Assembly (NCBI GenBank): GCA_040902515.1
Contig: JBBDXB010000006.1
Coordinates: forward strand, 130,219-194,218
DNA length: 64,000 bases
Source of the DNA: Patescibacteria group bacterium
GTDB lineage: Bacteria; Patescibacteriota; SICC01
Direction: 5' to 3'
Positions 1-64,000 of this stretch are shown here, piece by piece. Position numbers and translations under genes: made by a program. Below the pieces are notes generated by a model. That model did not search any database, was not told where the DNA came from, and worked only from the letters and a program-made list of their open reading frames with translations. Every line of letters begins with the position of its first letter. Positions within the stretch are counted from its first letter, which is position 1.

Positions 1-79
1 AACTCGCTTATCCACACCCCGCATCGTCATTTGTCACAGAAATGAGCGGGCTGCCGTACGTTTTACACAGGCCTATGGA

Positions 80-880
80 TTATGCGTACGCCAGGCCGGC
101 CAACGCCGAGTAACGTTCGTTCAGGCCGTTCAGTACGTCCATTTCCTCATGGCTCAGCTCAAAGTCGAAGACGGTAAAGTTCTCGAGGATATGCTCCCGG
201 TCTGACGCCTTCGGAAGGGGCGACGTGCCGAGCTGGATGTTCCAGCGGAGCAGCACCTGGGCGGACGACTTGCCGTGCCGGACGCCGATTCCCTGCAGCG
301 TATGGTCATCCAGCCGCCGGCCCCGCGTAAGCGGACTGTACGCCTGGATCACGATGCCATTGCTCCTGCAGAACTCGAGCATTTCCCGGGTATACCCGAA
401 CGGACTCCATTCGACCTGGTTGACGACAGGTCGCTCGCCGGTGGCTTCCGTGATCTCCTCGATCTGGTCGGTAGTGTAGTTACTGACCCCGATGTCCCGC
501 GTCAGGCCCTGCCGTTTCGCCTGGATCAGTCCTTCCCAGATGTCGCTTCCGGCACCGTGCCGCGGCGGCCGATGGATCAATACGAGGTCCGCGTAGTCGA
601 GACCAAGGTCATCCAGCCGGTCCCGGGTCGCCTCGAGCCCGTCCTCGTCCTCCTCCACCTTGGTGACGAGGAACACTTGTGCCCGGGGGATATCGCTTTC
701 CCGGATCGCCCGGCCGACGGCCGGCTGGGTACCGTAATCGCCGGACGTATCGATCATCCGGTAGCCGGCTTCGAGCGCGGCGCGAACCGTTTCCGCCCCA
801 CCCTCAAGCTGCCACGTACCGAACCCGATCGCCGGCATCCCGGCGCCCGTATGGAGCCTCAGCCTCTCCATGCCACTCAC
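80..880 (-). CDS. aldo/keto reductase (2,5-diketo-D-gluconate reductase-like AKR)
   Basis: 266 aa ORF with the AKR (beta/alpha)8 signature (GFGTWQL, IDTSGDYG, LVLIHRP, EWSPF). Uniform high-GC coding. Confidence 0.85.
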   Translation of the reverse strand: MSGMERLRLHTGAGMPAIGFGTWQLEGGAETVRAALEAGYRMIDTSGDYGTQPAVGRAIRESDIPRAQVFLVTKVEEDEDGLEATRDRLDDLGLDYADLVLIHRPPRHGAGSDIWEGLIQAKRQGLTRDIGVSNYTTDQIEEITEATGERPVVNQVEWSPFGYTREMLEFCRSNGIVIQAYSPLTRGRRLDDHTLQGIGVRHGKSSAQVLLRWNIQLGTSPLPKASDREHILENFTVFDFELSHEEMDVLNGLNERYSALAGLAYA

Positions 881-1269
881 CCGCCCTTCTTAGCCAGTTC
901 GCGGGCGATTTCCTTCTTGTCCATGTCGGAGGTGCCGCTGATTCCCGCCCGTTGGGCGCGCTTGGCCAGTTCTTCCTTGGTATTGCCTTCCACGTCGACA
1001 CCCTGGAACGTCTCTCCCTTGCCCTGCCGCTTCTCGCTCTGCGACTTCTTCGAGCGCGGATCCGACGGACCGGTACTCCCCTTCAGTTCCCAATGATCGC
1101 CCTTTTTCTCCGCAAGGTTCTTCACGGCTCCCCATGCGGTACGGTGCGCACGTTCCTCGTCGCCGCCGTACTGGTCGTGCGCGCTGTCGAGTGCCTTCCG
1201 GTAGGTATCCTGCACCTTCTTCGACGAGCGCTTGATCGTGTCGGGCATCTCTTCCTTGGTAACGAGCAT
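877..1269 (-). CDS. ChaB-domain protein with C-terminal Rho_N/SAP-like helix
   Basis: N-terminus matches the ChaB family (PDTIK..AHDQYGGDEERAHRTAWGAVK..KKGDHWELK). The C-terminal 35 aa resemble a Rho N-terminal domain (EELAKRAQRAGISGTSDMDKKEIARELAK). 4-nt overlap with the upstream gene. Confidence 0.6.
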   Translation of the reverse strand: MLVTKEEMPDTIKRSSKKVQDTYRKALDSAHDQYGGDEERAHRTAWGAVKNLAEKKGDHWELKGSTGPSDPRSKKSQSEKRQGKGETFQGVDVEGNTKEELAKRAQRAGISGTSDMDKKEIARELAKKGG

Positions 1270-1393
1270 GGGTACCTCCCTGGTTACGTGGATCCATTCT
1301 CCATCACGCGGACGGGGATGTGATTAGCATTCCTCACAATCTCCCCGGAATATCCGGGGATTGTTTGTGCAACACTGATACGCTGCCGGGAGA

Positions 1394-2035
1394 TCAGCGG
1401 CCGCGGCGCTCGGCCTGTGCCGGCACCCCGGCACTGTCTTGTCGATCGGACGTATCCCTGGCGTCACCCCTGGACGGTGTCGTCGGAGGAACGCCGTCGC
1501 CTTTCCCATTGTCGCTGCCACCCCGCTGTTCGACCCGTTGACCCGCGCGCTCGAGCCCCTGCCGGGAAACATCGATGGCCCGCTGGACCGCCTCCTGGGC
1601 CTGCTCGGGTACGCGCTCAAGGACATCGCCAAGGACGGCCTGCTGCCGTTCGAGATTGGTCGTGAGCAGCGCTTGCAGTTCCTCCACGTCCTTGCCGTCG
1701 GACGCCATCTCCGAGATCTTCTCCTCGGCCTTCTGGCGAGCCTCCTCCAGCCGGTCCAGCGCTTCTTCGATCCTGTCGGCCGGTGCCTGGTCGGCGACCA
1801 GGGTCTCGACTTCGTCCAGCTTCGCATCCGCTATGCGTAGATGCGCCCGGGCCTTGCTTTCGTCACGAAACGCCGCGGCTACTTCGATCGATTCCGTCGC
1901 CTGTTTGACCGGATAGAGGGCATCCCCGGGGGCGGCGCCAGCGGAAACGGCGGCCGCGGCGCCGCCACCTGCCAGCAGACCGGCGATCACCATCACCGCG
2001 GCGACAGGCACGAAACCTCGCTGGCCGACTTTCAT
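1394..2035 (-). CDS. secreted/membrane-anchored DUF5667-like protein
   Basis: N-terminal hydrophobic anchor, then the LYPVKQATE motif typical of DUF5667, then a charged coiled-coil-like remainder. Confidence 0.55.
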   Translation of the reverse strand: MKVGQRGFVPVAAVMVIAGLLAGGGAAAAVSAGAAPGDALYPVKQATESIEVAAAFRDESKARAHLRIADAKLDEVETLVADQAPADRIEEALDRLEEARQKAEEKISEMASDGKDVEELQALLTTNLERQQAVLGDVLERVPEQAQEAVQRAIDVSRQGLERAGQRVEQRGGSDNGKGDGVPPTTPSRGDARDTSDRQDSAGVPAQAERRGR

Positions 2036-2089
2036 GCCGCCATCCTAGCATCCGGCGATTACAGGGGCAACGCGGCCGGAGACGGTGAG

Positions 2090-2815
2090 CTACCTATGGG
2101 CCGAGGCTGACCACCTGATCCAGAGTGACCCGGGCAAGCTCGGCCAATCCGCCACACGATCCGGATACCGTCCCGACTCGACCGAGTCGTACACGTTGAA
2201 CGGGTCCCACCGTTCGGCCCGGCGGGTCTGCGGAGACCGGCGGCCGAGCACACAGAAATGGAGATGGTCACCCGTGTACGTTGTGTACGCCTCGCCGCTC
2301 GACCAGTCTTCGTATGAACGCCGGCCGATTCCCATGCCGGTCATACCGGCCCGGCCGATCCGCTCGCCGGCTGATACCCGCTTGGCGCGGATGCTCCTGC
2401 CGTACTCGCTGACCGGCGCGGCGAGATGGGTCGGCATCAGGTCGCCGCGCTCGTCGCTCGTCGGCGCATAGTACGGGATGCCTCCCTCGACTGAATCGAG
2501 GTGCGCGTACTGCGTGTAACGCCCGGGCTTGTGCCAGATCTGCACCACTAGCCCGACGCCGAACCAGATCGGCTCGCCATCATGCCGCCGCGGTTCGTCG
2601 CCGTCCCTGAGTTGGTATTCCTGGAAGGTGGCGATCGCCAGGCCGCCGGCGGCGGCCAGCACCGGCGTGCCCCTGGATGCGTCGAAGTCAATGGCTCCGT
2701 GGCGTTCGACCCCGTGGACCCGCTTCTCCGTCTCCGAATACTCCCAGCCGGTCGCGATCTCTGGCTCAAACCCTGCTTCGAAGAGCGGGCTTAGGAATGG
2801 CTTGGGTGCGGGCAT
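2090..2815 (-). CDS. M23 family (LytM) metallopeptidase
   Basis: HGAIDFDA...GTPVLAAAGG...YAHLDSV...GDHLHF: HxxxD and HxH zinc motifs of peptidase M23. Confidence 0.8.
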   Translation of the reverse strand: MPAPKPFLSPLFEAGFEPEIATGWEYSETEKRVHGVERHGAIDFDASRGTPVLAAAGGLAIATFQEYQLRDGDEPRRHDGEPIWFGVGLVVQIWHKPGRYTQYAHLDSVEGGIPYYAPTSDERGDLMPTHLAAPVSEYGRSIRAKRVSAGERIGRAGMTGMGIGRRSYEDWSSGEAYTTYTGDHLHFCVLGRRSPQTRRAERWDPFNVYDSVESGRYPDRVADWPSLPGSLWIRWSASAHR

Positions 2816-3033
2816 GGCTCACGACATTGTATCATCGTGGCCATTTGTCCGATTGCTTCGTTGCACCCATCGATTACGAGCCCTTTCGACCTGAACTTCC
2901 CAGGTCTCGTCAGGCGCTATGCGCAAGGGCACTTCACGCTGGGTCTGGGTCTCTTGCGAGTCAGTCTTGGTGGACGAATCCAAGCGCGTGAAGTTATGTA
3001 CGTCCGCGGGTCAAACATCAGCCGTCGGTGTGG

Positions 3034-3285
3034 CTATCGCCGTGGTGGTCGGGACTGCCGTGCACGAGAGCCCATGTAGGAGAGGAAAATCGCCGCAAGG
3101 AAAGTGAGGGCGAGTGGCCACATGTACACCGCATCGTCTGTCCTCATCAATAGGCTGATGAAGACAGCACCAAGCACGGCGTTTGCGATGCCCACAATCG
3201 TAATCAAGCTCATGACGTACTTCTCCTTCGTTTCGGAGTCAGGACAATACTGCTGTGAAAGAGCCAGGGGCGGAGCTCCTTGCAC
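3034..3285 (-). CDS. small hypothetical membrane protein
   Basis: Two predicted TM helices. Lies in a lower-GC patch. The start is probably internal (MSLITIVG). Weak support. Confidence 0.3.
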   Translation of the reverse strand: MQGAPPLALSQQYCPDSETKEKYVMSLITIVGIANAVLGAVFISLLMRTDDAVYMWPLALTFLAAIFLSYMGSRARQSRPPRR

Positions 3286-3446
3286 TATGCAATGCTCCGG
3301 GGGCTAGAGCCTATTTGAAATCTTCGAGGGTTTTTTCGAGCTCATCCGGTTTGATAACCTGGCCGATGCCATAGTAGCTCATTACGTCCGATTCCAAAGC
3401 GGTGTAATCGATTCCGAAACGTGGCATATCCCAGGCATATGGATCA

Positions 3447-3965
3447 TCACCTAGAAGCGTACGCGGAACGCTTGGCCGGCTTTCTTGACTGAGCCTGCTT
3501 AGCGCGCTCGTTATTCCGAATCATCCGCTTAGCCTGAGTCACAATCGCCCGGTCCTCAGTGTAGTCGAGAAAATCGAATCTTTTCTTGATGTCTATCCAG
3601 CGCGCCTCGGATATTTCACGATTCTTCTTCCGCAACGTGCCGCCTTTATATTTCATTAAGAACCAGTGCACATCAGCGAGCCTCTGTTGCTTGCCTTTTC
3701 GTGAGGGCAGATAGGAGTACCGGCTGATGTACTTCACCAAATCGGCGTTAACCCCTGTTTCTTCCTTAACCTCCCGGATCGCTGTCTTCTGGATATCTTC
3801 GTCTCGTTCGACGTGCCCCTTGGGCAGACTCCAATCATTCATTTGGTTTCGGTGGACCACCAACAGCTCGTACGATCCGTTTCGTTTGCGATATACAATT
3901 CCGCCAGCGGAGTGCTCTAGCTTAATTGAGACCTTTTTTGAATCTATCTGTCGTAGTGCCCTCAT
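3447..3965 (-). CDS. NUDIX hydrolase
   Basis: Nudix box GHVERDEDIQKTAIREVKEETG. Noticeably lower GC than the bulk of the window. Confidence 0.8.
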   Translation of the reverse strand: MRALRQIDSKKVSIKLEHSAGGIVYRKRNGSYELLVVHRNQMNDWSLPKGHVERDEDIQKTAIREVKEETGVNADLVKYISRYSYLPSRKGKQQRLADVHWFLMKYKGGTLRKKNREISEARWIDIKKRFDFLDYTEDRAIVTQAKRMIRNNERAKQAQSRKPAKRSAYASR

Positions 3966-4303
3966 AGACTCAAATATAGCTGAGGCGACTCTTCAACGGG
4001 CCAGAATGGCCTTTTATCTCATTCTGCGCAGCTTCGTGCAGTCCTGGCTCTACGGCCTGCAACATTTCCCAATCTTGCGGCTCAAGTAACACCAACATCG
4101 TCGTGATCGTCTTTTCAGTGTCATCCGGAACGTGGATGCGGTTTCGCGCAGCTTCGCTTCTTGCGTAATCTTCAATGCCTAACACGGTTCTTCATCTCTG
4201 CCACAATCAAGCAAATCTCTAAACCAAACGTTGATGCTCTTAGAGGAACTGAGTTGTAGTGACGGGCCTTTAGGCACGGAATGGGACAGTCTAAAAGGCA
4301 CCG

Positions 4304-4951
4304 CTAGCTCCTGGGAATGAATCGCTTGGCCGCGTCGTCCTTCAGCTGCACCGATTGCTCCAGGTCGAATGTATCATTCAGCGCCTGCTTCACGAGCCAG
4401 TAGCCCGCGCGATACCCGGCCCACTTGCCGAACGGACCGTCGAAGAACCACTCCGCGTGGTTGTATTGCTCGTTATCCCACTGCTGCTCGATCTGCCGCC
4501 AGACTTTCGGGGCGAGAGCCGGTCCGGTAATCCACGGCGCCTGCCAGCCGGACTGGATCCCCGCGAACCAGCACGCCATACCCTCGGTCACCAACGCCCG
4601 CCCCAGCGTTTGGCCGTATCCCCCGTTCTGCCAGCGGGTCAGGTGGTGGAGCTCATGGGCAATGGCGTCAATTAACGGCGGCTCGTCCGTCGGCCATTCT
4701 TCGACCGCAACAAACGCTTCGTGCGCATTAGGGGAATATCCGCCCGGATACCTACCCTCGATCGTCGCTTCCGAAATATCCCTGACGTAAAGCGTCTGCC
4801 GATCGTCCTTAATCTGAGGAGCAATCGCCTTCCAAATATCGGCTACTTTCGTGGGAAGCTTCGGCTGGGTGTCACCCTGCAAATTCACACACAAAGCCAG
4901 CAAGACCTTGCCCTGCGCCGAAAAGTCCATGGTCGTATATGAATCAGGCAC
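4304..4951 (-). CDS. putative Zn-dependent peptidase (HExxH, DUF2268-like)
   Basis: 215 aa with AHELHH (HExxH) and a predicted-Zn-protease-like architecture. Same strand and about 200 bp downstream of the RiPP precursor gene. Confidence 0.5.
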   Translation of the reverse strand: MPDSYTTMDFSAQGKVLLALCVNLQGDTQPKLPTKVADIWKAIAPQIKDDRQTLYVRDISEATIEGRYPGGYSPNAHEAFVAVEEWPTDEPPLIDAIAHELHHLTRWQNGGYGQTLGRALVTEGMACWFAGIQSGWQAPWITGPALAPKVWRQIEQQWDNEQYNHAEWFFDGPFGKWAGYRAGYWLVKQALNDTFDLEQSVQLKDDAAKRFIPRS

Positions 4952-5155
4952 ATGTACAAGATAGACCTAGTGCACAGCAAATAAAAACAGCCACACCTAA
5001 TGGGTAGCTGTTCCCGTTTCGACCGAAACTTCCTCGGTCTCATCAGACGCTAAGCGTGACGGGCCCGACATGATCCTGTGATGTTGCGTAAGCAACCAGG
5101 ACCATGCCGGGTATTAGCGAGGTTAGCTAGAATAAGCTCGCTATTTCTCCCTTGT

Positions 5156-5401
5156 TCAGGGCGCGAGCGGTGACGATGGAACAGTTCCGACACCGAGCGG
5201 TGCTCGACTGCATCGGGAGCTCTGCGCGAATCCACTCGATTGACCAGACCCCTGGCAGCCACCGCAGTTGCCGCCACCGCAGTTGCCACCGCAGTTCGGG
5301 CCACCGCACATCGGCCCAGGCTCTCCACCGCCACAACTGCCATTGCCGGCTATCCCGGCACGAGTAGCGGGGCGCTGACGAACGCTGACTGTAATATCCA
5401 T
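5156..5401 (-). CDS. TOMM/LAP precursor peptide (Cys/Gly-rich, heterocycloanthracin-like core)
   Basis: RBS AAGGAGG lies 5 nt upstream of ATG (5399-5401); a GTG at 5405-5407 is an alternative start. Peptide: MDITVSVRQRPATRAGIAGNGS-CGGGEPGPMCGGPNCGGNCGGGNCGGCQGSGQSSG-FAQSSRCSRAPLGVGTVPSSPLAP. It starts 7-13 nt after the YcaO stop. Confidence 0.7.
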   Translation of the reverse strand: MDITVSVRQRPATRAGIAGNGSCGGGEPGPMCGGPNCGGNCGGGNCGGCQGSGQSSGFAQSSRCSRAPLGVGTVPSSPLAP

Positions 5402-5413
5402 GTTCACCTCCTT

Positions 5414-7234
5414 TCAGGCGAACGGATGAGGTGTGGTGGGCCCGTAGTCAGAGAAGTCAATTCTCCTGCCCAACACGCGATCATCGATTTGTATTGTTTC
5501 GCCGGCGCGCGACATTCCGTACGGCTCCTGATCATAGCCAAAGGTAATCGGCAAGAGTCCAGGGATGAACGCCCGGACGACATGGAGACCCTCAGAAAGC
5601 GGCAGCGTCAAATCGACTACCACCGGCTCCGAGACCACCGAACCGATCTGCGACAACTTGCCCACGTGGCCATGGACATCCTGCAGATCAGTCAGTTCCG
5701 TTGAGCTGTGAAGGAACGCGGCACCTTCAGCAACCGTGCTGTCAGTATACAGCTTCTGATGGTCAGTCGCCGAATGCACATCCTCCAACTGTATCTCTTC
5801 TTCTGGCTGGAAGAGATCACCACCCCACAAGACCGAACCGGCCTCGTAAAGCGCTTTTCGAGCAGCGCTCTCTGCGTCAAAGGCACACCCACTACCGAGA
5901 ATGAGTGTCCGCTTGGTATGGACGGCGCAGAGAATCACCGGCAACGTCTCGAGCGTCAGATTGACGAAATCAGCACTGTAGCCGACTTGGTTCAACCTCT
6001 CTAGCCACGGGCTGAACTCCTCTGGAAGTGATTCCGCACTGATGCGCTCACGCGAAACCCGTTGCAGCCAGGTCCACATATACGCATCACGCTCAATGAC
6101 CTCAAAAACCGCTCGCTTTATCGCCTCGTCGTAAGACGTATGTGCGGCAATGCCCGAGCTATTCGAAGCCGCTAGACTACTTCCAGGAAACGGGAACAGC
6201 GTCAGCTCGGCGGGGACCCAGCGAGCGGAACCACTCAACGTCTTCCCCTCGATCCAATGGTACGGACGTGAGGGCTCGTATTTGTGCAGAGATAAGTTGG
6301 ACCGGTACTGACGCTCATTGAACTTAATCAACGATCGAGGGTCGCACACCGGAGCTGGCAACTCACCCTCGGTTCCGGATTGGAGCTGACGCTCCGCTAC
6401 CTCCCCACTTACGAAACGCTCAGTAGCCTCGGCATAGGCGATGACGCGAGCCTCAGCTGCCGTGGATGCCAGCCCCATACAGGCCGCGTCCTTATGATCC
6501 TCAGCGAAAAGCAGGTTCGGACACGCATACTTGCTACTGCAGAGGTGAACGCCCAGCGACCGCGAAAGGTCACTCGTATTCACAACCGTGTACCGAACGA
6601 TGCCCAACCGGGAATCATTTTGCCACCCTCGCAGAACTTTGTTTCGCTCTATCGAGGTGACTTTGAGATCAGGAAGGTCGACTACGTGAACCATATCCTC
6701 ATCCCATTCCTGCGACTGCTCAACCACCTGCGCCAAGAGGGCTCTCGGGGGCTGGTCACCGACCACGGTGACTTCCTCGCTTCCGGCACAATAGCCGTAG
6801 GCATACAACCGCTCCTCCGGCTCGATGTTGGCGATGAACGCCCTCACTGCGCGTTTGGTAAGCGCAGCATCGGCTCCGACTGGCAACACCAGCACCTCCT
6901 CGGCCGTAGTAACGAACCGAGAGACCTTGTTATTGCCCACCAGCCGAACTATGGCGTCTCCGAGGGGGGTCACCTCATCCGGCAGTGGTTCTTCGGAGCT
7001 GCGACCTTCCCGGATGAATCCCGCATCGAGTAGCGCTGTGGTTAACTGAGCTTCTTTCTGGGAATCAAGTCCGATCGACTGTAATGCGTCAAACCCTGAT
7101 TTGAAGAGTTTCAGCATCTTCATCTTGCTGTCATGAGGGAGGTTGAACTTCAGTCGACTAGTCGACTCTGGTGAAATGAACACCAAACCCTCCCCCGTCA
7201 CACCGCACAGGTGCGACAACGGCAGGATATACAT
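5414..7234 (-). CDS. YcaO-domain cyclodehydratase (TOMM 'D' protein) with about 230-aa N-terminal extension
   Basis: Hallmark YcaO motifs: SNSSGIAAHTSYDEAIKRAVFEVIERDAYMW and GSGCAFDAESAARKALYEAGS. 606 aa. The start sits 1 nt after the SagB stop, suggesting translational coupling. Confidence 0.85.
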   Translation of the reverse strand: MYILPLSHLCGVTGEGLVFISPESTSRLKFNLPHDSKMKMLKLFKSGFDALQSIGLDSQKEAQLTTALLDAGFIREGRSSEEPLPDEVTPLGDAIVRLVGNNKVSRFVTTAEEVLVLPVGADAALTKRAVRAFIANIEPEERLYAYGYCAGSEEVTVVGDQPPRALLAQVVEQSQEWDEDMVHVVDLPDLKVTSIERNKVLRGWQNDSRLGIVRYTVVNTSDLSRSLGVHLCSSKYACPNLLFAEDHKDAACMGLASTAAEARVIAYAEATERFVSGEVAERQLQSGTEGELPAPVCDPRSLIKFNERQYRSNLSLHKYEPSRPYHWIEGKTLSGSARWVPAELTLFPFPGSSLAASNSSGIAAHTSYDEAIKRAVFEVIERDAYMWTWLQRVSRERISAESLPEEFSPWLERLNQVGYSADFVNLTLETLPVILCAVHTKRTLILGSGCAFDAESAARKALYEAGSVLWGGDLFQPEEEIQLEDVHSATDHQKLYTDSTVAEGAAFLHSSTELTDLQDVHGHVGKLSQIGSVVSEPVVVDLTLPLSEGLHVVRAFIPGLLPITFGYDQEPYGMSRAGETIQIDDRVLGRRIDFSDYGPTTPHPFA

Positions 7235-7235
7235 A

Positions 7236-8186
7236 TCAACCTCCAGTAATGATGGTTAGTAATGGAACAACCTCCTCGGACAGCTCGAGAAATTCCTGAG
7301 TCTCTCGGTCGAGGAACCCCCCGATCGGGCGCATCTTCACACCCAGCTCCGCTGCAGCCAGCATGGCATTCTGCATCGCCGCACCAGCCTCGAGGAGTAC
7401 GTACCGATAGGCCCGGTTACCATACTTCTGGGCACTTCGGTCCAGGTCGGCCGAGATAAAAATTACAACCTGGCCCTGACTGAGCAGCTCGTCAGTCGGT
7501 TCGGCGTTCAGCATGATGGTGAAAACATCCTGCTTGGCCGGGTTGACCGACTGAAGCATCCCGGTCTCTACGTTGAACCACCAGAGACCCCGATTCAGGC
7601 CGTCGATCTGACCGTGTGCGGCCACGTGGATGACTAGCGGATAAAGAGCGCCGCCAGAAGGGACAGTCCGGTGTCCGCTCTCGGTAAACCCGTACGTGGC
7701 ACGGACGATTCCAGATAGCGATTGAAGCGTCAGCTTGGTTCCAGAGTCCTCCGGATACGCCGACGACCTTTGCGCAAGCAGACGCGCCAGCTCTAGGCCT
7801 GAATCGGGAGTCTCCAGCACCTTGCCGGCATTACTCGGCTCCCAACGAGGCGCCGCCGTGATGGCAGCAATTTCCTCATCGGTACGAGGCTCAAAGAACG
7901 GATTTTCTCCGTTTGAGCTGGCCCGGTGAAAGAAGCGGAACGCCTGAGTGCAATCAGCGACCACACCCAACTGCTTAAGCTTTTTAAGAAGCTCGAGAAT
8001 ATCCTCTCGCTCCCCAGGCCACTGACTGAGAATATCATCCGACATCCTGGTTCCGTCGCAAAGCTCCAGAACCTGCTCAGCCAAACCGACCTCGTTGCCC
8101 TCGAGCACTACCTCTACTGCTCCCGACTGAAGGACAAGCTTGCCGTCTTCATGCCGGACTACCGCCAGAAGCAGCGGCCGATTCAT
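7236..8186 (-). CDS. SagB-type FMN-dependent dehydrogenase (TOMM 'B' protein, nitroreductase fold)
   Basis: PSGGALYP signature of SagB/McbC-type dehydrogenases and a nitroreductase-like C-terminus (RYVLLEAGAAMQNAMLAAAELGVKMRPIGGF). Strong RBS AAGGAGG before the ATG. Confidence 0.85.
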   Translation of the reverse strand: MNRPLLLAVVRHEDGKLVLQSGAVEVVLEGNEVGLAEQVLELCDGTRMSDDILSQWPGEREDILELLKKLKQLGVVADCTQAFRFFHRASSNGENPFFEPRTDEEIAAITAAPRWEPSNAGKVLETPDSGLELARLLAQRSSAYPEDSGTKLTLQSLSGIVRATYGFTESGHRTVPSGGALYPLVIHVAAHGQIDGLNRGLWWFNVETGMLQSVNPAKQDVFTIMLNAEPTDELLSQGQVVIFISADLDRSAQKYGNRAYRYVLLEAGAAMQNAMLAAAELGVKMRPIGGFLDRETQEFLELSEEVVPLLTIITGG

Positions 8187-8224
8187 AATGACCTCCTTGT
8201 TCTATTTCCTATGAATTAAAGAAC

Positions 8225-8262
8225 AGCGGAGAATTATAGCACTTTCCCAGCCAGGACAATTG
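8225..8262 (-). promoter_or_regulatory. sigma70-like extended -10 promoter of the SagB-YcaO-precursor operon
   Basis: Minus strand reads ...ccaattgtcctggctgggaaagTGcTATAATtctccgctg... (extended -10 TGnTATAAT at 8233-8241, weak -35 TTGTCC) about 45 nt upstream of the SagB RBS and ATG. Confidence 0.5.
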
Positions 8263-8356
8263 GTACATTCCGACGAACTCACCAACCTCGGTCGGGTTGG
8301 GAACTGGCTTTTCCGTGCTATTGCGAGGTTTTCGCGCATCGGTTCCAGTCTGTGGC

Positions 8357-9181
8357 TCACTCACTAAAGTACCGGACTGCTGCTTCTGGATCCTCCGCAC
8401 GCATGAGATGCTCACCGATCAGGACTCCGTCCACGCCGGCGTTACGGAGTTCCGACAAAAGCGCCCGCGACGCTTCGTCCACCTGGAAGCCGCTTTCCGT
8501 TACCACCAACGTCCCGTCAGGAACCTCGCCGAGCAACGTTGCCGTGAGTCCTGTGTCGGTCGTGAGTTCCGGGTCGCGCAGATTCCGGTTGTTCACTCCG
8601 ATGATCTTGGGTCGAACGGCCACGGCGCGTTCCAGTTCTTCGGCGTCGTGTACTTCGACTAGGACATCAAGCCCGATTGAGTCCGCATACTCACTCAGTC
8701 GCGAAAGCTCATCGTCTTCAAGCGCTCCCACGATCAGCAATGCGGCATCGGCGCCGGCTGCCTTTGCCTCAAGAAGCTGATAGTGGTCAGTGATGAAGTC
8801 CTTCCGCAACAAGGGCAGGTCGGTCACCTCCCGGCCTTTCCGGAGGTGATCGAGCGAACCCCCGAAACGGGTCTCCTCCGTGAGTAGCGAAATAGCCCGA
8901 GCCCCGCCCCATTCGTAGGCGGCAATGGTCTCCACGACTCCCCAGTCTTCCCGAATCATCCCTCTGCTTGGAGATCGACGCTTGTGCTCCGCAATGACCG
9001 ACAACCCGGGACGACCCAGGGCGTCCGCGAAAGACCCTTCCCGATTCCGCCAGCGCTCCGCCTTGGCGAACAGCTCCGACTCCCCGACCTCGCGTTTTCG
9101 GACCATTGCTTGTTCGCGCGACGATGCCGAGAGTTTCTCAAGTATGGGGACGGGCTTTTCCATGGCAAACCAGCGTATCAC
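8357..9181 (-). CDS. trpC: indole-3-glycerol phosphate synthase
   Basis: IAEHKRRSPSRG...LLRKDF...GADAALLI...VLVEVH...IGVNNRNL: classic IGPS motifs. Confidence 0.85.
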   Translation of the reverse strand: MIRWFAMEKPVPILEKLSASSREQAMVRKREVGESELFAKAERWRNREGSFADALGRPGLSVIAEHKRRSPSRGMIREDWGVVETIAAYEWGGARAISLLTEETRFGGSLDHLRKGREVTDLPLLRKDFITDHYQLLEAKAAGADAALLIVGALEDDELSRLSEYADSIGLDVLVEVHDAEELERAVAVRPKIIGVNNRNLRDPELTTDTGLTATLLGEVPDGTLVVTESGFQVDEASRALLSELRNAGVDGVLIGEHLMRAEDPEAAVRYFSE

Positions 9182-9400
9182 GCCCCGCCGGTAACTCGAC
9201 AGATATCCAGATTAGTAATGCTCCCCAGTCGGGTCTGGAACCTTTACGGCTAGACCATTGAAACGTTTTCAGTGTCTCACAATTCGAACCGATCAGGCAT
9301 GGAATGGGACAAATGGAACGCCATGATTGCTGAGTGAGGTGAGATACGAGCAAGTTCGCCAGTCTCAGAAAATCGACTATGGCCTAGACCCTGCTCACCT

Positions 9401-9430
9401 TTTACACAAAACACTCCCTAACTGTATAAT
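9401..9430 (+). promoter_or_regulatory. strong sigma70-like promoter giving a near-leaderless helicase transcript
   Basis: -35 TTTACA (9401-9406), 18-nt spacer, extended -10 TGTATAAT (9423-9430). The ATG is at 9439, only about 8 nt after the -10, so there is no room for an SD. Confidence 0.5.
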
Positions 9431-9438
9431 AGCGCGCT

Positions 9439-11892
9439 ATGAACAAGTCAGAGCCACGAGAACATGAAGTTGATTATACCGAGGTTTTTACCGATAGTCT
9501 TATTAATCCCGAAGTAGCGCCGGAATTAGACCAGGTACAGGAAGATTGTTTAAGAGAAATCGCATACGCACGTGATCAAGGGGAGCAGCGTGCATTAGTT
9601 GTGCTCGCATCCGGCATGGGTAAAACAAGAATTGCCGCGAAAGACGTGTCTAATTTCTTTATCGAAAACCCTAATAGTCGCGTATTGTACCTGTGCCACC
9701 AGAACGAGATACTCAGGCAGGCTGAGCAAGAATTTCGCGGAGTCCTCGGATCCCCTCATAGCTACGGCCAGTTTGCCGGACATGAAAAGGAGTTTGATGA
9801 AGTCAACTGCCTATTCGCTTCTTTCCAGACTATGCGAGATTGGAAGGATGCGTTCCTACCGGAAGAGTTTGACTACATTATAGTCGACGAGGGTCATCAC
9901 AGCGCTGCCAAAACATATCAACCAGTCTTGGAATATTTTAATCCGCGGTTCGCCCTCGGTTTAACTGCGACCCCTGATCGTGGCGATCTCAAGGACATCC
10001 GAGCGATTTTCGGACCTGAACGTTACTCTATGCCACTTGAAGAGGCATTAGCAGAAGGACACCTGGCTCGAATAGACTACCGTCTAATGGCTGATGAAAT
10101 CGATTGGGATGAAGTCCGGAAAGCAGCAGAAGGCCATGTAACAATGGCAGATCTTAATCGACGAGTATTCATTGAACACCGAGATGAAGAAATCGTCGGA
10201 GTAATAGACAAACACCGGGCAGAGCTAGATGGGGCAAAAGTCATGGTCTTCTGCCCTTCAATCGCTTACTGCGATCGTTTGGCGGAAGTAATGCCCGATG
10301 CCGTGACAATTCATTCGGCATTATCGGCCGGAGAGCAGCGTTTGAAACTTGAAGATTTTCGAAGTGGTCTAATCAATACAGTAGTAACTGTTGATAAATT
10401 CAATGAGGGCATAGACATCCCCGATGCGAATTTAGTTGTTTTTCTACGATCCACCGCGTCTAAGAACATATTCATCCAACAGCTCGGACGTGGCTTACGC
10501 AAGACACCTGAAAAGCAAGGGGTGCGTATTCTTGATTTTGTAAATAATCTTGAGCGCATGGAGCTCATCGACGAACTATGGCGAGATGTCACCGAACGAT
10601 ACCGGCGCATGCACGGCACAGCAGAACAAGAAGCGCTCGTTGTGGATATTGGAACCGTAAGCTTCGAAGAAATCAACAAAGACCTTCAGGAGGTTTTGGA
10701 ACTGCTCAGACAGGGTTACACCAAGGAAAAACTTGTGGGCCAACTGCTCGCTTTAGCCGAAGAGTTAGGTAAATCACCATCAATCCCAGATATTCGACGA
10801 GCCCAAGAAGAGAAGCGCTGCGCAAGCCCGGGCACGTTCGCCAGGCATTTTGGCTCTTATAACAAGGCGCTCGAAGCGGCCGGTCTGGAGTCACGTGCGA
10901 AGCCACCTTCATACACAACTGAAGAACTAGTCCAACAGCTCACTAACCTCGCTAATGAGCTGGGGGTTACTCCCCTGGTCAGCGATATCGATAGCGCACA
11001 TGAAGAAGGAATATGTGCTAGTACCGATGTCTTTCGGTCACGCTTTGGCTCACTACGACAAGCTCGCGAGGCGGCTGAACTAGAGGCGACTGAGTGGAGA
11101 AGGTACTCAGATCACGAGTTGCTGGAACAACTTACTCAGCTTACGGAGGAACTCGGTCATGCCCCTACGAGTAGTGACATTAACCGAGCTTTCGATGAAG
11201 GTAGGACTGCAAGTATCGACACCTTTCATCGTCGGTTCGGGACACTGGCAGAAGCCCACAAGATTGCGAGGGTCTTCGATAAACGCACTCACCGACTCAG
11301 TGATCAGCAACTACTTAGTCAGCTCAAGCAGTTGCATGAAGTAGAAGGGCGTCCGCTAAACCGCGTTGACCTCGCTGAAGCACGTCGTGAAGGTCGAGGC
11401 CCGAGTCCCCAATTGCTTGTGAAACGATTTGGCTCGACACCGGAGGCGCTACGTCGAGCAGGTATTCCTCTACGCATCCCGGCACACCGGAAATTTGGAA
11501 CAACAGAGTTCACCGAGGAAGATCTTATCCAGCGACTCGTGGCCTATAGCGAGGAGTTGGGACGAGTCCCAAGTCAAAGCGAGTTGGTTGATGCGTCAAA
11601 ACAAGGAAAGTGTCCCAATGCTTCGGTCTTCGCCAGACACTTTGGAACATACAATAAAGCAGTTAAGGCAGCTGGCCTGAAACCAGTTGCGGAGAAACCA
11701 AGTTACACAGACGATGAGCTGCTTGAGCAGTTGCGTAGCCTTGCAAAAGAACTTGGTTCTATTCCCACTAAGAACCAAGTCAAGGAACTTTCTAAACGGG
11801 GAAAGTGCGCGACCAGCACAACTTTTATTAAAAGGTTCGGCACATTTGAAGAAGCGCTACAACTCGCAGACATTCATCTGAAAGACTCTTGA
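9439..11892 (+). CDS. SF2 DExH-box helicase (ResIII-like) fused to 7 tandem homing-endonuclease-associated repeats (HEAR)
   Basis: Walker A LASGMGKT, motif II DEGHH, and helicase C-terminal motifs (QQLGRGLR). These are followed by seven roughly 55-aa repeats of the form E(E/Q)LLxQLxxLAxELGxxP...D...G.....T....FGSxxxALxxAGL. Lower GC than the surrounding genes. Confidence 0.8.
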   Translation: MNKSEPREHEVDYTEVFTDSLINPEVAPELDQVQEDCLREIAYARDQGEQRALVVLASGMGKTRIAAKDVSNFFIENPNSRVLYLCHQNEILRQAEQEFRGVLGSPHSYGQFAGHEKEFDEVNCLFASFQTMRDWKDAFLPEEFDYIIVDEGHHSAAKTYQPVLEYFNPRFALGLTATPDRGDLKDIRAIFGPERYSMPLEEALAEGHLARIDYRLMADEIDWDEVRKAAEGHVTMADLNRRVFIEHRDEEIVGVIDKHRAELDGAKVMVFCPSIAYCDRLAEVMPDAVTIHSALSAGEQRLKLEDFRSGLINTVVTVDKFNEGIDIPDANLVVFLRSTASKNIFIQQLGRGLRKTPEKQGVRILDFVNNLERMELIDELWRDVTERYRRMHGTAEQEALVVDIGTVSFEEINKDLQEVLELLRQGYTKEKLVGQLLALAEELGKSPSIPDIRRAQEEKRCASPGTFARHFGSYNKALEAAGLESRAKPPSYTTEELVQQLTNLANELGVTPLVSDIDSAHEEGICASTDVFRSRFGSLRQAREAAELEATEWRRYSDHELLEQLTQLTEELGHAPTSSDINRAFDEGRTASIDTFHRRFGTLAEAHKIARVFDKRTHRLSDQQLLSQLKQLHEVEGRPLNRVDLAEARREGRGPSPQLLVKRFGSTPEALRRAGIPLRIPAHRKFGTTEFTEEDLIQRLVAYSEELGRVPSQSELVDASKQGKCPNASVFARHFGTYNKAVKAAGLKPVAEKPSYTDDELLEQLRSLAKELGSIPTKNQVKELSKRGKCATSTTFIKRFGTFEEALQLADIHLKDS

Positions 11893-12469
11893 AAAGTCTA
11901 GTGGAGTTGCAACACAGACAAGCAAACTTTCTCGAAAGAAGGATTAGTCGGGTTGGGAACCCTCTTTTCGAGGCCGCTTTGGGCTTTCTTAACCTTCACC
12001 CCTAAGCATGCTCGGGTTGGTGACTGGATTGCGGATTATTCGCGACCGTTGAGAGATTTCTTGAGCTGGTTCTACACCGTCCCTATTGGCTCCGGGTCTG
12101 GGACAACGTTAGAACCTACTTCAAAAGCACAGCAGCGGTTCGTTCGTAGAGCTTCGCTACGGCTTCTCCGTTTTGAACACGGTGATTAAACTCCGTCAGC
12201 GTTTCGCCATTCAGCTGATCATATAGTGTGTCGTACATCAAAACAGCCAGGAGCGGCTCCCACCGATCCCGCGAATATGCCGACTCAAGTGCACCCATTG
12301 AACAACGCGCCTTTCCATGACTGCTCATACCGCTAACTCGCCAGCCATAGGTTCGTATATAGAGCGCGGCCTTCCGGAAGATTTTGGCTGACCGACTTTT
12401 TAACGGTGGTGAAATCATGACTTGATTACATGGCATAGCGTCGTAGTTTATTAATGTTGCTTGCTCCGG

Positions 12470-12543
12470 GACAGGGATTCGAACCCCGATTACCAGATTC
12501 AGAGTCTGGCGTCCTACCATTAGACGATCCCGGAATGGGCCGT
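12470..12543 (-). tRNA. tRNA-Gln (CTG)
   Basis: Cloverleaf: acceptor TCCGGGA/TCCCGGA, anticodon stem CCAGA/TCTGG, loop CTCTGAA, T-loop GGTTCGAATCC. Confidence 0.8.
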
Positions 12544-12583
12544 ATGCGACCTCTTCCTAGTGTAAAGAATCCCGGGCGGTTAT

Positions 12584-13402
12584 TCAGCTGCGGTCGAGGG
12601 CCGGATCCAGCTCCACGTCTTCCAGTTTGAACGCGAGCATCTGCCCCTGGAAGTCAGGATAGTGGTCGATCCACCACCACACGGCCTCATTCTTGCCCTC
12701 CGCCGCGAGTGCGGGAATGGCGTCATCGACCCAAACCAACGCATGTCCGTCACGGAAATCCTGCTCGTCTCCGTCACGGTCCGGCGCCATCGGGATACTG
12801 ACTCCCTCCCAAGCCGTCCGGACCCACTCGGGCGGGCGGCCTTCTTCCGGAGCCGTGACGACGGTAAAGTACGACCAGCCACTACGGCGGGCCCGTTCCA
12901 GACTGCTCGCCTCCGGGTTCTTGAGAGACCTCCACAGGTCTGCCAAGCGGGCCTCGGTTTCGCCAAGGTCGGTGTGTAGCCAGGAATCATGGGCTTCCTT
13001 CGCCAGCCGGTCCAGGAAGCCTTCCTTGAAGGAACGGCCCTCGTCGCCGGTAAGCAGCCGGGGATTCCTGGCCATGCGGGCGCGGGAACCCTCGCGGTAC
13101 TGCACGAACCGTTCGTTCTCCTCGATCCAACGCGCGACGACCTCGTCCAATCTCCATTCATAACTGGATGGATCAATACCCTGGAGTTGGTCGGTCAGTT
13201 CTGCACGGCCGATGCCGTCAAGCACGGCCACCTTGTCCGAAAGTTCCAGCCCGCCGAAGAATTCCAGGAAACGCTCCCGTTCATCGGGATCCTCGTGCGT
13301 CGGATGGAACGTCCCGCCGTCCGGTGATGTTACGGCGTGCCGTCCCTCGGTCGCCGTATCCCGACTGATTCCGAAGCTGACCCTAGGTTCGGTGTCACTC
13401 AT
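12584..13402 (-). CDS. hypothetical protein
   Basis: 272 aa acidic protein with coding-like periodicity and no recognisable motif. 4-nt overlap with the downstream HAD gene. Confidence 0.5.
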   Translation of the reverse strand: MSDTEPRVSFGISRDTATEGRHAVTSPDGGTFHPTHEDPDERERFLEFFGGLELSDKVAVLDGIGRAELTDQLQGIDPSSYEWRLDEVVARWIEENERFVQYREGSRARMARNPRLLTGDEGRSFKEGFLDRLAKEAHDSWLHTDLGETEARLADLWRSLKNPEASSLERARRSGWSYFTVVTAPEEGRPPEWVRTAWEGVSIPMAPDRDGDEQDFRDGHALVWVDDAIPALAAEGKNEAVWWWIDHYPDFQGQMLAFKLEDVELDPALDRS

Positions 13403-14058
13403 CCGAACACCGCGTGCAACAGTTCCGGCTGCAGCTCGTCCAGCGAGCCGATCACCGCGTCGGCCATCGAGTAGTCCACCTGGAACTTCGGGTTCGAGTC
13501 GAAGGCGACCGACTTCATCCCCGCGCGTTCCGCGGCCAGCAGGCCGTTCCGCGAATCGTCCACCATCACGCCGCTGCCGCGCTTCAGCCCGACCCGGTCC
13601 ACGACCATGCTCAGCAGGTCGTCCAGTTCGTCGCGGGGCCCCAGGTCGTCGCTGGTCAGGACGGCGTCGAACTGGGCACGGATCCCGAACCGGTCCAGCG
13701 CCGTCTCGGTCGTCTTCCGGCTCCGCCCGCTGGTCACGGCCACGTGGAATCCCTCGCTGAGCCGCTCGACCGCGTCCACCGAACCGGACATCGGTTCGAG
13801 CTCCTTCGCCGCCCGCTTCCGGAACAGCGCCTTCTTCCGCTCGGCGACCTCATCCGGCTTGGCCTGCACGCTCGCGCTCTTGAGGAGCGAGCGGGCCGTG
13901 TCCGGCGAGCTCCATCCCATCGTCTTCATGAGCGCCTCGTCGGAGACGGAAGCGCCGAGCCCGCCTAACACCTCCTGCCAGCACGCCAGGTGCAGGTCAA
14001 AACTGTCGGCGATCACCCCGTCAAAATCAAACACGACCACGCGTTTCTTGGCTGCCAT
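13399..14058 (-). CDS. HAD-superfamily hydrolase (beta-phosphoglucomutase-like)
   Basis: N-terminal DxDG motif (VVFDFDGVIADS) and HAD motifs II and III. Confidence 0.75.
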   Translation of the reverse strand: MAAKKRVVVFDFDGVIADSFDLHLACWQEVLGGLGASVSDEALMKTMGWSSPDTARSLLKSASVQAKPDEVAERKKALFRKRAAKELEPMSGSVDAVERLSEGFHVAVTSGRSRKTTETALDRFGIRAQFDAVLTSDDLGPRDELDDLLSMVVDRVGLKRGSGVMVDDSRNGLLAAERAGMKSVAFDSNPKFQVDYSMADAVIGSLDELQPELLHAVFG

Positions 14059-14061
14059 GTC

Positions 14062-15117
14062 TTACGCCTTGGTATATCCTGTCGAGTTCCGCAGGGAAAT
14101 CAACGTTATCTTGAGGAGCCCGAGCGCCGGCGTCGCCAGCAGCGCCCCGGCGACACCCGCCAACTGCACGCCGACCAGGAGGCCGAAGAAGACGATCAGC
14201 GGATGCAGCTCGACCGCCCGGCCGACGATCCGCGGATACAGCACCTTGTCGGTGAATTCGTTGAACAGCAGGAAGAAGACGATGAACACCGGGATCAGGA
14301 TCGGGTTGATGAACGCGGCGATCAACACCGGAAGCACCATGCCGAGCAATGCGCCGATGACCGGGATCAGCGCGGTGATACCGGCGACCAGTCCGGCGAT
14401 CACCGAGTAAGGCAGTCCCAGGGCCGTCATGAACATCCCGACCGCGACCGCGACGATCACGGAAATCAGGAGCTGCCCACGGACGAACCGTCCGAGGATG
14501 CGGTCGTAGTCGCTGGCAAGCTTGCGGACGAACCGCTGGCGCCGCCTGGGAAACAGGAGAATCAGGCGTTCCGCGAACCGACGGCCCGAATGCAGGAAGT
14601 ACGCCGTCACGAACAGGACGAAGAAGAGGCTGGAGATGGTCCCGAAGAAGCTGGCGATGATCGAACCGGTCCGACTGACGATCGCCGCCGTACCTGTCTC
14701 CAGGCGTTCCGCGAACTGGTTGGCGGCGGCCTGCAGGTCGTAATCGATCTGCCGCTGTTCCAGCCAGCGCTGGGCTTCCGGGATGCCGGACTCCAGCTGC
14801 TGCTGGTATTCGGGATAGTTGTCCGCGAACTGCTCGACCTGGTTGGTCAGGGGCACCGAGATCAGCGCCGCGAACCCGATCAGGACGGCGGCGAGGCCGA
14901 TGTAGACCAAGAGGATCGCGAGCGCCCGGGGAACGTAGCGGAGCTTGCTGAGCCGGTTCACGAACGGGAGCAAGGCGTAGGTAAGCAGAACGGAGAACGC
15001 CACGACCAATGCGAGCTGTCCGAATTCGGAGAGCAGGCCGGCGGCGAAGTACAGGATGATGCCGGTCGCGATGACCGTCAGTTCGATTGCCAGGATGCGC
15101 GGGATGGTGATCGTCAT
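14062..15117 (-). CDS. AI-2E family transporter (PerM/YhhT-like)
   Basis: Multi-TM protein with the AI-2E-family topology. Start taken at MTITIPRIL; the longer ORF runs into tRNA-Lys. Confidence 0.7.
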   Translation of the reverse strand: MTITIPRILAIELTVIATGIILYFAAGLLSEFGQLALVVAFSVLLTYALLPFVNRLSKLRYVPRALAILLVYIGLAAVLIGFAALISVPLTNQVEQFADNYPEYQQQLESGIPEAQRWLEQRQIDYDLQAAANQFAERLETGTAAIVSRTGSIIASFFGTISSLFFVLFVTAYFLHSGRRFAERLILLFPRRRQRFVRKLASDYDRILGRFVRGQLLISVIVAVAVGMFMTALGLPYSVIAGLVAGITALIPVIGALLGMVLPVLIAAFINPILIPVFIVFFLLFNEFTDKVLYPRIVGRAVELHPLIVFFGLLVGVQLAGVAGALLATPALGLLKITLISLRNSTGYTKA

Positions 15118-15156
15118 GCTGCCGTTAGTATACCGCGAAACGATGGGGATTTCGTG

Positions 15157-15228
15157 TGGGTGCAGAGGGACTCGAACCCCCAACCAATTGCTTAAGAGGC
15201 AACTGCTCTACCATTGAGCTATGCACCC
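15157..15228 (-). tRNA. tRNA-Lys (CTT)
   Basis: Acceptor GGGTGCA/TGCACCC, anticodon loop CTCTTAA, T-arm GGGGGTTCGAGTCCCTC. Confidence 0.75.
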
Positions 15229-15314
15229 GCAGTAGCACAGTATAGCCCAGCGCGTGCCCGCGGTCAGCCCGATTGACGGGTCCGCGGCCGGCGCCTAGCG
15301 TGAGGGTGAAACAA

Positions 15315-16160
15315 ATGACCGAAACCATCCGGAAGCTAGTCAGCGAAACGATCGGGCGATCGGGTATCGAGCCGAGCCTGGCGACCGCGCCGATCACTTT
15401 GACCGGCGGTCTCCGCACGACCATCCATGTCGCGGCGTTCCCCCGCGACCGCACGGTCGTCCGGGTGGACGCGATGCGCGCACCCGAACGTGTAGTCGAT
15501 TATTGCCGGCATGTCGGTATCCCCCATGCCGTCGTGGGCGGCTTCTTCTGCCGTCGGAGCGGAAAGCCGCTGGGCACCGTCCGCATTCCCGGACGGCGGG
15601 TCGCCACGGAACCGTTCGGGAAGCACTGGGCGGGTCGGCGCGGGGCGATCTATGCGAACGGCTCCGACCTCCGGATCGGTCCGGTGGGAGGACTCCCGCG
15701 GCGCGGCGGATACCTGCTGACCGCCGGACCGGCGCTGGTCGCGGACGGCGTCTCCCTCGTGGGATCGGGCAGCGCCTATGAAGGCATTCCCGAGACCTGG
15801 CAGGGGGAGCTGGATGACGACTGGACCGGGGACCGCACCCAGCGCACCGCGGTCGGATACGACGACAAGCGGATTTGGGCGGTGGCAGTAGACGGGCAGT
15901 CGTCCCAGTCGATGCATGGGTTCCACGACGAAGCGAACCCCGACGCCGGCATCCGGCTGGACGAGCTGGCCCAGATCTTCATCGGGCTCGGTGCCCGAGC
16001 CCCGCTGAATCTTGATGGCGGCGGTGGGAGCGCCCTGGTGTATGACGGAGAACTTGCCAACTGCCCGCGCGCCGGCAGGTACGACGTCGAGCCGATCGGC
16101 GCAGTGATGCGGAAAGGTCGCCCGGCCTACAGCATGATCACGTTCCAGCCGATCTCCTGA
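15315..16160 (+). CDS. phosphodiester glycosidase family protein (NAGPA-like, DUF2233)
   Basis: C-terminal LNLDGGGGSA motif characteristic of the family. RBS GAGGGTG precedes the ATG at 15315. Confidence 0.6.
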   Translation: MTETIRKLVSETIGRSGIEPSLATAPITLTGGLRTTIHVAAFPRDRTVVRVDAMRAPERVVDYCRHVGIPHAVVGGFFCRRSGKPLGTVRIPGRRVATEPFGKHWAGRRGAIYANGSDLRIGPVGGLPRRGGYLLTAGPALVADGVSLVGSGSAYEGIPETWQGELDDDWTGDRTQRTAVGYDDKRIWAVAVDGQSSQSMHGFHDEANPDAGIRLDELAQIFIGLGARAPLNLDGGGGSALVYDGELANCPRAGRYDVEPIGAVMRKGRPAYSMITFQPIS

Positions 16161-16259
16161 CACCCTTGTCGGATGGGCTATTTTTTCGTAAGATAAGGTG
16201 TTTTTGGTATTGCCAACGCACTACTGAAACAACCCGTACCTCGACATGGAAGGAATACG

Positions 16260-16613
16260 ATGGATTGGCTGGTTCGCCTGACCAAATTCACCCTGAGAAA
16301 CGACCGGCGGAGACAGGAGATGGCGTATGCCGTGCTCGAACGTGACCTCGAGAAGCATCGACACGGTTGGACCTGTCTCTTCTACGGTTGCTCCCGTAAG
16401 CGGGAGGAGCTGAAGAAGACACGGCAAATCGTCGAGAAGATCGACGTCGCCTTGCGAGCACTCGACAGAGGAGACTTCGCACCAGCCGCCCGGCAGCTGG
16501 AGAGCCTTGCTGCGATCGCCGTCCTGGAGGAGAATACCCCTTCTTCCATCCAACTTCTTCTCACGGAGATGGCCAAGGGCCTCCGGACGGAGCGGATTAC
16601 CGCAGACTCCTGA
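16260..16613 (+). CDS. hypothetical protein
   Basis: RBS GGAAGGA 5 nt before the ATG. An overlapping minus-strand ORF (16221-16706) is the alternative reading; the strand choice is uncertain. Confidence 0.35.
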   Translation: MDWLVRLTKFTLRNDRRRQEMAYAVLERDLEKHRHGWTCLFYGCSRKREELKKTRQIVEKIDVALRALDRGDFAPAARQLESLAAIAVLEENTPSSIQLLLTEMAKGLRTERITADS

Positions 16614-16779
16614 ATTCCCGTTGCCTCGGACTCCTGACCCGCGCGCTCCCCGAGCGTAGTCCAGCGAACCATCGTGTCGCGGGTGACGCCCTTCAGAAAT
16701 TATCATTTTGGAGGGCGTCTTTTTTATTCAGATGTTCTGCCGCCGCCGGTCGCGGCGCCGTGCGTCGGTGCGCGTTCGA

Positions 16780-17754
16780 TCAATGTTCCCGTTCGCGGTA
16801 CTTCCGGAAGTCGCTGACCGCATCGGTCAGCAGGCGATCGAGCAGTTCCGTGAACCGTACCCCGGCCGCCTCCATGAGCTTCGGGTACACGCTGGTCTTC
16901 GTGAACCCGGGAATCGTGTTCACCTCGCTGACGAGGGCACGGTCGTCCTCGACGAAGAAGTCGATCCGGGCCATGCCGCTGCAACCGGTCGACCGGAATA
17001 CGCGAAGCGCCAGGTCGCGGAGCTCAGTGGCGCGTACCGCCGGCAGTTCCGCCGGAACACTGAGCTTCATCCCGCCTTCCGTGTACTTGGCCTCGTAGTC
17101 ATACCAGTCCGCTCCCTGCAGAACGATCTCGCCGGGCGGCGAGGCGACCAGGTCGCTCGTACCGAGCACCGCCACTTCGACCTCCCGTCCGGCCGAGGCC
17201 GCCTCGACCAGCACCACGGAATCGTGACGGAACGCTTCCGCGAGCGCCGCTTCGAGTTCGTCATCGGTAGCGGCCTTGCTGATGCCCACCGACGATCCCA
17301 GCCGCGACGGCTTCACGAAGACCGGCCAGCCGAGTTCGGCGATCCGCTGCCGGTCGTCGGCCTCGACCGGATGCCGGAGCGTCACGTACCGCACCTGCGG
17401 GATGTCGTGATGCGCCATCCACTCCTTGAACACCGCCTTGTCCATGCAGGTCGCGGAGGCGTGCAGGCCGCTGCCGACGTAGGCGACGTCGAGCAGTTCC
17501 AGCATGCCTTGGATCGTGCCGTCCTCGCCGTAGGGGCCGTGCAGGACCGGGAAAACGGCGTCCGCGCCGAGTAATCCCTTGCCGGGCCGGATCGGCACCT
17601 CCTTGCCGCCGTGCCGCCACGTGCCGTCCTTCCCGACCTCAACGTAGTGGACTTCGTGACCGGCCTCGCGCAAGCCTTCACGGACCGACTTCGCCGATTC
17701 CAGCGAGACCTCGTGCTCACTGGAACGACCGCCGCCGAGGACCACTACCTTCAT
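16780..17754 (-). CDS. ddl: D-alanine--D-alanine ligase
   Basis: MKVVVLGGGRSSEHEVSL...GEDGT(I)QG...ATP-grasp motifs. Start taken at MKVVVL. Confidence 0.85.
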   Translation of the reverse strand: MKVVVLGGGRSSEHEVSLESAKSVREGLREAGHEVHYVEVGKDGTWRHGGKEVPIRPGKGLLGADAVFPVLHGPYGEDGTIQGMLELLDVAYVGSGLHASATCMDKAVFKEWMAHHDIPQVRYVTLRHPVEADDRQRIAELGWPVFVKPSRLGSSVGISKAATDDELEAALAEAFRHDSVVLVEAASAGREVEVAVLGTSDLVASPPGEIVLQGADWYDYEAKYTEGGMKLSVPAELPAVRATELRDLALRVFRSTGCSGMARIDFFVEDDRALVSEVNTIPGFTKTSVYPKLMEAAGVRFTELLDRLLTDAVSDFRKYREREH

Positions 17755-17775
17755 GTGCCCCAGTATAACGCGCTG

Positions 17776-17849
17776 CGCGCCCGGAAGGATTCGAACCTCC
17801 GACACCCTGCTCCGAAGGCAGGTGCTCTAATCCGCTGAGCTACGGGCGC
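17776..17849 (-). tRNA. tRNA-Arg (TCG)
   Basis: Acceptor GCGCCCG/CGGGCGC, anticodon stem CCTGC/GCAGG with loop CTTCGGA. Confidence 0.7.
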
Positions 17850-17858
17850 ATAAGTTTA

Positions 17859-18200
17859 TTATACGTCCTCGATTAAACGTTCGAACGTTCTTACTCGATG
17901 ACAGTTCGCGCATACCAGTTCGCATTTACTAATTTCGCGATCGAGCAATGCCCGATTATTCATCATAGCCAACCTGCTAACTAGTATTTCCTTGTCTCCG
18001 AGATGGTCGAAATCCATAACGTAGTACGGATATGTCTTCTTGCAATCAGCACAAGGGATTGAATTCTTTAGCTCTCTGAGATGCTTTCGCAACTCTTCTC
18101 GCCGCCTTCGATTCTTCTTGAGATATGTATCACGGTTGGCATAGTAATGATTCCGTATTGCAGCACGTCGCTTCTCAATATCTTTATACGGCATAGTCAT
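17859..18200 (-). CDS. HNH endonuclease
   Basis: CADC...MDFDHLGDKEILVSRLAMMNNRAL...CELVCANCHR: HNH His-Me finger with two CxxC pairs. AT-rich relative to neighbours. Immediately downstream of tRNA-Arg(TCG). Confidence 0.75.
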   Translation of the reverse strand: MTMPYKDIEKRRAAIRNHYYANRDTYLKKNRRRREELRKHLRELKNSIPCADCKKTYPYYVMDFDHLGDKEILVSRLAMMNNRALLDREISKCELVCANCHRVRTFERLIEDV

Positions 18201-18339
18201 ATTATAAGCAGCTTGCTGTAAAAATAATGGATGTCCCTGCGGGTAACTCCCCCAAAGCACCGCCAGGATGCGCTGAGGGAGATGCCGGTTTCCGAATCTG
18301 ATGCGCGTGATGCGCGAGAATCGGAAACCGGCAACGGCA

Positions 18340-19074
18340 CTAGCCGTTGGGAGGAACGAAGCGGTGCGGCTTGCCGGGACGTAAGAACGAGGGGCCGCCG
18401 ACTATGCGGGGAAGCTCCTTGTGCTTGAACGCCAGTCTGGTCGAGTACGCCAGAGGGGGCCAGAAGTAGACCGCGAGGAGAATGGCAATGGCGATCGCGT
18501 TCGAGCCCATCCGGCCGAAGATCAATACGAGAATCGGCAGGACGGCAAGCACGCAAGACAGCAGCGCCGTGATGATGCCAAGCGGGGTCACCTTCCAGCC
18601 CTTGGGCCGGAGCGGGGAGGTCGCATACCGCAGTCCGTCCGGTGTCAGCTCCGCCTCCGACCGGGCCCTCCCCAGGTACCAGGACTGCTGCTCGTCGGGC
18701 CACGTTATCGGCTCGACGATCCCGATGAACCGCTCTCGACCGGTGTCCATCCCCATGAAGGAGTTGACCCAGTCGTGCTCCGTCCCGCCGTCCACCTTGG
18801 GAAAGATGTCCAGGTATGCAGCGAGGTGGGGATGCCCGGCACAACCGAATGCAGTGTACATCCAGAGGTAGTCATGTGCGATCAAGAAACGCTGCAGCGG
18901 CTCCCCGCACTCCGAACAACCCATGGGTGAGACAGGGCTGATTGGCTCGACCCTCTTGACCGGTGTGGTCAATGAGAAATCGGGAGCGTCAAGCTGCAAC
19001 CCCTTCGCGATCACGAAGACACGACCATCCGCGATCTCGTCCAGTCCGTTGGCAGTTACTTTGACGTAGTCCAT
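18340..19074 (-). CDS. hypothetical membrane protein
   Basis: 244 aa with two C-terminal TM helices. No recognisable domain. Confidence 0.45.
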   Translation of the reverse strand: MDYVKVTANGLDEIADGRVFVIAKGLQLDAPDFSLTTPVKRVEPISPVSPMGCSECGEPLQRFLIAHDYLWMYTAFGCAGHPHLAAYLDIFPKVDGGTEHDWVNSFMGMDTGRERFIGIVEPITWPDEQQSWYLGRARSEAELTPDGLRYATSPLRPKGWKVTPLGIITALLSCVLAVLPILVLIFGRMGSNAIAIAILLAVYFWPPLAYSTRLAFKHKELPRIVGGPSFLRPGKPHRFVPPNG

Positions 19075-19214
19075 ACAGGCCTCGATTTCCGGTCAAGCAT
19101 CAGCACCATTGCTGAGGCCAGTCCCGGAAACGAAGGCTGTGAAGGTACGACTACTTAGATTGCATGACAAGAAGCGGCACCGTCAAACCGGGCCGCTCAT
19201 CAAGAAGCACATCA

Positions 19215-19601
19215 TCAGGAAGTTCCCTGGTTCGTCATGATAGCCTCCACATCGAAACCCTGCTCGGCCAACCAGGTGCGCATGCTGATGAGCGCACCCG
19301 GCGGTTCGTCGATCGGCTGCGCGGGATACCAACCTACTTCCCCCCAGGTCCCGGTTTCCCCTTGCTCGATATCACGCCGCCGGGCGACCAGGTTCAATAT
19401 CGCGATATGCGGACCCGACGTTTCACTTTCGGCGTGCTGCCGTGCCAGCTTGAGCAACCCGAAGACGCTCTCGGGGTCCGACGAAATGGAAACGGATTCG
19501 TCACCAAGCGGCAGACGGAACGATTCCGCACCCGGCGTCCGTCTGCTCGTCGCCAAGCCTTCGCGGACGGCGATTTCGGTGATTGATTCCTGGCGCTTCA
19601 T
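19215..19601 (-). CDS. hypothetical protein
   Basis: 128 aa ORF in the same operon-like minus-strand run. Confidence 0.4.
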   Translation of the reverse strand: MKRQESITEIAVREGLATSRRTPGAESFRLPLGDESVSISSDPESVFGLLKLARQHAESETSGPHIAILNLVARRRDIEQGETGTWGEVGWYPAQPIDEPPGALISMRTWLAEQGFDVEAIMTNQGTS

Positions 19602-19634
19602 GACATCCTACGGTAGCACAATCCTAGGCTGCCA

Positions 19635-20186
19635 TCAGCGCAGGCGGTCCCGCGAACGGATGAACGGAACCAAGTGTATGCCAACCAGAACGGCGTCCGC
19701 TTCCGGATCCACGTCGTCGACCGACCGGATGTTGCTCGCCTGGCATAGCCAGCCCCGCCACGCGGCCCTCGCCTGGCGGAACGTTTCCGCCTTCCTTCCG
19801 CCGGTCGTGAGGTCCCGGTCGTTCCAAAGCGCCCGGCTGTCCGGCGGCAGGATGTCGAACTGGGCCACGCTCTCAACCTCGATGATACAGCGCTCCCGGT
19901 GACGCTCCGGCACGCGACCGACCACGAGAACCCTGTCGGCGCCGGCATCGAGCGCGCGATCGATCAGGCGGTCGTCCCGATGGATCCCTTTCGCGAGGAT
20001 CGGCTTGCCGGTCCGGGCGCGAGCCCGCTCCAGCAGCTCGAATGACCCACCCCAACGCGAGTCGGTATGGACCGAGATCATGTCTCCGTGTGCGTCGGCC
20101 AGATCGAACAGTTCGTCCCAGGAACGATCGGCACGCCACCCGAACGGCGACCACGTCTTCACTTCGCTGATGAACGTATATTCCAC
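19635..20186 (-). CDS. divergent IGPS-like TIM-barrel protein (TrpC-like paralog)
   Basis: ISEVKTWSP...ISVHTDSRWGGSFELLERAR...PILAKGI...GADRVLVVG...IEVESVAQF parallels the IGPS motif order but is divergent. Confidence 0.45.
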   Translation of the reverse strand: MEYTFISEVKTWSPFGWRADRSWDELFDLADAHGDMISVHTDSRWGGSFELLERARARTGKPILAKGIHRDDRLIDRALDAGADRVLVVGRVPERHRERCIIEVESVAQFDILPPDSRALWNDRDLTTGGRKAETFRQARAAWRGWLCQASNIRSVDDVDPEADAVLVGIHLVPFIRSRDRLR

Positions 20187-20192
20187 GTGGTA

Positions 20193-20636
20193 CTACCCCA
20201 GCCGATCACGAATCAGCGCGGCAACGGCGCGCGCCTCGGATTCCGGTGTCTTCTCGCGGCTGCCCGGCCGGTACAGGAACTGCCGCGGCTCATATTTCGT
20301 GATGCCCGTGTCGCCTTCCTTTCGCGGCAACATGTGCAAATGCAGGTGCGGTACGCTCTGCCCGATACCTTCGTTCCAGGCGAAGTTATACCCTTCCGCT
20401 CCGAAGAGGTCGGCAAGTGCGCCGCGCAGCGTCCGTACCGTCCGGCTGATCGCTTCCCGTTCATCCGCGGTCAGGTCCGCCTCGCCTGACACGTGCCGCT
20501 TCGGAATGATCAGCACGTGCCCCGGGACGACCGGCATGTGCGTCGGGAGCGCCTTCACCAAATCCGTTTCCAGAAACACCCGGTCCTGCACCTCCGGCAG
20601 GTCGCAGAAATCGCATGGAGTGAGTCGGTCAGTCAT
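20193..20636 (-). CDS. HIT family (histidine triad) hydrolase
   Basis: HLHLHMLPR histidine triad and N-terminal CDFC. Start taken at MTDRL, 3 nt after the tRNA-His 3' end. Confidence 0.8.
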   Translation of the reverse strand: MTDRLTPCDFCDLPEVQDRVFLETDLVKALPTHMPVVPGHVLIIPKRHVSGEADLTADEREAISRTVRTLRGALADLFGAEGYNFAWNEGIGQSVPHLHLHMLPRKEGDTGITKYEPRQFLYRPGSREKTPESEARAVAALIRDRLG

Positions 20637-20638
20637 GT

Positions 20639-20714
20639 CGTTATCTTGGGTGGCTGATGGGACTTGAACCCACGACCTCCAGTGCCACAAACTGGCGCTC
20701 TAACCAAGCTGAGC
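20639..20714 (-). tRNA. tRNA-His (GTG) with genomically encoded G-1
   Basis: Anticodon loop TTGTGGC. Extra 5' G opposite discriminator C73. D-stem GCTC/GAGC. T-arm GTGGGTTCAAGTCCCAT. Confidence 0.75.
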
Positions 20715-20790
20715 TACAGCCACCATGCGTTGCGTATCGCAACGGCATTGTTCATTATGCCGGAATCGGTGCGCCGACGTAACGGACCTG

Positions 20791-20863
20791 TGCCCCGGGT
20801 AGGAATCGAACCTACAACCTTCGCCTTAGAAGGGCGCTGCTCTATCCGTTGAGCTACCGGGGC
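20791..20863 (-). tRNA. tRNA-Arg (TCT)
   Basis: Acceptor GCCCCGG/CCGGGGC, anticodon loop CTTCTAA, T-arm GTAGGTTCGATTCCTAC. Confidence 0.7.
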
Positions 20864-20939
20864 GCGCTCTCATTGTGCCGGTTCGGGCACCCGGCGGCCA
20901 CTCGGCACAATCGTGGCTCCCGCCCGGACCGTCTTGCGC

Positions 20940-21332
20940 TCAGTTGCCCGGGTTGATGATCGTTGCGACGCCGTCCCAGCCGACCGCCATCGTGATGATC
21001 GCCAGCAGCACCGCCGAAAGGAGCGTCGTCACCCAGGGCCAGCGCCGGCGGTAGAGGTTCCGCGCGAGTACGAACGCCGTCACCGCGAAGTTCGGGATCA
21101 GGAGCAACGCGGCGGCATACGCCAGCGGCAGGAGCACCACCGGGAAGTCGACGAAGAACCGGAGGTCCGGATGGGCCCGCTGGGCCTCGCCCTCCTGGAT
21201 GAAGTACAACGCCAGAATCAGCAGCGCCACGTTGGTCAGTATCAGCCCCACTACGGCGGGTAGCTGCTGGTCGAGAGTGTTGCCGGGACGGCGCGGTTCA
21301 GTCGCCGGAGCCGTCTGCGCTTTCGGCTTCAT
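20940..21332 (-). CDS. hypothetical membrane protein
   Basis: About 130 aa with 3-4 TM helices. Start taken at MKPKAQ; the longer N-terminus looks like read-through. Confidence 0.45.
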   Translation of the reverse strand: MKPKAQTAPATEPRRPGNTLDQQLPAVVGLILTNVALLILALYFIQEGEAQRAHPDLRFFVDFPVVLLPLAYAAALLLIPNFAVTAFVLARNLYRRRWPWVTTLLSAVLLAIITMAVGWDGVATIINPGN

Positions 21333-21657
21333 CACCGGCGGCGTTCGCTTCGTCCGGGTCGGTCGCGAGGAACTGGACGATCCCCCGGTCTTGCTTCGAG
21401 AGCCGGCGGTAAACGAACTGCGCGCACGATTCGACGTCTGCTTCACTCCATTCAGGATAGCAGTCGTGGACGATTTCATGCAGCAAGGTGAGCGCCCGGT
21501 CATCGAGTGAAAGCCCGCGTCTGATCACGATCCGGTCGTTGACCGGATCGATGTAGCCGTTTGCCTTGTTGTCCTTGCGGCCGAACTTCGGCAGCCGGTC
21601 GCGGAACGTGATGTCGTATCCGGTCTCGAAGATGCCTTGGTAAACGGTTGAGATCAT
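21298..21657 (-). CDS. small putative metallopeptidase-like protein (HExxH)
   Basis: LLHEIVHD HExxH motif in a 119-aa protein with an acidic C-terminus. Confidence 0.4.
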   Translation of the reverse strand: MISTVYQGIFETGYDITFRDRLPKFGRKDNKANGYIDPVNDRIVIRRGLSLDDRALTLLHEIVHDCYPEWSEADVESCAQFVYRRLSKQDRGIVQFLATDPDEANAAGDEAESADGSGD

Positions 21658-21776
21658 GCGTGTTTGTTTTCGTCAGCGGGCGCCGCAGGGCGCTTCGCTT
21701 TTTTGGAAAATTAAAGAATAGTAGCACGTTTTCGTGCCTAAGTCAATGAGCTGGGGCGTGATACGGAGGGCATACC

Positions 21777-21854
21777 GGCAACCCGGCCAATCAACCGAAG
21801 GGTGGTGCGGGAGATGCATGGCGGTCTCGAATGAATCGAAACGTGGTGCCACGC
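21777..21854. repeat. 78-nt direct repeat copy 1 (internal 14-bp hairpin)
   Basis: 75/78 identical to 22430-22507. Contains the imperfect palindrome cgggagatgcatgg...ccacgcatctcccg. Confidence 0.8.
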
Positions 21855-21871
21855 ATCTCCCGACGTACCCG

Positions 21872-22279
21872 TTACGACATCTGCGGGTTCTCTGTGATAG
21901 CTCCGCTCGCGATTGACACAAGCGCGTACGGGTCGTGGCCGTCGAGCAGTCCGCGTCCGGGGAGCCTGAGGTCAACGGGCTTTTGGATGAAGGGTCCGCC
22001 CGGGTGGACGAAGAGTCCGTGCGTTGCTATCCCGCCCTTTCGCCCTTTCGGGGCGCTGAACGAGTAGAGGCCGGTGACCCAGACCCTCTTCACTCCGACA
22101 CCGGCGATTCCAAGAAAGGCCCTGATATCCGGAGCACGGGCGCCGTCCTCGAGGATCATCACCCTGTAGGGCTGCTGCTCCTGGTCGACCCCGAACTCCA
22201 CCGTGTGCTTGTACGGATCACACACGGCCATGTAGTAGTCCCACTTTCCGGGACCGGTGAGGATGTTGAGAGAAGACAT
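21872..22279 (-). CDS. hypothetical protein
   Basis: RBS GGAGGA 5 nt before the ATG (MSSLNILTG). Flanked by the 78-nt direct repeats. No known domain. Confidence 0.5.
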   Translation of the reverse strand: MSSLNILTGPGKWDYYMAVCDPYKHTVEFGVDQEQQPYRVMILEDGARAPDIRAFLGIAGVGVKRVWVTGLYSFSAPKGRKGGIATHGLFVHPGGPFIQKPVDLRLPGRGLLDGHDPYALVSIASGAITENPQMS

Positions 22280-22385
22280 GACGTCCTCCTGTATCCAGTG
22301 CCTGGTTGGCGCAGGCACGCGCCCTGACTTCTCTTTGGAGAAGCGACCTGCCATGAAGGCAGGAATTGCACGTCATCCGTCGTAA

Positions 22386-22446
22386 CAGGTTGATTGACCG
22401 GGTTGTGAACGAACGAAGCCGACGTAATAGCAACCCGGCCAATCAA
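22386..22446 (-). promoter_or_regulatory. promoter with inverted-repeat operator-like arms (copy A of conserved module)
   Basis: Arms GTTGATTGACCGGGTTG and CAACCCGGCCAATCAAC (16/17 complementary) bracket a TATTAC -10. CGTTCACAACCCGG lies 12 nt downstream of the -10 on the minus strand. Confidence 0.45.
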
Positions 22447-22507
22447 CCGAAGGGTGGTGCGGGAGATGCATGGCGGTCTCGATGGAATCGAAACATGGTG
22501 CCACGCA
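22430..22507. repeat. 78-nt direct repeat copy 2
   Basis: Near-identical to 21777-21854. It lies upstream of gene 21872-22279, whereas copy 1 lies downstream. Confidence 0.8.
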
Positions 22508-22539
22508 GAGCTCCCGACTTTATACCGCTACAACCACCT

Positions 22540-23205
22540 TCAACTAACGAGTGCCGGAGGATCTCCGACCAGCTCAACGCGCAAAGCTTGAACTATGTTG
22601 CGCGTACTACGATCGAGCTGACTCTTGATATCGACCAACCTGTCGATCGTTCGAGATGAATCTGAGGCGCGTGGCTCCCGCAACATCTCGCGTAGCGCCT
22701 TGTGAGCTGACGGATGTCTTGAAGCAAAGGCGCAGCCAGCCAGTGCATCCGCGAGCATTTCGGGGTTCAGTCGCCGAAGCTGGTTCGTCTTTGCTCGAAC
22801 CAAGCCGACACGGAGAACTGGGATGTCCAGGTCCTCCCGGGTGATGCTGCCACCACGGTAGGTCAGACGTACGGCTCGGTAGAGCGGATGATTGGGAATC
22901 AGCCGCTGGTACCCCGTCCAGGCATAGCGGGCGAGCATTACCTCGTCCCACCTCCCCGCTTGGGCCAGGCGGCGGACACATGCCAGCTCCCAGACGCGAG
23001 AGCGGGTGAGTGACCGCTCCAATGAGCTCAGGCGATACGCGCCTATCAGCGCACCCGTCTTGAAGCCGACCGCCTGCTCCGTCTGACAGACGGTGGCAAT
23101 CGACTCCAACAGCTTCTGCACATCCAACACCTTCCGCTCAAGGCGCAGACGGCGCCAGAGCCTGAAGCGCTGGGGTAGGTCCTGAATCCACCACAAGAGG
23201 TACAT
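22540..23205 (-). CDS. hypothetical protein
   Basis: RBS AAAGGAGAGG before ATG (MYLLWWIQDL...). 222 aa. No recognisable domain. Preceded by conserved module copy B. Confidence 0.5.
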   Translation of the reverse strand: MYLLWWIQDLPQRFRLWRRLRLERKVLDVQKLLESIATVCQTEQAVGFKTGALIGAYRLSSLERSLTRSRVWELACVRRLAQAGRWDEVMLARYAWTGYQRLIPNHPLYRAVRLTYRGGSITREDLDIPVLRVGLVRAKTNQLRRLNPEMLADALAGCAFASRHPSAHKALREMLREPRASDSSRTIDRLVDIKSQLDRSTRNIVQALRVELVGDPPALVS

Positions 23206-23261
23206 TACCTCTCCTTTCGAATGGACGCGAAACGCGTCGTTGACTACACACCCGGTTGTAA

Positions 23262-23330
23262 CGGGTTGATTGACCGGGTTGTAAACGAACGAAGCCGTGA
23301 ATAATACCACGGCTATGCAGTTTATTACAA
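23262..23330 (-). promoter_or_regulatory. conserved promoter/operator module copy B
   Basis: Minus strand: -35 TTGTAA (23325-23330), 18-nt spacer, -10 TATTAT (23301-23306), then CGTTTACAACCCGG (23274-23287), TAGTCAA and cgaaaggag RBS. Immediately 3' of tRNA-Gly(TCC). Confidence 0.5.
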
Positions 23331-23343
23331 TCTTTCACTACTG

Positions 23344-23415
23344 AGCGGGTGGGGGGAATCGAACCCCCATTACCAGCTTGGAAGGCTGGTGTAATAGCCG
23401 TTATACGACACCCGC
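23344..23415 (-). tRNA. tRNA-Gly (TCC)
   Basis: Acceptor GCGGGTG/CACCCGC, anticodon loop CTTCCAA, T-arm GGGGGTTCGATTCCCCC, discriminator U. Confidence 0.75.
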
Positions 23416-23432
23416 ACGAATCCCATTCTAAC

Positions 23433-24533
23433 TCACCGGCCCTCGACCGTGCGCTCGCGCTCGTCCGGCCGGGTGTGCGCGGTCAGCTCGTTGTACCGGC
23501 GGACCTTCGCGTTAGCTTCGGCGACCAGGGCGTTGTACGGGTCCACCAGCGCGTTGTACCCCGTGATGTCCCCGGCCGCGAGCAGCGCGTCCGCCTGCGC
23601 TCCCAGCCGCTCCAGCTCAGACTTGAGCCGATCGATCTCCGCCTTGAGGTCCCGGAGCACCCGCTCGTAGGCCAGATGCTGCTTCACGATCACGCCGCGG
23701 TCCTGCAGGAACGTGGCGTAGTGCCGTTCCAGCTCGGGACTGAGGTCCCGGACTTCCGTACCGAGGATCGCGTGCAGCTCATCGGTCCGGTCATCACCTG
23801 AGTGCGAACCGACCCGGTCCGCCAGCTCCCGGTTGCCACGGACCGCCGCCTCGATCAGCGGCGTCAGACGGTCCTGCTCGGAACCGGACAGATGCTGCCA
23901 CACGGCATGGAGCATCTCATGCGCGGCCGTGACCGAGAGCTCCGGTCGGATCTCTTCCTGCGGGAGATCGATCAGGTAGATGTGATCGCCGGTATAGCAG
24001 CCCTGGAGCTGCCCTTCGTCCACCGCCGAGGAGCACTCCCGCTGGATGAACGATTTGGAAACCAATCTCGGTCGGGTCTCGAGGTAGCGGTCCGCGGCGG
24101 GCCGGGTCATCCGCGCGTCCAGGACCTGCCCGACCGCCACGGGATCGGCGCTCTCCGCGCAGCTCCGGGCGGATCCGCCGAACGTGCCCTGGCCGGTGGC
24201 GTAGTACGCGGAGCCGTCCTCGAGGGTCGTGCATACCAGATAATGCGTGCTGGCATCGTCCACCGCATAGACGATCGAGTCGGATTCCGCGGGCGGCGTC
24301 GGCGGTGCAACCAGCTCCGCCAGTCCCCCGGTCGCATCGGCCCGGGTCAGGGAGCCGTCCGTCTTCGGCAGATTCCCATCCCGTCCATCGAACGCTTCCT
24401 TAAGCTGCTCGACCACGGACCGGCGGGCAATGTCCCGCGTCTCGGCAGCCCGTCGTTCGGATTCGATCCAGAGCCAGCTTCCGGCAGCGACCGCGAGCGC
24501 CAGCGCGACCACCGCACCCAATCGAACCAGCAT
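23433..24533 (-). CDS. membrane-anchored putative zinc metalloprotease (HExxH) with coiled-coil tail
   Basis: N-terminal TM anchor, AAHEMLHAV HExxH motif and a C-terminal heptad-like region. Start set at MLVRLGAVV, just after tRNA-Pro. Confidence 0.45.
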   Translation of the reverse strand: MLVRLGAVVALALAVAAGSWLWIESERRAAETRDIARRSVVEQLKEAFDGRDGNLPKTDGSLTRADATGGLAELVAPPTPPAESDSIVYAVDDASTHYLVCTTLEDGSAYYATGQGTFGGSARSCAESADPVAVGQVLDARMTRPAADRYLETRPRLVSKSFIQRECSSAVDEGQLQGCYTGDHIYLIDLPQEEIRPELSVTAAHEMLHAVWQHLSGSEQDRLTPLIEAAVRGNRELADRVGSHSGDDRTDELHAILGTEVRDLSPELERHYATFLQDRGVIVKQHLAYERVLRDLKAEIDRLKSELERLGAQADALLAAGDITGYNALVDPYNALVAEANAKVRRYNELTAHTRPDERERTVEGR

Positions 24534-24554
24534 CGTCCGTGTTTGATGTTCCAT

Positions 24555-24628
24555 TCGGGGCGGTCAGATTCGAACTGACGACCTCCTGCTCCCAAAGCAG
24601 GCGCGCTGCCAGGCTGCGCCACGCCCCG
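24555..24628 (-). tRNA. tRNA-Pro (TGG)
   Basis: Acceptor CGGGGCG/CGCCCCG, anticodon loop TTTGGGA, T-arm GTCAGTTCGAATCTGAC. Confidence 0.75.
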
Positions 24629-24703
24629 TACGACCGTCCCCATTATGTACCGCCCTGACGTTTTGTGGGAATGAATCCGCAAGTTCCGGACATTCCAGAC
24701 AGT

Positions 24704-24736
24704 AAAGCCCCCTCGACACGATGCCGAGAGGGCTAG
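24704..24736 (-). terminator. putative intrinsic terminator downstream of HU gene
   Basis: On the minus strand, hairpin GCCCTCTCG-gcatcgtgt-CGAGGGGGC followed by a short T-run (ttt). Confidence 0.3.
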
Positions 24737-24756
24737 ATTTCGAAATCTACCATCGC

Positions 24757-25035
24757 TTACTTGCGGACGGCTTCCTTAAGGTTCTTGCCGGGAGTGAATT
24801 TCGCCACCGTCGTTTCGGGAATATGGATCCGCTCGCTCGTCGCCTGCGGGTTCACGCCCATGCGGGCCGCCCGGGTGTTCGCGTACCATGCACCGAAACC
24901 GCTGATCGAAACCTTGCCGCGGTTCTGGAGCGTCTTGGTAATCGAATCGGTCATCGCCTCGAGCGCGACCGTCGCGGCCTTCTTGGAGATCTTGGCCCGC
25001 GAAGCCATCGTCTCGATAACGTCCTGCTTGTTCAT
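24757..25035 (-). CDS. hup: HU family DNA-binding protein
   Basis: MNKQDVIETMA...GFGAWYANTRAARMGVNPQT...: HU/IHF fold signature. 93 aa from the MNKQ start. Confidence 0.85.
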   Translation of the reverse strand: MNKQDVIETMASRAKISKKAATVALEAMTDSITKTLQNRGKVSISGFGAWYANTRAARMGVNPQATSERIHIPETTVAKFTPGKNLKEAVRK

Positions 25036-25176
25036 CGTTGCACCTGCCATATGCCTCACCTCCTCTCGGGGGAATATAGTCAACCAAAGCCTTTTGCATT
25101 GGTAACCCTAGTATGCCGCGGGGTAAAAATATGTCAACGGCGGGGGCTGTGGATTCAGGCACGGCCCACGCCTGTG

Positions 25177-25971
25177 TCACGGGCGCGTGGAAAGCCGCGT
25201 GATTGACTTCGATTTGGTCGGACCGTCGGTTTCGACCAGGACGGCGTCGCAGATGTACGGACGTGCCGGTTCGATCCGGGGCGGCTTACTGACCGCTTCC
25301 CCGAGCTCCTTGCGAAGCCATGCTTCAGCCCGCTCGTACTGCATGCCGATCACCGTGTTCAGGCCGCCGCACATGCCGGCGTCGAACTGGATCGCCGTAC
25401 CGCCGGCCAGCACGCGGGCATCCGCCGACGGCACGTGGGTATGCGTCCCGACCAGCGCGCTGGCTTTGCCGTCGATCCGGTAGGCGACCACCATGAATTC
25501 GCTCGTGGTCTCGGCGTGGAAGTCGATGAAGATGGCGTCGGCCTGGGCGGCCTCGTCGGTCCCGAGCAGCGCGTCGACCGCCCGGAAGTAATCGTCCGTC
25601 TTGCCGTGGAGCTTCGAGATGAACGCGTGCCCGGCGATGTTCGCCAGAAGCAGCTGCCGGCCGCCCACCGGAATGAGCCGGTATCCGGGAACCGGATGGT
25701 CTCCCCTGATGTTCATCGGCCGGACGATGGGGTGCCGGGCGAGGTCGGCGGATTCCCGGTCAAGGAAATGGTCGCCGGTAGTGAAGGCGTCGATGCCGAT
25801 TTCCCGCAGGCGGTCCAGGTCCTCGGGAGTCGCCAGTTTGCCGCCGTGGACGTTTTCCACGTTCGCCAGCACGACGTCGGGCCGGTGCGCTTTCCGCCAT
25901 TCCGGCAGCGTTTCCTGCACGGCCGTGATTCCCGCCTCGCCCTGGAGGTCGCCGAAGAAGAGGATCCGCAC
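25177..25971 (-). CDS. ymdB: TIGR00282-family metallophosphoesterase (YmdB-like)
   Basis: MRILFFGDL...GDHF...HAETTSE...GTHTHV metallophosphoesterase motifs. Conserved rny-ymdB gene pair. Confidence 0.8.
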   Translation of the reverse strand: MRILFFGDLQGEAGITAVQETLPEWRKAHRPDVVLANVENVHGGKLATPEDLDRLREIGIDAFTTGDHFLDRESADLARHPIVRPMNIRGDHPVPGYRLIPVGGRQLLLANIAGHAFISKLHGKTDDYFRAVDALLGTDEAAQADAIFIDFHAETTSEFMVVAYRIDGKASALVGTHTHVPSADARVLAGGTAIQFDAGMCGGLNTVIGMQYERAEAWLRKELGEAVSKPPRIEPARPYICDAVLVETDGPTKSKSITRLSTRP

Positions 25972-25974
25972 GGG

Positions 25975-27495
25975 TTACTTCGCCAGTTCCGTCGCCCGCG
26001 TCTCGCGGATCACGTTGACCTTGATCTGGCCCGGGAAGGTCAGTTCCTGCTCGATCTTCTTGGCGATGTCCTTGGCGAGCTTCACCGTCGAAAGGTCGTC
26101 GATCTCCTGCGGCCGCACCAGGATCCTGATCTCGCGACCCGCCTGGATCGCGTACGCCTTGTCCACGCCGTCGAACGCATTGGCCACGTTCTCCAGCTCC
26201 TGGAGGCGCTTCACGTACTGCTCGTAGCTCTCGCGGCGGGCGCCGGGGCGGGCGCCGGAGATCGCGTCGGAGACCTGGCAGATGACGTCGAGCGTGGATT
26301 CGATCGGCAGGTCCTCGTGGTGCGCGCCGACGGCGTGGCAGATGTCCTCGGGCAGGCCGTACTTCTTGCAGATGTCCCGGCCGATCAGGGCGTGCGGTCC
26401 CTCGACCTCGTGGGTCACGGCCTTGCCGATGTCGTGGAACAAGCCGACCAGCTTGGCCTTGGTCGGATCCACGCCGAGTTCGCCGGCCAGCATCTGCGCG
26501 ATGAAACTGACCTCGACCGAGTGCTTGAGAATGTTCTGCCCATATGACGTCCGGAACTTCATGGTGCCGAGCAGCTTCACCAGATCGGGATTGAGTCCGC
26601 TGAGCTTGAGTTCATAGACGGCATCCTCACCGGCCTTCTTGGAGATCTGGTTCACTTCCTTCTCGGCCTTCTTCACGACCTCTTCGATCCGGGACGGGTT
26701 GATCCGCCCGTCGGCGACGAGCTTCTCCATCGCGATCCGGGCGACCTGCCGCCGGACCGGGCTGTAGCCGGAGATCACCACGGTGTCCGGCGTGTCATCG
26801 ACGATGATGTCGACGCCGGTCGCCTTCTCGAACGACTGGATGTTCCGGCCCTCCTTGCCGATGATCCGCCCCTTGATCTCGTCACTCGGGATCTGGACGG
26901 TCGTCACGGTCAGCTCAGCCGACTGGTCCGCGGCGTAGCGCTGGATCGCCCCGGCGATGATCTTCTTCGCGCGCTGCTCGCCCTCCTCCTTCGCCCGCTC
27001 CTCCAGATCGTGGACCTTCCGTGCGAACTCCTCGGAGAACTCCTTCTCCAGCATCTTGAGCAGCACGTCCTTGGCCTTCGCCTGGGTGAGCTTCGCGACC
27101 TTTTCCAGGTTCTGGACCTGACGCTCCTTCACCTCGGAGATCTCATCCTTAAGCGCCTTGGCTTGTTCACGGTCTTTCTCAAGTTGCGCCAACCGCTCCT
27201 CGAGCTGCTTCTCCTTGCGATCGAGATTTTCCTCACGTGAAGCCAGTCGCGACTCGGTCGCCTCCAGCCGCTTCCGATGCTCGCGTTCCTCGTCTTTCGC
27301 CGCGTTGGTAGCCTTAAGCGCCTCGTCCTGTGCCCTTAGGACGATTTCCTTGGCCTTCGACTCGGCATCACTGAGCGTTTTCTCAGCCTTGGCGTGCGTG
27401 CGCTCCTGCTGGCCCTTGTTGCGATTCGAAAAAACCGCATAACCGAAGCCAGCTCCCGCTGCCGCGGCCACGAGCAGTAACAGTACCGTATCCAT
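25975..27495 (-). CDS. rny: ribonuclease Y
   Basis: N-terminal TM, long coiled-coil, KH domain (IIGKEGRNIQ) and HD domain (LFHDIGK). Confidence 0.9.
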   Translation of the reverse strand: MDTVLLLLVAAAAGAGFGYAVFSNRNKGQQERTHAKAEKTLSDAESKAKEIVLRAQDEALKATNAAKDEEREHRKRLEATESRLASREENLDRKEKQLEERLAQLEKDREQAKALKDEISEVKERQVQNLEKVAKLTQAKAKDVLLKMLEKEFSEEFARKVHDLEERAKEEGEQRAKKIIAGAIQRYAADQSAELTVTTVQIPSDEIKGRIIGKEGRNIQSFEKATGVDIIVDDTPDTVVISGYSPVRRQVARIAMEKLVADGRINPSRIEEVVKKAEKEVNQISKKAGEDAVYELKLSGLNPDLVKLLGTMKFRTSYGQNILKHSVEVSFIAQMLAGELGVDPTKAKLVGLFHDIGKAVTHEVEGPHALIGRDICKKYGLPEDICHAVGAHHEDLPIESTLDVICQVSDAISGARPGARRESYEQYVKRLQELENVANAFDGVDKAYAIQAGREIRILVRPQEIDDLSTVKLAKDIAKKIEQELTFPGQIKVNVIRETRATELAK

Positions 27496-27572
27496 GGAAT
27501 GTTCCCTTTATCATTGCCCTCCTACTATACCACCTCGACCGGGAGCCGCCCGGCACGCTAGGCTGGATACAT

Positions 27573-29540
27573 ATGTTAGGAATCGCATTCCTGCTTACGG
27601 CCGCGACATTCGGATTTTCCGTGGCATACGTGCTGCCGTTGGCGCTTCGGATCGAGGAACGGTTGTTCGCCGGCATACCGATCGGCCTCGCGGCCGGCGG
27701 ACTGATCGGGTTCCTTTACGTACTGTGGTTCGGCATGGACGCCGGCGCGCTGCTCGTGCCGACGCTGCTCGGCGTGGCCGGGACCGGCCTGCTCTGGCGC
27801 CGCCAGGGCCTTGCGGCGGCCGTCCGGCGGGACGTCGCGGACTTCCGGAAACGTCTCCGCGCCTGGCCGTTCCGGATCGGCGCCGCCTTGTTCACGATCC
27901 TCGCGGCGACGCTCGGTACGATCATGTGGCATGCGCTGTTCGTCGACGGCGGTTCGATCTACGTCAGCTTCAGCAACGTCTGGGGGGACTGGAATCAGCA
28001 CCTCGCCCAGACCACCAGCTTCGCGTACGGCGGGAACTTCCCCCCGGAGCAGACCGTGCTGAGCGGCCAGAAGATCACGTACCCGCTGCTCACGAATTTC
28101 GTGTCGGCGCTCCTGGTCACCGGCGGGCTGGGCCTCCTCGCCGCGATGAAAGTTCCCGGCGTGCTGCTGATCATCGCCGGGTTCGGCATGCTCACCACGT
28201 TCCTCCGCCTGACCGCCGGCCCCAAGGCGATGCTGACCGGGGCGGTCCTGTTCTACGCGTTCGGCGGCCTTGGGTTCATCAATTTTTTCGCCGACCTGGC
28301 GGCGTCCGGCAAACCCCTCGGCGAGTTCCTCCGGCAACTCCCGCACGAGTACACGCTTACCTTCGGTGAGGTGCCGGTAGCGAACATCAACCTGATCAAT
28401 CCGATCTTCGCGTACGTCATTCCCCAGCGCGCGTTCCTATTCGGGCTGCCACTCACGCTGACGATCCTGAGCCTCCTATACGCAGGCCTCAAGGGACGGC
28501 CCCGGGAACCGTTCCTGGCTGCCGGGCTGATCGCGATCCTGCTGCCGTTGGTCCACACCCATTCGCTCGTGTTCCTGGGACTACTCACGCCGGGACTGGC
28601 GCTGCTCACCTGGCGACAATTGGCCGGTCCGCGCAAACGGCGCTTCAGATGGCGGTACCTTATGCCCTGGCTGTACTTCGTCGGCCCGATCCTGGCGCTG
28701 GCCGTGCCGCAGGTGCTCTGGCTCTCCGCGGGGGTCAAGGCGACCGGCTTCCTCCGGCCGCAGTTCGGCTGGACCGCGCACGGCGACTTCCTACCCTGGT
28801 TCTGGCTGAAGAACCTCGGACTCTTCCTGCCACTCCTGCTCACGAGCTTCTTCTGGCTCCGCGGGCGCGATTCGCTCCTGCTCCGGTTCACGCTCGCGGC
28901 CGGCATCGTCTGGGTGCTGGCAAACCTGCTCGTGTTCCAGCCGTGGGACTGGGACAACACCAAGTTCCTGGTCTACTGGCTGGTCCTGAGCATCCCGGCC
29001 GTCGCCGCGCTACTGGTCTGGGTATTCGAGCGCGGGCGGATCGGCAAAGTCACGGTCGTCGCGATCTTCCCCTTCCTGATCCTGGCGGGCCTCGCGGACA
29101 TCACCCGGACGCTGCCGCCGAACCACTACCGCACGCTGATGTTCGACGAACAGGCCCAGCGGATCGCGGAGACCGTACGGCGGGAGACCGCGCCCGATTC
29201 GGTCTGGCTGACCGGACAGCAGGTGAACAATCCGGTCGCGTCACTCGCCGGAAGACGGCTGGTGCTGGGCTACACGGGCTGGCTTTGGAGCTATGGGCTG
29301 GACTACGCCCACCGCGAAGCCGACGTGCGGCGGATGTATGAAGGCGCACCGGAAACCCCGGAGCTGCTCCGGCAGTACGAAATCGACTTCGTGATGATCG
29401 GCCCCTCGGAGCGGGCGGACGAGGGATACGCCGTCAATGAGAGGTTCTTCCGCGAGCGGTATCCGGTCTGGCAACGGTTCCCCGCGGAGCCGGGGGAGAC
29501 GGACGGCCCGGTGAACGTCTACCGGATTTCGGAGGAGTAA
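27573..29540 (+). CDS. putative polytopic membrane glycosyltransferase (GT-C/ArnT-PMT-like)
   Basis: 655 aa with 12 or more TM helices and a C-terminal soluble domain. GT-C-like topology. Function is inferred. Confidence 0.45.
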   Translation: MLGIAFLLTAATFGFSVAYVLPLALRIEERLFAGIPIGLAAGGLIGFLYVLWFGMDAGALLVPTLLGVAGTGLLWRRQGLAAAVRRDVADFRKRLRAWPFRIGAALFTILAATLGTIMWHALFVDGGSIYVSFSNVWGDWNQHLAQTTSFAYGGNFPPEQTVLSGQKITYPLLTNFVSALLVTGGLGLLAAMKVPGVLLIIAGFGMLTTFLRLTAGPKAMLTGAVLFYAFGGLGFINFFADLAASGKPLGEFLRQLPHEYTLTFGEVPVANINLINPIFAYVIPQRAFLFGLPLTLTILSLLYAGLKGRPREPFLAAGLIAILLPLVHTHSLVFLGLLTPGLALLTWRQLAGPRKRRFRWRYLMPWLYFVGPILALAVPQVLWLSAGVKATGFLRPQFGWTAHGDFLPWFWLKNLGLFLPLLLTSFFWLRGRDSLLLRFTLAAGIVWVLANLLVFQPWDWDNTKFLVYWLVLSIPAVAALLVWVFERGRIGKVTVVAIFPFLILAGLADITRTLPPNHYRTLMFDEQAQRIAETVRRETAPDSVWLTGQQVNNPVASLAGRRLVLGYTGWLWSYGLDYAHREADVRRMYEGAPETPELLRQYEIDFVMIGPSERADEGYAVNERFFRERYPVWQRFPAEPGETDGPVNVYRISEE

Positions 29541-29934
29541 TCGACGGCTCGCGTCCGTAGGACGGGAGCACCGCCCGGACGGTCTTGCCTGCCTCGAGCC
29601 GATCCCGGACCAGGCTGGCGAACGCCGCGAGCGACGGCACTTCGTCCGCCCCGGCGGGAACGAGCGGGGTGCGGTTCGCGTACGCCAGAGCGTTGGCGAC
29701 CGCCGTGCCGATCCGCAGCGCCGTGAACGGACCGGGACCGCTCACGATACCGATCGCGGCGAGGTCGTCCAATGGCTGCCTGGCCTCCCGACTGAGCCCG
29801 TCGATCCGGGAAAGCAGTTGCTCCGAAAGCTGGCGCCGGTCCACTACCGTGGCCTCGGCCAGCACCGAACGCTGCGTGGCGATCGCTACCGTCGCCGGCT
29901 CGGACACCGTGTCGATCAGCAGGAAGCGTCTCAT
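29434..29934 (-). CDS. tsaB: tRNA threonylcarbamoyladenosine biosynthesis protein TsaB (compact)
   Basis: MRRFLLIDTVSE...IVSGPGPFTALRIGTAVANALAYAN. Start ATG overlaps the tsaE stop (ATGA). The 3' end overlaps the convergent GT-C gene by about 100 nt. Confidence 0.65.
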   Translation of the reverse strand: MRRFLLIDTVSEPATVAIATQRSVLAEATVVDRRQLSEQLLSRIDGLSREARQPLDDLAAIGIVSGPGPFTALRIGTAVANALAYANRTPLVPAGADEVPSLAAFASLVRDRLEAGKTVRAVLPSYGREPSITPPKSGRRSPGRPSPPAPRGTVARPDTARGRTSH

Positions 29935-30401
29935 CGCGGCAGCTTCTTTCTCAGCCGCTCCGGCAGCTCGATCTTCCGCTCCGTGTCGGTGACGAGGAAC
30001 CGGATGGTCCACTGCGGGATATCCGCCGCAGGCCTGACCTTCTCCCCCCACTCGATGGCGGTGATGACGTCCCGGTCCTCCAGCCGCTCCGGCAGCTCGA
30101 TCGAGCGCAGCTCGGCCGGCGTCGGACGGTCCGGCAGGCGGTAAAGGTCGAAGTGCGCCAGCCGGGTCGAGCGATGCGGCAATTCGTATTCGCGGAGATA
30201 CGTGTACGTCGGGCTCTTGACCGGTTCCCGTACGCCAAGCTCCTCGGCCAAGCCTTGGACGAACGCCGTCTTGCCCGCACCGAGGTCGCCCGTCAGCAGG
30301 AGGTTCTCGCCGCCTTCGAGCGCCCGCGCCATCAACCGGCCGAGTTCCTTGGTTTCCTCGACGGACCGGGTGATCATGACCGGTGGCGCGTTCGTTGCCA
30401 T
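29931..30401 (-). CDS. tsaE: tRNA threonylcarbamoyladenosine biosynthesis ATPase TsaE
   Basis: P-loop LTGDLGAGKTAFVQG and YLREYELPHRSTRLAHFDLYRL motif. Start taken at MATNAPP. Confidence 0.75.
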   Translation of the reverse strand: MATNAPPVMITRSVEETKELGRLMARALEGGENLLLTGDLGAGKTAFVQGLAEELGVREPVKSPTYTYLREYELPHRSTRLAHFDLYRLPDRPTPAELRSIELPERLEDRDVITAIEWGEKVRPAADIPQWTIRFLVTDTERKIELPERLRKKLPR

Positions 30402-31093
30402 GCGTAGAGTGTAGCAAGCGCGACCGCGAGAGCGTACGGTCCGGCGCCGGGACCGGCCTTGGGGAGCTTGCCGGCCGCGGCCCGCTGCGTCATCGTCCGT
30501 CCGGTACCGGACCCCACCGTCAGCGCCGCCGTGGACGACGGTACCTCGGCGTTTCCGGCGTCCGGAGCGTCGGCCGGTGGCGGTGTCGCCGGATTCTCCG
30601 TACCCGGTGTGCCCGTCGTCGTCCAGACACCCTCGGTGCCGTTCACCCGCGACCACACCTGGTCATCGCCGGCCTTGTCATACGTCACCCGGTCCAGCTC
30701 GGTCCCGTCCAAGAGCAGCAGGAGCGTGTCGCCACCGTTGATCAGGCTCCCGGACAGGTCGTCGAGCAACAGGACGCCGCCCGCGGGCAGGGTGGTTCCG
30801 GACGGCGCGCCCGCCAGCTTGGGCCCCGACACCCTCCTGACTGTCACCCCGTCCAGGAGCAACGGATGGCTGGCGACGTTCTTCAGTTCGATCCATTCGC
30901 GTCCGGTGTCGGCCCCCTCGGGATTCGGCAGGAATTCGTTGATGCGAAGATCGCCGGGAAGCGGGAGCGGTACCGATGCGGCGGATACGGCCGGCAACGG
31001 GGACGTCACCGGAGTCGGTGCCGGACTGGCTCCCGCCGCCGGAAGCGGCACAAGCACGGACAGCAAGATGGTCAGTAATCGTCGCATACGCAT
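30374..31093 (-). CDS. secreted lamin-tail-domain (LTD) protein with LPxxG-type C-terminal sorting signal
   Basis: Signal peptide. LRINEFLPNPEGADTGREWIELKN LTD signature. C-terminal LPKAG, then a hydrophobic stretch, then RTRHRS. Confidence 0.6.
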   Translation of the reverse strand: MRMRRLLTILLSVLVPLPAAGASPAPTPVTSPLPAVSAASVPLPLPGDLRINEFLPNPEGADTGREWIELKNVASHPLLLDGVTVRRVSGPKLAGAPSGTTLPAGGVLLLDDLSGSLINGGDTLLLLLDGTELDRVTYDKAGDDQVWSRVNGTEGVWTTTGTPGTENPATPPPADAPDAGNAEVPSSTAALTVGSGTGRTMTQRAAAGKLPKAGPGAGPYALAVALATLYAWQRTRHRS

Positions 31094-31262
31094 AAGGCGA
31101 TGAACCCGTTTCCCAGTGCCCCCCTCCCTCCGGCAACCTAATGGTCGCTCGCTTGTTACTATAGCTGGCTGCTTGCACCATTGTCAATCCCGCACGGATG
31201 CGGTATGTTCAGGAGCCGATAAAACCCTGCCATACCGCTCTTTTTGCGGTACACTACGTACT

Positions 31263-31565
31263 ATGAACCCGCTCGCACCACCCGAGATTCCCAATCCCCT
31301 GATAGACTTCGACGCGTCGTCGCTGTTCGGCCAGGTCATCGGCACGCTCTTCCTGTGGGCAGGAGCCGTCGCCCTGCTCTTCATCATCATCGGGGGGTTC
31401 CGGTTCATCATCTCAATGGGTAATCCGGAAGGCGTGGAGAAAGCGCGCCATACCGTGCTCTACGCGATCCTCGGACTGATCATCATCTTCCTGTCCTACA
31501 TCATCGTCGTGTACCTGCTTGGCGATCTGCTCGGCGTCCGGCCGGCCTACCGCATCGGCGAATAA
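31263..31565 (+). CDS. small two-TM protein, T4SS-pilin-like (TrbC/VirB2-like as seen in CPR)
   Basis: 100 aa with two hydrophobic helices separated by GNPEGVEKAR. Start taken at MNPLAPP. Confidence 0.4.
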   Translation: MNPLAPPEIPNPLIDFDASSLFGQVIGTLFLWAGAVALLFIIIGGFRFIISMGNPEGVEKARHTVLYAILGLIIIFLSYIIVVYLLGDLLGVRPAYRIGE

Positions 31566-31590
31566 AAAAGCGGGCGCATGCCTGCGCCGG
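31564..31590 (-). terminator. intrinsic terminator after rplY/ctc
   Basis: Minus strand: GGCGCAGGCATGCGCC hairpin followed by CGCTTTTTTATT. Confidence 0.55.
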
Positions 31591-31611
31591 AACCATCGGA
31601 GCGAAATCCCG

Positions 31612-32352
31612 CTAGTCTTTCTTGCCGGCGTCGCCCTTGTCGTCGCCTGACGCGTCGCCCTTGTCGTCGGCTCCGGCGCCCTCGCCGTCGCCTTCTTCGC
31701 CCTCTTCGCCTTCTTCTCCCTCACCTTCGCCCGGGACCTCGACATCCTCGGGCGATACTTCCTCGGCCTCTTCATCGAGTGCTTCCATCTCCTCCTGGGT
31801 GCGCGGCGGCGTGACCGTCGCCACGCTGGCTTCCGGTTCGGCGTGGATCTCGACGCTCGCCGGTACCTTCAGGTCCGCCACAGTGATCGAGTCTTCGAAC
31901 GTCGCCAGCGTCTCCACGTTCACCACGATCTCGGACGGGAGGTCGCCTGGCAGACACTCCACTTCGACCTCGCTCAGGTTGGTCAGCAGGGTGCCGTCGA
32001 GCTCGCGGACCGCCGGAGGCGTCCCCTCGAACGTCAGCGGCACGGTCGCCCTGATCTTCTCATCCATCTTTACCTGGTAGAGGTCGGCGTGGAGGTAGAT
32101 ACCGGTGGTGGGGTCGTGCTGGACATCGTGGATCAGCACGCTCTCCTGGCCGTCGGGCAGCTTCACGGCTACCACGGCCGAACCGCCGGCCTTGTGGTAG
32201 ATCCGTTCAAGTTCCCCGCGCACGAGCACCAGGTTCCGCGGTTTCACGCCGTGGCCGTAAAGTACCGCCGGCACCTTGCCGTCACGGCGCAGGCGACGGA
32301 CCTGCTTGCCGGTTTCTTCGCGGGGTTCCGCGCTGAGCGTGTAATCAGCCAT
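31612..32352 (-). CDS. rplY: 50S ribosomal protein L25/general stress protein Ctc with acidic tail
   Basis: L25/Ctc N-terminal and beta-barrel domains (VPAVLYGHG..., HADLYQV), plus a Glu/Asp/Gly-rich C-terminal extension. Confidence 0.85.
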   Translation of the reverse strand: MADYTLSAEPREETGKQVRRLRRDGKVPAVLYGHGVKPRNLVLVRGELERIYHKAGGSAVVAVKLPDGQESVLIHDVQHDPTTGIYLHADLYQVKMDEKIRATVPLTFEGTPPAVRELDGTLLTNLSEVEVECLPGDLPSEIVVNVETLATFEDSITVADLKVPASVEIHAEPEASVATVTPPRTQEEMEALDEEAEEVSPEDVEVPGEGEGEEGEEGEEGDGEGAGADDKGDASGDDKGDAGKKD

Positions 32353-32393
32353 ACGAAATCCAGCTTAGCTGACCGCTAAGCTTGTTGCCAGCC

Positions 32394-32765
32394 TTAGCGT
32401 GCCTTACCGCTGCCCCCGCCGCCGGTCTTGAACAGCTGTTCAAAGTTCCCGTCGAACTCCTTCAGGAACTGGTGCGCGTCCACCACGTGGTCGCTGGTGA
32501 CGGGATTCTTGGCATCCTTGCCCTTGAGATCCTCCGCCGTGACGTCGGACAACAGCTTCGGAGCCTGCTGCTCCTTGCCGCCGGATATCACGATCGTCGC
32601 CATCACGGGCAGACCGCACGCCTCGCAGTCGAGCTGGATCAGCGCGGCCATGTCGAGCTGACCGAGGAAGTGGATGTGATTCTCCTGGTAATTAGCGCCA
32701 CAACTGGGGCAGCGCATCATGGTTTGGATGTTTTTGATGAGCTCTTGGAGCTGGTAGCTATTCAT
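32394..32765 (-). CDS. hypothetical zinc-ribbon protein
   Basis: CPSCG...CEACG pair. RBS GAGGAA before ATG (MNSYQLQ). Sits where atpD would normally follow atpG. Confidence 0.45.
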   Translation of the reverse strand: MNSYQLQELIKNIQTMMRCPSCGANYQENHIHFLGQLDMAALIQLDCEACGLPVMATIVISGGKEQQAPKLLSDVTAEDLKGKDAKNPVTSDHVVDAHQFLKEFDGNFEQLFKTGGGGSGKAR

Positions 32766-32895
32766 ATGTGGTTCCTCAGGTTGAGGCATTGTAGCGTATG
32801 AGAGCCTTTCCGTCAATGCTTTTTTGTATGAACGAGGCGTGCTCGACGGCCTCTTGGCCTCATCGTACGCGGTGAGTGACGAGCGTCAAGAACGG

Positions 32896-33741
32896 CTACG
32901 CGGCCGCGCTGGCGGCGGCGATCTCGGCGATTTCCGTGGTGATCGCCTGCTGGCGGGCGCGGTTGTAGGAGAGCTGGAGCGCGTCCAGCAGCTCGTCGGC
33001 GTTGTCGGTGGCGTTCCGCATCGCGAGCATCCGGGCGGAGTGCTCCGAGGCCTTGGTCTCGAGCAGCGCCGTGAACAAGGTGATCTCGATTAACCGCGGG
33101 AGCAGTGCGGTGAGGACCTCCTCGGGACTGGGTTCGAATCCGAGGACCGCCTTGGGTCCGGCTTCCTGCTCCGGTAGCACGGCGGGGAGTAATCGCTCCG
33201 TGACGGGCTCGCTGCGGAGCGTCGAGACGAACCGCGGGTAGACCAGGTCGATCGCGTCGAGACGGCCCTCCGTGAACTCGCTGACCAACAGCTCGGCGAT
33301 CGGCAGGATGTCCTCGTAGCGGGGAGTGTCGATCAGTCCCGTGAAGTTCGCCGTGAGCGGGAGCTTCCGGGCGGCCAGCGCCTGCTCCGCTTTCCGCCCG
33401 ACCGGGATGAAGCTGGCCTGCCCCGGCCCGTCGGCGGCGGTGAGGCCTGCCTTGAGAACGTTCGTGTTGAGCGCCCCGCAGAGCCCACGGTCGGTGGAGA
33501 TCAGCACCACGGCGCGGCGCTTGATGTCGCGCCGAGCCAGGAGCGGCTGGTCGTGGTCCACGTCCTCCGCGGCCACGGCCTTCAGGACTTCCCGGGCTTT
33601 CTCGCCGTACGCCCGTGCCGCCAGGACGCCCTCCTGCGCCCGGCGCATCTTGGTCGCCGCCACCATCTCCATCGCCCGGGTGATCTGCCGGATGTTGTCG
33701 ATCGAGCCGAGCCGCCGCTTGATGTCGCGGGTGTTAGCCAT
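32896..33741 (-). CDS. atpG: F0F1 ATP synthase subunit gamma
   Basis: MANTRDIKRRLGSIDNIRQITRAMEMVAATKMRRAQ...: the canonical gamma N-terminus. Confidence 0.9.
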   Translation of the reverse strand: MANTRDIKRRLGSIDNIRQITRAMEMVAATKMRRAQEGVLAARAYGEKAREVLKAVAAEDVDHDQPLLARRDIKRRAVVLISTDRGLCGALNTNVLKAGLTAADGPGQASFIPVGRKAEQALAARKLPLTANFTGLIDTPRYEDILPIAELLVSEFTEGRLDAIDLVYPRFVSTLRSEPVTERLLPAVLPEQEAGPKAVLGFEPSPEEVLTALLPRLIEITLFTALLETKASEHSARMLAMRNATDNADELLDALQLSYNRARQQAITTEIAEIAAASAAA

Positions 33742-33742
33742 G

Positions 33743-35242
33743 TCAGGCGAACTTCTTCTTGACCGCCTCGATTACGGCGTCGAGCTGTTGCTTCCGGTCG
33801 TCCGGCAGGGTCGGGTCCCGCTTGAACGCGTCCGTGAACTTCCGGTCCTTCTCTAGTCGTGTGCGGAGCTCCTCCTCGAATGCGTCGATCTTCTCCGGCG
33901 TCACGTCGTCCAGCGCGCCGCTGGTTACCGCGTAGATTACCGCCACCTGGGCCCACTCGGGGAGTGGCTGGTTCTGCGGCTGCTTCAGGACCTCGGTCAC
34001 GCGTTTGCCGCGTTCCAGCTTGGCCTGGGTGGATTCGTCGAGGTCGCTGCCGAACTGCGCGAACGCCGCCAGCTCGCGGTACTGCGCAAGGTCCAGCCGA
34101 AGCGTGCCGGCGATGCTCTTCATGCCTTTGTTCTGGGCGGCGCCGCCCACGCGGGACACCGAGTTGCCGACGTTGATCGCCGGGCGGATCCCCTGGTAGA
34201 ACAGGTCGGTCTCGAGGTAAATCTGGCCGTCGGTGATGGAAATCACGTTGGTCGGGATGTACGCGGAGAGGTCGCCCGCCTGCGTTTCGATGATCGGGAG
34301 CGCCGTCAGCGAGCCATCGCCGTGGTCCTCGCCCATGTTGGCCGCCCGTTCGAGCAGCCGCGAGTGCAAGTAAAAGACGTCTCCGGGGTAGGCCTCACGA
34401 CCCGACGGCCGGCGGAGCAGCAGTGAGAGCTGCCGGTAGGCCGCGGCGTGCTTGGAGAGGTCGTCGTACGCAACGAGCGCGTGACGGCCGCTATCGCGGA
34501 AGTACTCGCCCATGGTGCAACCGGCGTACGGCGCCAGGTACTGCTGGGCGGCGGGGTCGGTCGCCGAGGCCAGGACCACGATCGAGCGCTTCAGCGCCCC
34601 CTGCTTCTCGAGCGTAGCCACGAGCTGACGGACCCGGGATTCCTTCTGGCCGACCGCGACGTAGATCGAGATCACGTCGTCGTTCTGGTTGAGGATCGTG
34701 TCGACCGCGATGGTAGTCTTGCCGGACTGCCGGTCGCCGATGATCAGCTCGCGCTGGCCACGGCCGATCGGGATCATCGCGTCGATCGCCTTGATGCCGG
34801 TATGCAGCGGCGTGTCCACCGGCTTCCGGGTGATCACGCCGGGCGCGATCTTCTCCACCGGCTGAGTTTCCTTGGTCTTGATCGGTCCCTTGCCGTCGAT
34901 CGGCTCGCCGAGCGCGTTGACCACGCGGCCGACCAGCGCTTCCCCGACCGGCACGCTCATCACCTCGCCGCTCCGGCGGACCTCGGCGCCTTCGGTCAGG
35001 CCCTGTTCGTCACCGAGCAACACGGCACCGACGGTGCCTTCCTCGAGGTTCAAGGCCATACCAGTGCGGCCGCCGGGGAAGACCAGCTTTTCCATGGCCT
35101 GCGCGCCGGACAACCCGGAGACGATCGCGATGCCGTCACCGACGGCGATGATCCGGCCGGTGTCGGCCAGTTCGGACGATACCTTCGCCTTTCCGACAGC
35201 GGTGCTCAGTGATTGGGCGATCTGGTCTGCGGTCTTGCTCAT
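33743..35242 (-). CDS. atpA: F0F1 ATP synthase subunit alpha
   Basis: GDRQSGKT Walker A and full alpha-subunit homology across 499 aa. Confidence 0.95.
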
Positions 35243-35757
35243 GCGATACCTCCTACGGCTTCCGCTACCCGGTCGAGCCGGCCGCCGAGACTGGCGTCGA
35301 TGACGCGCCCGTCGACGGTGGCGCGGACGCCGCCGAGTAGTCGTTCATTATCTTCATACGTTACCAGAGCCCGGCGCGGATCGATCTTCAGAGCCTTCAG
35401 GATGCCACGCTCCGCCGGACCGTTCAACGGCGTGGGCGTTTCCAAGTGGACCCGAGCATACCCCTCCTTCGCCAGCTCCCGGGCGAATGCGTCTGCCAGC
35501 TTGGGAACGGCGTCCAGCTCCTGGTCGACCAGGAGCAGCTCCACCAGGCGGGCCACCGGACGGCTGCAGGGATTCAGCAATGATGCCAGACGTTTGCCCC
35601 GGGCCGGTTCCGGACGCGCGGCGGCGTCGATCAGTCCCCGCTTGAGGTCCGGCGTGGTCGCCAGTGCACCGGCCAGGCCGGCGAGTTCCCGCCACGCTGC
35701 GGCCGGATCGCTGACGACCTGACGAAGGCCGCGGGCGTAGTTACCCAGCTCAGCCAC
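35239..35757 (-). CDS. atpH: F0F1 ATP synthase subunit delta (OSCP)
   Basis: Position between atpF and atpA. OSCP-like 172 aa. 4-nt overlaps on both sides. Confidence 0.75.
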
Positions 35758-36313
35758 GTTTTCTCCCTGCCGGCTTACGTTTCGAGGCCGGCTTGGCCGA
35801 CTTGGCCGGCCGCGCCTGCTTCGAAAGGTACCGTTCCGCGGCGGTCACCAGCCGTTTCTGGTCGGCAGGCTTCACCACGTCGCTGAGGACCTTCCGGGTC
35901 GTCTCTACGGTCAGGACGGCAAGCTCCGTGCGCAGTTCCTCGCGAAGCGCTTCCCGCTCCTGGCCGATCGATGCCTCGGTACGGTCACGAAGCGCCGCCG
36001 CTTCCCGGCGCGCTTCGTCGAGCATCTTGCGGGACGTATCGCTGGCCGCGTCCTTGGCTTCGGCGATGATCCGTTCCGCCTGGGCCCGGGCCGCCTTCCG
36101 CTCCTCGGCGTACTTGGCTTCTGCCGCTTCCAGGTCCTTCCGGGCTTGTTCGGCCTGTTTCAGGGAATCGGACACCTGCCGTTCGCGGTCGTGCATCAGC
36201 GTGGTCAACCGCGGCAGGACGAACTTCCAGACGACCAGCAGCAGGATCGCAAAATTAATGAACTGCACCAACAGCAGCTTTCCTTCGATCCCGAACTGTT
36301 CAAGTATTTCCAT
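35750..36313 (-). CDS. atpF: F0F1 ATP synthase subunit b
   Basis: N-terminal TM helix followed by a long charged helix (EAEAKYAEERKAARAQAE...). Confidence 0.8.
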   Translation of the reverse strand: MEILEQFGIEGKLLLVQFINFAILLLVVWKFVLPRLTTLMHDRERQVSDSLKQAEQARKDLEAAEAKYAEERKAARAQAERIIAEAKDAASDTSRKMLDEARREAAALRDRTEASIGQEREALREELRTELAVLTVETTRKVLSDVVKPADQKRLVTAAERYLSKQARPAKSAKPASKRKPAGRKRG

Positions 36314-36447
36314 ACGTTTGGTGAGTCAACGTCTGATCCAGGTGCTGCCGGTTCGGCAGGAAAACGCTGTTACGTTTTGACGAACCCGCAATCCCGATTC
36401 CAGGGCGGGTTCGGCGCGTTTTCCGCCGAACCGGCGGTACCGTCCGA

Positions 36448-36678
<231 letters not shown>

Positions 36679-36703
36679 TTAATTACTGCTTATGCTTGCG
36701 TGA

Positions 36704-37498
36704 TCAATGGTCATGCGCCAACGACGCGATCTTGATGAACACAATAGTCAGCATAGCAAAGACGAACGCCTGAATCAGGCCGACGAATATCTCCAGCAGG
36801 TAGAACGGCCCCGAGACCGGGATGAAGACCGGCAGGAGCGTCCCGAACACCACCAGGAGCACCTCGCCGGCATAGATGTTGCCGAAGAGCCTGAACGACA
36901 GCGCGATGAACTTGGCCACCTCCGAGATCAGCTCGGTCAACCCGAGCAGGAACGTCGGTACGACCATCAGCAGGTTCTTCACCTTGAGTGGCCGCTTGAA
37001 CAAGTGGGTCAGGTTGACGAATTTGCCAAGGTATTTGAAGACGCCGACCAGCACGAGGCCGGTGGCCTGGACCACCAGGAACGCCACGCCAGCCATCGCG
37101 AACGTCAGGTTGAGGTCGGCGGAGCCGGCCCGCAGCAGCGGCACGAACTCGCCATGTGCATCGTGGCCCCCGACGGTACCGAAGCCGGGCAGCAGGGCCA
37201 CCCAGTTCAGGAAAAGCACGAACAGGAAGATCGTCACGATCAGCGGCGTGAAGCGCCGCGCGAGCCGCTCGTTGTCCATCACCGTGTTCACGATCCCGGT
37301 CAGCTGCTCGACGAGGATCTCCAGCAGGTTCTGGCTGCCGCGCGGGACCGTCCGGAGCTTGCGCGTGGCGACCAGGAGGAACAGGACCAATAGCGCCATC
37401 GCCAGCCAGGTCCCGAGCACGCTGTTGGTGATCGGAAATCCCCAGAGCTCGAAGAGCGGCTCGGCGTGGAGCGCCGGCGTGTGCAGGTCGGCTGCCAT
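36704..37498 (-). CDS. atpB: F0F1 ATP synthase subunit a
   Basis: Polytopic with conserved Arg in LSFRLFGNIYAGE. Confidence 0.9.
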   Translation of the reverse strand: MAADLHTPALHAEPLFELWGFPITNSVLGTWLAMALLVLFLLVATRKLRTVPRGSQNLLEILVEQLTGIVNTVMDNERLARRFTPLIVTIFLFVLFLNWVALLPGFGTVGGHDAHGEFVPLLRAGSADLNLTFAMAGVAFLVVQATGLVLVGVFKYLGKFVNLTHLFKRPLKVKNLLMVVPTFLLGLTELISEVAKFIALSFRLFGNIYAGEVLLVVFGTLLPVFIPVSGPFYLLEIFVGLIQAFVFAMLTIVFIKIASLAHDH

Positions 37499-37851
37499 CA
37501 GCGCCTCCGGCCGCCTTTCCGGTTCCGGGAAGCGCCGACCTTGGCGCGCCGGGTGCGATCGTTCCCGCCGATCGCTTCGCGCCCGCCGCGCGAGAACTGG
37601 CGGCTTGCCGACGAACGCCGCTCGGTCGGACTGTCTTCCTCGGCCGTCAGGGTATAGACCTCCCGGACGACCACGATGGTCGCCGTGATGCTGCCGATGA
37701 TCACCGCCCCGGCCAGTCCGAACGGCGCCGAGTCGAACAGCGCATCCAATACGAATCCTGCCAGAGCCGTCAGGGCCAACAGGGCCGTGACCTGAGCCAG
37801 GAGCGAAACGCCGATCCAGAATCCTCGCGAAGTCGTGATCTTCTTGGGCAT
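37498..37851 (-). CDS. ATP synthase protein I-like (AtpZ/AtpI family)
   Basis: Small two-TM protein immediately upstream of atpB, overlapping it by 1 nt. Confidence 0.55.
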   Translation of the reverse strand: MPKKITTSRGFWIGVSLLAQVTALLALTALAGFVLDALFDSAPFGLAGAVIIGSITATIVVVREVYTLTAEEDSPTERRSSASRQFSRGGREAIGGNDRTRRAKVGASRNRKGGRRR

Positions 37852-37892
37852 ACCGTCTTAGCTTACCGCCTTAGTCCCCCGGCCACTACCGG

Positions 37893-38981
37893 TCAGCCGC
37901 GCCCCCGCGAAACGGGTCCGGAGGCGGGCCTGGTCCGGCTAAGCCAGACCAGGAGTCCCGCCAGCAGCAGCGCCAGCAATCCCGCCATCAGCACCTTGCG
38001 GCCGGTGGTGCCGGCCAGCAGTGCCGTCACCCCGAATGTGGCCGACACCCCATAGAGGAAGAGGACGGCCCGGCGCACCGTGAACCCGCGCTGGAGCAGC
38101 AAGTGGTGGAGGTGCCGGGTATCGGCCTGCCAGGGCGCCGCCCCCATCGCGATCCGCCGGACCACGATCGTCAACGCGTCGAGGATCGGGAAACCGAGGA
38201 CCAGGAAAGCCGTCGCGATCTTGCCGCCCGAGATCACGGCCAGCGTGGCCAGCACATACCCGACGAACGTCGAGCCGATCGTGCCCAGGAAGATTCGGGC
38301 GGGGTGGAAGTTGAAGAGCAGGAATCCGGCGAGGCTGCCGGCCAGGAGCAGCGCCAACAGCGCTACGTGCGGCTGGTCCACGACCGCGGAAAGTGAAAGC
38401 AGCGCTACCGTGACGGCGGCGATACCGCCGACCCCACTAGCCAGCCCGTCGAGCCCGTCCAGCCAGTTGATCGCGTTGATCACCAGCACCACCCAGACCA
38501 CCGTGATCAGGTCGGCCGGCAGGTTCAGCAACCGGCCGCCCGTGTCGAACGGCAGTGCGATCTGGATCTGATCGAGCGCGACCTTGCCGCCCAGCGGATT
38601 GGTCACTTCCTCGATAGCCATGCCGGCGGCGGCCAGCGACAATCCGGCCAGTGCGTGCGTGCCGAGCTGCACGGCCGGCGGCAGGCTCCGCCAATCGTCG
38701 ATGAATCCGACCGTCAGCAGGAATAGGGCCGTCAGGGAGAACACCAGGAGTTGCCCCGGTCGGAAGTTGGGCGCGAGTTCGGGAAGGAAGAACAGGAACC
38801 CGATGAAGAACGCCCCCAGTACCGCGGCGCCGCCGAGGCGGGGCGTGATGCCGCGATGGATCCGGCGGCCGCCGGGCCGGTCCACGATTCCCAGCCGCCG
38901 GGCCACCCGTCCGACCGCAGGGGTCAGCAGAAGCGCCGCGGCGAACGTGAGAAGCGGACCCAACCAGAGTGCGGTCATGGC
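37893..38981 (-). CDS. MraY/WecA-family polyprenyl-phosphate N-acetylhexosamine-1-phosphate transferase
   Basis: VGFIDDW, NAINWLDGLDGLASG motifs of the MraY/WecA family. Sits upstream of the atp operon, as in many Gram-positive lineages. Confidence 0.75.
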   Translation of the reverse strand, partial: AMTALWLGPLLTFAAALLLTPAVGRVARRLGIVDRPGGRRIHRGITPRLGGAAVLGAFFIGFLFFLPELAPNFRPGQLLVFSLTALFLLTVGFIDDWRSLPPAVQLGTHALAGLSLAAAGMAIEEVTNPLGGKVALDQIQIALPFDTGGRLLNLPADLITVVWVVLVINAINWLDGLDGLASGVGGIAAVTVALLSLSAVVDQPHVALLALLLAGSLAGFLLFNFHPARIFLGTIGSTFVGYVLATLAVISGGKIATAFLVLGFPILDALTIVVRRIAMGAAPWQADTRHLHHLLLQRGFTVRRAVLFLYGVSATFGVTALLAGTTGRKVLMAGLLALLLAGLLVWLSRTRPASGPVSRGRG

Positions 38982-39416
38982 CCCAGTGTACCCGATACAG
39001 GCATAAGCAACCGTCCACAAAATATGCCCTACGCCCGGACATGGCGCTTGACAGTCGGATGCCGCTTTGAACGAACGGGGTTTTCCCCAGTACCGCCAGC
39101 GAAAGACGCCCGACCTACTTGATTTACCGTTACGTTTTTGGCTTAGTTGTGATGTTTACTCGGACACCTGACGGATTTCCGATACCGTGGGGCTCGGCGT
39201 ACACTGAATAGTGAAAACAAAAACACGGCGGCAAAACACCGCCTGTGGTTATTATCGGTTCCCGGGAACCGTCCAACAAAAACCCCGAGAGGGAAACAGG
39301 GCCTTGGCGCGTGCGCCGGGGCTCTGTTTTAGTGCGGATCACGCGTCCGAGCGCCGGTTTCGTTCGATGTCCAGGCGTGGATTACCTTAAAAAGTGCTTA
39401 TATAAGCCAAAAAGAC

Positions 39417-42284
39417 TTGACAGCCAGTCATTTTTTTGCTAAGATAAGGCAATTTTTCGGGTTCCCGATAATCCCCCAAAAATACGCAGCCGGAACAGCA
39501 ACACAGAACAACGTGCTCGGACGATTCCCATTCAGGTCGACGCTCATCCGCCTCGCGGCGGTGGTCACGCTGGCATTGGTTCCCCTCGGGACCGCGGCAC
39601 CGGCCGAAGCGGCGGACGGGTACCAGTTTCCCTGCAGCCCATACAAGCTATCGGGGTATAACTTCGGACAGCACGTGTCCGGCTGGGGGTATCACGCCGG
39701 CCAGGACATCGCCTGCTCTTCCGGGACCCCCGTCTACGCGATCGCCGACGGGAAAGTGGTCTACTCCGCGCTGACCCCTGACTCCTGGCGCTGGGGAAAC
39801 CTGATCATGATCGAGCACGCCAACCCGAACGGTTCCAAGGCCACCAGCATCTACGGGCACCTCAGCAACAACCGCCGGGTCGCAGCCGGCCAGCGCGTCA
39901 GCAAGGGGCAGCATATCGGCGCGATCGGGCCGAGCAATACCCGGGAGAACGGACGTTGGGGGGACCACCTCCATTTCGCCGTCCACCTCGGGGCCTACGG
40001 AGCCTCGACCGGTACGTACTGGTCGGCCATCCACGGATACGAGCCGGCCAGCAAGATCGGCCGGTACGCGCACCCCGGGAAGTACATCACTTCGCGGCAG
40101 AACTATTACAGTTACCAGTACGTCGGCCAGAACGGCGGCGGTTCCAAGGCCAGGACGGAAGAACATTACGTCGAGTTCCGACTCAAGAACACCGGACAGG
40201 CCACCTGGCGGTCCAGCGGTTCGAACGCGGTCCGGCTCGGGACCGAGCGGCCGCGTGACCGCGGCAGCACGTTCTCCCGCGGCATGGGCGGACATGGCTG
40301 GCACGCTCCGAACCGGATTTCCCTGCAGTCCGACACGCCCCCGGGACAAGTCGGGGTCTTCCGGGCTCGCTTCAACAACAGCTACGTCTCGCCCGGAAAC
40401 CACCGCGAGTACTTCACCCCGGTCGTGGAGGGGATCAGCTGGATGCGGAACATCGGCATGTACACCGGTATCCGCGTGCAGGGATACAACTACCGGGCCC
40501 AGTGGTACGGGCAGAGCGCCCACTTGGAGCTATCGCCGACCTCCCGACAGACCACTAACCATCACCGCTATCTCGCGGCGGGCAAGAAAGTGAATCTCAA
40601 GGCGTACATCAAGAACACCGGCGATTACTCCTGGCATGCCGGAGGCAAGCACCCGGTCCGGCTCGGCACGAGCCGCTCGATCGATCGGAAGAGCCGCTTC
40701 GCGACGACTAAGCGCGACGGCGTTCCCGACGGCGAGCAGTGGATTAGCGGCAGTCGGGCGACCGGACTGAACGGCCGCCTGGACCCGTCCACCAACAAGG
40801 TCGTGGGAGACAGTACGATCGAACCCGGCCAAATCGGCGTGTTCTCGTTCACGATCAAGGCACCCGGCACGCCGGGGACCTACCGGGAATACTTCCGGCC
40901 GGTCCTCGAGGGCAACCGCTGGCTGGATGACTTCGGCATGTACTTCGAGCTCCGGGTACTGCCGCATGGATTCCACTACGAGTGGGTCAAGCAGGAGAAC
41001 CCCGAACCGGTGGCCTATGAGCACGGGGACGCCACCACGCGGGTCTACCTCCGGAACACCGGCCAGGCGGCCTGGCCCACCGGGGGTAACGTGCGGCTGG
41101 GAACCGACCGGAGCCGGGACCGCAAGTCGGCCTTCAAGGGCGGCGACTGGCTGGCGGCCAACCGGGCCAGCACGATCGATGAGGTCGCCGACGCGCCGGG
41201 TGAACGGGTCGTGGATCCGGGACAGGTCGCCCGTTTCGATTTCAAGGTGGAAAGTAAGGTCAAACCGGACGGCGGGTACAAGGAATACTTCCGGCCGGTG
41301 GCGGAAGGCAAGGCCTGGTTCCCCGAGGACTACGGCATGTACGTGCCGGTGCACGTCGAATCACCGCCATACGGCTACTCCGTGCTTGACCAGCGGTTCT
41401 CCAAGGATCCGTCCGACGCCAAGTACGGCGAGGTCATCGAGGCGGTGCTACAGGTCAAGAACCTGGGCAGCAACCCCTGGCCGGCGGACGGGACCAACGC
41501 CGTCCGGCTGGGAACGTTCCGCCCGCAGGATCGGCAGTCCGGCTTCGGCACGGTCGGTGGAAGCGCGGGCTGGATCAACGCAAGCCGGGCCGCCCGGATC
41601 AGCGGCAAGGTCGACACGGACGGTACGGTACAATCGGCCAGCGAGATCAACCAGGGCGAAGTGGCCCAGTTCAAGGTACCGCTCCGGATCGATTCCGCAC
41701 TCGATCCCGGCAGCTATAAGGAGTACTTCAACCTCGTCCACGAAGGCAAGGCCTGGATGCCGGACCTTGGCATCTACTTCCCGGTAACGATCACGTCCGC
41801 GAACTATGACTATGAGGTACTGGACAAGCGGTACTCACGGGACCCCCGGCAATTGTCGGAAGACGACGAAGTCGAGGTGCGGGTGGCCGTCCGGAACACC
41901 GGCCGCTACGCCTGGCCGGTCAGTGGCAGCAACGCGGTCCGGCTCGGGACCGAGCGACCGCGGGACCGCAGTTCCGCATTCCGGACGACCACCGGTAGCG
42001 ACCCTTGGCTGGCGGCCAACCGGGCCAGCGGTATCGACGGCAAGGTGACCGACCTGGCCACCCTGGCGACCGTACCCGCCACCGGGATCAAGCCCGGTGA
42101 GGTCGCCCTGCTGAAGTTCACCCTGACCGCGAACAAACTCGGCAGCCATCAGGAGTACTTCTCGCTCGTCCAGGAGGGCGTGACCTGGTTCCCGGACCAT
42201 GGATTGATGATTTCCCTGAACATCACCGCACCGGCCGGTATCAACGATCCCGACGCGTCACCCTCACCGAGCCCGGCACCGTAA
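39417..42284 (+). CDS. secreted M23 peptidase with 5 tandem NBR1-like Ig (beta-sandwich) repeats
   Basis: Signal peptide. M23 domain (GYHAGQDIA...GTPVYAIADG...DHLHFAVH). Five roughly 115-aa repeats, each with NTG..W / VRLGT.RP.DR.S.F / PG.....F.....G.Y.EYF.PV.EG..W. Confidence 0.8.
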   Translation: MTASHFFAKIRQFFGFPIIPQKYAAGTATQNNVLGRFPFRSTLIRLAAVVTLALVPLGTAAPAEAADGYQFPCSPYKLSGYNFGQHVSGWGYHAGQDIACSSGTPVYAIADGKVVYSALTPDSWRWGNLIMIEHANPNGSKATSIYGHLSNNRRVAAGQRVSKGQHIGAIGPSNTRENGRWGDHLHFAVHLGAYGASTGTYWSAIHGYEPASKIGRYAHPGKYITSRQNYYSYQYVGQNGGGSKARTEEHYVEFRLKNTGQATWRSSGSNAVRLGTERPRDRGSTFSRGMGGHGWHAPNRISLQSDTPPGQVGVFRARFNNSYVSPGNHREYFTPVVEGISWMRNIGMYTGIRVQGYNYRAQWYGQSAHLELSPTSRQTTNHHRYLAAGKKVNLKAYIKNTGDYSWHAGGKHPVRLGTSRSIDRKSRFATTKRDGVPDGEQWISGSRATGLNGRLDPSTNKVVGDSTIEPGQIGVFSFTIKAPGTPGTYREYFRPVLEGNRWLDDFGMYFELRVLPHGFHYEWVKQENPEPVAYEHGDATTRVYLRNTGQAAWPTGGNVRLGTDRSRDRKSAFKGGDWLAANRASTIDEVADAPGERVVDPGQVARFDFKVESKVKPDGGYKEYFRPVAEGKAWFPEDYGMYVPVHVESPPYGYSVLDQRFSKDPSDAKYGEVIEAVLQVKNLGSNPWPADGTNAVRLGTFRPQDRQSGFGTVGGSAGWINASRAARISGKVDTDGTVQSASEINQGEVAQFKVPLRIDSALDPGSYKEYFNLVHEGKAWMPDLGIYFPVTITSANYDYEVLDKRYSRDPRQLSEDDEVEVRVAVRNTGRYAWPVSGSNAVRLGTERPRDRSSAFRTTTGSDPWLAANRASGIDGKVTDLATLATVPATGIKPGEVALLKFTLTANKLGSHQEYFSLVQEGVTWFPDHGLMISLNITAPAGINDPDASPSPSPAP

Positions 42285-42393
42285 ACCAATACTCGCCTTT
42301 TTGCACCGAACGGGCCTATTTGGTACTAACAAGTAGGAGCTAGTTATCCGAAACAAAATCATACAATGCGGAATCATCCTGGGAGCCGGCATC

Positions 42394-44637
42394 GTGCTCG
42401 GCTTGTTCGGCGCGGGCAGCGGTGAGGCGAAAGCGGCGGCGACCAGTTACCAGGTCCCCTGTTTTCCCTACAATAAGCCGAATTACGCCTTCCGGCAGTA
42501 TGTTTCGGGATGGGGATACCACGTGGCCGAGGATTCCTGCCACCAGGCGGGGCTTGCCGTCTTCGCGGCGGGTAACGGCGTCGTGAAGTATTCCGCCCGT
42601 ACGCCGGACTCCTACCGCTGGGGCAACCTGATCGTCATCGAGCACACGACGACGTCCGGTGGCAAGATACTCAGCCTGTACGGCCATCTCGGGAACGATC
42701 GCAAGGTGAAGGCGGGACAAACCGTGTTCAAGGGCCAACGGATCGGTACGGTGGGCCCGAGCGGAAGCCAGAACGGCTACTGGAGCCCGCATATACATTT
42801 CGGCATCCGGATCGCCCGGTACGGCGCGGCGACCGGGTCGTATGACCACTCGATCCACGGTTATGAGTATCCCTGCTGCGCCGCCTGGACGGGACCGTCG
42901 GCGTTCGTGAATGCCCGGCGTGCCTCGTACGATTACGTGCCGCACCGGATCGCCGGGACGCGGGAGATGTGGTTCAACAGCGACACCGAACTGACGTTCC
43001 AGGTATGGAACACCGGCGGACAGACATGGCGTACCGGCGGTGATACCCCGCTCCGGCTCGGAACCATCAGGACCCACGATCGAACCAGCGTCTTTGCCGA
43101 CGGAGGCGCTGCCGACGGGTGGGCCGGCGTGAACCGGATCGAACTGGTGAACGATACGGGACCGGACCAACTGGCGACGTTCCGCGCCACGTTCGAATCA
43201 CCGGGAGCGTCCGGACGTTGGACCGAGTGCTTCGCGCCGGTCGCGGAAGGCGTAGCGTGGCTCAAGGATCGCGGGTTCTGCACCGGAGTCACCGTCCATC
43301 CGCCGACGTGGCGGGGTGAGTACGTCGGCCAACGCATCACGGCCTCCTCGGACCCGGCCGACATGACGGCAACTACCGCCGATCACCTGAAGCCGGGCGA
43401 CACCCGGAGTCTCAAGCTGTTCATCAGGAACACCGGCGAGCTTGCCTGGGTCCAGGGCGGCAGTAACCCGACCCGTCTGGCCACCGCGAACCCGCGTGAC
43501 CGAGCCAGCGCGTTCCGGACGTCCGGCCTGACCGGCAGCGGCGCTTCCGAGAACTGGGTCAGCGGCAGCCGGGCCTCGGAGCTCGAGGGGCGGTACGATC
43601 CGGATACCGATTCCATCGTGCCGGATACCGAGATCACCACCGGCGAGGTCGGCGCGTTCTCGTTCACGGTGACGGCACCTGACCTGCCGGGCTACCACAA
43701 GGAGTACTTCAACCCGGTCGTCGAAGGAAAGCTGCACATGCCGTACCTCGGCATCTGGTTCGGATTGAACGTGCTCGACCGCGGATACCACTATGGGTAT
43801 GAGTCGCAGTCGCAGTCGCCGACCACCGTCGGAAGCGGCGTGAGCGAACAGGAGACCGTGCTCCGACTCAGGAACACCGGCCGGGAGTCCTGGCCGGTGG
43901 ACGGCGACCTCCGGATCGGCACCGCCCGGCCGCGGGACCATCGGTCGACGTTCTACTCATCCTCAGGCAGCGAACCCTGGATCGCCCGCTCCCGACCCTC
44001 CACCCTGGATGCGAACGTGACGGATTCCGGCAAGACGACGGTGGATCCTGGTGAGGTCGGTGAGTTCCGGTTCACGATCAACGTGCCGGAAGACCTCCCC
44101 GTCGGCACCTACAAGCTCTATGTCCGGCCGGTCCTGGACGGCGTGGCCTGGCTGCCGGAAGATTACGGGATCTACTTCCCGGTCAAAGTCACCGCGCCGC
44201 CGATCAGCTACCGGTACGAGAAGCAGGACGTCTCCGGTGACGCGGGCGCTTTCCAGCGCGGCACCACGATGACGGCCCGGTTGGCCGTGACCAACACCGG
44301 ACGCCGGAGTTGGGACGTCGACGGTCAGAACGCGGTCCGGCTGGGAACCAGCCGTCCGCAGGACCGCAGTTCCGCATTCCGGACGACCGCCGGCAGCGAC
44401 CCCTGGATCGCCGCCAATCGTGCCAGCGCGATCGACGGCCGGGTCACCGACCTGGCCACCTTGGCGACGACCCCGGATACCTCGATCGAGCCGGGCGAGA
44501 CGGCGCTCTTCTCCTTCCCGCTCACCGCGAACCCGGCACCGGGAAACTACAAGGAATACTTCAACCTGGTGATGGAGCGGGTCACTTGGATGCGCGACAT
44601 CGGCATCTACTTCCCGTTGACCGTCGTCGCACCGTAA
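42394..44637 (+). CDS. secreted M23 peptidase with 4 tandem NBR1-like Ig repeats (paralog of upstream gene)
   Basis: Same architecture as 39417-42284. M23 motifs: GYHVAEDSC, GNGVVKYS, PHIHFGIR. The last repeat is nearly identical at DNA level to the last repeat of the upstream paralog. Confidence 0.8.
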   Translation: MLGLFGAGSGEAKAAATSYQVPCFPYNKPNYAFRQYVSGWGYHVAEDSCHQAGLAVFAAGNGVVKYSARTPDSYRWGNLIVIEHTTTSGGKILSLYGHLGNDRKVKAGQTVFKGQRIGTVGPSGSQNGYWSPHIHFGIRIARYGAATGSYDHSIHGYEYPCCAAWTGPSAFVNARRASYDYVPHRIAGTREMWFNSDTELTFQVWNTGGQTWRTGGDTPLRLGTIRTHDRTSVFADGGAADGWAGVNRIELVNDTGPDQLATFRATFESPGASGRWTECFAPVAEGVAWLKDRGFCTGVTVHPPTWRGEYVGQRITASSDPADMTATTADHLKPGDTRSLKLFIRNTGELAWVQGGSNPTRLATANPRDRASAFRTSGLTGSGASENWVSGSRASELEGRYDPDTDSIVPDTEITTGEVGAFSFTVTAPDLPGYHKEYFNPVVEGKLHMPYLGIWFGLNVLDRGYHYGYESQSQSPTTVGSGVSEQETVLRLRNTGRESWPVDGDLRIGTARPRDHRSTFYSSSGSEPWIARSRPSTLDANVTDSGKTTVDPGEVGEFRFTINVPEDLPVGTYKLYVRPVLDGVAWLPEDYGIYFPVKVTAPPISYRYEKQDVSGDAGAFQRGTTMTARLAVTNTGRRSWDVDGQNAVRLGTSRPQDRSSAFRTTAGSDPWIAANRASAIDGRVTDLATLATTPDTSIEPGETALFSFPLTANPAPGNYKEYFNLVMERVTWMRDIGIYFPLTVVAP

Positions 44638-44646
44638 CGCAGCCGG

Positions 44647-46440
44647 CTAACCCTTGGCCCGCCCGGTGATCGGCCGGAGTGCCTGGCTGGACTTCGGCGT
44701 CACCCGGAAGTCGAGCGAACGGCCGAAGATCAGCCGTGTCTGGCTCTCGATCGCCGGCAGGCTGGAGAACAGGATCGTCGTCAGGGGCATCAGGACCCAC
44801 TGCGCGATGTGCAGAAGCCGGTGATGCTCCCGGTAGCCCGGCGGTTTCGGCGGCAGGAGCAGGATCGAGATGAAGATCGTCACGATGATACCGACCAGCG
44901 CCAGGGTGAGGATGGCACTGGCGGTCGGCGCCAGCGTCTGGCCGAACAGCGTCTCCCGGAAGCTCGGCGAGAGCAGGATCGGCAACCAGCCGACGAAAGT
45001 AATCAGGATCGGCGCCGTGGCCCATGTCACGTGGCCCTCGAGGAACCGTGCCAGGTGGAGCGTCTTCTCCCGCCAGGGGATCCGGCGGTCTCGGATGGCG
45101 CTGATCACGGCGTACGGGAAATCGGAAGCGCCCCATGCCCACCGGCGGAGCTGCACGTACTGCCCCTTCAACGTCGAGGCGTAGGTGTCATCGAGCACCG
45201 CGTCCTGGTAGACCGGGACGTAGAGCGGCTGCACGAAGTGGTTTCCGTCATGCCGGAAGTAGGTCCGCCAGTACTGTTGGCCGTCCTCGACGATCGTGTC
45301 GACCGACCAGAAGTCGGTGTCGACCACCGTCTGCAATCCCTGCGCGTGAGCCGCGAAGTTCCGGAGCCGGTAGGGGCGGGTCGACTCGATCATGTGCCAG
45401 AACGAGGAACCGGTAGCGATCACGCGGTTGATCGCCGTCGTGTACCAGAGGTTGTTATGGAAGAGCGGCGTCGGCTGGAACGTACGGTACCGCCGCTCGG
45501 GCGTCAGCAGGTACTGGTAGGTCAGGGCCGCGAAGTAGCGCGGATGCGGGCGATGGTCCGCGTCGAGCGTCGTCACGATGACTTCCTCGTGCGGGATCTT
45601 CAGCTTGTCGATCTCCCGTATCGCCTTGCGGCCGGCCCAGGCGAGGTTCGACCCCTTGCCCTTCACCTCGCCGGTGATGTTGGAGGGATGTTCGCTGACG
45701 ATCAGGCGCTTGAAGCATCCCTTGAACTCGCGTCTGATCGCCCGGGCATTCGCCCGTGCCCGCGCCTTGTCGCGTTCCTCCGTCGCCAGTACGACGATCA
45801 TCCGGTCCGGTTCGTACGACGCGTCGGCGATCGCCTGGAAGCTCGGACGGAGGGTGTCGAGATCCTCGGTGTACGTCGCGACGATCACCAGGTGATGGAT
45901 CCGCGATGCCCGCGGTATCGGCTCCGGCGAAGCGATCGCCGTCTCGACCTGGGCCAGCTCCTCCCGCAGTTCCCGGTAGTCCTGGGCCAAGCGGCGGTTG
46001 GTCAGGCCGAGCTGCCGCTGCCAGAACCACCGGTCAAGCCCTTCCCGTCCGCCGTCGATCCGACGGATCACCCGCCGAAGCGTGGCCGCGTAGGTATCGA
46101 TGCTACGCTCGAGCGCCCGGATCCGACTGTGCCAGTCCACGCGGGTATCGCGACGGAGCCGGCGGTATGCCCGGATCAGGTTGGTCGAGAGGATCACCGA
46201 CCGCACCAGCCAGTAGACGTCGAAGAGCAGGATCGCGTACGCGACGACCGGCGGCGCCAGGAACGACAAGACCACCGCGCCGATGAAGATCGACCAGGTG
46301 ACCAGACCCGGCACCATCTCCAGCGCCCGCCAGACGTCGGGCGGTACGGTACGGCGGGTCGCCGACGAGGAAATCCGCGTGTCGGTGAACGCGGGCTGGT
46401 CGACGTAGCGGGCGATCTGGCGCTGGGTCAGCACGCCCAT
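44647..46440 (-). CDS. processive family-2 membrane glycosyltransferase (cellulose/chitin-synthase-like)
   Basis: TLDADH (D,D,D) and QLRRWAWG (QxxRW) motifs. N- and C-terminal TM bundles. Confidence 0.75.
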   Translation of the reverse strand: MGVLTQRQIARYVDQPAFTDTRISSSATRRTVPPDVWRALEMVPGLVTWSIFIGAVVLSFLAPPVVAYAILLFDVYWLVRSVILSTNLIRAYRRLRRDTRVDWHSRIRALERSIDTYAATLRRVIRRIDGGREGLDRWFWQRQLGLTNRRLAQDYRELREELAQVETAIASPEPIPRASRIHHLVIVATYTEDLDTLRPSFQAIADASYEPDRMIVVLATEERDKARARANARAIRREFKGCFKRLIVSEHPSNITGEVKGKGSNLAWAGRKAIREIDKLKIPHEEVIVTTLDADHRPHPRYFAALTYQYLLTPERRYRTFQPTPLFHNNLWYTTAINRVIATGSSFWHMIESTRPYRLRNFAAHAQGLQTVVDTDFWSVDTIVEDGQQYWRTYFRHDGNHFVQPLYVPVYQDAVLDDTYASTLKGQYVQLRRWAWGASDFPYAVISAIRDRRIPWREKTLHLARFLEGHVTWATAPILITFVGWLPILLSPSFRETLFGQTLAPTASAILTLALVGIIVTIFISILLLPPKPPGYREHHRLLHIAQWVLMPLTTILFSSLPAIESQTRLIFGRSLDFRVTPKSSQALRPITGRAKG

Positions 46441-46485
46441 CAGTATACCGCGTCAGCGGATCGGAAGCGCGGTACCGGGTTTTGC

Positions 46486-48033
46486 TCAACGGCGGCCGCT
46501 GTAGTTGGGGGCTTCGCGAGTGATCGTCATATCATGGGGATGGCTTTCCGCTTGGGCAGCAGGTGACACCCGCTGGAACTTACCACGTCGCTGCAGCACG
46601 GGTACCGATTCTGATCCCGTATAGTACATGCTCTTCTCAATTCCACCAACGTACTGAGCCACAACCTCCGCCAGGGTTCCGCTGTAGGGCACTACCCCCT
46701 CAATGCCTTCCGGGACCACGGCCTTCCGTTCGCCCGAATAGTATCGGCCACCGCCCCTGCTTTCCCGAATACCACCTTCCGATCCCATGCCGCGGTACGC
46801 CTTAAACTTCCGACCCTCCTGAAGGACCGTCTCTCCAGGACTTTCTTCAACCCCCGCGAAGATACTTCCCATCATCACTGCATCGGCGCCGGCGACCAGC
46901 GCCTTGCCTGCATCACCCGAGTAACGAATGCCGCCATCGGCAATAACCGGTATCTCACCACGTGTTTCTTGTAATGCCAATTTGATTGCAGCAAGTTGCG
47001 AAGTGCCGACACCGGTGACTTTCCGAGTAGTGCAACTTGCTCCCGGACCAATCCCGATTTTGATCGCATCAGCGCCGGCCTCGACTAACTCCCGGGTCGC
47101 CGAACGGCTACCGACGTTACCAGCGACTAGCTGTAAATCCGGAAAAGCGTGTTTGATTTCGCGGGTCAAAGCGATGACCGCCGCGTCCCCGCCATGGGCG
47201 GAGTCGGCGGTAAAGAAGTCCGCCCCCACCTTGATCAGCCGGTCGACTCGGGTCAGTGCATCCTCGAGATTCGCCTCCACGCCAATTGCCGCACCGACCA
47301 CCAGGCGGCCCTTGGCGTCCTTGGCTGCATGCGGGAACTTGGTTCGTAAGACGATGTCTTTGAACGTGAAGAGACCCTTGAGCCGCCCCTCTGCATCGAC
47401 AACAGGTAAATGGTCCACCTCCTCGTCCTTGTGCTCACGCAAATAGCGTTCTGCATCATCTCTGGTAGATCCCTCCGGAAGGACAGCGAGCCGATCCAGT
47501 GGCTTCATGACATCACGTAGCGACTCAGAGCCAGATGTGAAGCGAAGTTGACGCTTCGCGACCAAGCCCACGAGACGGTTCTCATCGATCACCAGCACGC
47601 TTCCGATGCCGCGTTCTTCCCGGATTCTCCGTACTTCACTGACTGGCGCATCGGGTGGAAGGGTGACCGGGTGCTCAATCAACGCGGACTCGGTTCGTTT
47701 CACCCGTTCGACCTGGTCGACCTGGTCTTCGATCGAGAGGTTCTTATGGATGACTCCCGCACCGCCCTCGCGTGCCAAGGCAGTTGCCAACCGATGCTCG
47801 GTGACCGTATCCATGGCCGCCGAGAGAAACGGGATGTTCAGTTCAATCCCGCGGGTAAGCCTGGTCTGAAGCGACAACGCTTGGTGTCGGACGTCGGAAA
47901 GTTCCTGACGGATGGTGACATCGTCGTACGTCAGGCCTTCACGAACGATATCCGAGTCACTGACGACTTCGACATCCTCAGGAATAACCTCAAATTCCGG
48001 TGCCCCCTCAAAGCCCCGTTCTCCTCTATCCAT
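46486..48033 (-). CDS. guaB: IMP dehydrogenase
   Basis: GLTYDDV..., paired CBS domains, catalytic GIGPGASCTTR loop, GGIRYSGD, MMGSIFAG. Confidence 0.9.
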   Translation of the reverse strand: MDRGERGFEGAPEFEVIPEDVEVVSDSDIVREGLTYDDVTIRQELSDVRHQALSLQTRLTRGIELNIPFLSAAMDTVTEHRLATALAREGGAGVIHKNLSIEDQVDQVERVKRTESALIEHPVTLPPDAPVSEVRRIREERGIGSVLVIDENRLVGLVAKRQLRFTSGSESLRDVMKPLDRLAVLPEGSTRDDAERYLREHKDEEVDHLPVVDAEGRLKGLFTFKDIVLRTKFPHAAKDAKGRLVVGAAIGVEANLEDALTRVDRLIKVGADFFTADSAHGGDAAVIALTREIKHAFPDLQLVAGNVGSRSATRELVEAGADAIKIGIGPGASCTTRKVTGVGTSQLAAIKLALQETRGEIPVIADGGIRYSGDAGKALVAGADAVMMGSIFAGVEESPGETVLQEGRKFKAYRGMGSEGGIRESRGGGRYYSGERKAVVPEGIEGVVPYSGTLAEVVAQYVGGIEKSMYYTGSESVPVLQRRGKFQRVSPAAQAESHPHDMTITREAPNYSGRR

Positions 48034-48139
48034 ATATACACGCTACCGAGCGGGCAACGTTTCGGCAACCTGGCCGGTCATTCGGGGGCCGGGAGCGGTA
48101 CTTGCTGTGATAGCAGATACCGTGATCCCGGCCCGGCCG

Positions 48140-48370
48140 TCATGTGTGAACACCCACTCTCTTGAGCCACCTGTACAGGCACAGCAGACCAAGCAGCACC
48201 CCCAGACTGGGCATGAGCAGGGACCACGCCGTGATGGGGTAACCCTCCGTGATCTGGAAGATGATCAGGGCGACTGAAGCGAGCGGCACGAGATAGGCGA
48301 AGAGGAAGCGGTCGAACGGCTTCTCGAGCTGCTTGACCACGCCCTCTGCGAACTTGTCGATGAAGCGCAT
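48140..48370 (-). CDS. small hypothetical membrane protein
   Basis: 76 aa with two TM helices. RBS AAAGGA. Preceded by conserved promoter module copy C. Confidence 0.5.
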   Translation of the reverse strand: MRFIDKFAEGVVKQLEKPFDRFLFAYLVPLASVALIIFQITEGYPITAWSLLMPSLGVLLGLLCLYRWLKRVGVHT

Positions 48371-48415
48371 GATGTTTCCTTTCGACGGTTTTTGACTACA
48401 TGACGGAATGACCGG

Positions 48416-48469
48416 CCGGGTTGTAAACGAGCAGATTAAGATAATACTACGGTTGACTTACTTTTTCAA
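48416..48469 (-). promoter_or_regulatory. conserved promoter/operator module copy C
   Basis: Minus strand: -35 TTGAAA (48464-48469), 17-nt spacer, -10 TATTAT (48441-48446), 11 nt, CGTTTACAACCCGG (48416-48429), then TAGTCAA and cgaaagga RBS. Confidence 0.55.
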
Positions 48470-48472
48470 GAA

Positions 48473-48985
48473 TCAGCCGGAGAACGCGGCGATCGTCTTG
48501 GCGACTTCATCGTGGATGCCGTCGATGCAGTCGTACTTCTTGACCTCGCCCTCGTTGACCCAGACGAAGTCGGTGAACGCTCCTTCTTCCGGCGTCACTT
48601 CGCCGCCAGCGTAGTCCGCGCCGAACTGAAGCAGCACGACCGGAATGCCATCCGGCCGTACGAAGACCACATCGCCGAGCAGCTTGAAGTTGTTACCGAG
48701 CTCGATCCCGGATTCCTCCTTTGCTTCGCGACGGAGTAAGTTCGCGACCATGCCGGGAAAGTCCGCGACGTCGCCGTTCATCCGCGGCGGGTGCGCCAGG
48801 TCCAGATCGCCGTGCTCGAGCTTGCCACCGGGAACGGCCCACTTGCCGGGATGCACCTTCTCGCGCTCGTCGCGCTTGAGGATCAGGCAGCGACCATCGT
48901 CCGCGCGATACGGGATCACCGTCGCGACGAAGTAGAAAAGCTTATCCGGCTTGGCGGCATCGATGCTGACCTTCGAAGCGGGCAT
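48473..48985 (-). CDS. NUDIX hydrolase
   Basis: Nudix box GGKLEHGD...REAKEESGIE. Confidence 0.75.
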   Translation of the reverse strand: MPASKVSIDAAKPDKLFYFVATVIPYRADDGRCLILKRDEREKVHPGKWAVPGGKLEHGDLDLAHPPRMNGDVADFPGMVANLLRREAKEESGIELGNNFKLLGDVVFVRPDGIPVVLLQFGADYAGGEVTPEEGAFTDFVWVNEGEVKKYDCIDGIHDEVAKTIAAFSG

Positions 48986-49429
48986 ACATTTAGCATAACA
49001 AAGAGGGCATTATGTAATGGGTTGAAGGTTACATAATGCCCGATTCCTGACTCCACCCGTAACGCTTTCGCGCGCCGCTCTCTGTGAGCATGGAGTTCGG
49101 GCTTGCTGACCGGGGAAGCCTACCTTCCAATCAACCGACTACCAACGCGTACATCGCCAGCACCGAGCCAATGATGATGCACCCAATACAGGCGATGGCG
49201 TCCATGCGCGTATCGGCGTTGGGCGCCATCCAAACCCCGATGATGACAATTGCAAACCCTATTCCGAAACCTACCAATGGGAACCTCCCTTTTCAGACGC
49301 GGAGTGCTAAAGTGCTACTAATTATTCTAACCGGGGGTCACTTGGAAGTATATGCAATCAGGAGCGGAAGATAGCATTGCAGTTAAGGAAATTTTTCAAA
49401 TGCCCAAGCGTTCTTTAAGTCCCTGACCG

Positions 49430-49924
49430 CTACGCCGGTTGTTCGAAGAACTCGTAGGATTTCCGGTTATATTCTTCGGCATCATAGAGATATGCGCCGT
49501 CGGCATTCCACAACGCGAATATCGTGATACCAGCCTCAAGCGCCAGGCGGCTGCAGACCGTACAGAACGGTTCGCCCGCTTCGGTGAAGTCACCGTTTTC
49601 ATCGATGCGCATGAAGTAGAGAATCGATCCCTCGATGCCCGCCGGTCCTTGCTTGCAGGCGTTCAGAATCGCCCGCCACTCGGCATGCACACAGCAGGTC
49701 CGGCAATAAGCGGGCTTCCGCCCTGCGGGATATTCGCCGTCGCACATCCGGTTCGCTTCTTTCTCGAGCGGCGGACTGTTGTAGCCGGACGCGACGATCC
49801 GCCCGTCCTTCACCACGACCGCGCCGCATCGGGCCTTACGGCAGGTTGCATGCTGCGCGGCTTCCGCCGCCGCATCGAAGAACGGCTTGATCGCGTCGAA
49901 GTCGCTGCCGGAGAGTTTTCGCAT
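49430..49924 (-). CDS. cytidine/deoxycytidylate deaminase family protein (dCMP deaminase-like)
   Basis: HAEWRAI (H-A-E) and PCTVCS (PCxxC) zinc-binding motifs. Start taken at MRKLSG, 7 nt after the tRNA-Gly(CCC) 3' end. Confidence 0.75.
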   Translation of the reverse strand: MRKLSGSDFDAIKPFFDAAAEAAQHATCRKARCGAVVVKDGRIVASGYNSPPLEKEANRMCDGEYPAGRKPAYCRTCCVHAEWRAILNACKQGPAGIEGSILYFMRIDENGDFTEAGEPFCTVCSRLALEAGITIFALWNADGAYLYDAEEYNRKSYEFFEQPA

Positions 49925-49930
49925 ATATGG

Positions 49931-50001
49931 AGCGGGTAAGGAGAATCGAACTCCTCTTTCGTGCTTGGGAAGCACGCGTAATGCCACTATACGATACCCG
50001 C
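49931..50001 (-). tRNA. tRNA-Gly (CCC)
   Basis: Acceptor GCGGGTA/TACCCGC, anticodon loop TTCCCAA, T-arm AGGAGTTCGATTCTCCT, discriminator U. Confidence 0.7.
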
Positions 50002-50054
50002 GTAGCACGACGGTCCGTCGCTGCTCCATCCATTATAAGGCGATGGGGTCCCTG

Positions 50055-50128
50055 AGCCGATGGGCGGATTCGAACCGCCGACCTTTCCCTTACGAAGGGA
50101 CTGCTCTGGCCAGCTGAGCTACATCGGC
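50055..50128 (-). tRNA. tRNA-Thr (CGT)
   Basis: Acceptor GCCGATG/CATCGGC, anticodon loop TTCGTAA, T-arm GGCGGTTCGAATCCGCC. Confidence 0.7.
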
Positions 50129-50285
50129 CTCCTCACGATTATAGCGTCCGGGTGTCGCACCAGAAAACGCTACGGGACTGGACTCAGGGATGTCATCCTA
50201 CAAGAGCGGTGCTTTGCAAGCGTTTTCAGTGCGATACCCGGACGGGAGGCTCGGCGAGATGCCCTGGTCGCGTTATGATGATTGC

Positions 50286-50750
50286 ATGCCGCAAGTGAAC
50301 GTAACCGAACGCAAGGTTTCCCCGAAGCTCGACCAAGGATTGATCACCGGAGTCTACGCCGGCGCCGTCGCCTGGGTGTGGATGCTCCTGATCGGAGCGC
50401 TCGGTGCCGGCTCTGCGGCGGACTTCGGCGTGTATCTCTCCGCGACGGTCCTCGGACCGGATGCCGTGCAAAGCCCCGGCTTCGGTGGGGATTGGCTGAT
50501 CGGCTCGGTGATCCACTTCGTCTACTGGGCGGTCCTCGGCGTGGTCTGGGCGTTGCTCTGGCCGACCATCCGCCGATACGGCACGCTCACCCCGGCGCTC
50601 CTCTTCTCGATCGCCGCGTACGTGGTCGTGGTGCAGATCATCCTCCGCCTGATCGAGCCGGCGACCGTCGAATCGCTCGGGGTGTCGGGCCATCTGATCG
50701 CCTTCATCCTCGGCGGATTCACTTTCGCCTGGCGGTACCGCCGGGCATAA
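50286..50750 (+). CDS. hypothetical membrane protein
   Basis: 4 predicted TM helices. Start taken at MPQVNV. One of the few plus-strand genes. Confidence 0.4.
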   Translation: MPQVNVTERKVSPKLDQGLITGVYAGAVAWVWMLLIGALGAGSAADFGVYLSATVLGPDAVQSPGFGGDWLIGSVIHFVYWAVLGVVWALLWPTIRRYGTLTPALLFSIAAYVVVVQIILRLIEPATVESLGVSGHLIAFILGGFTFAWRYRRA

Positions 50751-51459
50751 CGCTGTCGAACCCCGATTCCTGAAGCCGCTTCTGTTCAGCCGATGTGAGC
50801 GGCCGACACTGTCCTTTGCGGAGCCTTCCGAGCACGAGCGGGCCGAACTTCACACGCGTCAGCTTGGTGACCGGGTGCCCCACCGCCTCGCACATCCGGC
50901 GGACCTGACGGTTGCGCCCCTCCTTGATCACGATTTCCAGCCGCGTACCACCTGCCGCCCGTCCGAGCCGCCGGACCACGGCCGGCTGCGTCTTTCCGTC
51001 GCGGAGCCGGACGCCCCGGCTAAGCCGTTCCAATGCCCGATCGGAAACCGCGCCCTCCACCACCGCCCGGTACGTCTTTGGTACGCCATGGCGCGGATGC
51101 ATCAGCCGGTTCGCCAGCTCGCCGTCGTTGGTAAGCAGCATCAGTCCGGACGAATCGGCATCCAGCCGCCCGACCGGGTACACCCGCGCGTCGCGCGGCA
51201 CCAGGTCGATCACGGTCCGCCGGCCTTGCGGGTCCGTCGCAGTGGAGATCACGCCGAGCGGCTTGTGGAGCAGGTAGTAGCGGGGCGGCTGCCGGCGGAC
51301 GGGCGCTCCGTCCAGCGTAACCGTCGCCCGCGGCGGCACCACTACCGCCGGATCAGTCACCACCCGCCCGTCCACCCGGACCTTCCCCGCTTTCACCAGC
51401 TCCACAGCCCGGCGCCGCGACGCGGCACCCGCCGTCGCGATAAACTTCCCGAGCCGCAT
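50719..51459 (-). CDS. rluB: pseudouridine synthase (RsuA/RluB family)
   Basis: N-terminal S4 domain (RLGKFIATAGAASRR) and catalytic GRLDADSSGLMLLTNDG. Confidence 0.85.
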   Translation of the reverse strand: MRLGKFIATAGAASRRRAVELVKAGKVRVDGRVVTDPAVVVPPRATVTLDGAPVRRQPPRYYLLHKPLGVISTATDPQGRRTVIDLVPRDARVYPVGRLDADSSGLMLLTNDGELANRLMHPRHGVPKTYRAVVEGAVSDRALERLSRGVRLRDGKTQPAVVRRLGRAAGGTRLEIVIKEGRNRQVRRMCEAVGHPVTKLTRVKFGPLVLGRLRKGQCRPLTSAEQKRLQESGFDSVMPGGTARRK

Positions 51460-51485
51460 CACACCGCTGCCGGCACCGGAGCGGC

Positions 51486-52412
51486 TCATTCCAGCACGAG
51501 CGCTAACAGCGCCATCCGTACGTACAGGCCGTTCCGGACCTCGCGGAAGTATGCCGCCCGCGGGTCCGTGTCCATCCGCGCGTCGATCTCGTCCACCCGC
51601 GGGAGCGGGTGCATCACCGCCACGTCACCTTTCGCCTTGGCGAGCGATTCGGGGCTCACCACATAACTGCCTTTCACAAGGTCGTAATCCGCCTGCTTCG
51701 CGAACCGCTCCCGCTGGACCCGGGTCACGTACAGCACGTCGGTGTCCGGCAGCACCGCCGCGAGCGATTCGTGCATCGTTACCGGCACGGAAAGGTCGTC
51801 CCGGACGGATTTCGGCAGGCCGAGCGACTTCGGCGAGACGAGGTTCAGCCGGATGTCGTACTGCGAAAGCAGCCGGGCCAGCGAGTGGACGGTGCGTCCA
51901 TACTTGAGGTCGCCAAGCAGCGTCACGGTCAGACCGTCCGGACCGCCCTTTTCCTCGATGATCGTAAAAAGATCGAGCAGCGCCTGGGTCGGATGCTCGC
52001 CGGTACCGTCGCCAGCGTTGACGATCGGCACGTCCGCGATGTCGGCCGCCCGCTGCGCGGAGCCGCCCTCGGGATGCCGCAGGACGATCACGTCGGCGTA
52101 CTGCTCGAGCGTCTTCACGGTATCCTCCAACGTCTCTCCCTTGGTCACCGAGGACGACTTGATCTCGTTGATCGGGAACACCTTCCCCCCGAGCCGGAGC
52201 ATCGCCGCCGCGAAAGACGCCGAGGTCCGGGTGGACGGTTCGTAGAACAGGTTCATCAGGACCTTCGAGCCCAGGCGGTCGAGCGAGCCGTGTTCCTCCA
52301 CGGCCTCACGCATCCGGCGGGCCTCCTCGAACAGATGCACGCAGAGCTCGGGGGTGAACTGCGAGGCGGTCAGGACATCGGTACCGGAAAGCGGGTTCTT
52401 CGCGGGGTTCAT
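51486..52412 (-). CDS. pyrB: aspartate carbamoyltransferase catalytic subunit
   Basis: STRTR, HPTQ and HPLP motifs. 4-nt overlap with rluB. Confidence 0.9.
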   Translation of the reverse strand: MNPAKNPLSGTDVLTASQFTPELCVHLFEEARRMREAVEEHGSLDRLGSKVLMNLFYEPSTRTSASFAAAMLRLGGKVFPINEIKSSSVTKGETLEDTVKTLEQYADVIVLRHPEGGSAQRAADIADVPIVNAGDGTGEHPTQALLDLFTIIEEKGGPDGLTVTLLGDLKYGRTVHSLARLLSQYDIRLNLVSPKSLGLPKSVRDDLSVPVTMHESLAAVLPDTDVLYVTRVQRERFAKQADYDLVKGSYVVSPESLAKAKGDVAVMHPLPRVDEIDARMDTDPRAAYFREVRNGLYVRMALLALVLE

Positions 52413-52422
52413 CGCCCGAACC

Positions 52423-53463
52423 TCACGAGACGAGCCGTCCGTCCTCGACGACCGTTTTACCGTGCAGCACTACCGTTCGAGGCTTCCCGCATGCCGTCCA
52501 GCCGTCGAACGGCGACCACTTCGCCTTGGACTGGAACGCAGCCGGATCGATCTCGTACGGCTCGTCCGGATCCAGCTCCACGTACGTGTCGGGTTGCTCG
52601 GGGATCGCGAAGATCTCCCGCGCGGCGTCGTGGAGCAGCCGCGGGACGTCATCCGCGGCGAGTTTGCCATCGCGGACCGCCTTCCAGAGGAGTGGCGCGG
52701 CCGTCTCCAGCCCCGGCACGCCGAACGGCGGCGGGTCGCCCTGCTTTTCCTCAAGGGTGTGCGGCGCATGGTCCGTTTCCACCAAGTCGATAGTCCGGTC
52801 CGCCAGACCCTCCCAGAGCGCGTCCTGATCCCCTTGCTCGGCCAGCGGCGGTTTCATGATTGCCTGCGGCCCGTGGGTTTCTCGCGCCTTCCCGGTCAGG
52901 AAGAGGTGGTGCGGGCAGGCGCCCGCGGTGACCGCCTGTCCTTTCCGCTTGGCCGCCCGGACCAGCTCCACCTCTACAGCCTGGCTGATGTGGCAGACGT
53001 GCAACCGCTTGTCGTAGTAGTGCGCCAGCGAGAGCGCCGCCGCCAGCTGGACTCCCTCGGCATGCACGAGCACCGGTTTCGCCGCCGGCCACGCCTCGAA
53101 GATCCGCCTGAGCACCGCGACGTCCTCGATCAGCATCTCGCCCGTGGTGTGGTTGAGGTAGATCTTCAGTCCGAACACGTGTGGATCCTTTGCCGCCGCC
53201 ACGAAACTCTCCAGATTCCGGCCGTCGGTACCGTAATGGAATCCCAGCCCGCAGGCCGCCTTCTCCTCCGCCAGCCGCTCCTTTTCCTGCAACCGTTCGA
53301 GCGAGACGGTCGGCGTCGGGTTGTTCGGCATGTCGCAAACGAACGTGAACCCCCCGGCCAAGGCCGCCCGGGTGCCGGTCGCGAAGTCTTCTTTCTGGGT
53401 CGCACCCGGATCGCGCAGGTGCACGTGCGGGTCGATGAAGCCGGGGAAGCGCTTGGTCGCCAT
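52423..53463 (-). CDS. pyrC: dihydroorotase
   Basis: FIDPHVHLRDPG and DHAPH metal-binding motifs. Start taken at MATKRFPG; the 120-aa upstream extension is Ser/Pro-rich and implausible. Confidence 0.75.
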   Translation of the reverse strand: MATKRFPGFIDPHVHLRDPGATQKEDFATGTRAALAGGFTFVCDMPNNPTPTVSLERLQEKERLAEEKAACGLGFHYGTDGRNLESFVAAAKDPHVFGLKIYLNHTTGEMLIEDVAVLRRIFEAWPAAKPVLVHAEGVQLAAALSLAHYYDKRLHVCHISQAVEVELVRAAKRKGQAVTAGACPHHLFLTGKARETHGPQAIMKPPLAEQGDQDALWEGLADRTIDLVETDHAPHTLEEKQGDPPPFGVPGLETAAPLLWKAVRDGKLAADDVPRLLHDAAREIFAIPEQPDTYVELDPDEPYEIDPAAFQSKAKWSPFDGWTACGKPRTVVLHGKTVVEDGRLVS

Positions 53464-53536
53464 TCGGAGCCAGTATACCGCGAGGCATTGTACAAAACAC
53501 CAGTGACCGGTCGCCTGATTACGGTATGGTGGAATC

Positions 53537-54652
53537 GTGCAGAAGTTCACCGGTGCCATTCCTGTTCTCCTGATCGCCGCCGTCATCGCGATCGGCGCGG
53601 TGATACTGACGCGTGATTCCGCTGATCCCGCCACCACGGCTACCGCGACCCCGACGGCCTCCACCACCGAGATCGTCGCCGAAGGATTGGAAGTACCGTG
53701 GGACATCGCCTTTCTTTCGGATTCGCGGGCACTGATCACCGAGCGACCCGGCCGTGTGCGGCTGCTTGAGGATGGCGAACTGCAGGAAGAACCCGTGCTG
53801 ACCGTCGAGACCGCCCAACGGGGCGAAGGCGGCCTCCAGGGCATGACGCTGGATCCTGACTTCGAGGAAAACCGGTTCGTGTACCTCTACGTGAGCGAAG
53901 GTTCGGGTGACGACCTGACCAACCGGGTCGTCCGGTACCGGCTGACGGACGATGACCGGCTGGCCGACCCGCGGGTGCTCCTCGACGACATCCCCGGCAA
54001 CAACAACCACAATGGTGGCCGGCTCCGCTTCGGACCGGACGGCAAGCTCTATGTGACGACCGGCGATGCGCAAAACCCCGATCTGGCGCAAAGCCAAGGC
54101 TCGCTCGCCGGCAAGATCCTCCGGATGAATCCGGACGGCTCCGCACCGGCGGATAACCCGTTCGGGAACCTGGCCTGGTCGTACGGGCATCGCAACCCCC
54201 AAGGCCTGGCTTGGAGCGAAGACGGTCGGCTCTTCTCCACGGAACATGGCCCGAGCGGTGAGTTCGGCCTCTGCTGCCGTGACGAGCTCAACCGGATCGA
54301 GCGCGGCGGCAACTACGGCTGGCCGCTGATCACCGGCAACCAGACCCGCTTCGGGCTCGGTACGCCGATTCTCACCAGCGGTAACGACGACACCTGGGCA
54401 CCCGCTTCGCTCACGTTCTGGAACGGGAAGCTCTACTTCGGCGCGCTACGCGGCGAGCATGTCCACGAGATAACGCTTGAGAACGGCGGGGTGGCCGCTG
54501 ACCGGGAGCTCTTCGCGGACGAGTTCGGCCGGATCCGGACGGCCGCGGTCGGACCGGACGGCGCGCTCTACCTGTTCACCTCGAACCGTGACGGCCGCGG
54601 CGAGGTGCAGTCCGGAGACGACAAGCTGATCCGGGTGAACCGGCTGCCGTAA
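53537..54652 (+). CDS. PQQ-dependent sugar dehydrogenase (soluble glucose/sorbosone dehydrogenase family)
   Basis: N-terminal TM/signal. Beta-propeller motifs: GLQGMTLDPDFEENRFVYLY and HNGGRLRFGPDGKLYVTTGD. Confidence 0.75.
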   Translation: MQKFTGAIPVLLIAAVIAIGAVILTRDSADPATTATATPTASTTEIVAEGLEVPWDIAFLSDSRALITERPGRVRLLEDGELQEEPVLTVETAQRGEGGLQGMTLDPDFEENRFVYLYVSEGSGDDLTNRVVRYRLTDDDRLADPRVLLDDIPGNNNHNGGRLRFGPDGKLYVTTGDAQNPDLAQSQGSLAGKILRMNPDGSAPADNPFGNLAWSYGHRNPQGLAWSEDGRLFSTEHGPSGEFGLCCRDELNRIERGGNYGWPLITGNQTRFGLGTPILTSGNDDTWAPASLTFWNGKLYFGALRGEHVHEITLENGGVAADRELFADEFGRIRTAAVGPDGALYLFTSNRDGRGEVQSGDDKLIRVNRLP

Positions 54653-54662
54653 ACCGGGCGGC

Positions 54663-55700
54663 TTAGAACAGCTGGTTGTCGCCGGCGAAGATCTCGGAGA
54701 CCGACCCGTCTGTGCAGATCGAGCGGATCGAGTTGGTCAGGATGTCCGAGACCGTCAGGCGGTGGATGAAGTCGGGCGTGTTCAGACGGGCCGGGATCGT
54801 ATCCGTGACGATTACCTGTGAAAGCGGCGACTTCCGGAGGTTCTCGTAGGCGTTGCCCGAGAACACGCCGTGGGTCGCCAAGGCGAACACCTCGACCGCC
54901 CCTTCGTCGATTGCCATCTGCGCCCCGGCCGCCAGCGTGCCGCCGGTATCGATCATGTCGTCGACGATCACCACGGACTTGCCGCGGACGTCACCGATCA
55001 CGTGGCCCATTTTCACCTTCTGTTGCTCGGGCCGGTTCTTCTCGAGCAACGCGTACGACACGCCGAGCTTCTGAGCATACCGCCGGGCAAGCTTGGCCCG
55101 GCCGGCATCGGGCGCCATGATCGCGATCTCCGCCTTCGGCTTGAATTGGTCGGAGAGGTACTGCGCCAGCGCGGGCATCGCCGTCATGTGGTCCACCGGC
55201 TTGGTGAAGAACCCCTGCACCTGGCCGGAGTGGAGGTCCATCGTGACCACGCGGTCCACCCCGGCGGTCTCGAGCATCCGCGCGACGAGCCGCGCGGTGA
55301 TCGGTTCCCGCGGCGCGGACTTCTTGTCCTGGCGGGCATAGCCGTACCATGGCGTGACGGCGATCACTCGCCGCGCCGACGCGCCCTTGGCCGCCTCGAC
55401 CATCACCATCAATTCCATCAGGGCGTCGTTGACCGTCAGCTTCTCTTCTTCGTTGTCGCAGATGGACTGCACGACGAAAAGGTCCGCTCCGCGGATCGAG
55501 GTGGTGTACCGGCAGTAGACCTCCCCGTCAGAGAAGGTCTTGAGACCCGGGTCGATCAGGGTGACCCCGAGCTTATTCGCGATCGTCACCCCGAGGTCAC
55601 GGCTCGCTCGCCCGGCCGTCACCATCAGCTGCTTCGAGCCGTCGTCGATGGTGAGCGCTGCCGGCAGGGTCTGCGCGGCGATGGTGCGTGCGGTAGCCAT
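54663..55700 (-). CDS. prs: ribose-phosphate pyrophosphokinase
   Basis: PRPP synthetase motifs (DLHSGQVQGFF, VIVDDMIDTGGT). Confidence 0.9.
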   Translation of the reverse strand: MATARTIAAQTLPAALTIDDGSKQLMVTAGRASRDLGVTIANKLGVTLIDPGLKTFSDGEVYCRYTTSIRGADLFVVQSICDNEEEKLTVNDALMELMVMVEAAKGASARRVIAVTPWYGYARQDKKSAPREPITARLVARMLETAGVDRVVTMDLHSGQVQGFFTKPVDHMTAMPALAQYLSDQFKPKAEIAIMAPDAGRAKLARRYAQKLGVSYALLEKNRPEQQKVKMGHVIGDVRGKSVVIVDDMIDTGGTLAAGAQMAIDEGAVEVFALATHGVFSGNAYENLRKSPLSQVIVTDTIPARLNTPDFIHRLTVSDILTNSIRSICTDGSVSEIFAGDNQLF

Positions 55701-55780
55701 TCGCGCTCATCATAGCAAAGCATCGGGCTATAAGAAGAAACCCTCTGAATCTGGAATGATCCAAAGGGTGCCTTCCGGCT

Positions 55781-56368
55781 TCAGTGGGTGGCTGACCAAC
55801 CAAAGCGCTCACAGGTGTGGCGGTAGACGCGTGGTGCCGGACCGGCTCCTGTCTGTAGCCAATCGAGGACCTTGTGAATCAGGAACGGCTTGGCCTTGAG
55901 CAGGCGGCCTATCACGAATGCCAGCACGATGGCGATCGCCACGTTCCGTACTCCAAGCACGTGCAGGAATGGTGCCATGACGGCTCCGTAGATGACATAC
56001 GAAGCGGTGCCACCGATGGTAGTCAGGATGACCTGGGTTACCGCCCGGAATTGCCAGATCGCCATTACGGCGAGGGCAAGCAAGGGTCCGGCCGGGAGCA
56101 CGCAGATCGGAATCACGACGACGACCCGCCAGCCAGGCCGTACGGCCTGTGTCATCCAGCGCCCCCAACGGGATTGTTGGAGTTTATGCAACTTCCTGGC
56201 GATCCAGGGTATGTGGCTCAGTCCGACCAACAGGCAGGCAATCGTGAAGAAGAACGCGGCGGTAAGCGCGAGGGTGTGCCAGTACGGCATCCCGGTCGCC
56301 TCCGCTACGACAACTGCATTTTGCCGACCGATCAGCAAGGCAATGAGGAACGGCACGACCGAATCCAT
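55781..56368 (-). CDS. hypothetical membrane protein
   Basis: 195 aa with 5-6 TM helices. Confidence 0.45.
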   Translation of the reverse strand: MDSVVPFLIALLIGRQNAVVVAEATGMPYWHTLALTAAFFFTIACLLVGLSHIPWIARKLHKLQQSRWGRWMTQAVRPGWRVVVVIPICVLPAGPLLALAVMAIWQFRAVTQVILTTIGGTASYVIYGAVMAPFLHVLGVRNVAIAIVLAFVIGRLLKAKPFLIHKVLDWLQTGAGPAPRVYRHTCERFGWSATH

Positions 56369-56629
56369 CCGGCCACCCCCTTTCTGGTTGTTTGAGGTGC
56401 GTTTGTCCTACGTCGTGATTCATTGTACCCCGACAATGGCCGTCTGCGTGCCCGCAAAGTACTATCCTTGACCTGAAGGGGCAATTGAAACGAAACGAAG
56501 GGCGGGCTACATAAGAAAAAGCCCTCATGATCATGTGTTGTAAATTGATCATGGGGGCGAGTAGCGACACTCGGTCTGCAAGGTGTGTCGCCAGTGGTAA
56601 TACGTGCCGTGCCACGTCTGTTGTCGGAT

Positions 56630-56917
56630 TCAGCCCAGCCACCATCGAAACTGCTCCTGCCAGTCACGCCAACCGCGCCGTGTGGTAAACCTCGGCTGAC
56701 CGAGGGTGTTCGTCACGGTGCGGTGCAGGTGGTTGTCCCCACGGGTGATGATGATGTCGGTGGACTCTCCCGGTCCCAGCAGCACTCCCTCCTGGCGTTG
56801 CTGCGGGGTAAGTACCTTTTGGGAACCGATGATGTCATAGAAATACATCCGACGGTCGAACAGCTGATGGACTACGAAATGCTCATCCGGCACCCGGGTC
56901 CGGTCCGGTGTCACCAT
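56630..56917 (-). CDS. hypothetical protein
   Basis: 95 aa. 2-nt spacing to the upstream small membrane gene. Confidence 0.35.
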   Translation of the reverse strand: MVTPDRTRVPDEHFVVHQLFDRRMYFYDIIGSQKVLTPQQRQEGVLLGPGESTDIIITRGDNHLHRTVTNTLGQPRFTTRRGWRDWQEQFRWWLG

Positions 56918-56918
56918 C

Positions 56919-57215
56919 TCAGTGCCTCCGTGCCCGCGGGCGCGGACGCGTCACGAGCAGGAAGATCGCCAGGCATACCACGCCAACCATCAGCGCCAAG
57001 CTGATCGGGACCCGCCAGAGATCGGCTAGGCCGGGTAGCAGCATCACTCCTATGCCGGCCGGAAACAGCCAGAACAAGGGACGACTGATCAACCCGAGAA
57101 TGAATCCCGCGGCTGCTATGACCACTCCGACTTGAAACATCGTAGCCGCCGTGTCCTGTGAGAATGCGGCCAGGATGAACAGTGCTACCACGGAAATGCC
57201 GACCCAGCGTGGCAT
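56919..57215 (-). CDS. hypothetical small membrane protein
   Basis: 98 aa with 3 TM helices. Confidence 0.4.
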   Translation of the reverse strand: MPRWVGISVVALFILAAFSQDTAATMFQVGVVIAAAGFILGLISRPLFWLFPAGIGVMLLPGLADLWRVPISLALMVGVVCLAIFLLVTRPRPRARRH

Positions 57216-57325
57216 ATTGCTCCTCTCGATAGAAGTTGAATGAGCCGGTCCTGGAGCGGACGACCCATGCTGACGCTGCTTCCGAATCCTCCCCTGGTTG
57301 TTAAGGATGTAGCATCATATCATAC

Positions 57326-57352
57326 AAAAAGTGCCTTCGTGAGGCACTTTTT
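57326..57352 (-). terminator. bidirectional intrinsic terminator after tRNA-Asp
   Basis: AAAAAGTGCC-ttcgtga-GGCACTTTTTT: a 6-bp GC-rich stem flanked by an A-run and a T-run. Confidence 0.65.
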
Positions 57353-57354
57353 TG

Positions 57355-57429
57355 CGGGGACGACCGGACTCGAACCGGCGACCTCCTGCGTGACAGGCAG
57401 GCGCTCTAACCAGACTGAGCTACGCCCCC
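57355..57429 (-). tRNA. tRNA-Asp (GTC)
   Basis: Acceptor GGGGGCG/CGTCCCC (one G-U pair), anticodon loop CTGTCAC, discriminator G. Confidence 0.75.
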
Positions 57430-57529
57430 GAGAAACACTAAAGTGGCAAAGGTGCTCCGGCACACATACGTCCCGGCTACGGACGTACCGTACCAGTATA
57501 TCGGGATTTCCACCCGCAAGGCGAGATGC

Positions 57530-58807
57530 TCAGGACGCAGGGCTGGGCTGCGCAGCAGGAGACGCTCCCGGCACGCCGGTCTGGGCCGCGCCCGGCTGCT
57601 CGGGCTGCTCCTTGGGTTGGACCGTAAAGAGCGAATCGTCCCACACGAGGCCCGGCGCCAACACCCACACGAGGGTGTCAGGCAGGATTTCCTGGAAATG
57701 CGTGGCGACGGACTTGCCGAGCACGGTAATCTGCTGGAGCTCGACCGAATCCTCATCGCGGTCCTGGACCCTGATGATCACGAATCCCTGGTCGGTCTTG
57801 ATCACGTCGCTCACCGCACCGACCTCGATCTCGAACGCCACTTCTTCGATCGCAGGATCCATCTCACCGCGCCTGATGTCGCCGAGGGAACCGCCTTCCG
57901 ACGCGGCCGGGTCCTCGGACACGTCCTCGGCGACCGCCGCGAAGCTCTCATCTTCTCCCAACCGTTCGCGTGCCGCGTCGGCCTTTTCCCGCGCCTCACG
58001 GTTCAGGTCCTCGTCTTCCGAGATCCTTTCGTTAAGCGCTTCCTGGATCAGGACGTTTTCTCGCAGTTCGGTCTTGTACTCCCGTACCGACCAGCCCAGC
58101 CGTTCGCGAAGCAGCCGCTTGAGCTGGTCTTCGCCCTGGACCTTATCGGCCTGCTCCTGGTACGCTTCTTCGACCCGACTGGCCTTCACACGTACGCCGA
58201 GCTTGGTCGCCTCCTGCTGGGTAATCACGGATGCGATCTGCTGCTGGAGCGCCTGCGCCTTGATCGTCTCTTCCGGCACGGCAGGCAGGCCCTGTGCCTG
58301 TTCCTGGCCACTCTGAATCCGTTCAAGCGTCTTGACCCGCTCCAGGAACGAGCCGTAGCCGACGGCGACTTCGGTCACCGGCGGCAGCCAGAGCTGCGAG
58401 ACGGCTGCGAGCACCGCGATCACGCCGAGGATACCCGCTTTCCGGAGACTCATTACCCTGCCGGAGAAGCCGTACCAGACGAACTTTGCGAAGACGCCGA
58501 CGAAGGCGATCGTCGCGAGCAAACCGCCGATCATCCACCAGAGATAGTCGGGGGTGAATACCTTGGCGGCCGGATAGTAGGCGAAGTTCGAGACGAACCG
58601 TGTCAGGCCGTCGTTTCCACCCGTGGTATAGAGGATGACCGCGTAGACCAAGTACAGCAGGAACAGCGCCAGCACGACGCCCGCGACGATCCTGCCGGAA
58701 CGTGATTCGGGGACACGAGGGCGCGAGATCCGGAATTTCCGAATCCCCGGAACCCGCGAAGCCCGCCTGGTCCGTGCACTGCTGTTTTTTGCTTTTCGAG
58801 GAGTCAT
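57530..58807 (-). CDS. membrane-anchored parvulin-type peptidyl-prolyl isomerase (PrsA/SurA-like)
   Basis: N-terminal TM. C-terminal PpiC/parvulin domain (GGSLGDIRRGEMDPAIEEVAF...VIKTDQGFVIIRV). Start taken at MTPRKAK. Confidence 0.65.
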   Translation of the reverse strand: MTPRKAKNSSARTRRASRVPGIRKFRISRPRVPESRSGRIVAGVVLALFLLYLVYAVILYTTGGNDGLTRFVSNFAYYPAAKVFTPDYLWWMIGGLLATIAFVGVFAKFVWYGFSGRVMSLRKAGILGVIAVLAAVSQLWLPPVTEVAVGYGSFLERVKTLERIQSGQEQAQGLPAVPEETIKAQALQQQIASVITQQEATKLGVRVKASRVEEAYQEQADKVQGEDQLKRLLRERLGWSVREYKTELRENVLIQEALNERISEDEDLNREAREKADAARERLGEDESFAAVAEDVSEDPAASEGGSLGDIRRGEMDPAIEEVAFEIEVGAVSDVIKTDQGFVIIRVQDRDEDSVELQQITVLGKSVATHFQEILPDTLVWVLAPGLVWDDSLFTVQPKEQPEQPGAAQTGVPGASPAAQPSPAS

Positions 58808-58851
58808 GCTTACTCGACTTGAGTATACGGCTGGCCGCAGTAAGACTGCAA

Positions 58852-60027
58852 CTAGCGGCGCGGCCGCCGTGCGGCGTGCCGCTTGATCTGTTCGGAAAAG
58901 ACGGCGGCAGTACGCTCGGCGGCGGTTTCCCACGTGTAGTGTTTCGCCCAGTCATGACCTTTCTCGACCTTCCGCTCGTCCGGTTCGAGCACGGCCTTCC
59001 GGAGCGCGGTCGCCAGTTCCTCGGTATGGTCGGGACGGAACGGTTCGTACGCGCCGGCGAAGAGTTCATGGATCGGCTCGATGTCGGATGCCGCGACCGG
59101 CGTGCCGCCGGCCAGCGCCTCCAGCACCGGAAGGCCGAACCCCTCCGCGAGGGAAGGATAGCAGAATGCGTCCGCGCCGCTCAGGAGCGCCTGCTTCTCC
59201 GACTCGGACACGAACCCGATGGTGCGGACCTGGCCGTTCACCTTCGATTGGGCGATCAGGATCGGAAGACGATGGAAGTCCTCATACAACGCGGAAGACG
59301 GCGCGGTGAGCGCTCCGGCCAGGACCAGGTCATGGCCGGCCGGCAACCCGGACTCCGCGAAGCCCCGGACCAGCCCGCGGATGTTCTTGCGGTAGTCATA
59401 CCCTCCGACGTAGAAGACGTACGGACGGACCAACCCGTACCGCTTGCGTACCGCGGTCACCGTGCGGGAGGACGGGACCGTGCGGTATTCCGGCTCAAGC
59501 CCTTCATACGTAACGGCGATCTGTTGCCGCGGCACGTCGACCGCCCAGCTGATCGCCTTCGCCGAAGCACTGCTTACGGTAAGCAGATGGTCCGCGGCGC
59601 GGATACCGCGCTTGATCCCGCGGAACTTCACCCGCGAGCGGATCGCCCGGCGGTACCGCGGAAGCTGCCAGGGAATCACGTCATGGACCGCCATCACCAC
59701 CGGAACGTCGAACGGGTTGCGAGTCGGCGGAGCGGGATACGGCTGGAAGATCAGATGGGCCTTGCACTGGCCGGCGGCCACCCCGAGGCGACTCCGCTCC
59801 CAGTCGTCGAGCGCCTTGCCCCGCCCGAGGAGCGAACGCTTCGGCGGTACCACGACGGTACGGATCGCGCGCGGGAGGTCCACCGCCACCTTCTCCGGCA
59901 CGAACGCGACGAATTCCGCGCCGCGCATCGCGGCCGGCAGGGAGCGGAGGAGTCCCAACGTATAACGGCCCATGCCGGTGTGCGGCCGGGTCAGGAACAG
60001 TCCGTTGACGGCGATCCGTGCGTTCAT
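58852..60027 (-). CDS. glycosyltransferase family 4 (GT-B, Glycos_transf_1)
   Basis: MNARIAVNGLFL... N-terminus and the C-terminal GT4 EX7E-like region (ESEKQALLSGADAFCYPSLAEGFGLPVLEALA). Start codon overlaps the stop of the upstream bPH gene. Confidence 0.75.
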   Translation of the reverse strand: MNARIAVNGLFLTRPHTGMGRYTLGLLRSLPAAMRGAEFVAFVPEKVAVDLPRAIRTVVVPPKRSLLGRGKALDDWERSRLGVAAGQCKAHLIFQPYPAPPTRNPFDVPVVMAVHDVIPWQLPRYRRAIRSRVKFRGIKRGIRAADHLLTVSSASAKAISWAVDVPRQQIAVTYEGLEPEYRTVPSSRTVTAVRKRYGLVRPYVFYVGGYDYRKNIRGLVRGFAESGLPAGHDLVLAGALTAPSSALYEDFHRLPILIAQSKVNGQVRTIGFVSESEKQALLSGADAFCYPSLAEGFGLPVLEALAGGTPVAASDIEPIHELFAGAYEPFRPDHTEELATALRKAVLEPDERKVEKGHDWAKHYTWETAAERTAAVFSEQIKRHAARRPRR

Positions 60028-60686
60028 CACTTCTTCCGTTTCTTCACCTCGTCCATCTTCCGCTGGACCTCGGCCTGGCGCATCTCCTTGTCGGCCCGCG
60101 CGATCTTCTCCAGGTCGCGCCGGTGCTTGCCGAGCAGCTCGATCAACTCCTTCGCCGTGAGGTCGTGGTCCTCGTCCTCCAGGTACGCCTGCTGCGCCTT
60201 GAGCAGGAACAGCGCCTGCTGCTGGGGTTTGGCGATGTCGTTCAGATCGATGTTCGGGAGCGAGCCTGCCGTCTGCACCAACACCGTCCCGAAGTTGAAG
60301 AGCGTCGCGAAGACACCGGAGACCTCGTGGCTGACGTCCTGGATCTTGCCGAGAGTCGCTTCCGCGAACTTCCGGTGGAAGAAACCGCGCTGCTCCACGT
60401 CGATGATCCGGTAGTTGGTGAGGATGTAGACGTCGCCCCACCAGCTGATCCACTCGTAGGCAGCGTATGTCGCGACCAATGCCAGGATCACCAGGTACAG
60501 CACGAACAAGAACGGACTCGCGAGCATCGAAAGCCCGGTAATGAACAGGAGCGCGATCGGAATGATCGCGAACGCCAGGACCTTTAGGACCGGTCCGACC
60601 AACGTGATCGGGTGGTGACGCCAAATCCGGACGATCTCCTCGTCCTCCGCCTGGTTCTGGATCGTGACCTCGAACGGGTTCTGCAT
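60027..60686 (-). CDS. bacterial PH-domain (bPH_2/YdbT-like) membrane protein
   Basis: Two TM helices followed by YILTNYRIIDVEQRGFFHRKFAEATLGKIQDV, typical of bPH_2. Confidence 0.55.
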   Translation of the reverse strand: MQNPFEVTIQNQAEDEEIVRIWRHHPITLVGPVLKVLAFAIIPIALLFITGLSMLASPFLFVLYLVILALVATYAAYEWISWWGDVYILTNYRIIDVEQRGFFHRKFAEATLGKIQDVSHEVSGVFATLFNFGTVLVQTAGSLPNIDLNDIAKPQQQALFLLKAQQAYLEDEDHDLTAKELIELLGKHRRDLEKIARADKEMRQAEVQRKMDEVKKRKK

Positions 60687-60698
60687 GGCCCGATAGGA

Positions 60699-60908
60699 TT
60701 ACGGCTGCGGCGGAGCCGCGGTTTCCGGAACCGTTACCGGCTGCGCCTGGGACTGCGTCTGTACCTGCGTTCCCGGGTTCGCGGCAGGCGGTGGCGTCGT
60801 TTCCGGGCCGGAGACCGGCAGATACAGCAGGAACGTGCTGGCTCCGAAGAGGATCACCAGCACCCAGATGATGATCAGGTTGATGCGCTTTTTCGTTTTC
60901 GCTTGCAC
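60699..60908 (-). CDS. small hypothetical membrane protein
   Basis: 69 aa with one TM and a Pro/Thr/Gln-rich tail. Confidence 0.35.
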   Translation of the reverse strand: MQAKTKKRINLIIIWVLVILFGASTFLLYLPVSGPETTPPPAANPGTQVQTQSQAQPVTVPETAAPPQP

Positions 60909-61085
60909 ACCGCTATTCTACCGCACTGTTCCCAAGATGCACCGAGCTGACGGGGATCCGGTCAACCCCGGGGGTGGTATGGAAACGGGCTATGACATGG
61001 TCTGCCGACCAAAAAATCGCGGGGGATGTGAGGTTCTGATAGTTAGAACGGTTCTCGCAGAGCCCCCGACTCTCATCCATCACGA

Positions 61086-61361
61086 TCATGTGCCCGTCTC
61101 GATGTGGGTCCATCCCATCTTCTGAGCAACGAGACGCTGGACCTCATTAAGTGCTTTGTTGGGAACAAGGACCAGGGTGCAGTCTGACGGCACTCCGACG
61201 ATTTTCGGGTGTAGGCACCGCTCGGTCGTACTGAAGCGATGTCCGTTATTGCAGACATATCCGCGACGGACCTGCTCATCATCAGCAGATCTCCTGGTCT
61301 CGAGCACGCGCGCGGTACTACCACAACGAGGGCAGGTAAAGTTGGTGCTGGGCATTGTCAC
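61086..61361 (-). CDS. hypothetical zinc-ribbon protein
   Basis: CPRCG...C.NGH ribbon in a 91-aa protein. Resembles the NrdR N-terminus but lacks an ATP-cone. Confidence 0.4.
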   Translation of the reverse strand: MTMPSTNFTCPRCGSTARVLETRRSADDEQVRRGYVCNNGHRFSTTERCLHPKIVGVPSDCTLVLVPNKALNEVQRLVAQKMGWTHIETGT

Positions 61362-61530
61362 CTCATCCTTTCAGGGGCTACCAATAATCATGAAGGATCG
61401 GCAAACCATGTTTTCAATGAACGGCCGTGCGATGACGGACAATCATAGCCCTTTTGCAAAGCCCCTGCAATCAAAAATAAGGATACGCAAGCATACACCT
61501 CGCCCGGTTCAGGAATACCAGTGGACGCTG

Positions 61531-61603
61531 AGGCCCTGGAGGGATTCGAACCCCCGACGCTCTCCTTAGGACGGAGACGCTCTGTCCACTGAGCTACAGG
61601 GCC
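61531..61603 (-). tRNA. tRNA-Arg (CCT)
   Basis: Acceptor GGCCCTG/CAGGGCC, anticodon loop GTCCTAA, T-arm GGGGGTTCGAATCCCTC. Confidence 0.7.
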
Positions 61604-61606
61604 AGC

Positions 61607-62227
61607 CTACTTATTGTAATCCCGGAGCCAATCGACTGCTTTTTGTACGGCGGCCTGACGATGGGTCAGTACCGAGGAGTCCGGTTTTTCTTCCAATTCG
61701 CCGAGTAGTTTGCCCGTCTCGGTCACGAACAGGCTCCGGAACGGGAATCCCGGGACCCGGACTGGCGCAGACTGTTCCGCGATCTCGCCCCGAAGCGTCC
61801 CATCGAAAAGTTCTTCGGTGCCGTCCGGCAGCGCTAAGACGATCACCGTCCGGAATTGTGCCCCGCGCTTACCTCCGGGAACTCCTTGTAGTCGCCGCAG
61901 GCAGTGTTCGATGATCTGCTCATCGGTCATCTCGGTCCGGCCGTCCCGCCAGCGCCGGACCTTTACTCCGGGTTCCCCGCTGAGCGCATCGATCTCCAGG
62001 CCGGTATCGTCTGCCATCATGATCATGCCGGCCGGCGCCACTGCGCGATACGCCCGCGCCTTGAGTAGCGCATTCTCTTCGAGCGTCGCGCCGGTTTCCT
62101 CGACCTCGACGTTTAAACCCCGGTCCTTCGGCGATTCGATCGGCATCATGCCCCCGAGGAACGCCCTCACTTCTTCGAGCTTGCCCGGGTTGCCGGTCGC
62201 GTAGAGCAGTTCAGGACTTTCCGGCAT
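61607..62227 (-). CDS. rdgB: non-canonical purine NTP pyrophosphatase (RdgB/HAM1)
   Basis: LLYATGNPGKLEE N-terminus and ITPase fold motifs. Confidence 0.8.
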   Translation of the reverse strand: MPESPELLYATGNPGKLEEVRAFLGGMMPIESPKDRGLNVEVEETGATLEENALLKARAYRAVAPAGMIMMADDTGLEIDALSGEPGVKVRRWRDGRTEMTDEQIIEHCLRRLQGVPGGKRGAQFRTVIVLALPDGTEELFDGTLRGEIAEQSAPVRVPGFPFRSLFVTETGKLLGELEEKPDSSVLTHRQAAVQKAVDWLRDYNK

Positions 62228-62843
62228 CGGATGACTCCTCCTGTCCGGGCGATTCTACCTGCCAATCCCCCGCATGGAACCGGTTCTGGCCTTTCGCATG
62301 CCAGTCATGAGGGTCCGACGCATAAATCTCATCCCACAAGTCTGCCGCCGCTTTGGTGTGAAGCTTTTTGCGGACGACCTTCCGGCGGTCCTCTTTCCAG
62401 AGCCGCTCCATCGGGACGCCGAGAGCCGTCTGTTCGCGCATTTCCATGTCCTGGTCCAGAATGTCGGCATCCTTCACGATCTTTGCCTCGATCGTTTCCC
62501 GAAGCTCATACTCTTTCCAGAGCTTCATGAATTCATCAGCCAGGGTGGTGTCCTTGAAGATATCCACGGCGGCCTTATCCTCGTTCCGGTCGACGTACTG
62601 CCGGCTCAGATAATCCACGTCGGTCGAACGGCTCTCCACCGCATCGTGCACGAGGGCCAGCTTCACGACCTTGCCGGTGTCACCGGTTTTCTCTCGGGTC
62701 GCCAGCACCAATGCGATCCACGCGACCCGGAACGTGTGCTCGGTGATGTTTTGGAAATCCGCCGCGCCGAAGAACCGGGACCATTGCCGCGGCATCCGGC
62801 GCAGCGCGCCCATTTCAAACAGAAGCTGGGTGTCGCGGTTCAT
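62211..62843 (-). CDS. HD-domain phosphohydrolase (YfbR-like 5'-deoxynucleotidase)
   Basis: HTFRVAWIAL...LALVHDAVE (H...HD) metal-binding motifs. Confidence 0.7.
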   Translation of the reverse strand: MNRDTQLLFEMGALRRMPRQWSRFFGAADFQNITEHTFRVAWIALVLATREKTGDTGKVVKLALVHDAVESRSTDVDYLSRQYVDRNEDKAAVDIFKDTTLADEFMKLWKEYELRETIEAKIVKDADILDQDMEMREQTALGVPMERLWKEDRRKVVRKKLHTKAAADLWDEIYASDPHDWHAKGQNRFHAGDWQVESPGQEESSDAGKS

Positions 62844-62848
62844 ACAGT

Positions 62849-63403
62849 TTATTGCACAATGCTTTTCTCTAGCAGGTCGTCAATGTAATACTGGATCGAC
62901 TTATCGATGACATCGATATCCTTGACCTGCCTCCGGCGTCTTCGAAAGTACGTCGCGAGATAATCCCCCACCGCCTCGATGTCATCCACGATGGCGTCGC
63001 AGGGAAGTTCCACGAAAGGATGGACGTAATCGTTGTACTTCTTCCCCCTGATCTCAGCTTCTGATTTGCGGAACTTACCGTTTACCGGAGCGATGCCCAA
63101 CAGCAGTTTCTTGAAATACTTCGCGATGAGCATCTCTTGGGATCCCCCGACGCTGATGTCGTCCGTAAGGTTCACTACCACCACGTCCGATTGCTGGATC
63201 ATGAAGCAGTCACGCCCGAACACGGCCCGGGGGTCGCCTTCGTCTACCTCATACGTGGTCGTGCCACGCGACGGGTTAAGGTTCTGGATGTCCAGGCCGG
63301 TACGGTCACTCAGTATTTGGCAGTATTCCTCCCGCCATGATTCGCCTACGTGTGGCGATCCGGGACTCACTTTGCCGGCCAGATATGCTTTGATCCGCTT
63401 CAT
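62849..63403 (-). CDS. nucleoside 2-deoxyribosyltransferase-like protein
   Basis: MKRIKAYLAGKV... with spaced acidic residues (DVVVVNLTDD...GGSQEM), resembling the NDT/DNPH1 fold. Inference. Confidence 0.45.
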   Translation of the reverse strand: MKRIKAYLAGKVSPGSPHVGESWREEYCQILSDRTGLDIQNLNPSRGTTTYEVDEGDPRAVFGRDCFMIQQSDVVVVNLTDDISVGGSQEMLIAKYFKKLLLGIAPVNGKFRKSEAEIRGKKYNDYVHPFVELPCDAIVDDIEAVGDYLATYFRRRRRQVKDIDVIDKSIQYYIDDLLEKSIVQ

Positions 63404-63421
63404 CGCCCTTGCAGTATAAAC

Positions 63422-63850
63422 CTACTTAATCCATCCGTTCGCCTGCATCGCATCCACGAAGTAAATGTCCGTGGGATCGAGCGGGAGTGCTTCCTTCGGC
63501 GTCCAGCGATGTTCGACGTGCTCGCTGCTGAGCTGCACCTCGCCAGCGGCACGGACCACGTAGGTGATGCGGACCACGTGGAGTTTTGGGTTAAACAAGA
63601 TGTCCTGCACGTGGAAGATTCCCTCCACCGACGTAACATCAAGCCCGGTCTCCTCTTTCACTTCCCGCTTCAGCGCATCGAGCAACTCCTCGCCGGCGTC
63701 GATGCGTCCCCCGGGGATATCCCACTTCAGGACGTCCTCGCCATGGAACGGCTCGCTCCGCTTCAGCAGCAGGACGCGGCCTTGCTCGTCGGTAATGACC
63801 GCTTTGACGCCGACCTGGAGCTTGCGATCCTGATCGCCGCTCGAGGCCAT
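63422..63850 (-). CDS. NUDIX hydrolase
   Basis: Nudix box GGRIDAGEELLDALKREVKEETGL. Confidence 0.8.
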   Translation of the reverse strand: MASSGDQDRKLQVGVKAVITDEQGRVLLLKRSEPFHGEDVLKWDIPGGRIDAGEELLDALKREVKEETGLDVTSVEGIFHVQDILFNPKLHVVRITYVVRAAGEVQLSSEHVEHRWTPKEALPLDPTDIYFVDAMQANGWIK

Positions 63851-64000
63851 TAGAACATCGCGGATTCTTCGGCGCGGACGTATGAGTGCAGCTCGTCCTT
63901 GCCGAACCAGAGGGCGATCTCGTTCTTCGCCTCTTCCGGCGTTTCGGACGCATGCATGATGTTCTTGATCGCCCGCTTTTCCACGTTGGCGACCGCCGGA
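63851..64000 (-). CDS. ndk: nucleoside diphosphate kinase (3' portion; 5' end beyond window)
   Basis: C-terminal ...VANVEKRAIKNIMHASETPEEAKNEIALWFGKDELHSYVRAEESAMF*. Confidence 0.7.

Follow-up and report, generated by a model that had tools for sequence, protein, structure and literature searches.

What is the sequence that recurs upstream of three unrelated minus-strand ORFs (A, B and C) in this genome, and does it act in the DNA or in the RNA made from it? The preliminary description took it for a conserved promoter and leader module built on a 14-base motif. We have followed this up across the window, that is the whole 64,000-nt stretch of DNA that was analysed, which belongs to a Patescibacteria/Saccharibacteria chromosome, and in related Saccharibacteria genomes.

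The 14-base motif and the ORFs behind it

All three copies of the motif do precede the ORFs named. The exact sequence CGTTYACAACCCGG occurs three times in the window, at 22398-22411, 23274-23287 and 48416-48429, each on the minus strand. The spacing of 11-13 nt after TATTAT/TATTAC was confirmed (12 nt in A, where the hexamer is TATTAC and not TATTAT, 13 nt in B and 11 nt in C), as were the additional shared sequences, TGTAGTCAA and CGAAAGGA being common to copies B and C and cggcttcgttcgtt to copies A and B. Match counts bear out that the module is not random: in the window, CGTTYACAACCCGG with up to two mismatches has 4 matches against 0.99 expected, and TATTAT-N(8-16)-CGTTYACAAC has 2 against 0.00. 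A metagenome scan with a 19-mer gave 5 matches and a viral scan 72, all attributable to chance; the 109 unrelated 15-mer matches used as a control (viral and reference genomes) were all single-copy, and TATTAY stood at the right distance in none of them.

The label of promoter module does not hold, since promoter sequences vary from unit to unit and from genome to genome (TTGAAA/TATTAT, TTGTAA/TATTAT, TTGTAA/TACTAT and TAGACN/TACTAT). A sigma-70-like promoter was called for C and for B but not for A, where a -35 is lacking. A terminator-like hairpin carries the -10 in its loop, and cggcttcgttcgtt corresponds to its 3′ half together with the U-rich tail. Nor can the 14-mer be the defining feature, because the orthologous unit in the relative L127 carries GCCTTAACAATCCGG in its place and a further unit described below has unrelated arms.

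The placement of the motif at the start of a predicted transcript, ahead of unrelated and uncharacterised ORFs, does hold: A, B and C have no match in Pfam, PADLOC, PHROGs or NCBIfam. The family of ORF A is tiny, with 6 representatives among 1.84 billion proteins. Homologue searches with A and C returned the query itself as sole match, and ORF C is, judged by its sequence, an orphan. ORF B has an orthologue in L127 with 35% amino-acid identity, inside the same bracket of flanking sequence; its single-sequence AlphaFold2 model (mean pLDDT 44.8) is unusable, the fold being predicted as all-helical at low confidence.

Complementary arms on either side of the genes

Two observations lay outside the preliminary description: a reverse-complement partner of each motif copy lies immediately 3′ of the gene, and a fourth, motif-free unit (D) is found at 60987-61451. 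The parts of the four units are listed below, their start sites and 3′ ends being predictions.

23301-23330, minus strand: promoter-like site of unit B, TTGTAA-18-TATTAT (promoter call, sequence)
23293-23314, minus strand: terminator-like hairpin of unit B with the -10 in its loop, then the U-rich tail TCGTTCGTTT
23264-23287, minus strand: 14-mer of unit B (23274-23287) and overlapping 5′ arm1 CAACCCGGTCAATCAACC (23264-23281)
23255-23263, minus strand: 5′ arm2 of unit B, CGTTACAAC, with its partner GTTGTAGCG directly past the stop codon
22540-23205, minus strand: ORF B, 221 aa, no family matches
22431-22534, minus strand: 3′ module of unit B (covariance model 108 bits), with arm2′ (22526-22534), hairpin (22460-22516), linker ACCACCCTTC (22449-22458) and arm1′ GGTTGATTGGCCGGGTTG (22431-22448)
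22379-22429, minus strand: 5′ module of unit A, with TATTAC (22424-22429, no -35), 14-mer (22398-22411), arm1 (22388-22405) and arm2 TGTTACGAC (22379-22387)
22280-22378, minus strand: A-type 5′ UTR of three hairpins (covariation in five genomes), then the SD sequence AGGAGG
21872-22279, minus strand: ORF A, 135 aa
21779-21878, minus strand: 3′ module of unit A (covariance model 107.8 bits), with arm2′ GTCGTAACG (21870-21878), hairpin (21808-21862), linker and arm1′ (21779-21796)
48441-48469, minus strand: promoter-like site of unit C, TTGAAA-17-TATTAT (promoter call)
48398-48429, minus strand: 5′ module of unit C, with CGTTT (48425-48429), arm1 CAACCCGGCCGGTCATTC (48406-48423) and arm2 CGTCATGT (48398-48405)
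48140-48370, minus strand: ORF C, 76 aa, two hydrophobic segments
48058-48145, minus strand: 3′ module of unit C, with arm2′ ACATGACG (48138-48145), arm1′ GAATGACCGGCCAGGTTG (48066-48083) and AAACG (48058-48062)
61387-61451, minus strand: 5′ module of unit D, with outer arm1 GGGCTATGA (61443-61451) and inner arm1 CATGGTTTGCCGATC (61396-61410)
61387-61399, minus strand: arm2 of unit D, GATCCTTCATGAT
61086-61355, minus strand: ORF D, 89 aa, rich in Cys and zinc-ribbon-like, immediately downstream of tRNA-Arg(cct)
60987-61086, minus strand: 3′ module of unit D (covariance model 30.6 bits, E 3e-6), with arm2′ ATCGTGATGGAT (61075-61086), hairpin (61019-61070), linker GATTTTTT (61011-61018) and arm1′ GGTCGGCAGACCATGTCATAGCCC (60987-61010)

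An 18-bp inverted repeat (arm1) has the 14-mer as its 5′ half, and its partner is found shortly past the end of the same gene; the two complementary segments flank the coding sequence, one ahead of the start codon and one after the stop codon. Across units arm1 is 18-24 bp long and begins about 10-30 nt past the predicted transcription start, and arm1′ forms the last conserved bases of the unit. A second helix of 9-13 bp, arm2, whose 5′ strand directly follows arm1, joins the leader to the stop-codon region, and the two 3′ strands, arm2′ and arm1′, are separated by a conserved hairpin. In all units arm2′ overlaps the stop codon or follows it within 0-17 nt; it includes the TAA of A (21872-21874) and the TGA of C (48140-48142) and starts within the stop codon of D. 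Between the end of the 5′ arms and the SD sequence lie about 20-110 nt. Downstream of arm1′, A and C have no canonical terminator, and a local hairpin can also form at the B/A junction.

Units C and D keep this arrangement with sequences of their own. In C the distal half of the arm differs and its 3′ partner co-varies, CGTTT complementing AAACG; the single arm mismatch is C-A in the sense strand, and the hairpin (about 48086-48137) is different from that of the other units. In D promoter calling gave no site, the 14-mer is absent and 5′ arm1 is split by a 32-nt insert; its arm sequences are entirely different from those of the other units, yet 24 bp form, and its hairpin is homologous to that of A and B. 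A U-run (61011-61018) separates this hairpin from arm1′, and the two together look like an intrinsic terminator, in which case arm1′ would stay untranscribed.

Several lines of evidence bear on whether the arms pair. The inverted repeats that bracket A, B and C have 18-nt arms that are 94% complementary, and the 18-mer arm has 4 matches against 0.08 expected. When genes were scanned for 5′/3′ complementarity, the bracket proved specific to these genes, A scoring 17 and C 15, with the next-best listed at no more than 12 and a median of 8; a helix scan of the window that ignored ORFs suffered from too much noise in GC-rich coding DNA to reveal further units. Predicted minimum free energy folds of whole units close the ORF with the arm helices (z-scores -6.0, -5.8, -4.9 and -2.7), and duplex energies are -25 to -36 kcal/mol for arm1 and -14 to -21 kcal/mol for arm2. 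In an alignment of ten units from seven or eight genomes (the window plus L102, L116, two units of L117, L127, L132 and L133), 96.9% of cells are paired. Both sides have changed at 9 pairs, against 2.8 ± 1.2 in shuffles (0/500), and sliding the partner by 1-3 columns left at most 2 such pairs. One-sided changes gave G-U versus A-C in the sense strand in about 8 versus 3 events, which is suggestive but not significant; an ancestral U-G in arm1 became C-G twice and U-A once. Arm1 and the single-stranded linker CGCACCACCYTT hardly vary in sequence from genome to genome, a degree of conservation greater than pairing alone demands.

We therefore consider it probable that each unit is a self-contained transcription unit and that its 5′ leader and 3′ UTR join in a long-range helix that closes the mRNA. 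Counting against this reading are the missing -35 of A, the lack of a promoter call in D, the want of a canonical terminator after arm1′ in A and C, the near-invariance of arm1 and linker, and the U-run of D. Of the possibilities raised earlier, a shared structured leader RNA comes closest to the evidence, except that the 14-mer pairs with a segment past the gene, beyond the leader. Arm1, arm2 and the branching hairpin would form a three-way junction with the leader, SD sequence and one or more ORFs inside it. Such a clamp could fix and shield both mRNA ends against 5′ and 3′ exonucleases and/or present a double-stranded substrate for RNase III-type processing, which would release the unit from read-through or tandem transcripts; among the loci examined, a small part of any genome, no gene for RNase III turned up. 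Because arm2′ lies at the stop codon, each terminating ribosome would have to open it, and this opening would couple the fate of the mRNA to its translation.

Conserved flanks, exchanged ORFs and rival explanations

The same architecture is present in a few Saccharibacteria genomes, and a search of related loci with the covariance model of the 3′ module returned only the known units and a remnant in L123. Across genomes the flanks are 74-93% identical at the nucleotide level, whereas the enclosed ORFs are 51-60% identical in nucleotides and 26-46% in amino acids, or are replaced outright. The bracket of L133 encloses two ORFs, from which it follows that the bracket tracks the transcript rather than the gene. 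At the tRNA-Gly locus the window carries B and A, L117 carries A′ and A, L116 an M15 peptidase gene and A, L123 a decayed unit and L127 a B-type unit; A-family units occupy another locus, FtsH-MurJ, in L102, L132 and L133. The conserved flanks behave as a portable chassis with an exchangeable ORF.

These differences could instead point to the DNA itself. The arms might be inverted repeats of a promoterless cassette that is inverted, as in a phase switch, or exchanged or mobilised by a recombinase, with the promoter outside. Inverted repeats do flank leader, ORF and hairpin with the promoter outside, and such repeats around a promoterless gene would fit a mechanism at the DNA level as well. Cassette content at the tRNA-Gly locus differs among close relatives, the A family recurs at FtsH-MurJ, a Logan contig breaks within the repeat, and the hairpin and U-run of unit D would end the RNA ahead of its 3′ arm. 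We nevertheless think this explanation unlikely. The ten units other than D all have one orientation relative to their own promoter, no recombinase or transposase was found among the ORFs scanned, and the arm ends have no target-site duplications. On the 5′ side, homology does not stop at the arm but continues into leader and U-rich tail, and the breakpoints of the B/A′ exchange fall within arm2 and at the hairpin instead of at arm1. Arm2 and arm2′ differ in every unit yet are always complementary; this, the one-sided hairpin offset and the split 5′ arm of D are features of an RNA junction and not of recombinase sites, and the wobble changes noted above lean, short of significance, towards the sense strand.

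It is very improbable, in our judgement, that the shared flanks have no function and remain from one ancestral unit that was recently duplicated or gene-converted. Units A and B share 96% identity in their 3′ modules and 91-93% in their flanks, around unrelated ORFs, and the family is tiny and limited to one clade, all of which speaks for this reading. Against it, the flanks have stayed similar in the relatives where the ORFs have diverged, compensatory changes have maintained the pairing, and the architecture persists in C and D, whose sequences are different.

We give next to no credence to the earlier suggestion that the 14-mer is an operator bound by a DNA-binding repressor, with the downstream copy perhaps permitting looping: its fixed place just downstream of the -10 and the strong conservation of arm1 among genomes would suit an operator, but the site has no dyad and is one strand of an 18-bp helix with its partner 0.3-0.9 kb downstream, the L127 orthologue lacks the CGTTY part, C and D in the same genome have other arm sequences, each with its own matching 3′ partner, complementarity is kept while the sequence changes (C, D, L127 and L133), and a protein on duplex DNA explains neither the way arm2 covaries unit by unit nor the G-U substitutions.

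Relation to known systems and significance

Pairing of the 5′ UTR with the 3′ UTR of a bacterial mRNA has precedents in icaR and RNAIII/hld of S. aureus and in hbs of B. subtilis (14 bp), where it changes access by RNase III or RNase Y, or translation (PMC7821165, PMC5737220). The known pairings are short (7-14 bp), concern single genes and are not conserved between related species (PMC7821165). What the units described here share with them is complementarity between the leader and the 3′ UTR of one predicted transcript; here, however, the helices measure 18-24 and 9-13 bp, and the pairing belongs to a conserved module with a hairpin that is common to unrelated ORFs and covaries across genomes. 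The icaR 3′ UTR pairs with the SD sequence, whereas the arms here stop short of it and leave it uncovered. The bracket also recalls the leader-trailer stems of rRNA operons, RNase III substrates in which segments hundreds of nucleotides apart form a long helix; like them it is suited to cutting an RNA from a longer precursor, but here it encloses protein-coding ORFs.

Other identities were considered and set aside. The hok/sok type I toxin mRNAs show fold-back inhibition between their 5′ and 3′ ends, and they resemble the present units in that the mRNA of a small protein pairs end to end. Of the four ORFs, C alone encodes a small hydrophobic protein; A (135 aa), B (221 aa) and D (89 aa) are unlike membrane toxins and have no family matches, and no antisense promoter was called opposite the C leader. 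Integron cassettes are alike in their small ORFs of unknown function, variable arrays and structured inverted-repeat elements between genes. An attC site, however, folds locally into a hairpin that has RYYYAAC...GTTRRRY boxes and stands at the 3′ end of a cassette lacking a promoter. In the present units the arms lie on opposite sides of the gene, GGTTGAT...ATCAACC being the outer bases; the units bear their own promoters and solo units exist, which speaks against this identity; no IntI integrase was noticed among the ORFs scanned in part of the window. Phage morons are autonomous promoter-gene-terminator insertions and likewise form compact units between housekeeping genes at various loci; there is no phage context here, and we know of no moron with a 5′/3′ bracket. 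A phage origin, prompted by the 11 tRNAs in 64 kb, was rejected given the chromosomal genes RNase Y, YmdB, ATP synthase and IMPDH, and phage and plasmid collections gave no match. A MITE or TIR transposon was rejected because the arm ends lack direct repeats and the 5′-side homology runs past the arm, and a 78-nt repeat had no Rfam or ARAGORN support as a tRNA-like or att site. In the Rfam search only tRNAs reached the gathering score, with nothing credible up to E = 5, and literature searches for the arm sequences and for Saccharibacteria UTR structure found no match. The conserved, swappable bracket matches no described RNA family.

A bolder reading, which we regard as improbable, is that the bracket is a portable closed-loop mRNA chassis with a circularised message, ribosome re-initiation and flanks that serve as recombination handles for swapping ORFs. 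In the folded RNA the stop codon inside arm2′ would lie some tens of nucleotides away from the SD sequence, terminating ribosomes would reopen the clamp and could re-initiate, and the flanks would be an RNA-level counterpart of integron cassettes in ultra-small episymbiotic bacteria.

Long-range pairing between bacterial 5′ and 3′ UTRs has so far been seen in a handful of single genes and without conservation between related species. If the closed-transcript reading that we prefer is true, the bracket differs from these cases in its unrelated ORFs, its covariation support and its four sequence versions in one 64-kb window. Pairing of mRNA ends could then be a reusable expression device, and the units would offer a defined, clonable system for studying its effects on decay, processing and translation. 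For the Saccharibacteria, which are host-dependent epibionts, the bracket marks a set of fast-evolving orphan proteins that seem to be swapped as cassettes and may have a bearing on interaction with the host.

The 14-mer and the inverted repeats of units A, B and C

Exact copies of the 14-mer CGTTYACAACCCGG lie at 22398-22411, 23274-23287 and 48416-48429, all three on the minus strand of the window. In each case TATTAT or TATTAC stands 11-13 nt before it and one of the ORFs named in the preliminary description follows. As a control, TCGTTYACAACCCGG was traced in viral and reference-genome collections, where its 109 unrelated matches were all single-copy and none had TATTAY at the right distance. 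The earlier claim of a shared motif with its hexamer upstream of three ORFs is confirmed. Units B and C have TGTAGTCAA and CGAAAGGA in common, and units A and B share cggcttcgttcgtt. Sigma-70-like promoters are predicted for unit C (TTGAAA-17-TATTAT) and unit B (TTGTAA-18-TATTAT); unit A has a -10-like hexamer only. The -10 hexamer lies within or adjoins a terminator-like hairpin followed by a U-rich tail, UUCGUUCGUUU, in the window (23293-23314, minus) and in two related loci, L127 (4545-4575) and L102 (1590-1612). This looks like a compact overlap of an upstream terminator (of tRNA-Gly or FtsH) with the unit promoter, which would explain why cggcttcgttcgtt is common to A and B.

The window contains four copies of the 18-mer CAACCCGGYCAATCAACC, against 0.08 expected: one minus-strand copy in the leader of each of A and B, and one plus-strand copy immediately downstream of each of these genes. 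Each gene is thus bracketed by an 18-nt inverted repeat, arm1 and arm1', whose strands are 94% complementary. In a second helix, arm2, the bases directly after arm1 pair with the segment at the stop codon (arm2').

Paired segments of the three minus-strand units
22388-22405 and 21779-21796, unit A: arm1 and arm1', inverted repeat; in arm2, GTTACGAC pairs with GTCGTAAC
23264-23281 and 22431-22448, unit B: arm1 and arm1', inverted repeat; in arm2, CCGTTACAACC pairs with GGTTGTAGCGG
48406-48423 and 48066-48083, unit C: arm1 and arm1', inverted repeat; in arm2, CGTCATGT pairs with ACATGACG

The distal half-arm of unit C is CCGGTCATTC rather than TCAATCAACC, and its 3' partner is changed to match. 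A hairpin stands between arm2' and arm1'; in A and B it is the 78-nt repeat, whose two copies are 96% identical. In minimum free energy folds of whole units it is exactly the arm1 and arm2 helices that close the ORF (z-scores: C -6.0, B -5.8, A -4.9); arm1 duplexes have energies of -25 to -36 kcal/mol and arm2 duplexes of -14 to -21 kcal/mol. The single-stranded linker CGCACCACCYTT, which runs from the hairpin to arm1' (22449-22461 and 21797-21809, minus), is near-invariant across genomes in all A/B-type units. The near-invariance of arm1 and linker exceeds what pairing alone demands, and the linker resembles the anti-SD end of 16S rRNA. A short-read contig carrying gene B (L001, Logan SRR27977660) has its 3' end inside the 3' module repeat, consistent with a multi-copy repeat in that genome.

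Unit D, relatives in other genomes and covariation

A covariance model built from the 3' module and run against the window found a diverged copy at 60990-61088 on the minus strand (30.6 bits, E = 3e-6). The unit to which it belongs, D (60987-61451, minus), lies outside the coordinates of the preliminary description, directly after tRNA-Arg(cct), and its 3' hairpin is homologous to that of A and B; its ORF (61086-61355) encodes a Cys-rich protein of 89 aa. The arms of D bear no resemblance to the 14-mer but still make 24 bp, in which GGGCTATGA and CATGGTTTGCCGATC pair with GGTCGGCAGACCATGTCATAGCCC, two sense-strand G-U pairs included. Its arm2' starts within the stop codon and its minimum free energy fold reproduces the architecture. 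It is thus the architecture, and not the 14-mer, that defines the element: the window holds four units with three unrelated arm sequences. At 61011-61018 (minus) the hairpin of D is followed by GATTTTTT and then arm1'; hairpin and GATTTTTT look like an intrinsic terminator, which would leave arm1' out of the RNA. Bracketing is not a general habit of this genome: in a gene-by-gene scan of 5'/3' complementarity A scored 17 and C 15, against at most 12 for the next-best among the genes listed and a median of 8.

A reference-genome scan returned 40 loci, of which 37 were chance singletons in unrelated phyla and three, with four matches, true relatives (L117, L116 and L102). The closest syntenic locus comes from a Candidatus Saccharibacteria MAG. 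Two further loci (L127 and L123) were reached via homologues of a neighbouring gene, and two (L132 and L133) via the A family, for which an exhaustive HMMER search of 1.84 billion proteins gave only six representatives.

Related loci in other sequences
L117, Saccharibacteria MAG: a tandem pair of units at the same tRNA-Gly locus, each with an A homologue, so that B is replaced there by an A paralogue
L116: one A-type unit
L102: A-family unit between FtsH and MurJ
L127, distant relative: 35%-identical B orthologue after tRNA-Gly, its bracket with compensatory changes
L123 (5180-5860) and L124: decayed unit around a 73-aa ORF that is unrelated; all that survives is the 3' arm, the linker and part of the third A-type leader hairpin
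L132: further unit
L133, 240-1210: bracket around two ORFs, one of the A family (141 aa) and one Cys-rich (77 aa); arm1 with an A-U to G-C and a U-G to C-G change

Five more distant relatives had no unit at the corresponding locus.

Ten units were aligned over their 5' and 3' segments, and pairs were counted in arm1 (18 bp), arm2 (9 bp) and the hairpin base (6 bp). Overall 96.9% of cells were paired, nine pairs changed on both sides (2.8 +/- 1.2 in shuffles; 0 of 500 reached nine), and the covariation score was 0.197 as against 0.115 in shuffles. Sliding the 3' partner by 1-3 columns left at most two both-sided pairs and 20-46% pairing, and an eight-unit version of the alignment gave the same picture. 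One-sided changes were G-U in the sense strand; the bias of G-U over A-C (about eight events to three) is only suggestive. The A-type 5' UTR contains three further hairpins, which also covary. The flanks are much better conserved than their cargo, with 76-93% nucleotide identity in the 5' module and 74-93% in the 3' module compared with 51-60% in the ORFs (26-46% at the amino-acid level), and those of A and B are 91-93% identical though the enclosed ORFs are unrelated.

Known families and the surrounding chromosome

The element had no match in Rfam, nor the ORFs in Pfam, PADLOC, PHROGs or NCBIfam; nothing similar turned up in phages or plasmids, and a literature search gave no mention of the arm sequences. 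The element is neither an integron attC site nor a MITE, and neither an operator nor a hok-like locus. In the known cases of 5'/3' UTR interaction, icaR, hbs and RNAIII, the pairing is short and gene-specific and is not conserved from one species to another (PMC7821165, PMC5737220). We file the element under bacterial 5'UTR-3'UTR pairing, as a variant so far undescribed.

A phage origin of the window is ruled out; it is bacterial chromosome, encoding RNase Y, YmdB, HU, an ATP synthase alpha/beta family subunit, IMPDH and a YcaO protein. Its 64 kb also carry 11 tRNA genes, every one of them minus-strand, scattered singly or in pairs amid protein genes. NCBI lists the encoded proteins under 'Patescibacteria group bacterium'. 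Three other regions were noted.

5414-8186, minus: YcaO cyclodehydratase-domain protein (606 aa) adjoining a 316-aa ORF, together a possible RiPP or thioamide locus within a reduced genome
9439-11892, plus: low-GC segment (49% against about 62%), probably horizontally acquired, encoding an 817-aa ResIII/Helicase_C protein fused to six HNH_repeat (homing-endonuclease-associated) repeats
39417-44637, plus: two neighbouring giant proteins (955 and 747 aa) made up of diverged ~430-nt repeats; the same genes in L002 have precomputed Peptidase_M23 matches

Probable RNA pairing and its rivals

These comparisons show a predicted three-way junction, conserved and covarying, between the leader and the stretch that follows the stop codon. 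The preliminary description had read the 14-mer as either a repressor operator or the start of a structured leader RNA; the former is excluded, since complementarity is kept independent of sequence, and the latter comes nearest to the findings. Overall, that interpretation is partly supported. The main rival is a DNA-level cassette, invertible or exchangeable. Such a cassette would suit a promoter outside the repeats, a variable tRNA-Gly locus that differs among relatives and A units at different insertion loci, but unit orientation is uniform, neither target duplications nor, among the ORFs scanned, recombinase genes were found, arm2 is unit-specific, and exchange breakpoints fall inside arm2 and at the hairpin, not at arm1. 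A neutral relic of duplication is unlikely because of the compensatory changes across genomes.

The junction probably forms in RNA, given that it starts at a fixed short distance after the -10, that arm2 pairs are unit-specific, that only one side has extra hairpins inserted, that sense-strand G-U is tolerated, that the L133 bracket follows the transcript and not the gene, and that the accompanying leader hairpins covary. Units A and D may rely on transcription from upstream, since A has no -35 and no promoter was called for D. Because arm2' lies at the stop codon, terminating ribosomes would be expected to melt it. Most likely, such an RNA bracket would mark out and protect the two ends of the mRNA and/or supply a double-stranded substrate through which units would be excised from read-through or tandem transcripts.

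Follow-up and report, generated by a model that had tools for sequence, protein, structure and literature searches.

Two adjacent genes lie on the plus strand of the window, i.e., the whole stretch of 64,000 nucleotides that was analysed, and each is predicted to encode a secreted M23-family peptidase followed by a C-terminal array of NBR1-like FW repeats. The features of the locus are listed below.

39417-39445, plus strand: promoter of gene 1, and probably of gene 2 as well (-35 TTGACA and -10 TAAGAT, 17 nt apart, the latter preceded by TG)
39513-42284, plus strand: gene 1, 923 aa, with signal peptide, M23 peptidase, five FW repeats and a short Pro/Ser tail
39513-39611, plus strand: gene 1 signal peptide, VLGRFPFRSTLIRLAAVVTLALVPLGTAAPAEA, predicted cleavage before ADGYQF
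39612-40088, plus strand: gene 1 M23 domain, with H61 and D65 (HxxxD), H116 (YGH), and H152 and H154 (HxH)
40122-40478, plus strand: FW repeat A1, 119 aa, the shortest type (repeat HMM, E 1.7e-44; alignment)
40482-40958, plus strand: FW repeat A2, 159 aa, with insertions, position-2 group (repeat HMM, E 8.9e-57)
40959-41354, plus strand: FW repeat A3, 132 aa, position-3 group (repeat HMM, E 5.5e-47)
41355-41792, plus strand: FW repeat A4, 146 aa (repeat HMM, E 4e-56)
41793-42224, plus strand: FW repeat A5, the extra fifth repeat, 144 aa, the repeat that was modelled
42335-42339, plus strand: gene 2 Shine-Dalgarno sequence AGGAG, 6 nt before the ATC, kept in L005 with a spacing of 5 nt
42346-44637, plus strand: gene 2, 763 aa from the ATC, with signal peptide, M23 peptidase and four FW repeats
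42439-42909, plus strand: gene 2 M23 domain, with H59, D63, YGH 112-114 (H114), H149 and H151
42943-43296, plus strand: FW repeat B1 (repeat HMM; E from 6e-43 to 2e-59 across B1-B4)
43297-43773, plus strand: FW repeat B2 (repeat HMM)
43774-44193, plus strand: FW repeat B3 (repeat HMM)
44194-44634, plus strand: FW repeat B4 (repeat HMM), holding the best stretch of the gene 2 PF16158 match

The initial annotation had described two adjacent plus-strand genes, and two adjacent reading frames are indeed present, at 39417-42284 and 42394-44637. Its start for gene 1 at position 39417 was refuted, as the TTG at that position belongs to the -35 hexamer. The true start is the GTG at 39513, because the 923-aa product is an exact match to an NCBI protein ('peptidoglycan DD-metalloendopeptidase family protein [Patescibacteria group bacterium]') and because, in the 93% relative L005, the frame upstream of this GTG is broken by stop codons. 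The promoter matches the consensus at 10/12 positions and reads as a consensus sigma-70-type element; its TTGACA and TTGCTA.A.T segments are invariant across five genomes, the proteins of which are ~55% identical. A further conserved element lies upstream of the promoter, at 39046-39335, and a search of it against Rfam at a permissive threshold matched no family. Gene 2 is publicly annotated as 747 aa from GTG 42394 (NCBI 'M23 family metallopeptidase', MEX2209617.1). However, L005 has CTG in place of this GTG, and a signal peptide, as present in all orthologues, results only if translation begins at the ATC at 42346, so that the non-canonical ATC is the most likely start. No terminator-like site was found between gene 1 and gene 2, and this absence of intergenic signals is the one ground on which the two genes are taken to be probably co-transcribed from one promoter.

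Both products are predicted to be Sec-secreted zinc peptidoglycan endopeptidases of family M23. The signal peptide of gene 1, read from the sequence, consists of a basic n-region, a hydrophobic core and an AEA/A site, and residues 1-31 are disordered in the full-length model (pLDDT below 50). Signal peptides are found at the N-terminus of all orthologues, in the case of gene 2 when read from the ATC start. The Pfam Peptidase_M23 model (PF01551, curated cut-off 28.7 bits) is matched at 80.1 bits by gene 1 (E 1.4e-22) and at 59.7 bits by gene 2 (E 3.3e-16), and the M23 domains can be aligned, motifs included, with active M23 enzymes of known structure, among them LytM (2b44) and lysostaphin (4qp5). 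The gene 1 domain also carries the conserved Cys41 and Cys68. The claim of a secreted M23 peptidase with an intact HxxxD...HxH motif in both genes has therefore held up, with the YGH motif intact as well; substituted catalytic residues, which had been named as evidence that would speak against it, are not seen, the catalytic residues being invariant in 46 relatives that cover both clades of the family described below. Weak, domain-level matches to the NCBIfam models of ActS, NlpD and EnvC, far below the cut-offs, would fit catalytically dead LytM-type regulators that activate amidases without cutting peptidoglycan. However, zinc ligands and catalytic histidines are all present and invariant in both clades, which leaves this reading an almost negligible probability. 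A Pfam search of both proteins found no SH3, LysM or PG_binding domain, and no recognisable wall anchor is present in either.

The repeat counts of five and four, together with the NTG..W / RLGT.RP.DR.S.F / EYF.PV.EG..W signature, agree with the initial annotation; across both arrays the repeats are 118-159 aa in length. The family assignment that it had put forward, PF16158 (N_BRCA1_IG, cut-off 28), was confirmed at 58.6 bits for gene 1, with the best stretch in A2, and 49.5 bits for gene 2, and the same family is matched by 61 of 63 sampled relatives. An AlphaFold model of A5 shows eight strands at a pLDDT of 97.3, which contradicts the alternative that the repeats are low-complexity sequence. 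In a Foldseek search with this model, ranks 1-3 are the FW domain of human NBR1 (4OLE; E 1.3e-4, TM 0.51-0.66, at 14% identity to A5), and the FW domain of ILRUN (6VHI) is matched with a TMt of 0.74. A single repeat gave no match to PDB sequences, and only a profile of 50 repeats reached 4OLE (E 0.006). The agreement of Pfam, the PDB-sequence profile and Foldseek supports an NBR1-like FW beta-sandwich as the predicted fold of the repeats. The full-length model of gene 1 reached a pLDDT of 90.5 and a pTM of 0.52, and a full-length Foldseek search against PDB and BFVD returned only generic Ig-array matches (TM 0.1-0.2), which are uninformative on function.

The tandem pair is present in all four related loci that were examined in full (L001, L002, L004 and L005). 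In the three loci with gene calls it has the same neighbours, i.e., the ATP synthase operon, a GT4 gene and then a ~600-aa membrane protein. The homologues divide into two clean orthologue clades, and in a tree the repeats cluster by position rather than by gene, A1, for example, with the position-1 repeats of all homologues; therefore, the four-repeat array predates the gene duplication. Protein identity between repeats ranges from 27 to 58% (39, 40 and 43% for A1/B1, A2/B2 and A3/B3, 48% for A4/B4 and 58% for A5/B4). Purifying selection on both genes is strong, with dN/dS values relative to L005 of 0.103 for gene 1 and 0.101 for gene 2; by domain, the values are 0.024 and 0.082 for the M23 domains of genes 1 and 2, respectively, and 0.05-0.17 for all repeats. 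As judged from these comparisons, the two genes are ancient syntenic paralogues rather than products of a recent duplication. One enzyme with four repeats was duplicated whole, early in the lineage, after which each repeat position kept its own identity, and a fifth repeat was added later in some gene 1 orthologues. A4 groups with the last repeat of the four-repeat gene 1 orthologues, and within the sub-lineage the fourth repeats are monophyletic in 79/100 bootstraps and the fifth repeats in 98/100, the latter being sister to their own fourth repeats in 0/100. The fifth repeat is itself old, since orthologues of only ~56% identity have it in common.

This history departs from the 'ongoing duplication and gene conversion' and the 'very high DNA identity' of the final repeats that had been proposed in the initial annotation. 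A5 and B4 are the most similar pair of repeats, but they are only 64% identical in DNA, and with a syntenic pair of this age, positional repeats and an omega of ~0.10, recent, ongoing duplication with gene conversion between the two genes is very improbable. Identity rises to 77% in the best A5/B4 tract, of 204 nt, and to 87% in the best windows of 20 codons. Within a 135-nt tract that holds these 87% windows, 28 of 38 conserved residues have identical codons, compared with 135 of 238 in the background (p = 0.052), so that the sequence evidence for gene conversion between A5 and B4 is marginal; moreover, this tract is the most conserved segment of the terminal repeats throughout the family. 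The fifth repeat is also slightly nearer to the neighbour's last repeat than to its own fourth (0.459 vs. 0.432). An origin of the fifth repeat as a copy of the neighbour's last repeat, as read from an NJ tree, was nevertheless dropped, because the distance differences are small and the two are recovered as sisters in 1/100 bootstraps.

The genomes that carry the pair or its relatives are about 0.6-0.8 Mb in size, with 0.64-0.68 Mb for the complete genomes that carry the pair, and belong to small-genome Patescibacteria. Within these, the lineage is probably Saccharibacteria, as judged from one MAG, 93% identical, that its submitter labelled so. When GTDB species genomes were scanned with patterns centred on M23, most of the genes returned were unrelated M23 genes; only L004, L005 and a fragment, L006, belong to the M23-FW family. 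The repeat profile matches 8,224 representative clusters. In 142 representatives, the FW arrays reach the C-terminus in 117, and an M23 head is found in only 3, in line with the earlier remark that such fusions are uncommon; the related arrays are borne mainly by Amidase_2 and SpoIID (+S8) heads. Patescibacterial Amidase_2-FW, SpoIID-FW-S8 and other proteins (P0054-P0098 and P0102-P0243) share the repeat subtype and the lineage labels of the pair, in arrays of 2-5 or more copies, and align with 28-81% of the query at 29-38% identity; they differ from the M23-FW pair in their catalytic heads.

The C-terminal placement of the array and its fusion to wall hydrolases point to a targeting role, and the pair most likely consists of secreted peptidoglycan endopeptidases that a C-terminal FW array directs to their target. 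The array may hold or space the catalytic domain on the cell wall, as does the SH3b domain of lysostaphin. Binding of the repeats to a wall glycan or to peptidoglycan is plausible by analogy, given the fusion of related arrays to Amidase_2, SpoIID and S8 domains. Polar or charged residues and aromatic ones (R50, D58, R59, S61, W72 and R77) are the most strongly conserved in the repeats and are common to all positions, and the candidate contact surface would most likely be the motif specific to the bacterial repeats (RLGT, DR.S.F, W, NR). On the other hand, the position-specific divergence of the repeats is at odds with simple multivalent binding to one ligand.

It is conceivable, though unlikely, that the FW array is mainly structural, i.e., a semi-rigid rod or S-layer-like scaffold that spaces or oligomerises the enzyme without a specific ligand. 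The full-length model has no low-confidence linkers between repeats, its Foldseek matches, an S-layer protein among them, are rods or arrays built of Ig-like domains, and the conserved identity of each position fits fixed contacts between neighbours better than interchangeable binding units. However, residues common to all positions, as listed above, are typical of a shared binding site or of a conserved network of loops, the arrays stand C-terminally on many different enzymes in the manner of targeting modules, and the pTM of the full-length model is low.

The interpretation that best accounts for the whole is a conserved paralogue pair of M23-FW endopeptidases, targeted by their FW arrays and most likely acting on the producer's own wall, to which we assign a probability of roughly 0.6. 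Both enzymes would serve growth and division, with some difference between them in specificity or timing, and a use as weapons against a host is less likely. Both copies are retained in every fully examined locus, beside core envelope and energy genes, and their dN/dS is uniformly low, without the fast evolution expected of host-contact proteins; the very small size of the genomes also fits an own-wall role. The conserved synteny is weak evidence, since small genomes are generally syntenic.

Because they have no wall anchor, the proteins could also be released and act on another cell. They may, for example, be released at the contact site of an epibiont, where the FW repeats would bind the host wall and the M23 domain would open the host peptidoglycan so that the cell can attach or take up nutrients. 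This host-directed role, which corresponds to the 'predatory or epibiotic' reading of the initial annotation, is possible but doubtful. Besides the lack of a recognisable anchor, it is favoured by the patescibacterial lineage, with a close relative labelled Saccharibacteria, by the abundance in related genomes of secreted hydrolases that bear the same FW arrays, including GH6, GH113 and S8 enzymes, and by the fact that M23 enzymes have been put forward as lytic tools in other Patescibacteria. The uniformly strong purifying selection, which extends to all repeats, the fixed site of both copies beside core genes and the absence of a neighbouring immunity gene or secretion system all argue against it, though none of these is decisive. 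The retention of the pair, in very small genomes, at every locus examined in full suggests that it is likely important for envelope biology or epibiotic life.

The fold shared with NBR1 allows the repeats to be compared with a eukaryotic FW pocket of known ligand. In the CtNbr1 FW-Ams1 complex, the aromatic residues F651 and W763 and the acidic residues D654 and D658 form a pocket that grips a free N-terminal Gly-Gly (PMC9233695). In a comparison by sequence register only, from one HMM alignment of 50 repeats, the aromatic clamp is largely kept, with an aromatic residue at the F651 equivalent in 32/50 repeats and Phe in 44/50 at the position that matches the Trp of 'SHW' in human NBR1, which is by inference the W763 equivalent. 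The D654 equivalent, however, is Gln in 39/50 repeats and the D658 equivalent is a gap in 22/50, and neither is ever Asp or Glu. The presence of the NBR1 N-terminal Gly-Gly pocket in these repeats was thus rejected on the basis of this register, as the acidic anchors are missing although the aromatic walls are kept. FW domains are marked by four conserved tryptophans. In the repeats, three Trp, W41, W72 and W132, are invariant or nearly so, of which only W41 could be matched to a eukaryotic Trp, and Leu or Val occupies the position that is taken to correspond to W672.

It may still be supposed, as a decidedly speculative and improbable reading, that the FW repeats are readers of peptidoglycan peptides. 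Different positions would recognise different wall features, such as free ends of stem peptides or bridges, via the beta1/beta6 aromatic clamp, and eukaryotic NBR1 would later have re-used this clamp for the free N-terminal Gly-Gly of autophagy cargo. If this were true, the NBR1 FW domain would descend from a bacterial cell-wall-binding module, and epibiotic Patescibacteria would have, in the M23 pair and in the fusions to amidase and SpoIID heads, their toolkit for wall remodelling.

Modular wall hydrolases, in which a catalytic head is joined to a targeting tail, are textbook knowledge. Since this plan is familiar and database records of both proteins already exist, with generic names, the locus is not a new kind of system but a modest new variation on a known enzyme plan. 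Literature searches on M23 in Saccharibacteria or Patescibacteria, on PF16158 and on NBR1-like domains with peptidoglycan returned nothing specific, and no published function was found for bacterial FW domains, single or arrayed. The fusion to M23, amidase and SpoIID heads provides a testable wall-targeting hypothesis for bacterial FW domains, for which the M23-FW pair is a good test case. The repeats are also old and differentiated by position, whereas most wall-binding modules have homogenised repeats.

Among characterised enzymes, the pair resembles lysostaphin, LytM and ALE-1 in that the proteins are secreted, carry the HxxxD/H/HxH motifs and have a non-catalytic targeting part at the C-terminus. 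Lysostaphin-type enzymes, however, have a single SH3b domain, whereas four to five FW beta-sandwiches form the putative targeting part here, and the pair has no repeat-bearing pro-region. It is also chromosomal, paired and conserved, unlike the bacteriocin-like lysostaphin type; a bacteriocin of this type was rejected as an identity for the pair, given the lack of SH3 in either protein and the GT4, GT2-like membrane protein and ATP synthase genes as neighbours. With the housekeeping DD-endopeptidases MepM, ShyA and ShyC, the pair has in common a domain-level M23 similarity, a proposed role in growth of the own wall and the occurrence of several paralogues per genome, which is usual for enzymes of that type. 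The two proteins are not orthologues of these enzymes (NCBIfam scores of 33-34 bits vs. equivalog cut-offs of 341-700), in which N-terminal LysM or other domains regulate the active site and C-terminal FW arrays are lacking.

In the bacterial FW-domain proteins that Marchbank et al. reported (2012; PMC3357945), e.g., XRE-FW regulators, the architectures vary greatly and the FW domain is located close to the C-terminus. The arrays here are alike in C-terminal placement and in the variety of architectures; those proteins, however, are cytoplasmic regulators with a single FW domain, whereas the arrays here are secreted, with 3-15 copies, and are carried by wall hydrolases. With the eukaryotic FW domains of NBR1 and ILRUN (4OLE and 6VHI), the repeats share the Pfam family and the fold, and the NTG..W and EYF/SHW motifs align. 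Unlike those domains, the repeats are predicted to be extracellular, occur in tandem at 118-159 aa each and carry the conserved insert RLGT..DR.S.F..W..NR.

Within the 64 kb, M23 and FW domains (FW being the NBR1-like beta-sandwich domain, Pfam PF16158, N_BRCA1_IG) are confined to two adjacent ORFs, whose features are as follows.

39046-39335, forward strand: conserved block of ~290 nt, flanked by the GT4 gene and the gene-1 promoter
39417 onward, forward strand: near-consensus promoter of gene 1 (-35 TTGACA, 17 nt, TAAGAT, with TG ahead of the -10)
39417-42284, forward strand: gene-1 ORF as called
39513, forward strand: GTG start of gene 1
39633-39635 and 39714-39716, forward strand: codons of gene-1 Cys41 and Cys68
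40122-42224, forward strand: five repeats of gene 1, A1-A5
42335-42348, forward strand: AGGAG and putative non-canonical ATC start region of gene 2, from comparison with L005, a related locus at 93% identity
42394-44637, forward strand: gene-2 ORF as called
42943-44634, forward strand: four repeats of gene 2, B1-B4
44647-46440, reverse strand: 597-aa membrane protein converging on gene 2, with 9 nt between the stop codons

Peptidase_M23 was matched by gene 1 (E 1.4e-22) and gene 2 (E 3.3e-16), as was PF16158 (58.6 and 49.5 bits, respectively; cut-off 28), and NCBIfam matches to M23 enzymes and activators were domain-level only, far under any equivalog cut-off. With motif counting, as with a repeat HMM, the five plus four repeats of the initial annotation were recovered, each 118-159 aa in length and bearing the sequence signature it described. 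Both gene starts, at 39417 and 42394 in the ORFs as called, needed correction. The TTG at 39417 was rejected as the gene-1 start, since it belongs to the first hexamer of the promoter and the frame 5′ of the GTG matching 39513 is broken by stop codons in L005. Translation from GTG 39513 gives the exact 923-aa protein in NCBI, named 'peptidoglycan DD-metalloendopeptidase family protein [Patescibacteria group bacterium]', and the promoter core is invariant across five genomes whose proteins are merely ~55% identical. The NCBI entry for gene 2 ('M23 family metallopeptidase', 747 aa) begins at GTG 42394, with most of the signal peptide lost. Because this codon is CTG in L005, because an AGGAG followed 5-6 nt on by an in-frame ATC is conserved in both genomes, and because the protein read from ATC (opening IRNKIIQCGIILGAGIVLGLFGAGSGEAKA, then AATSYQ) has the kind of signal peptide seen in every orthologue, ATC 42346 is taken as the probable start of gene 2. 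A non-3n indel lies between the AGGAG and the ATC. The public L005 annotation of gene 2 is 744 aa, fitting a start at a downstream TTG; the signal peptide is cut off by the public annotations of both genomes.

The M23 domain aligns with solved active enzymes including LytM, lysostaphin, ShyA and phage Gp16, with HxxxD, YGH and HxH conserved. The five catalytic/zinc residues H61, D65, H116, H152 and H154 are invariant across 46 members of the family, drawn from both paralogue clades, in keeping with the active-looking domain first described, and these intact residues rule out an inactive reading of the EnvC/NlpD type. C41 and C68 (Cys39 and Cys65 in gene 2) are nearly invariant in the same alignment; one site lies in the N-terminal YQxPCxPY segment and the other directly past HxxxD, and a disulfide between the two might hold the N-terminal segment beside the active site. 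An AlphaFold model of A5, built from a 50-repeat alignment, showed eight strands (pLDDT 97.3), and a Foldseek search against the PDB ranked the human NBR1 FW domain 4OLE first (E 1.3e-4, TM 0.51-0.66), with the ILRUN FW domain 6VHI at TMt 0.74. The repeat profile also found 4OLE by sequence (E 0.006), and the NBR1-like assignment is confirmed by these two matches, beside the above-cut-off PF16158 score. The full-length gene-1 model (mean pLDDT 90.5, pTM 0.52) keeps steady confidence across repeat junctions, with disorder limited to residues 1-31 and the last ~14, and its fold searches returned generic Ig-like domain arrays only. Both genes thus combine a secretion signal, an intact M23 active site and the FW fold.

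The ~290-nt block occupies the same place in the related loci L001, L002, L004 and L005, from genomes whose proteins are just ~55% identical. GCTTGACA at its 5′ end and GTACACT are invariant, compensatory changes occur in two local hairpins (GGCGGC..GCCGCC and GGTWCCCGGGWACC), and a T-run follows a long hairpin at the 3′ end. RNAalifold gave -36 kcal/mol for the forward strand, with both-sided changes in 15/49 pairs, and a poorer fold for the reverse strand. An Rfam search with the block returned no match even at E 10, and the block could represent a small RNA or regulatory element not described before.

The M23 plus PF16158 architecture was found in about 50 proteins of a 5.8-billion-cluster collection, many of them pairs from one contig. 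The neighbours in a 681-kb and a 193-kb contig match those of the window, in this arrangement.

Side 1, reverse strand: ATP synthase operon and GT4 (MraY/WecA-type) gene
Centre, forward strand: two M23-FW genes
Side 2, reverse strand: ~600-aa membrane protein, matching GT2 weakly in the window and L001

The 597-aa protein of the window matches Glyco_trans_2_3 at 21.9 bits, under the cut-off of 27; L001 has a similar-sized protein flanking the pair on this side, and L002 and L003 have one a gene farther out. Repeat numbers are 5+4 in L001, L004 and L005 and 4+4 in L002. A neighbour-joining tree of M23 and repeats 1-3 has two clades, with one member of each contig pair in each, and single repeats group by position and, inside positions 1-3, by paralogue, which indicates that a four-repeat protein was duplicated whole, early in the lineage. 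The five-repeat form is limited to some gene-1 orthologues in separate parts of their clade. In the window's sub-lineage the fifth repeats form a monophyletic group (98/100), and in no bootstrap tree (0/100) is this group sister to the fourth repeats of the same genes; a grouping with the neighbour gene's last repeat is unsupported (1/100), and the distance differences are small. P0008, P0009 and P0016 (gene-1 clade) have a fifth repeat too but fall away from the main five-repeat group in the tree, which suggests separate gains or repeated losses, and the fourth repeat of P0008 groups with the terminal repeat of P0049, a gene-2-clade protein whose contig has the same length (56/100). Several gene-2 orthologues (P0029, P0030, P0033, P0038, P0040, P0042, P0050) are extended at the C-terminus by a further ~150 aa, where CBM60 or PA14 gives weak matches. 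The final repeats A5 and B4, initially credited with very high DNA identity, share 58% protein and 64% DNA identity, with up to 87% in 20-codon windows of a central tract. This tract is the most conserved segment of terminal repeats across the family, and its excess of identical codons is marginal (28/38 vs 135/238, p = 0.052). Against L005, gene 1 has a dN/dS of 0.103 and gene 2 one of 0.101 (M23 domains 0.02-0.08; each repeat 0.05-0.17). The pair is therefore conserved and under constraint, and the proposal of ongoing duplication and gene conversion is unsupported because of these tree, bootstrap, codon and dN/dS results and the age of the duplication.

In an exhaustive profile search, 8,224 representative clusters contained the repeat (1,023 at E <= 1e-30), in arrays of 3 to 15 matched stretches, and PF16158 was matched by 61/63 sampled repeat proteins. 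Recognisable catalytic partners among these 63 were Amidase_2 (8), SpoIID (5), S8 (3), single glycoside hydrolases and others, a set shared by closer relatives of the pair's proteins; the present M23 type occurs in 3/142 representatives. In 117/142 the array stops no more than 30 residues short of the C-terminus. Because of this C-terminal position and these partners, the FW array would serve to target or space the M23 enzyme on a cell wall. The producer's own wall is favoured (probability about 0.5), because very small genomes keep both copies at a fixed place beside core genes, because the locus is driven by a conserved consensus promoter and because purifying selection is uniform in every domain. 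Epibiotic action on a host wall, to which the lack of an anchor and the probable lineage would lend themselves, is a less likely alternative. The lineage is probably Saccharibacteria, judging from the NCBI 'Patescibacteria group' label and the submitter's label of the 93%-identical MAG (L005, uncultured Candidatus Saccharibacteria). Among the matches listed in a scan of GTDB species genomes with M23-centred patterns, this M23-FW family is represented by just L004, L005 and the fragment L006. Most of the window has a G+C of about 58-67%, which is high for Saccharibacteria. Cumulative GC skew declines steadily along the window, and all 11 tRNA genes (12463-61603) lie on the reverse strand, the M23-FW genes being on the forward strand. 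The core observation of the initial annotation stands, whereas the gene starts, final-repeat identity and evolutionary interpretation do not; judged by sequence, the two genes encode modular peptidoglycan endopeptidases whose putative targeting array is unusual and uncharacterised.

Bacterial FW domains figure in the literature as an unexplained observation only (PMC3357945; PMC9582228), and a literature search returned no paper connecting NBR1-like domains to peptidoglycan. Structural detail is available for just one FW ligand, a free N-terminal Gly-Gly peptide, which in CtNbr1 is clamped by F651 and W763, its amine being held by D654 and D658 (PMC9233695). These residues were placed on the repeats in the register of the 4OLE alignment, assuming that CtNbr1 F651, D654, D658 and W672 equal human NBR1 F12, E15, D19 and W33, as backed by sequence spacing, and that W763 is the Trp of human 'SHW', from the beta6 motif. 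In this assumed register, the aromatic clamp positions are largely retained (32/50 and 44/50 repeats), but Gln occupies the position of D654, where no repeat has an acidic residue, and the D658 equivalent is a gap in 22/50 repeats and never Asp or Glu. The NBR1 ligand is thus not transferable to the bacterial repeats. If the repeats have a binding site, or else a structural loop network, its likeliest members are the residues conserved across all repeat positions (R50, L51, G52, T53, D58, R59, S61, F63, W72 and R77; A5 numbering).
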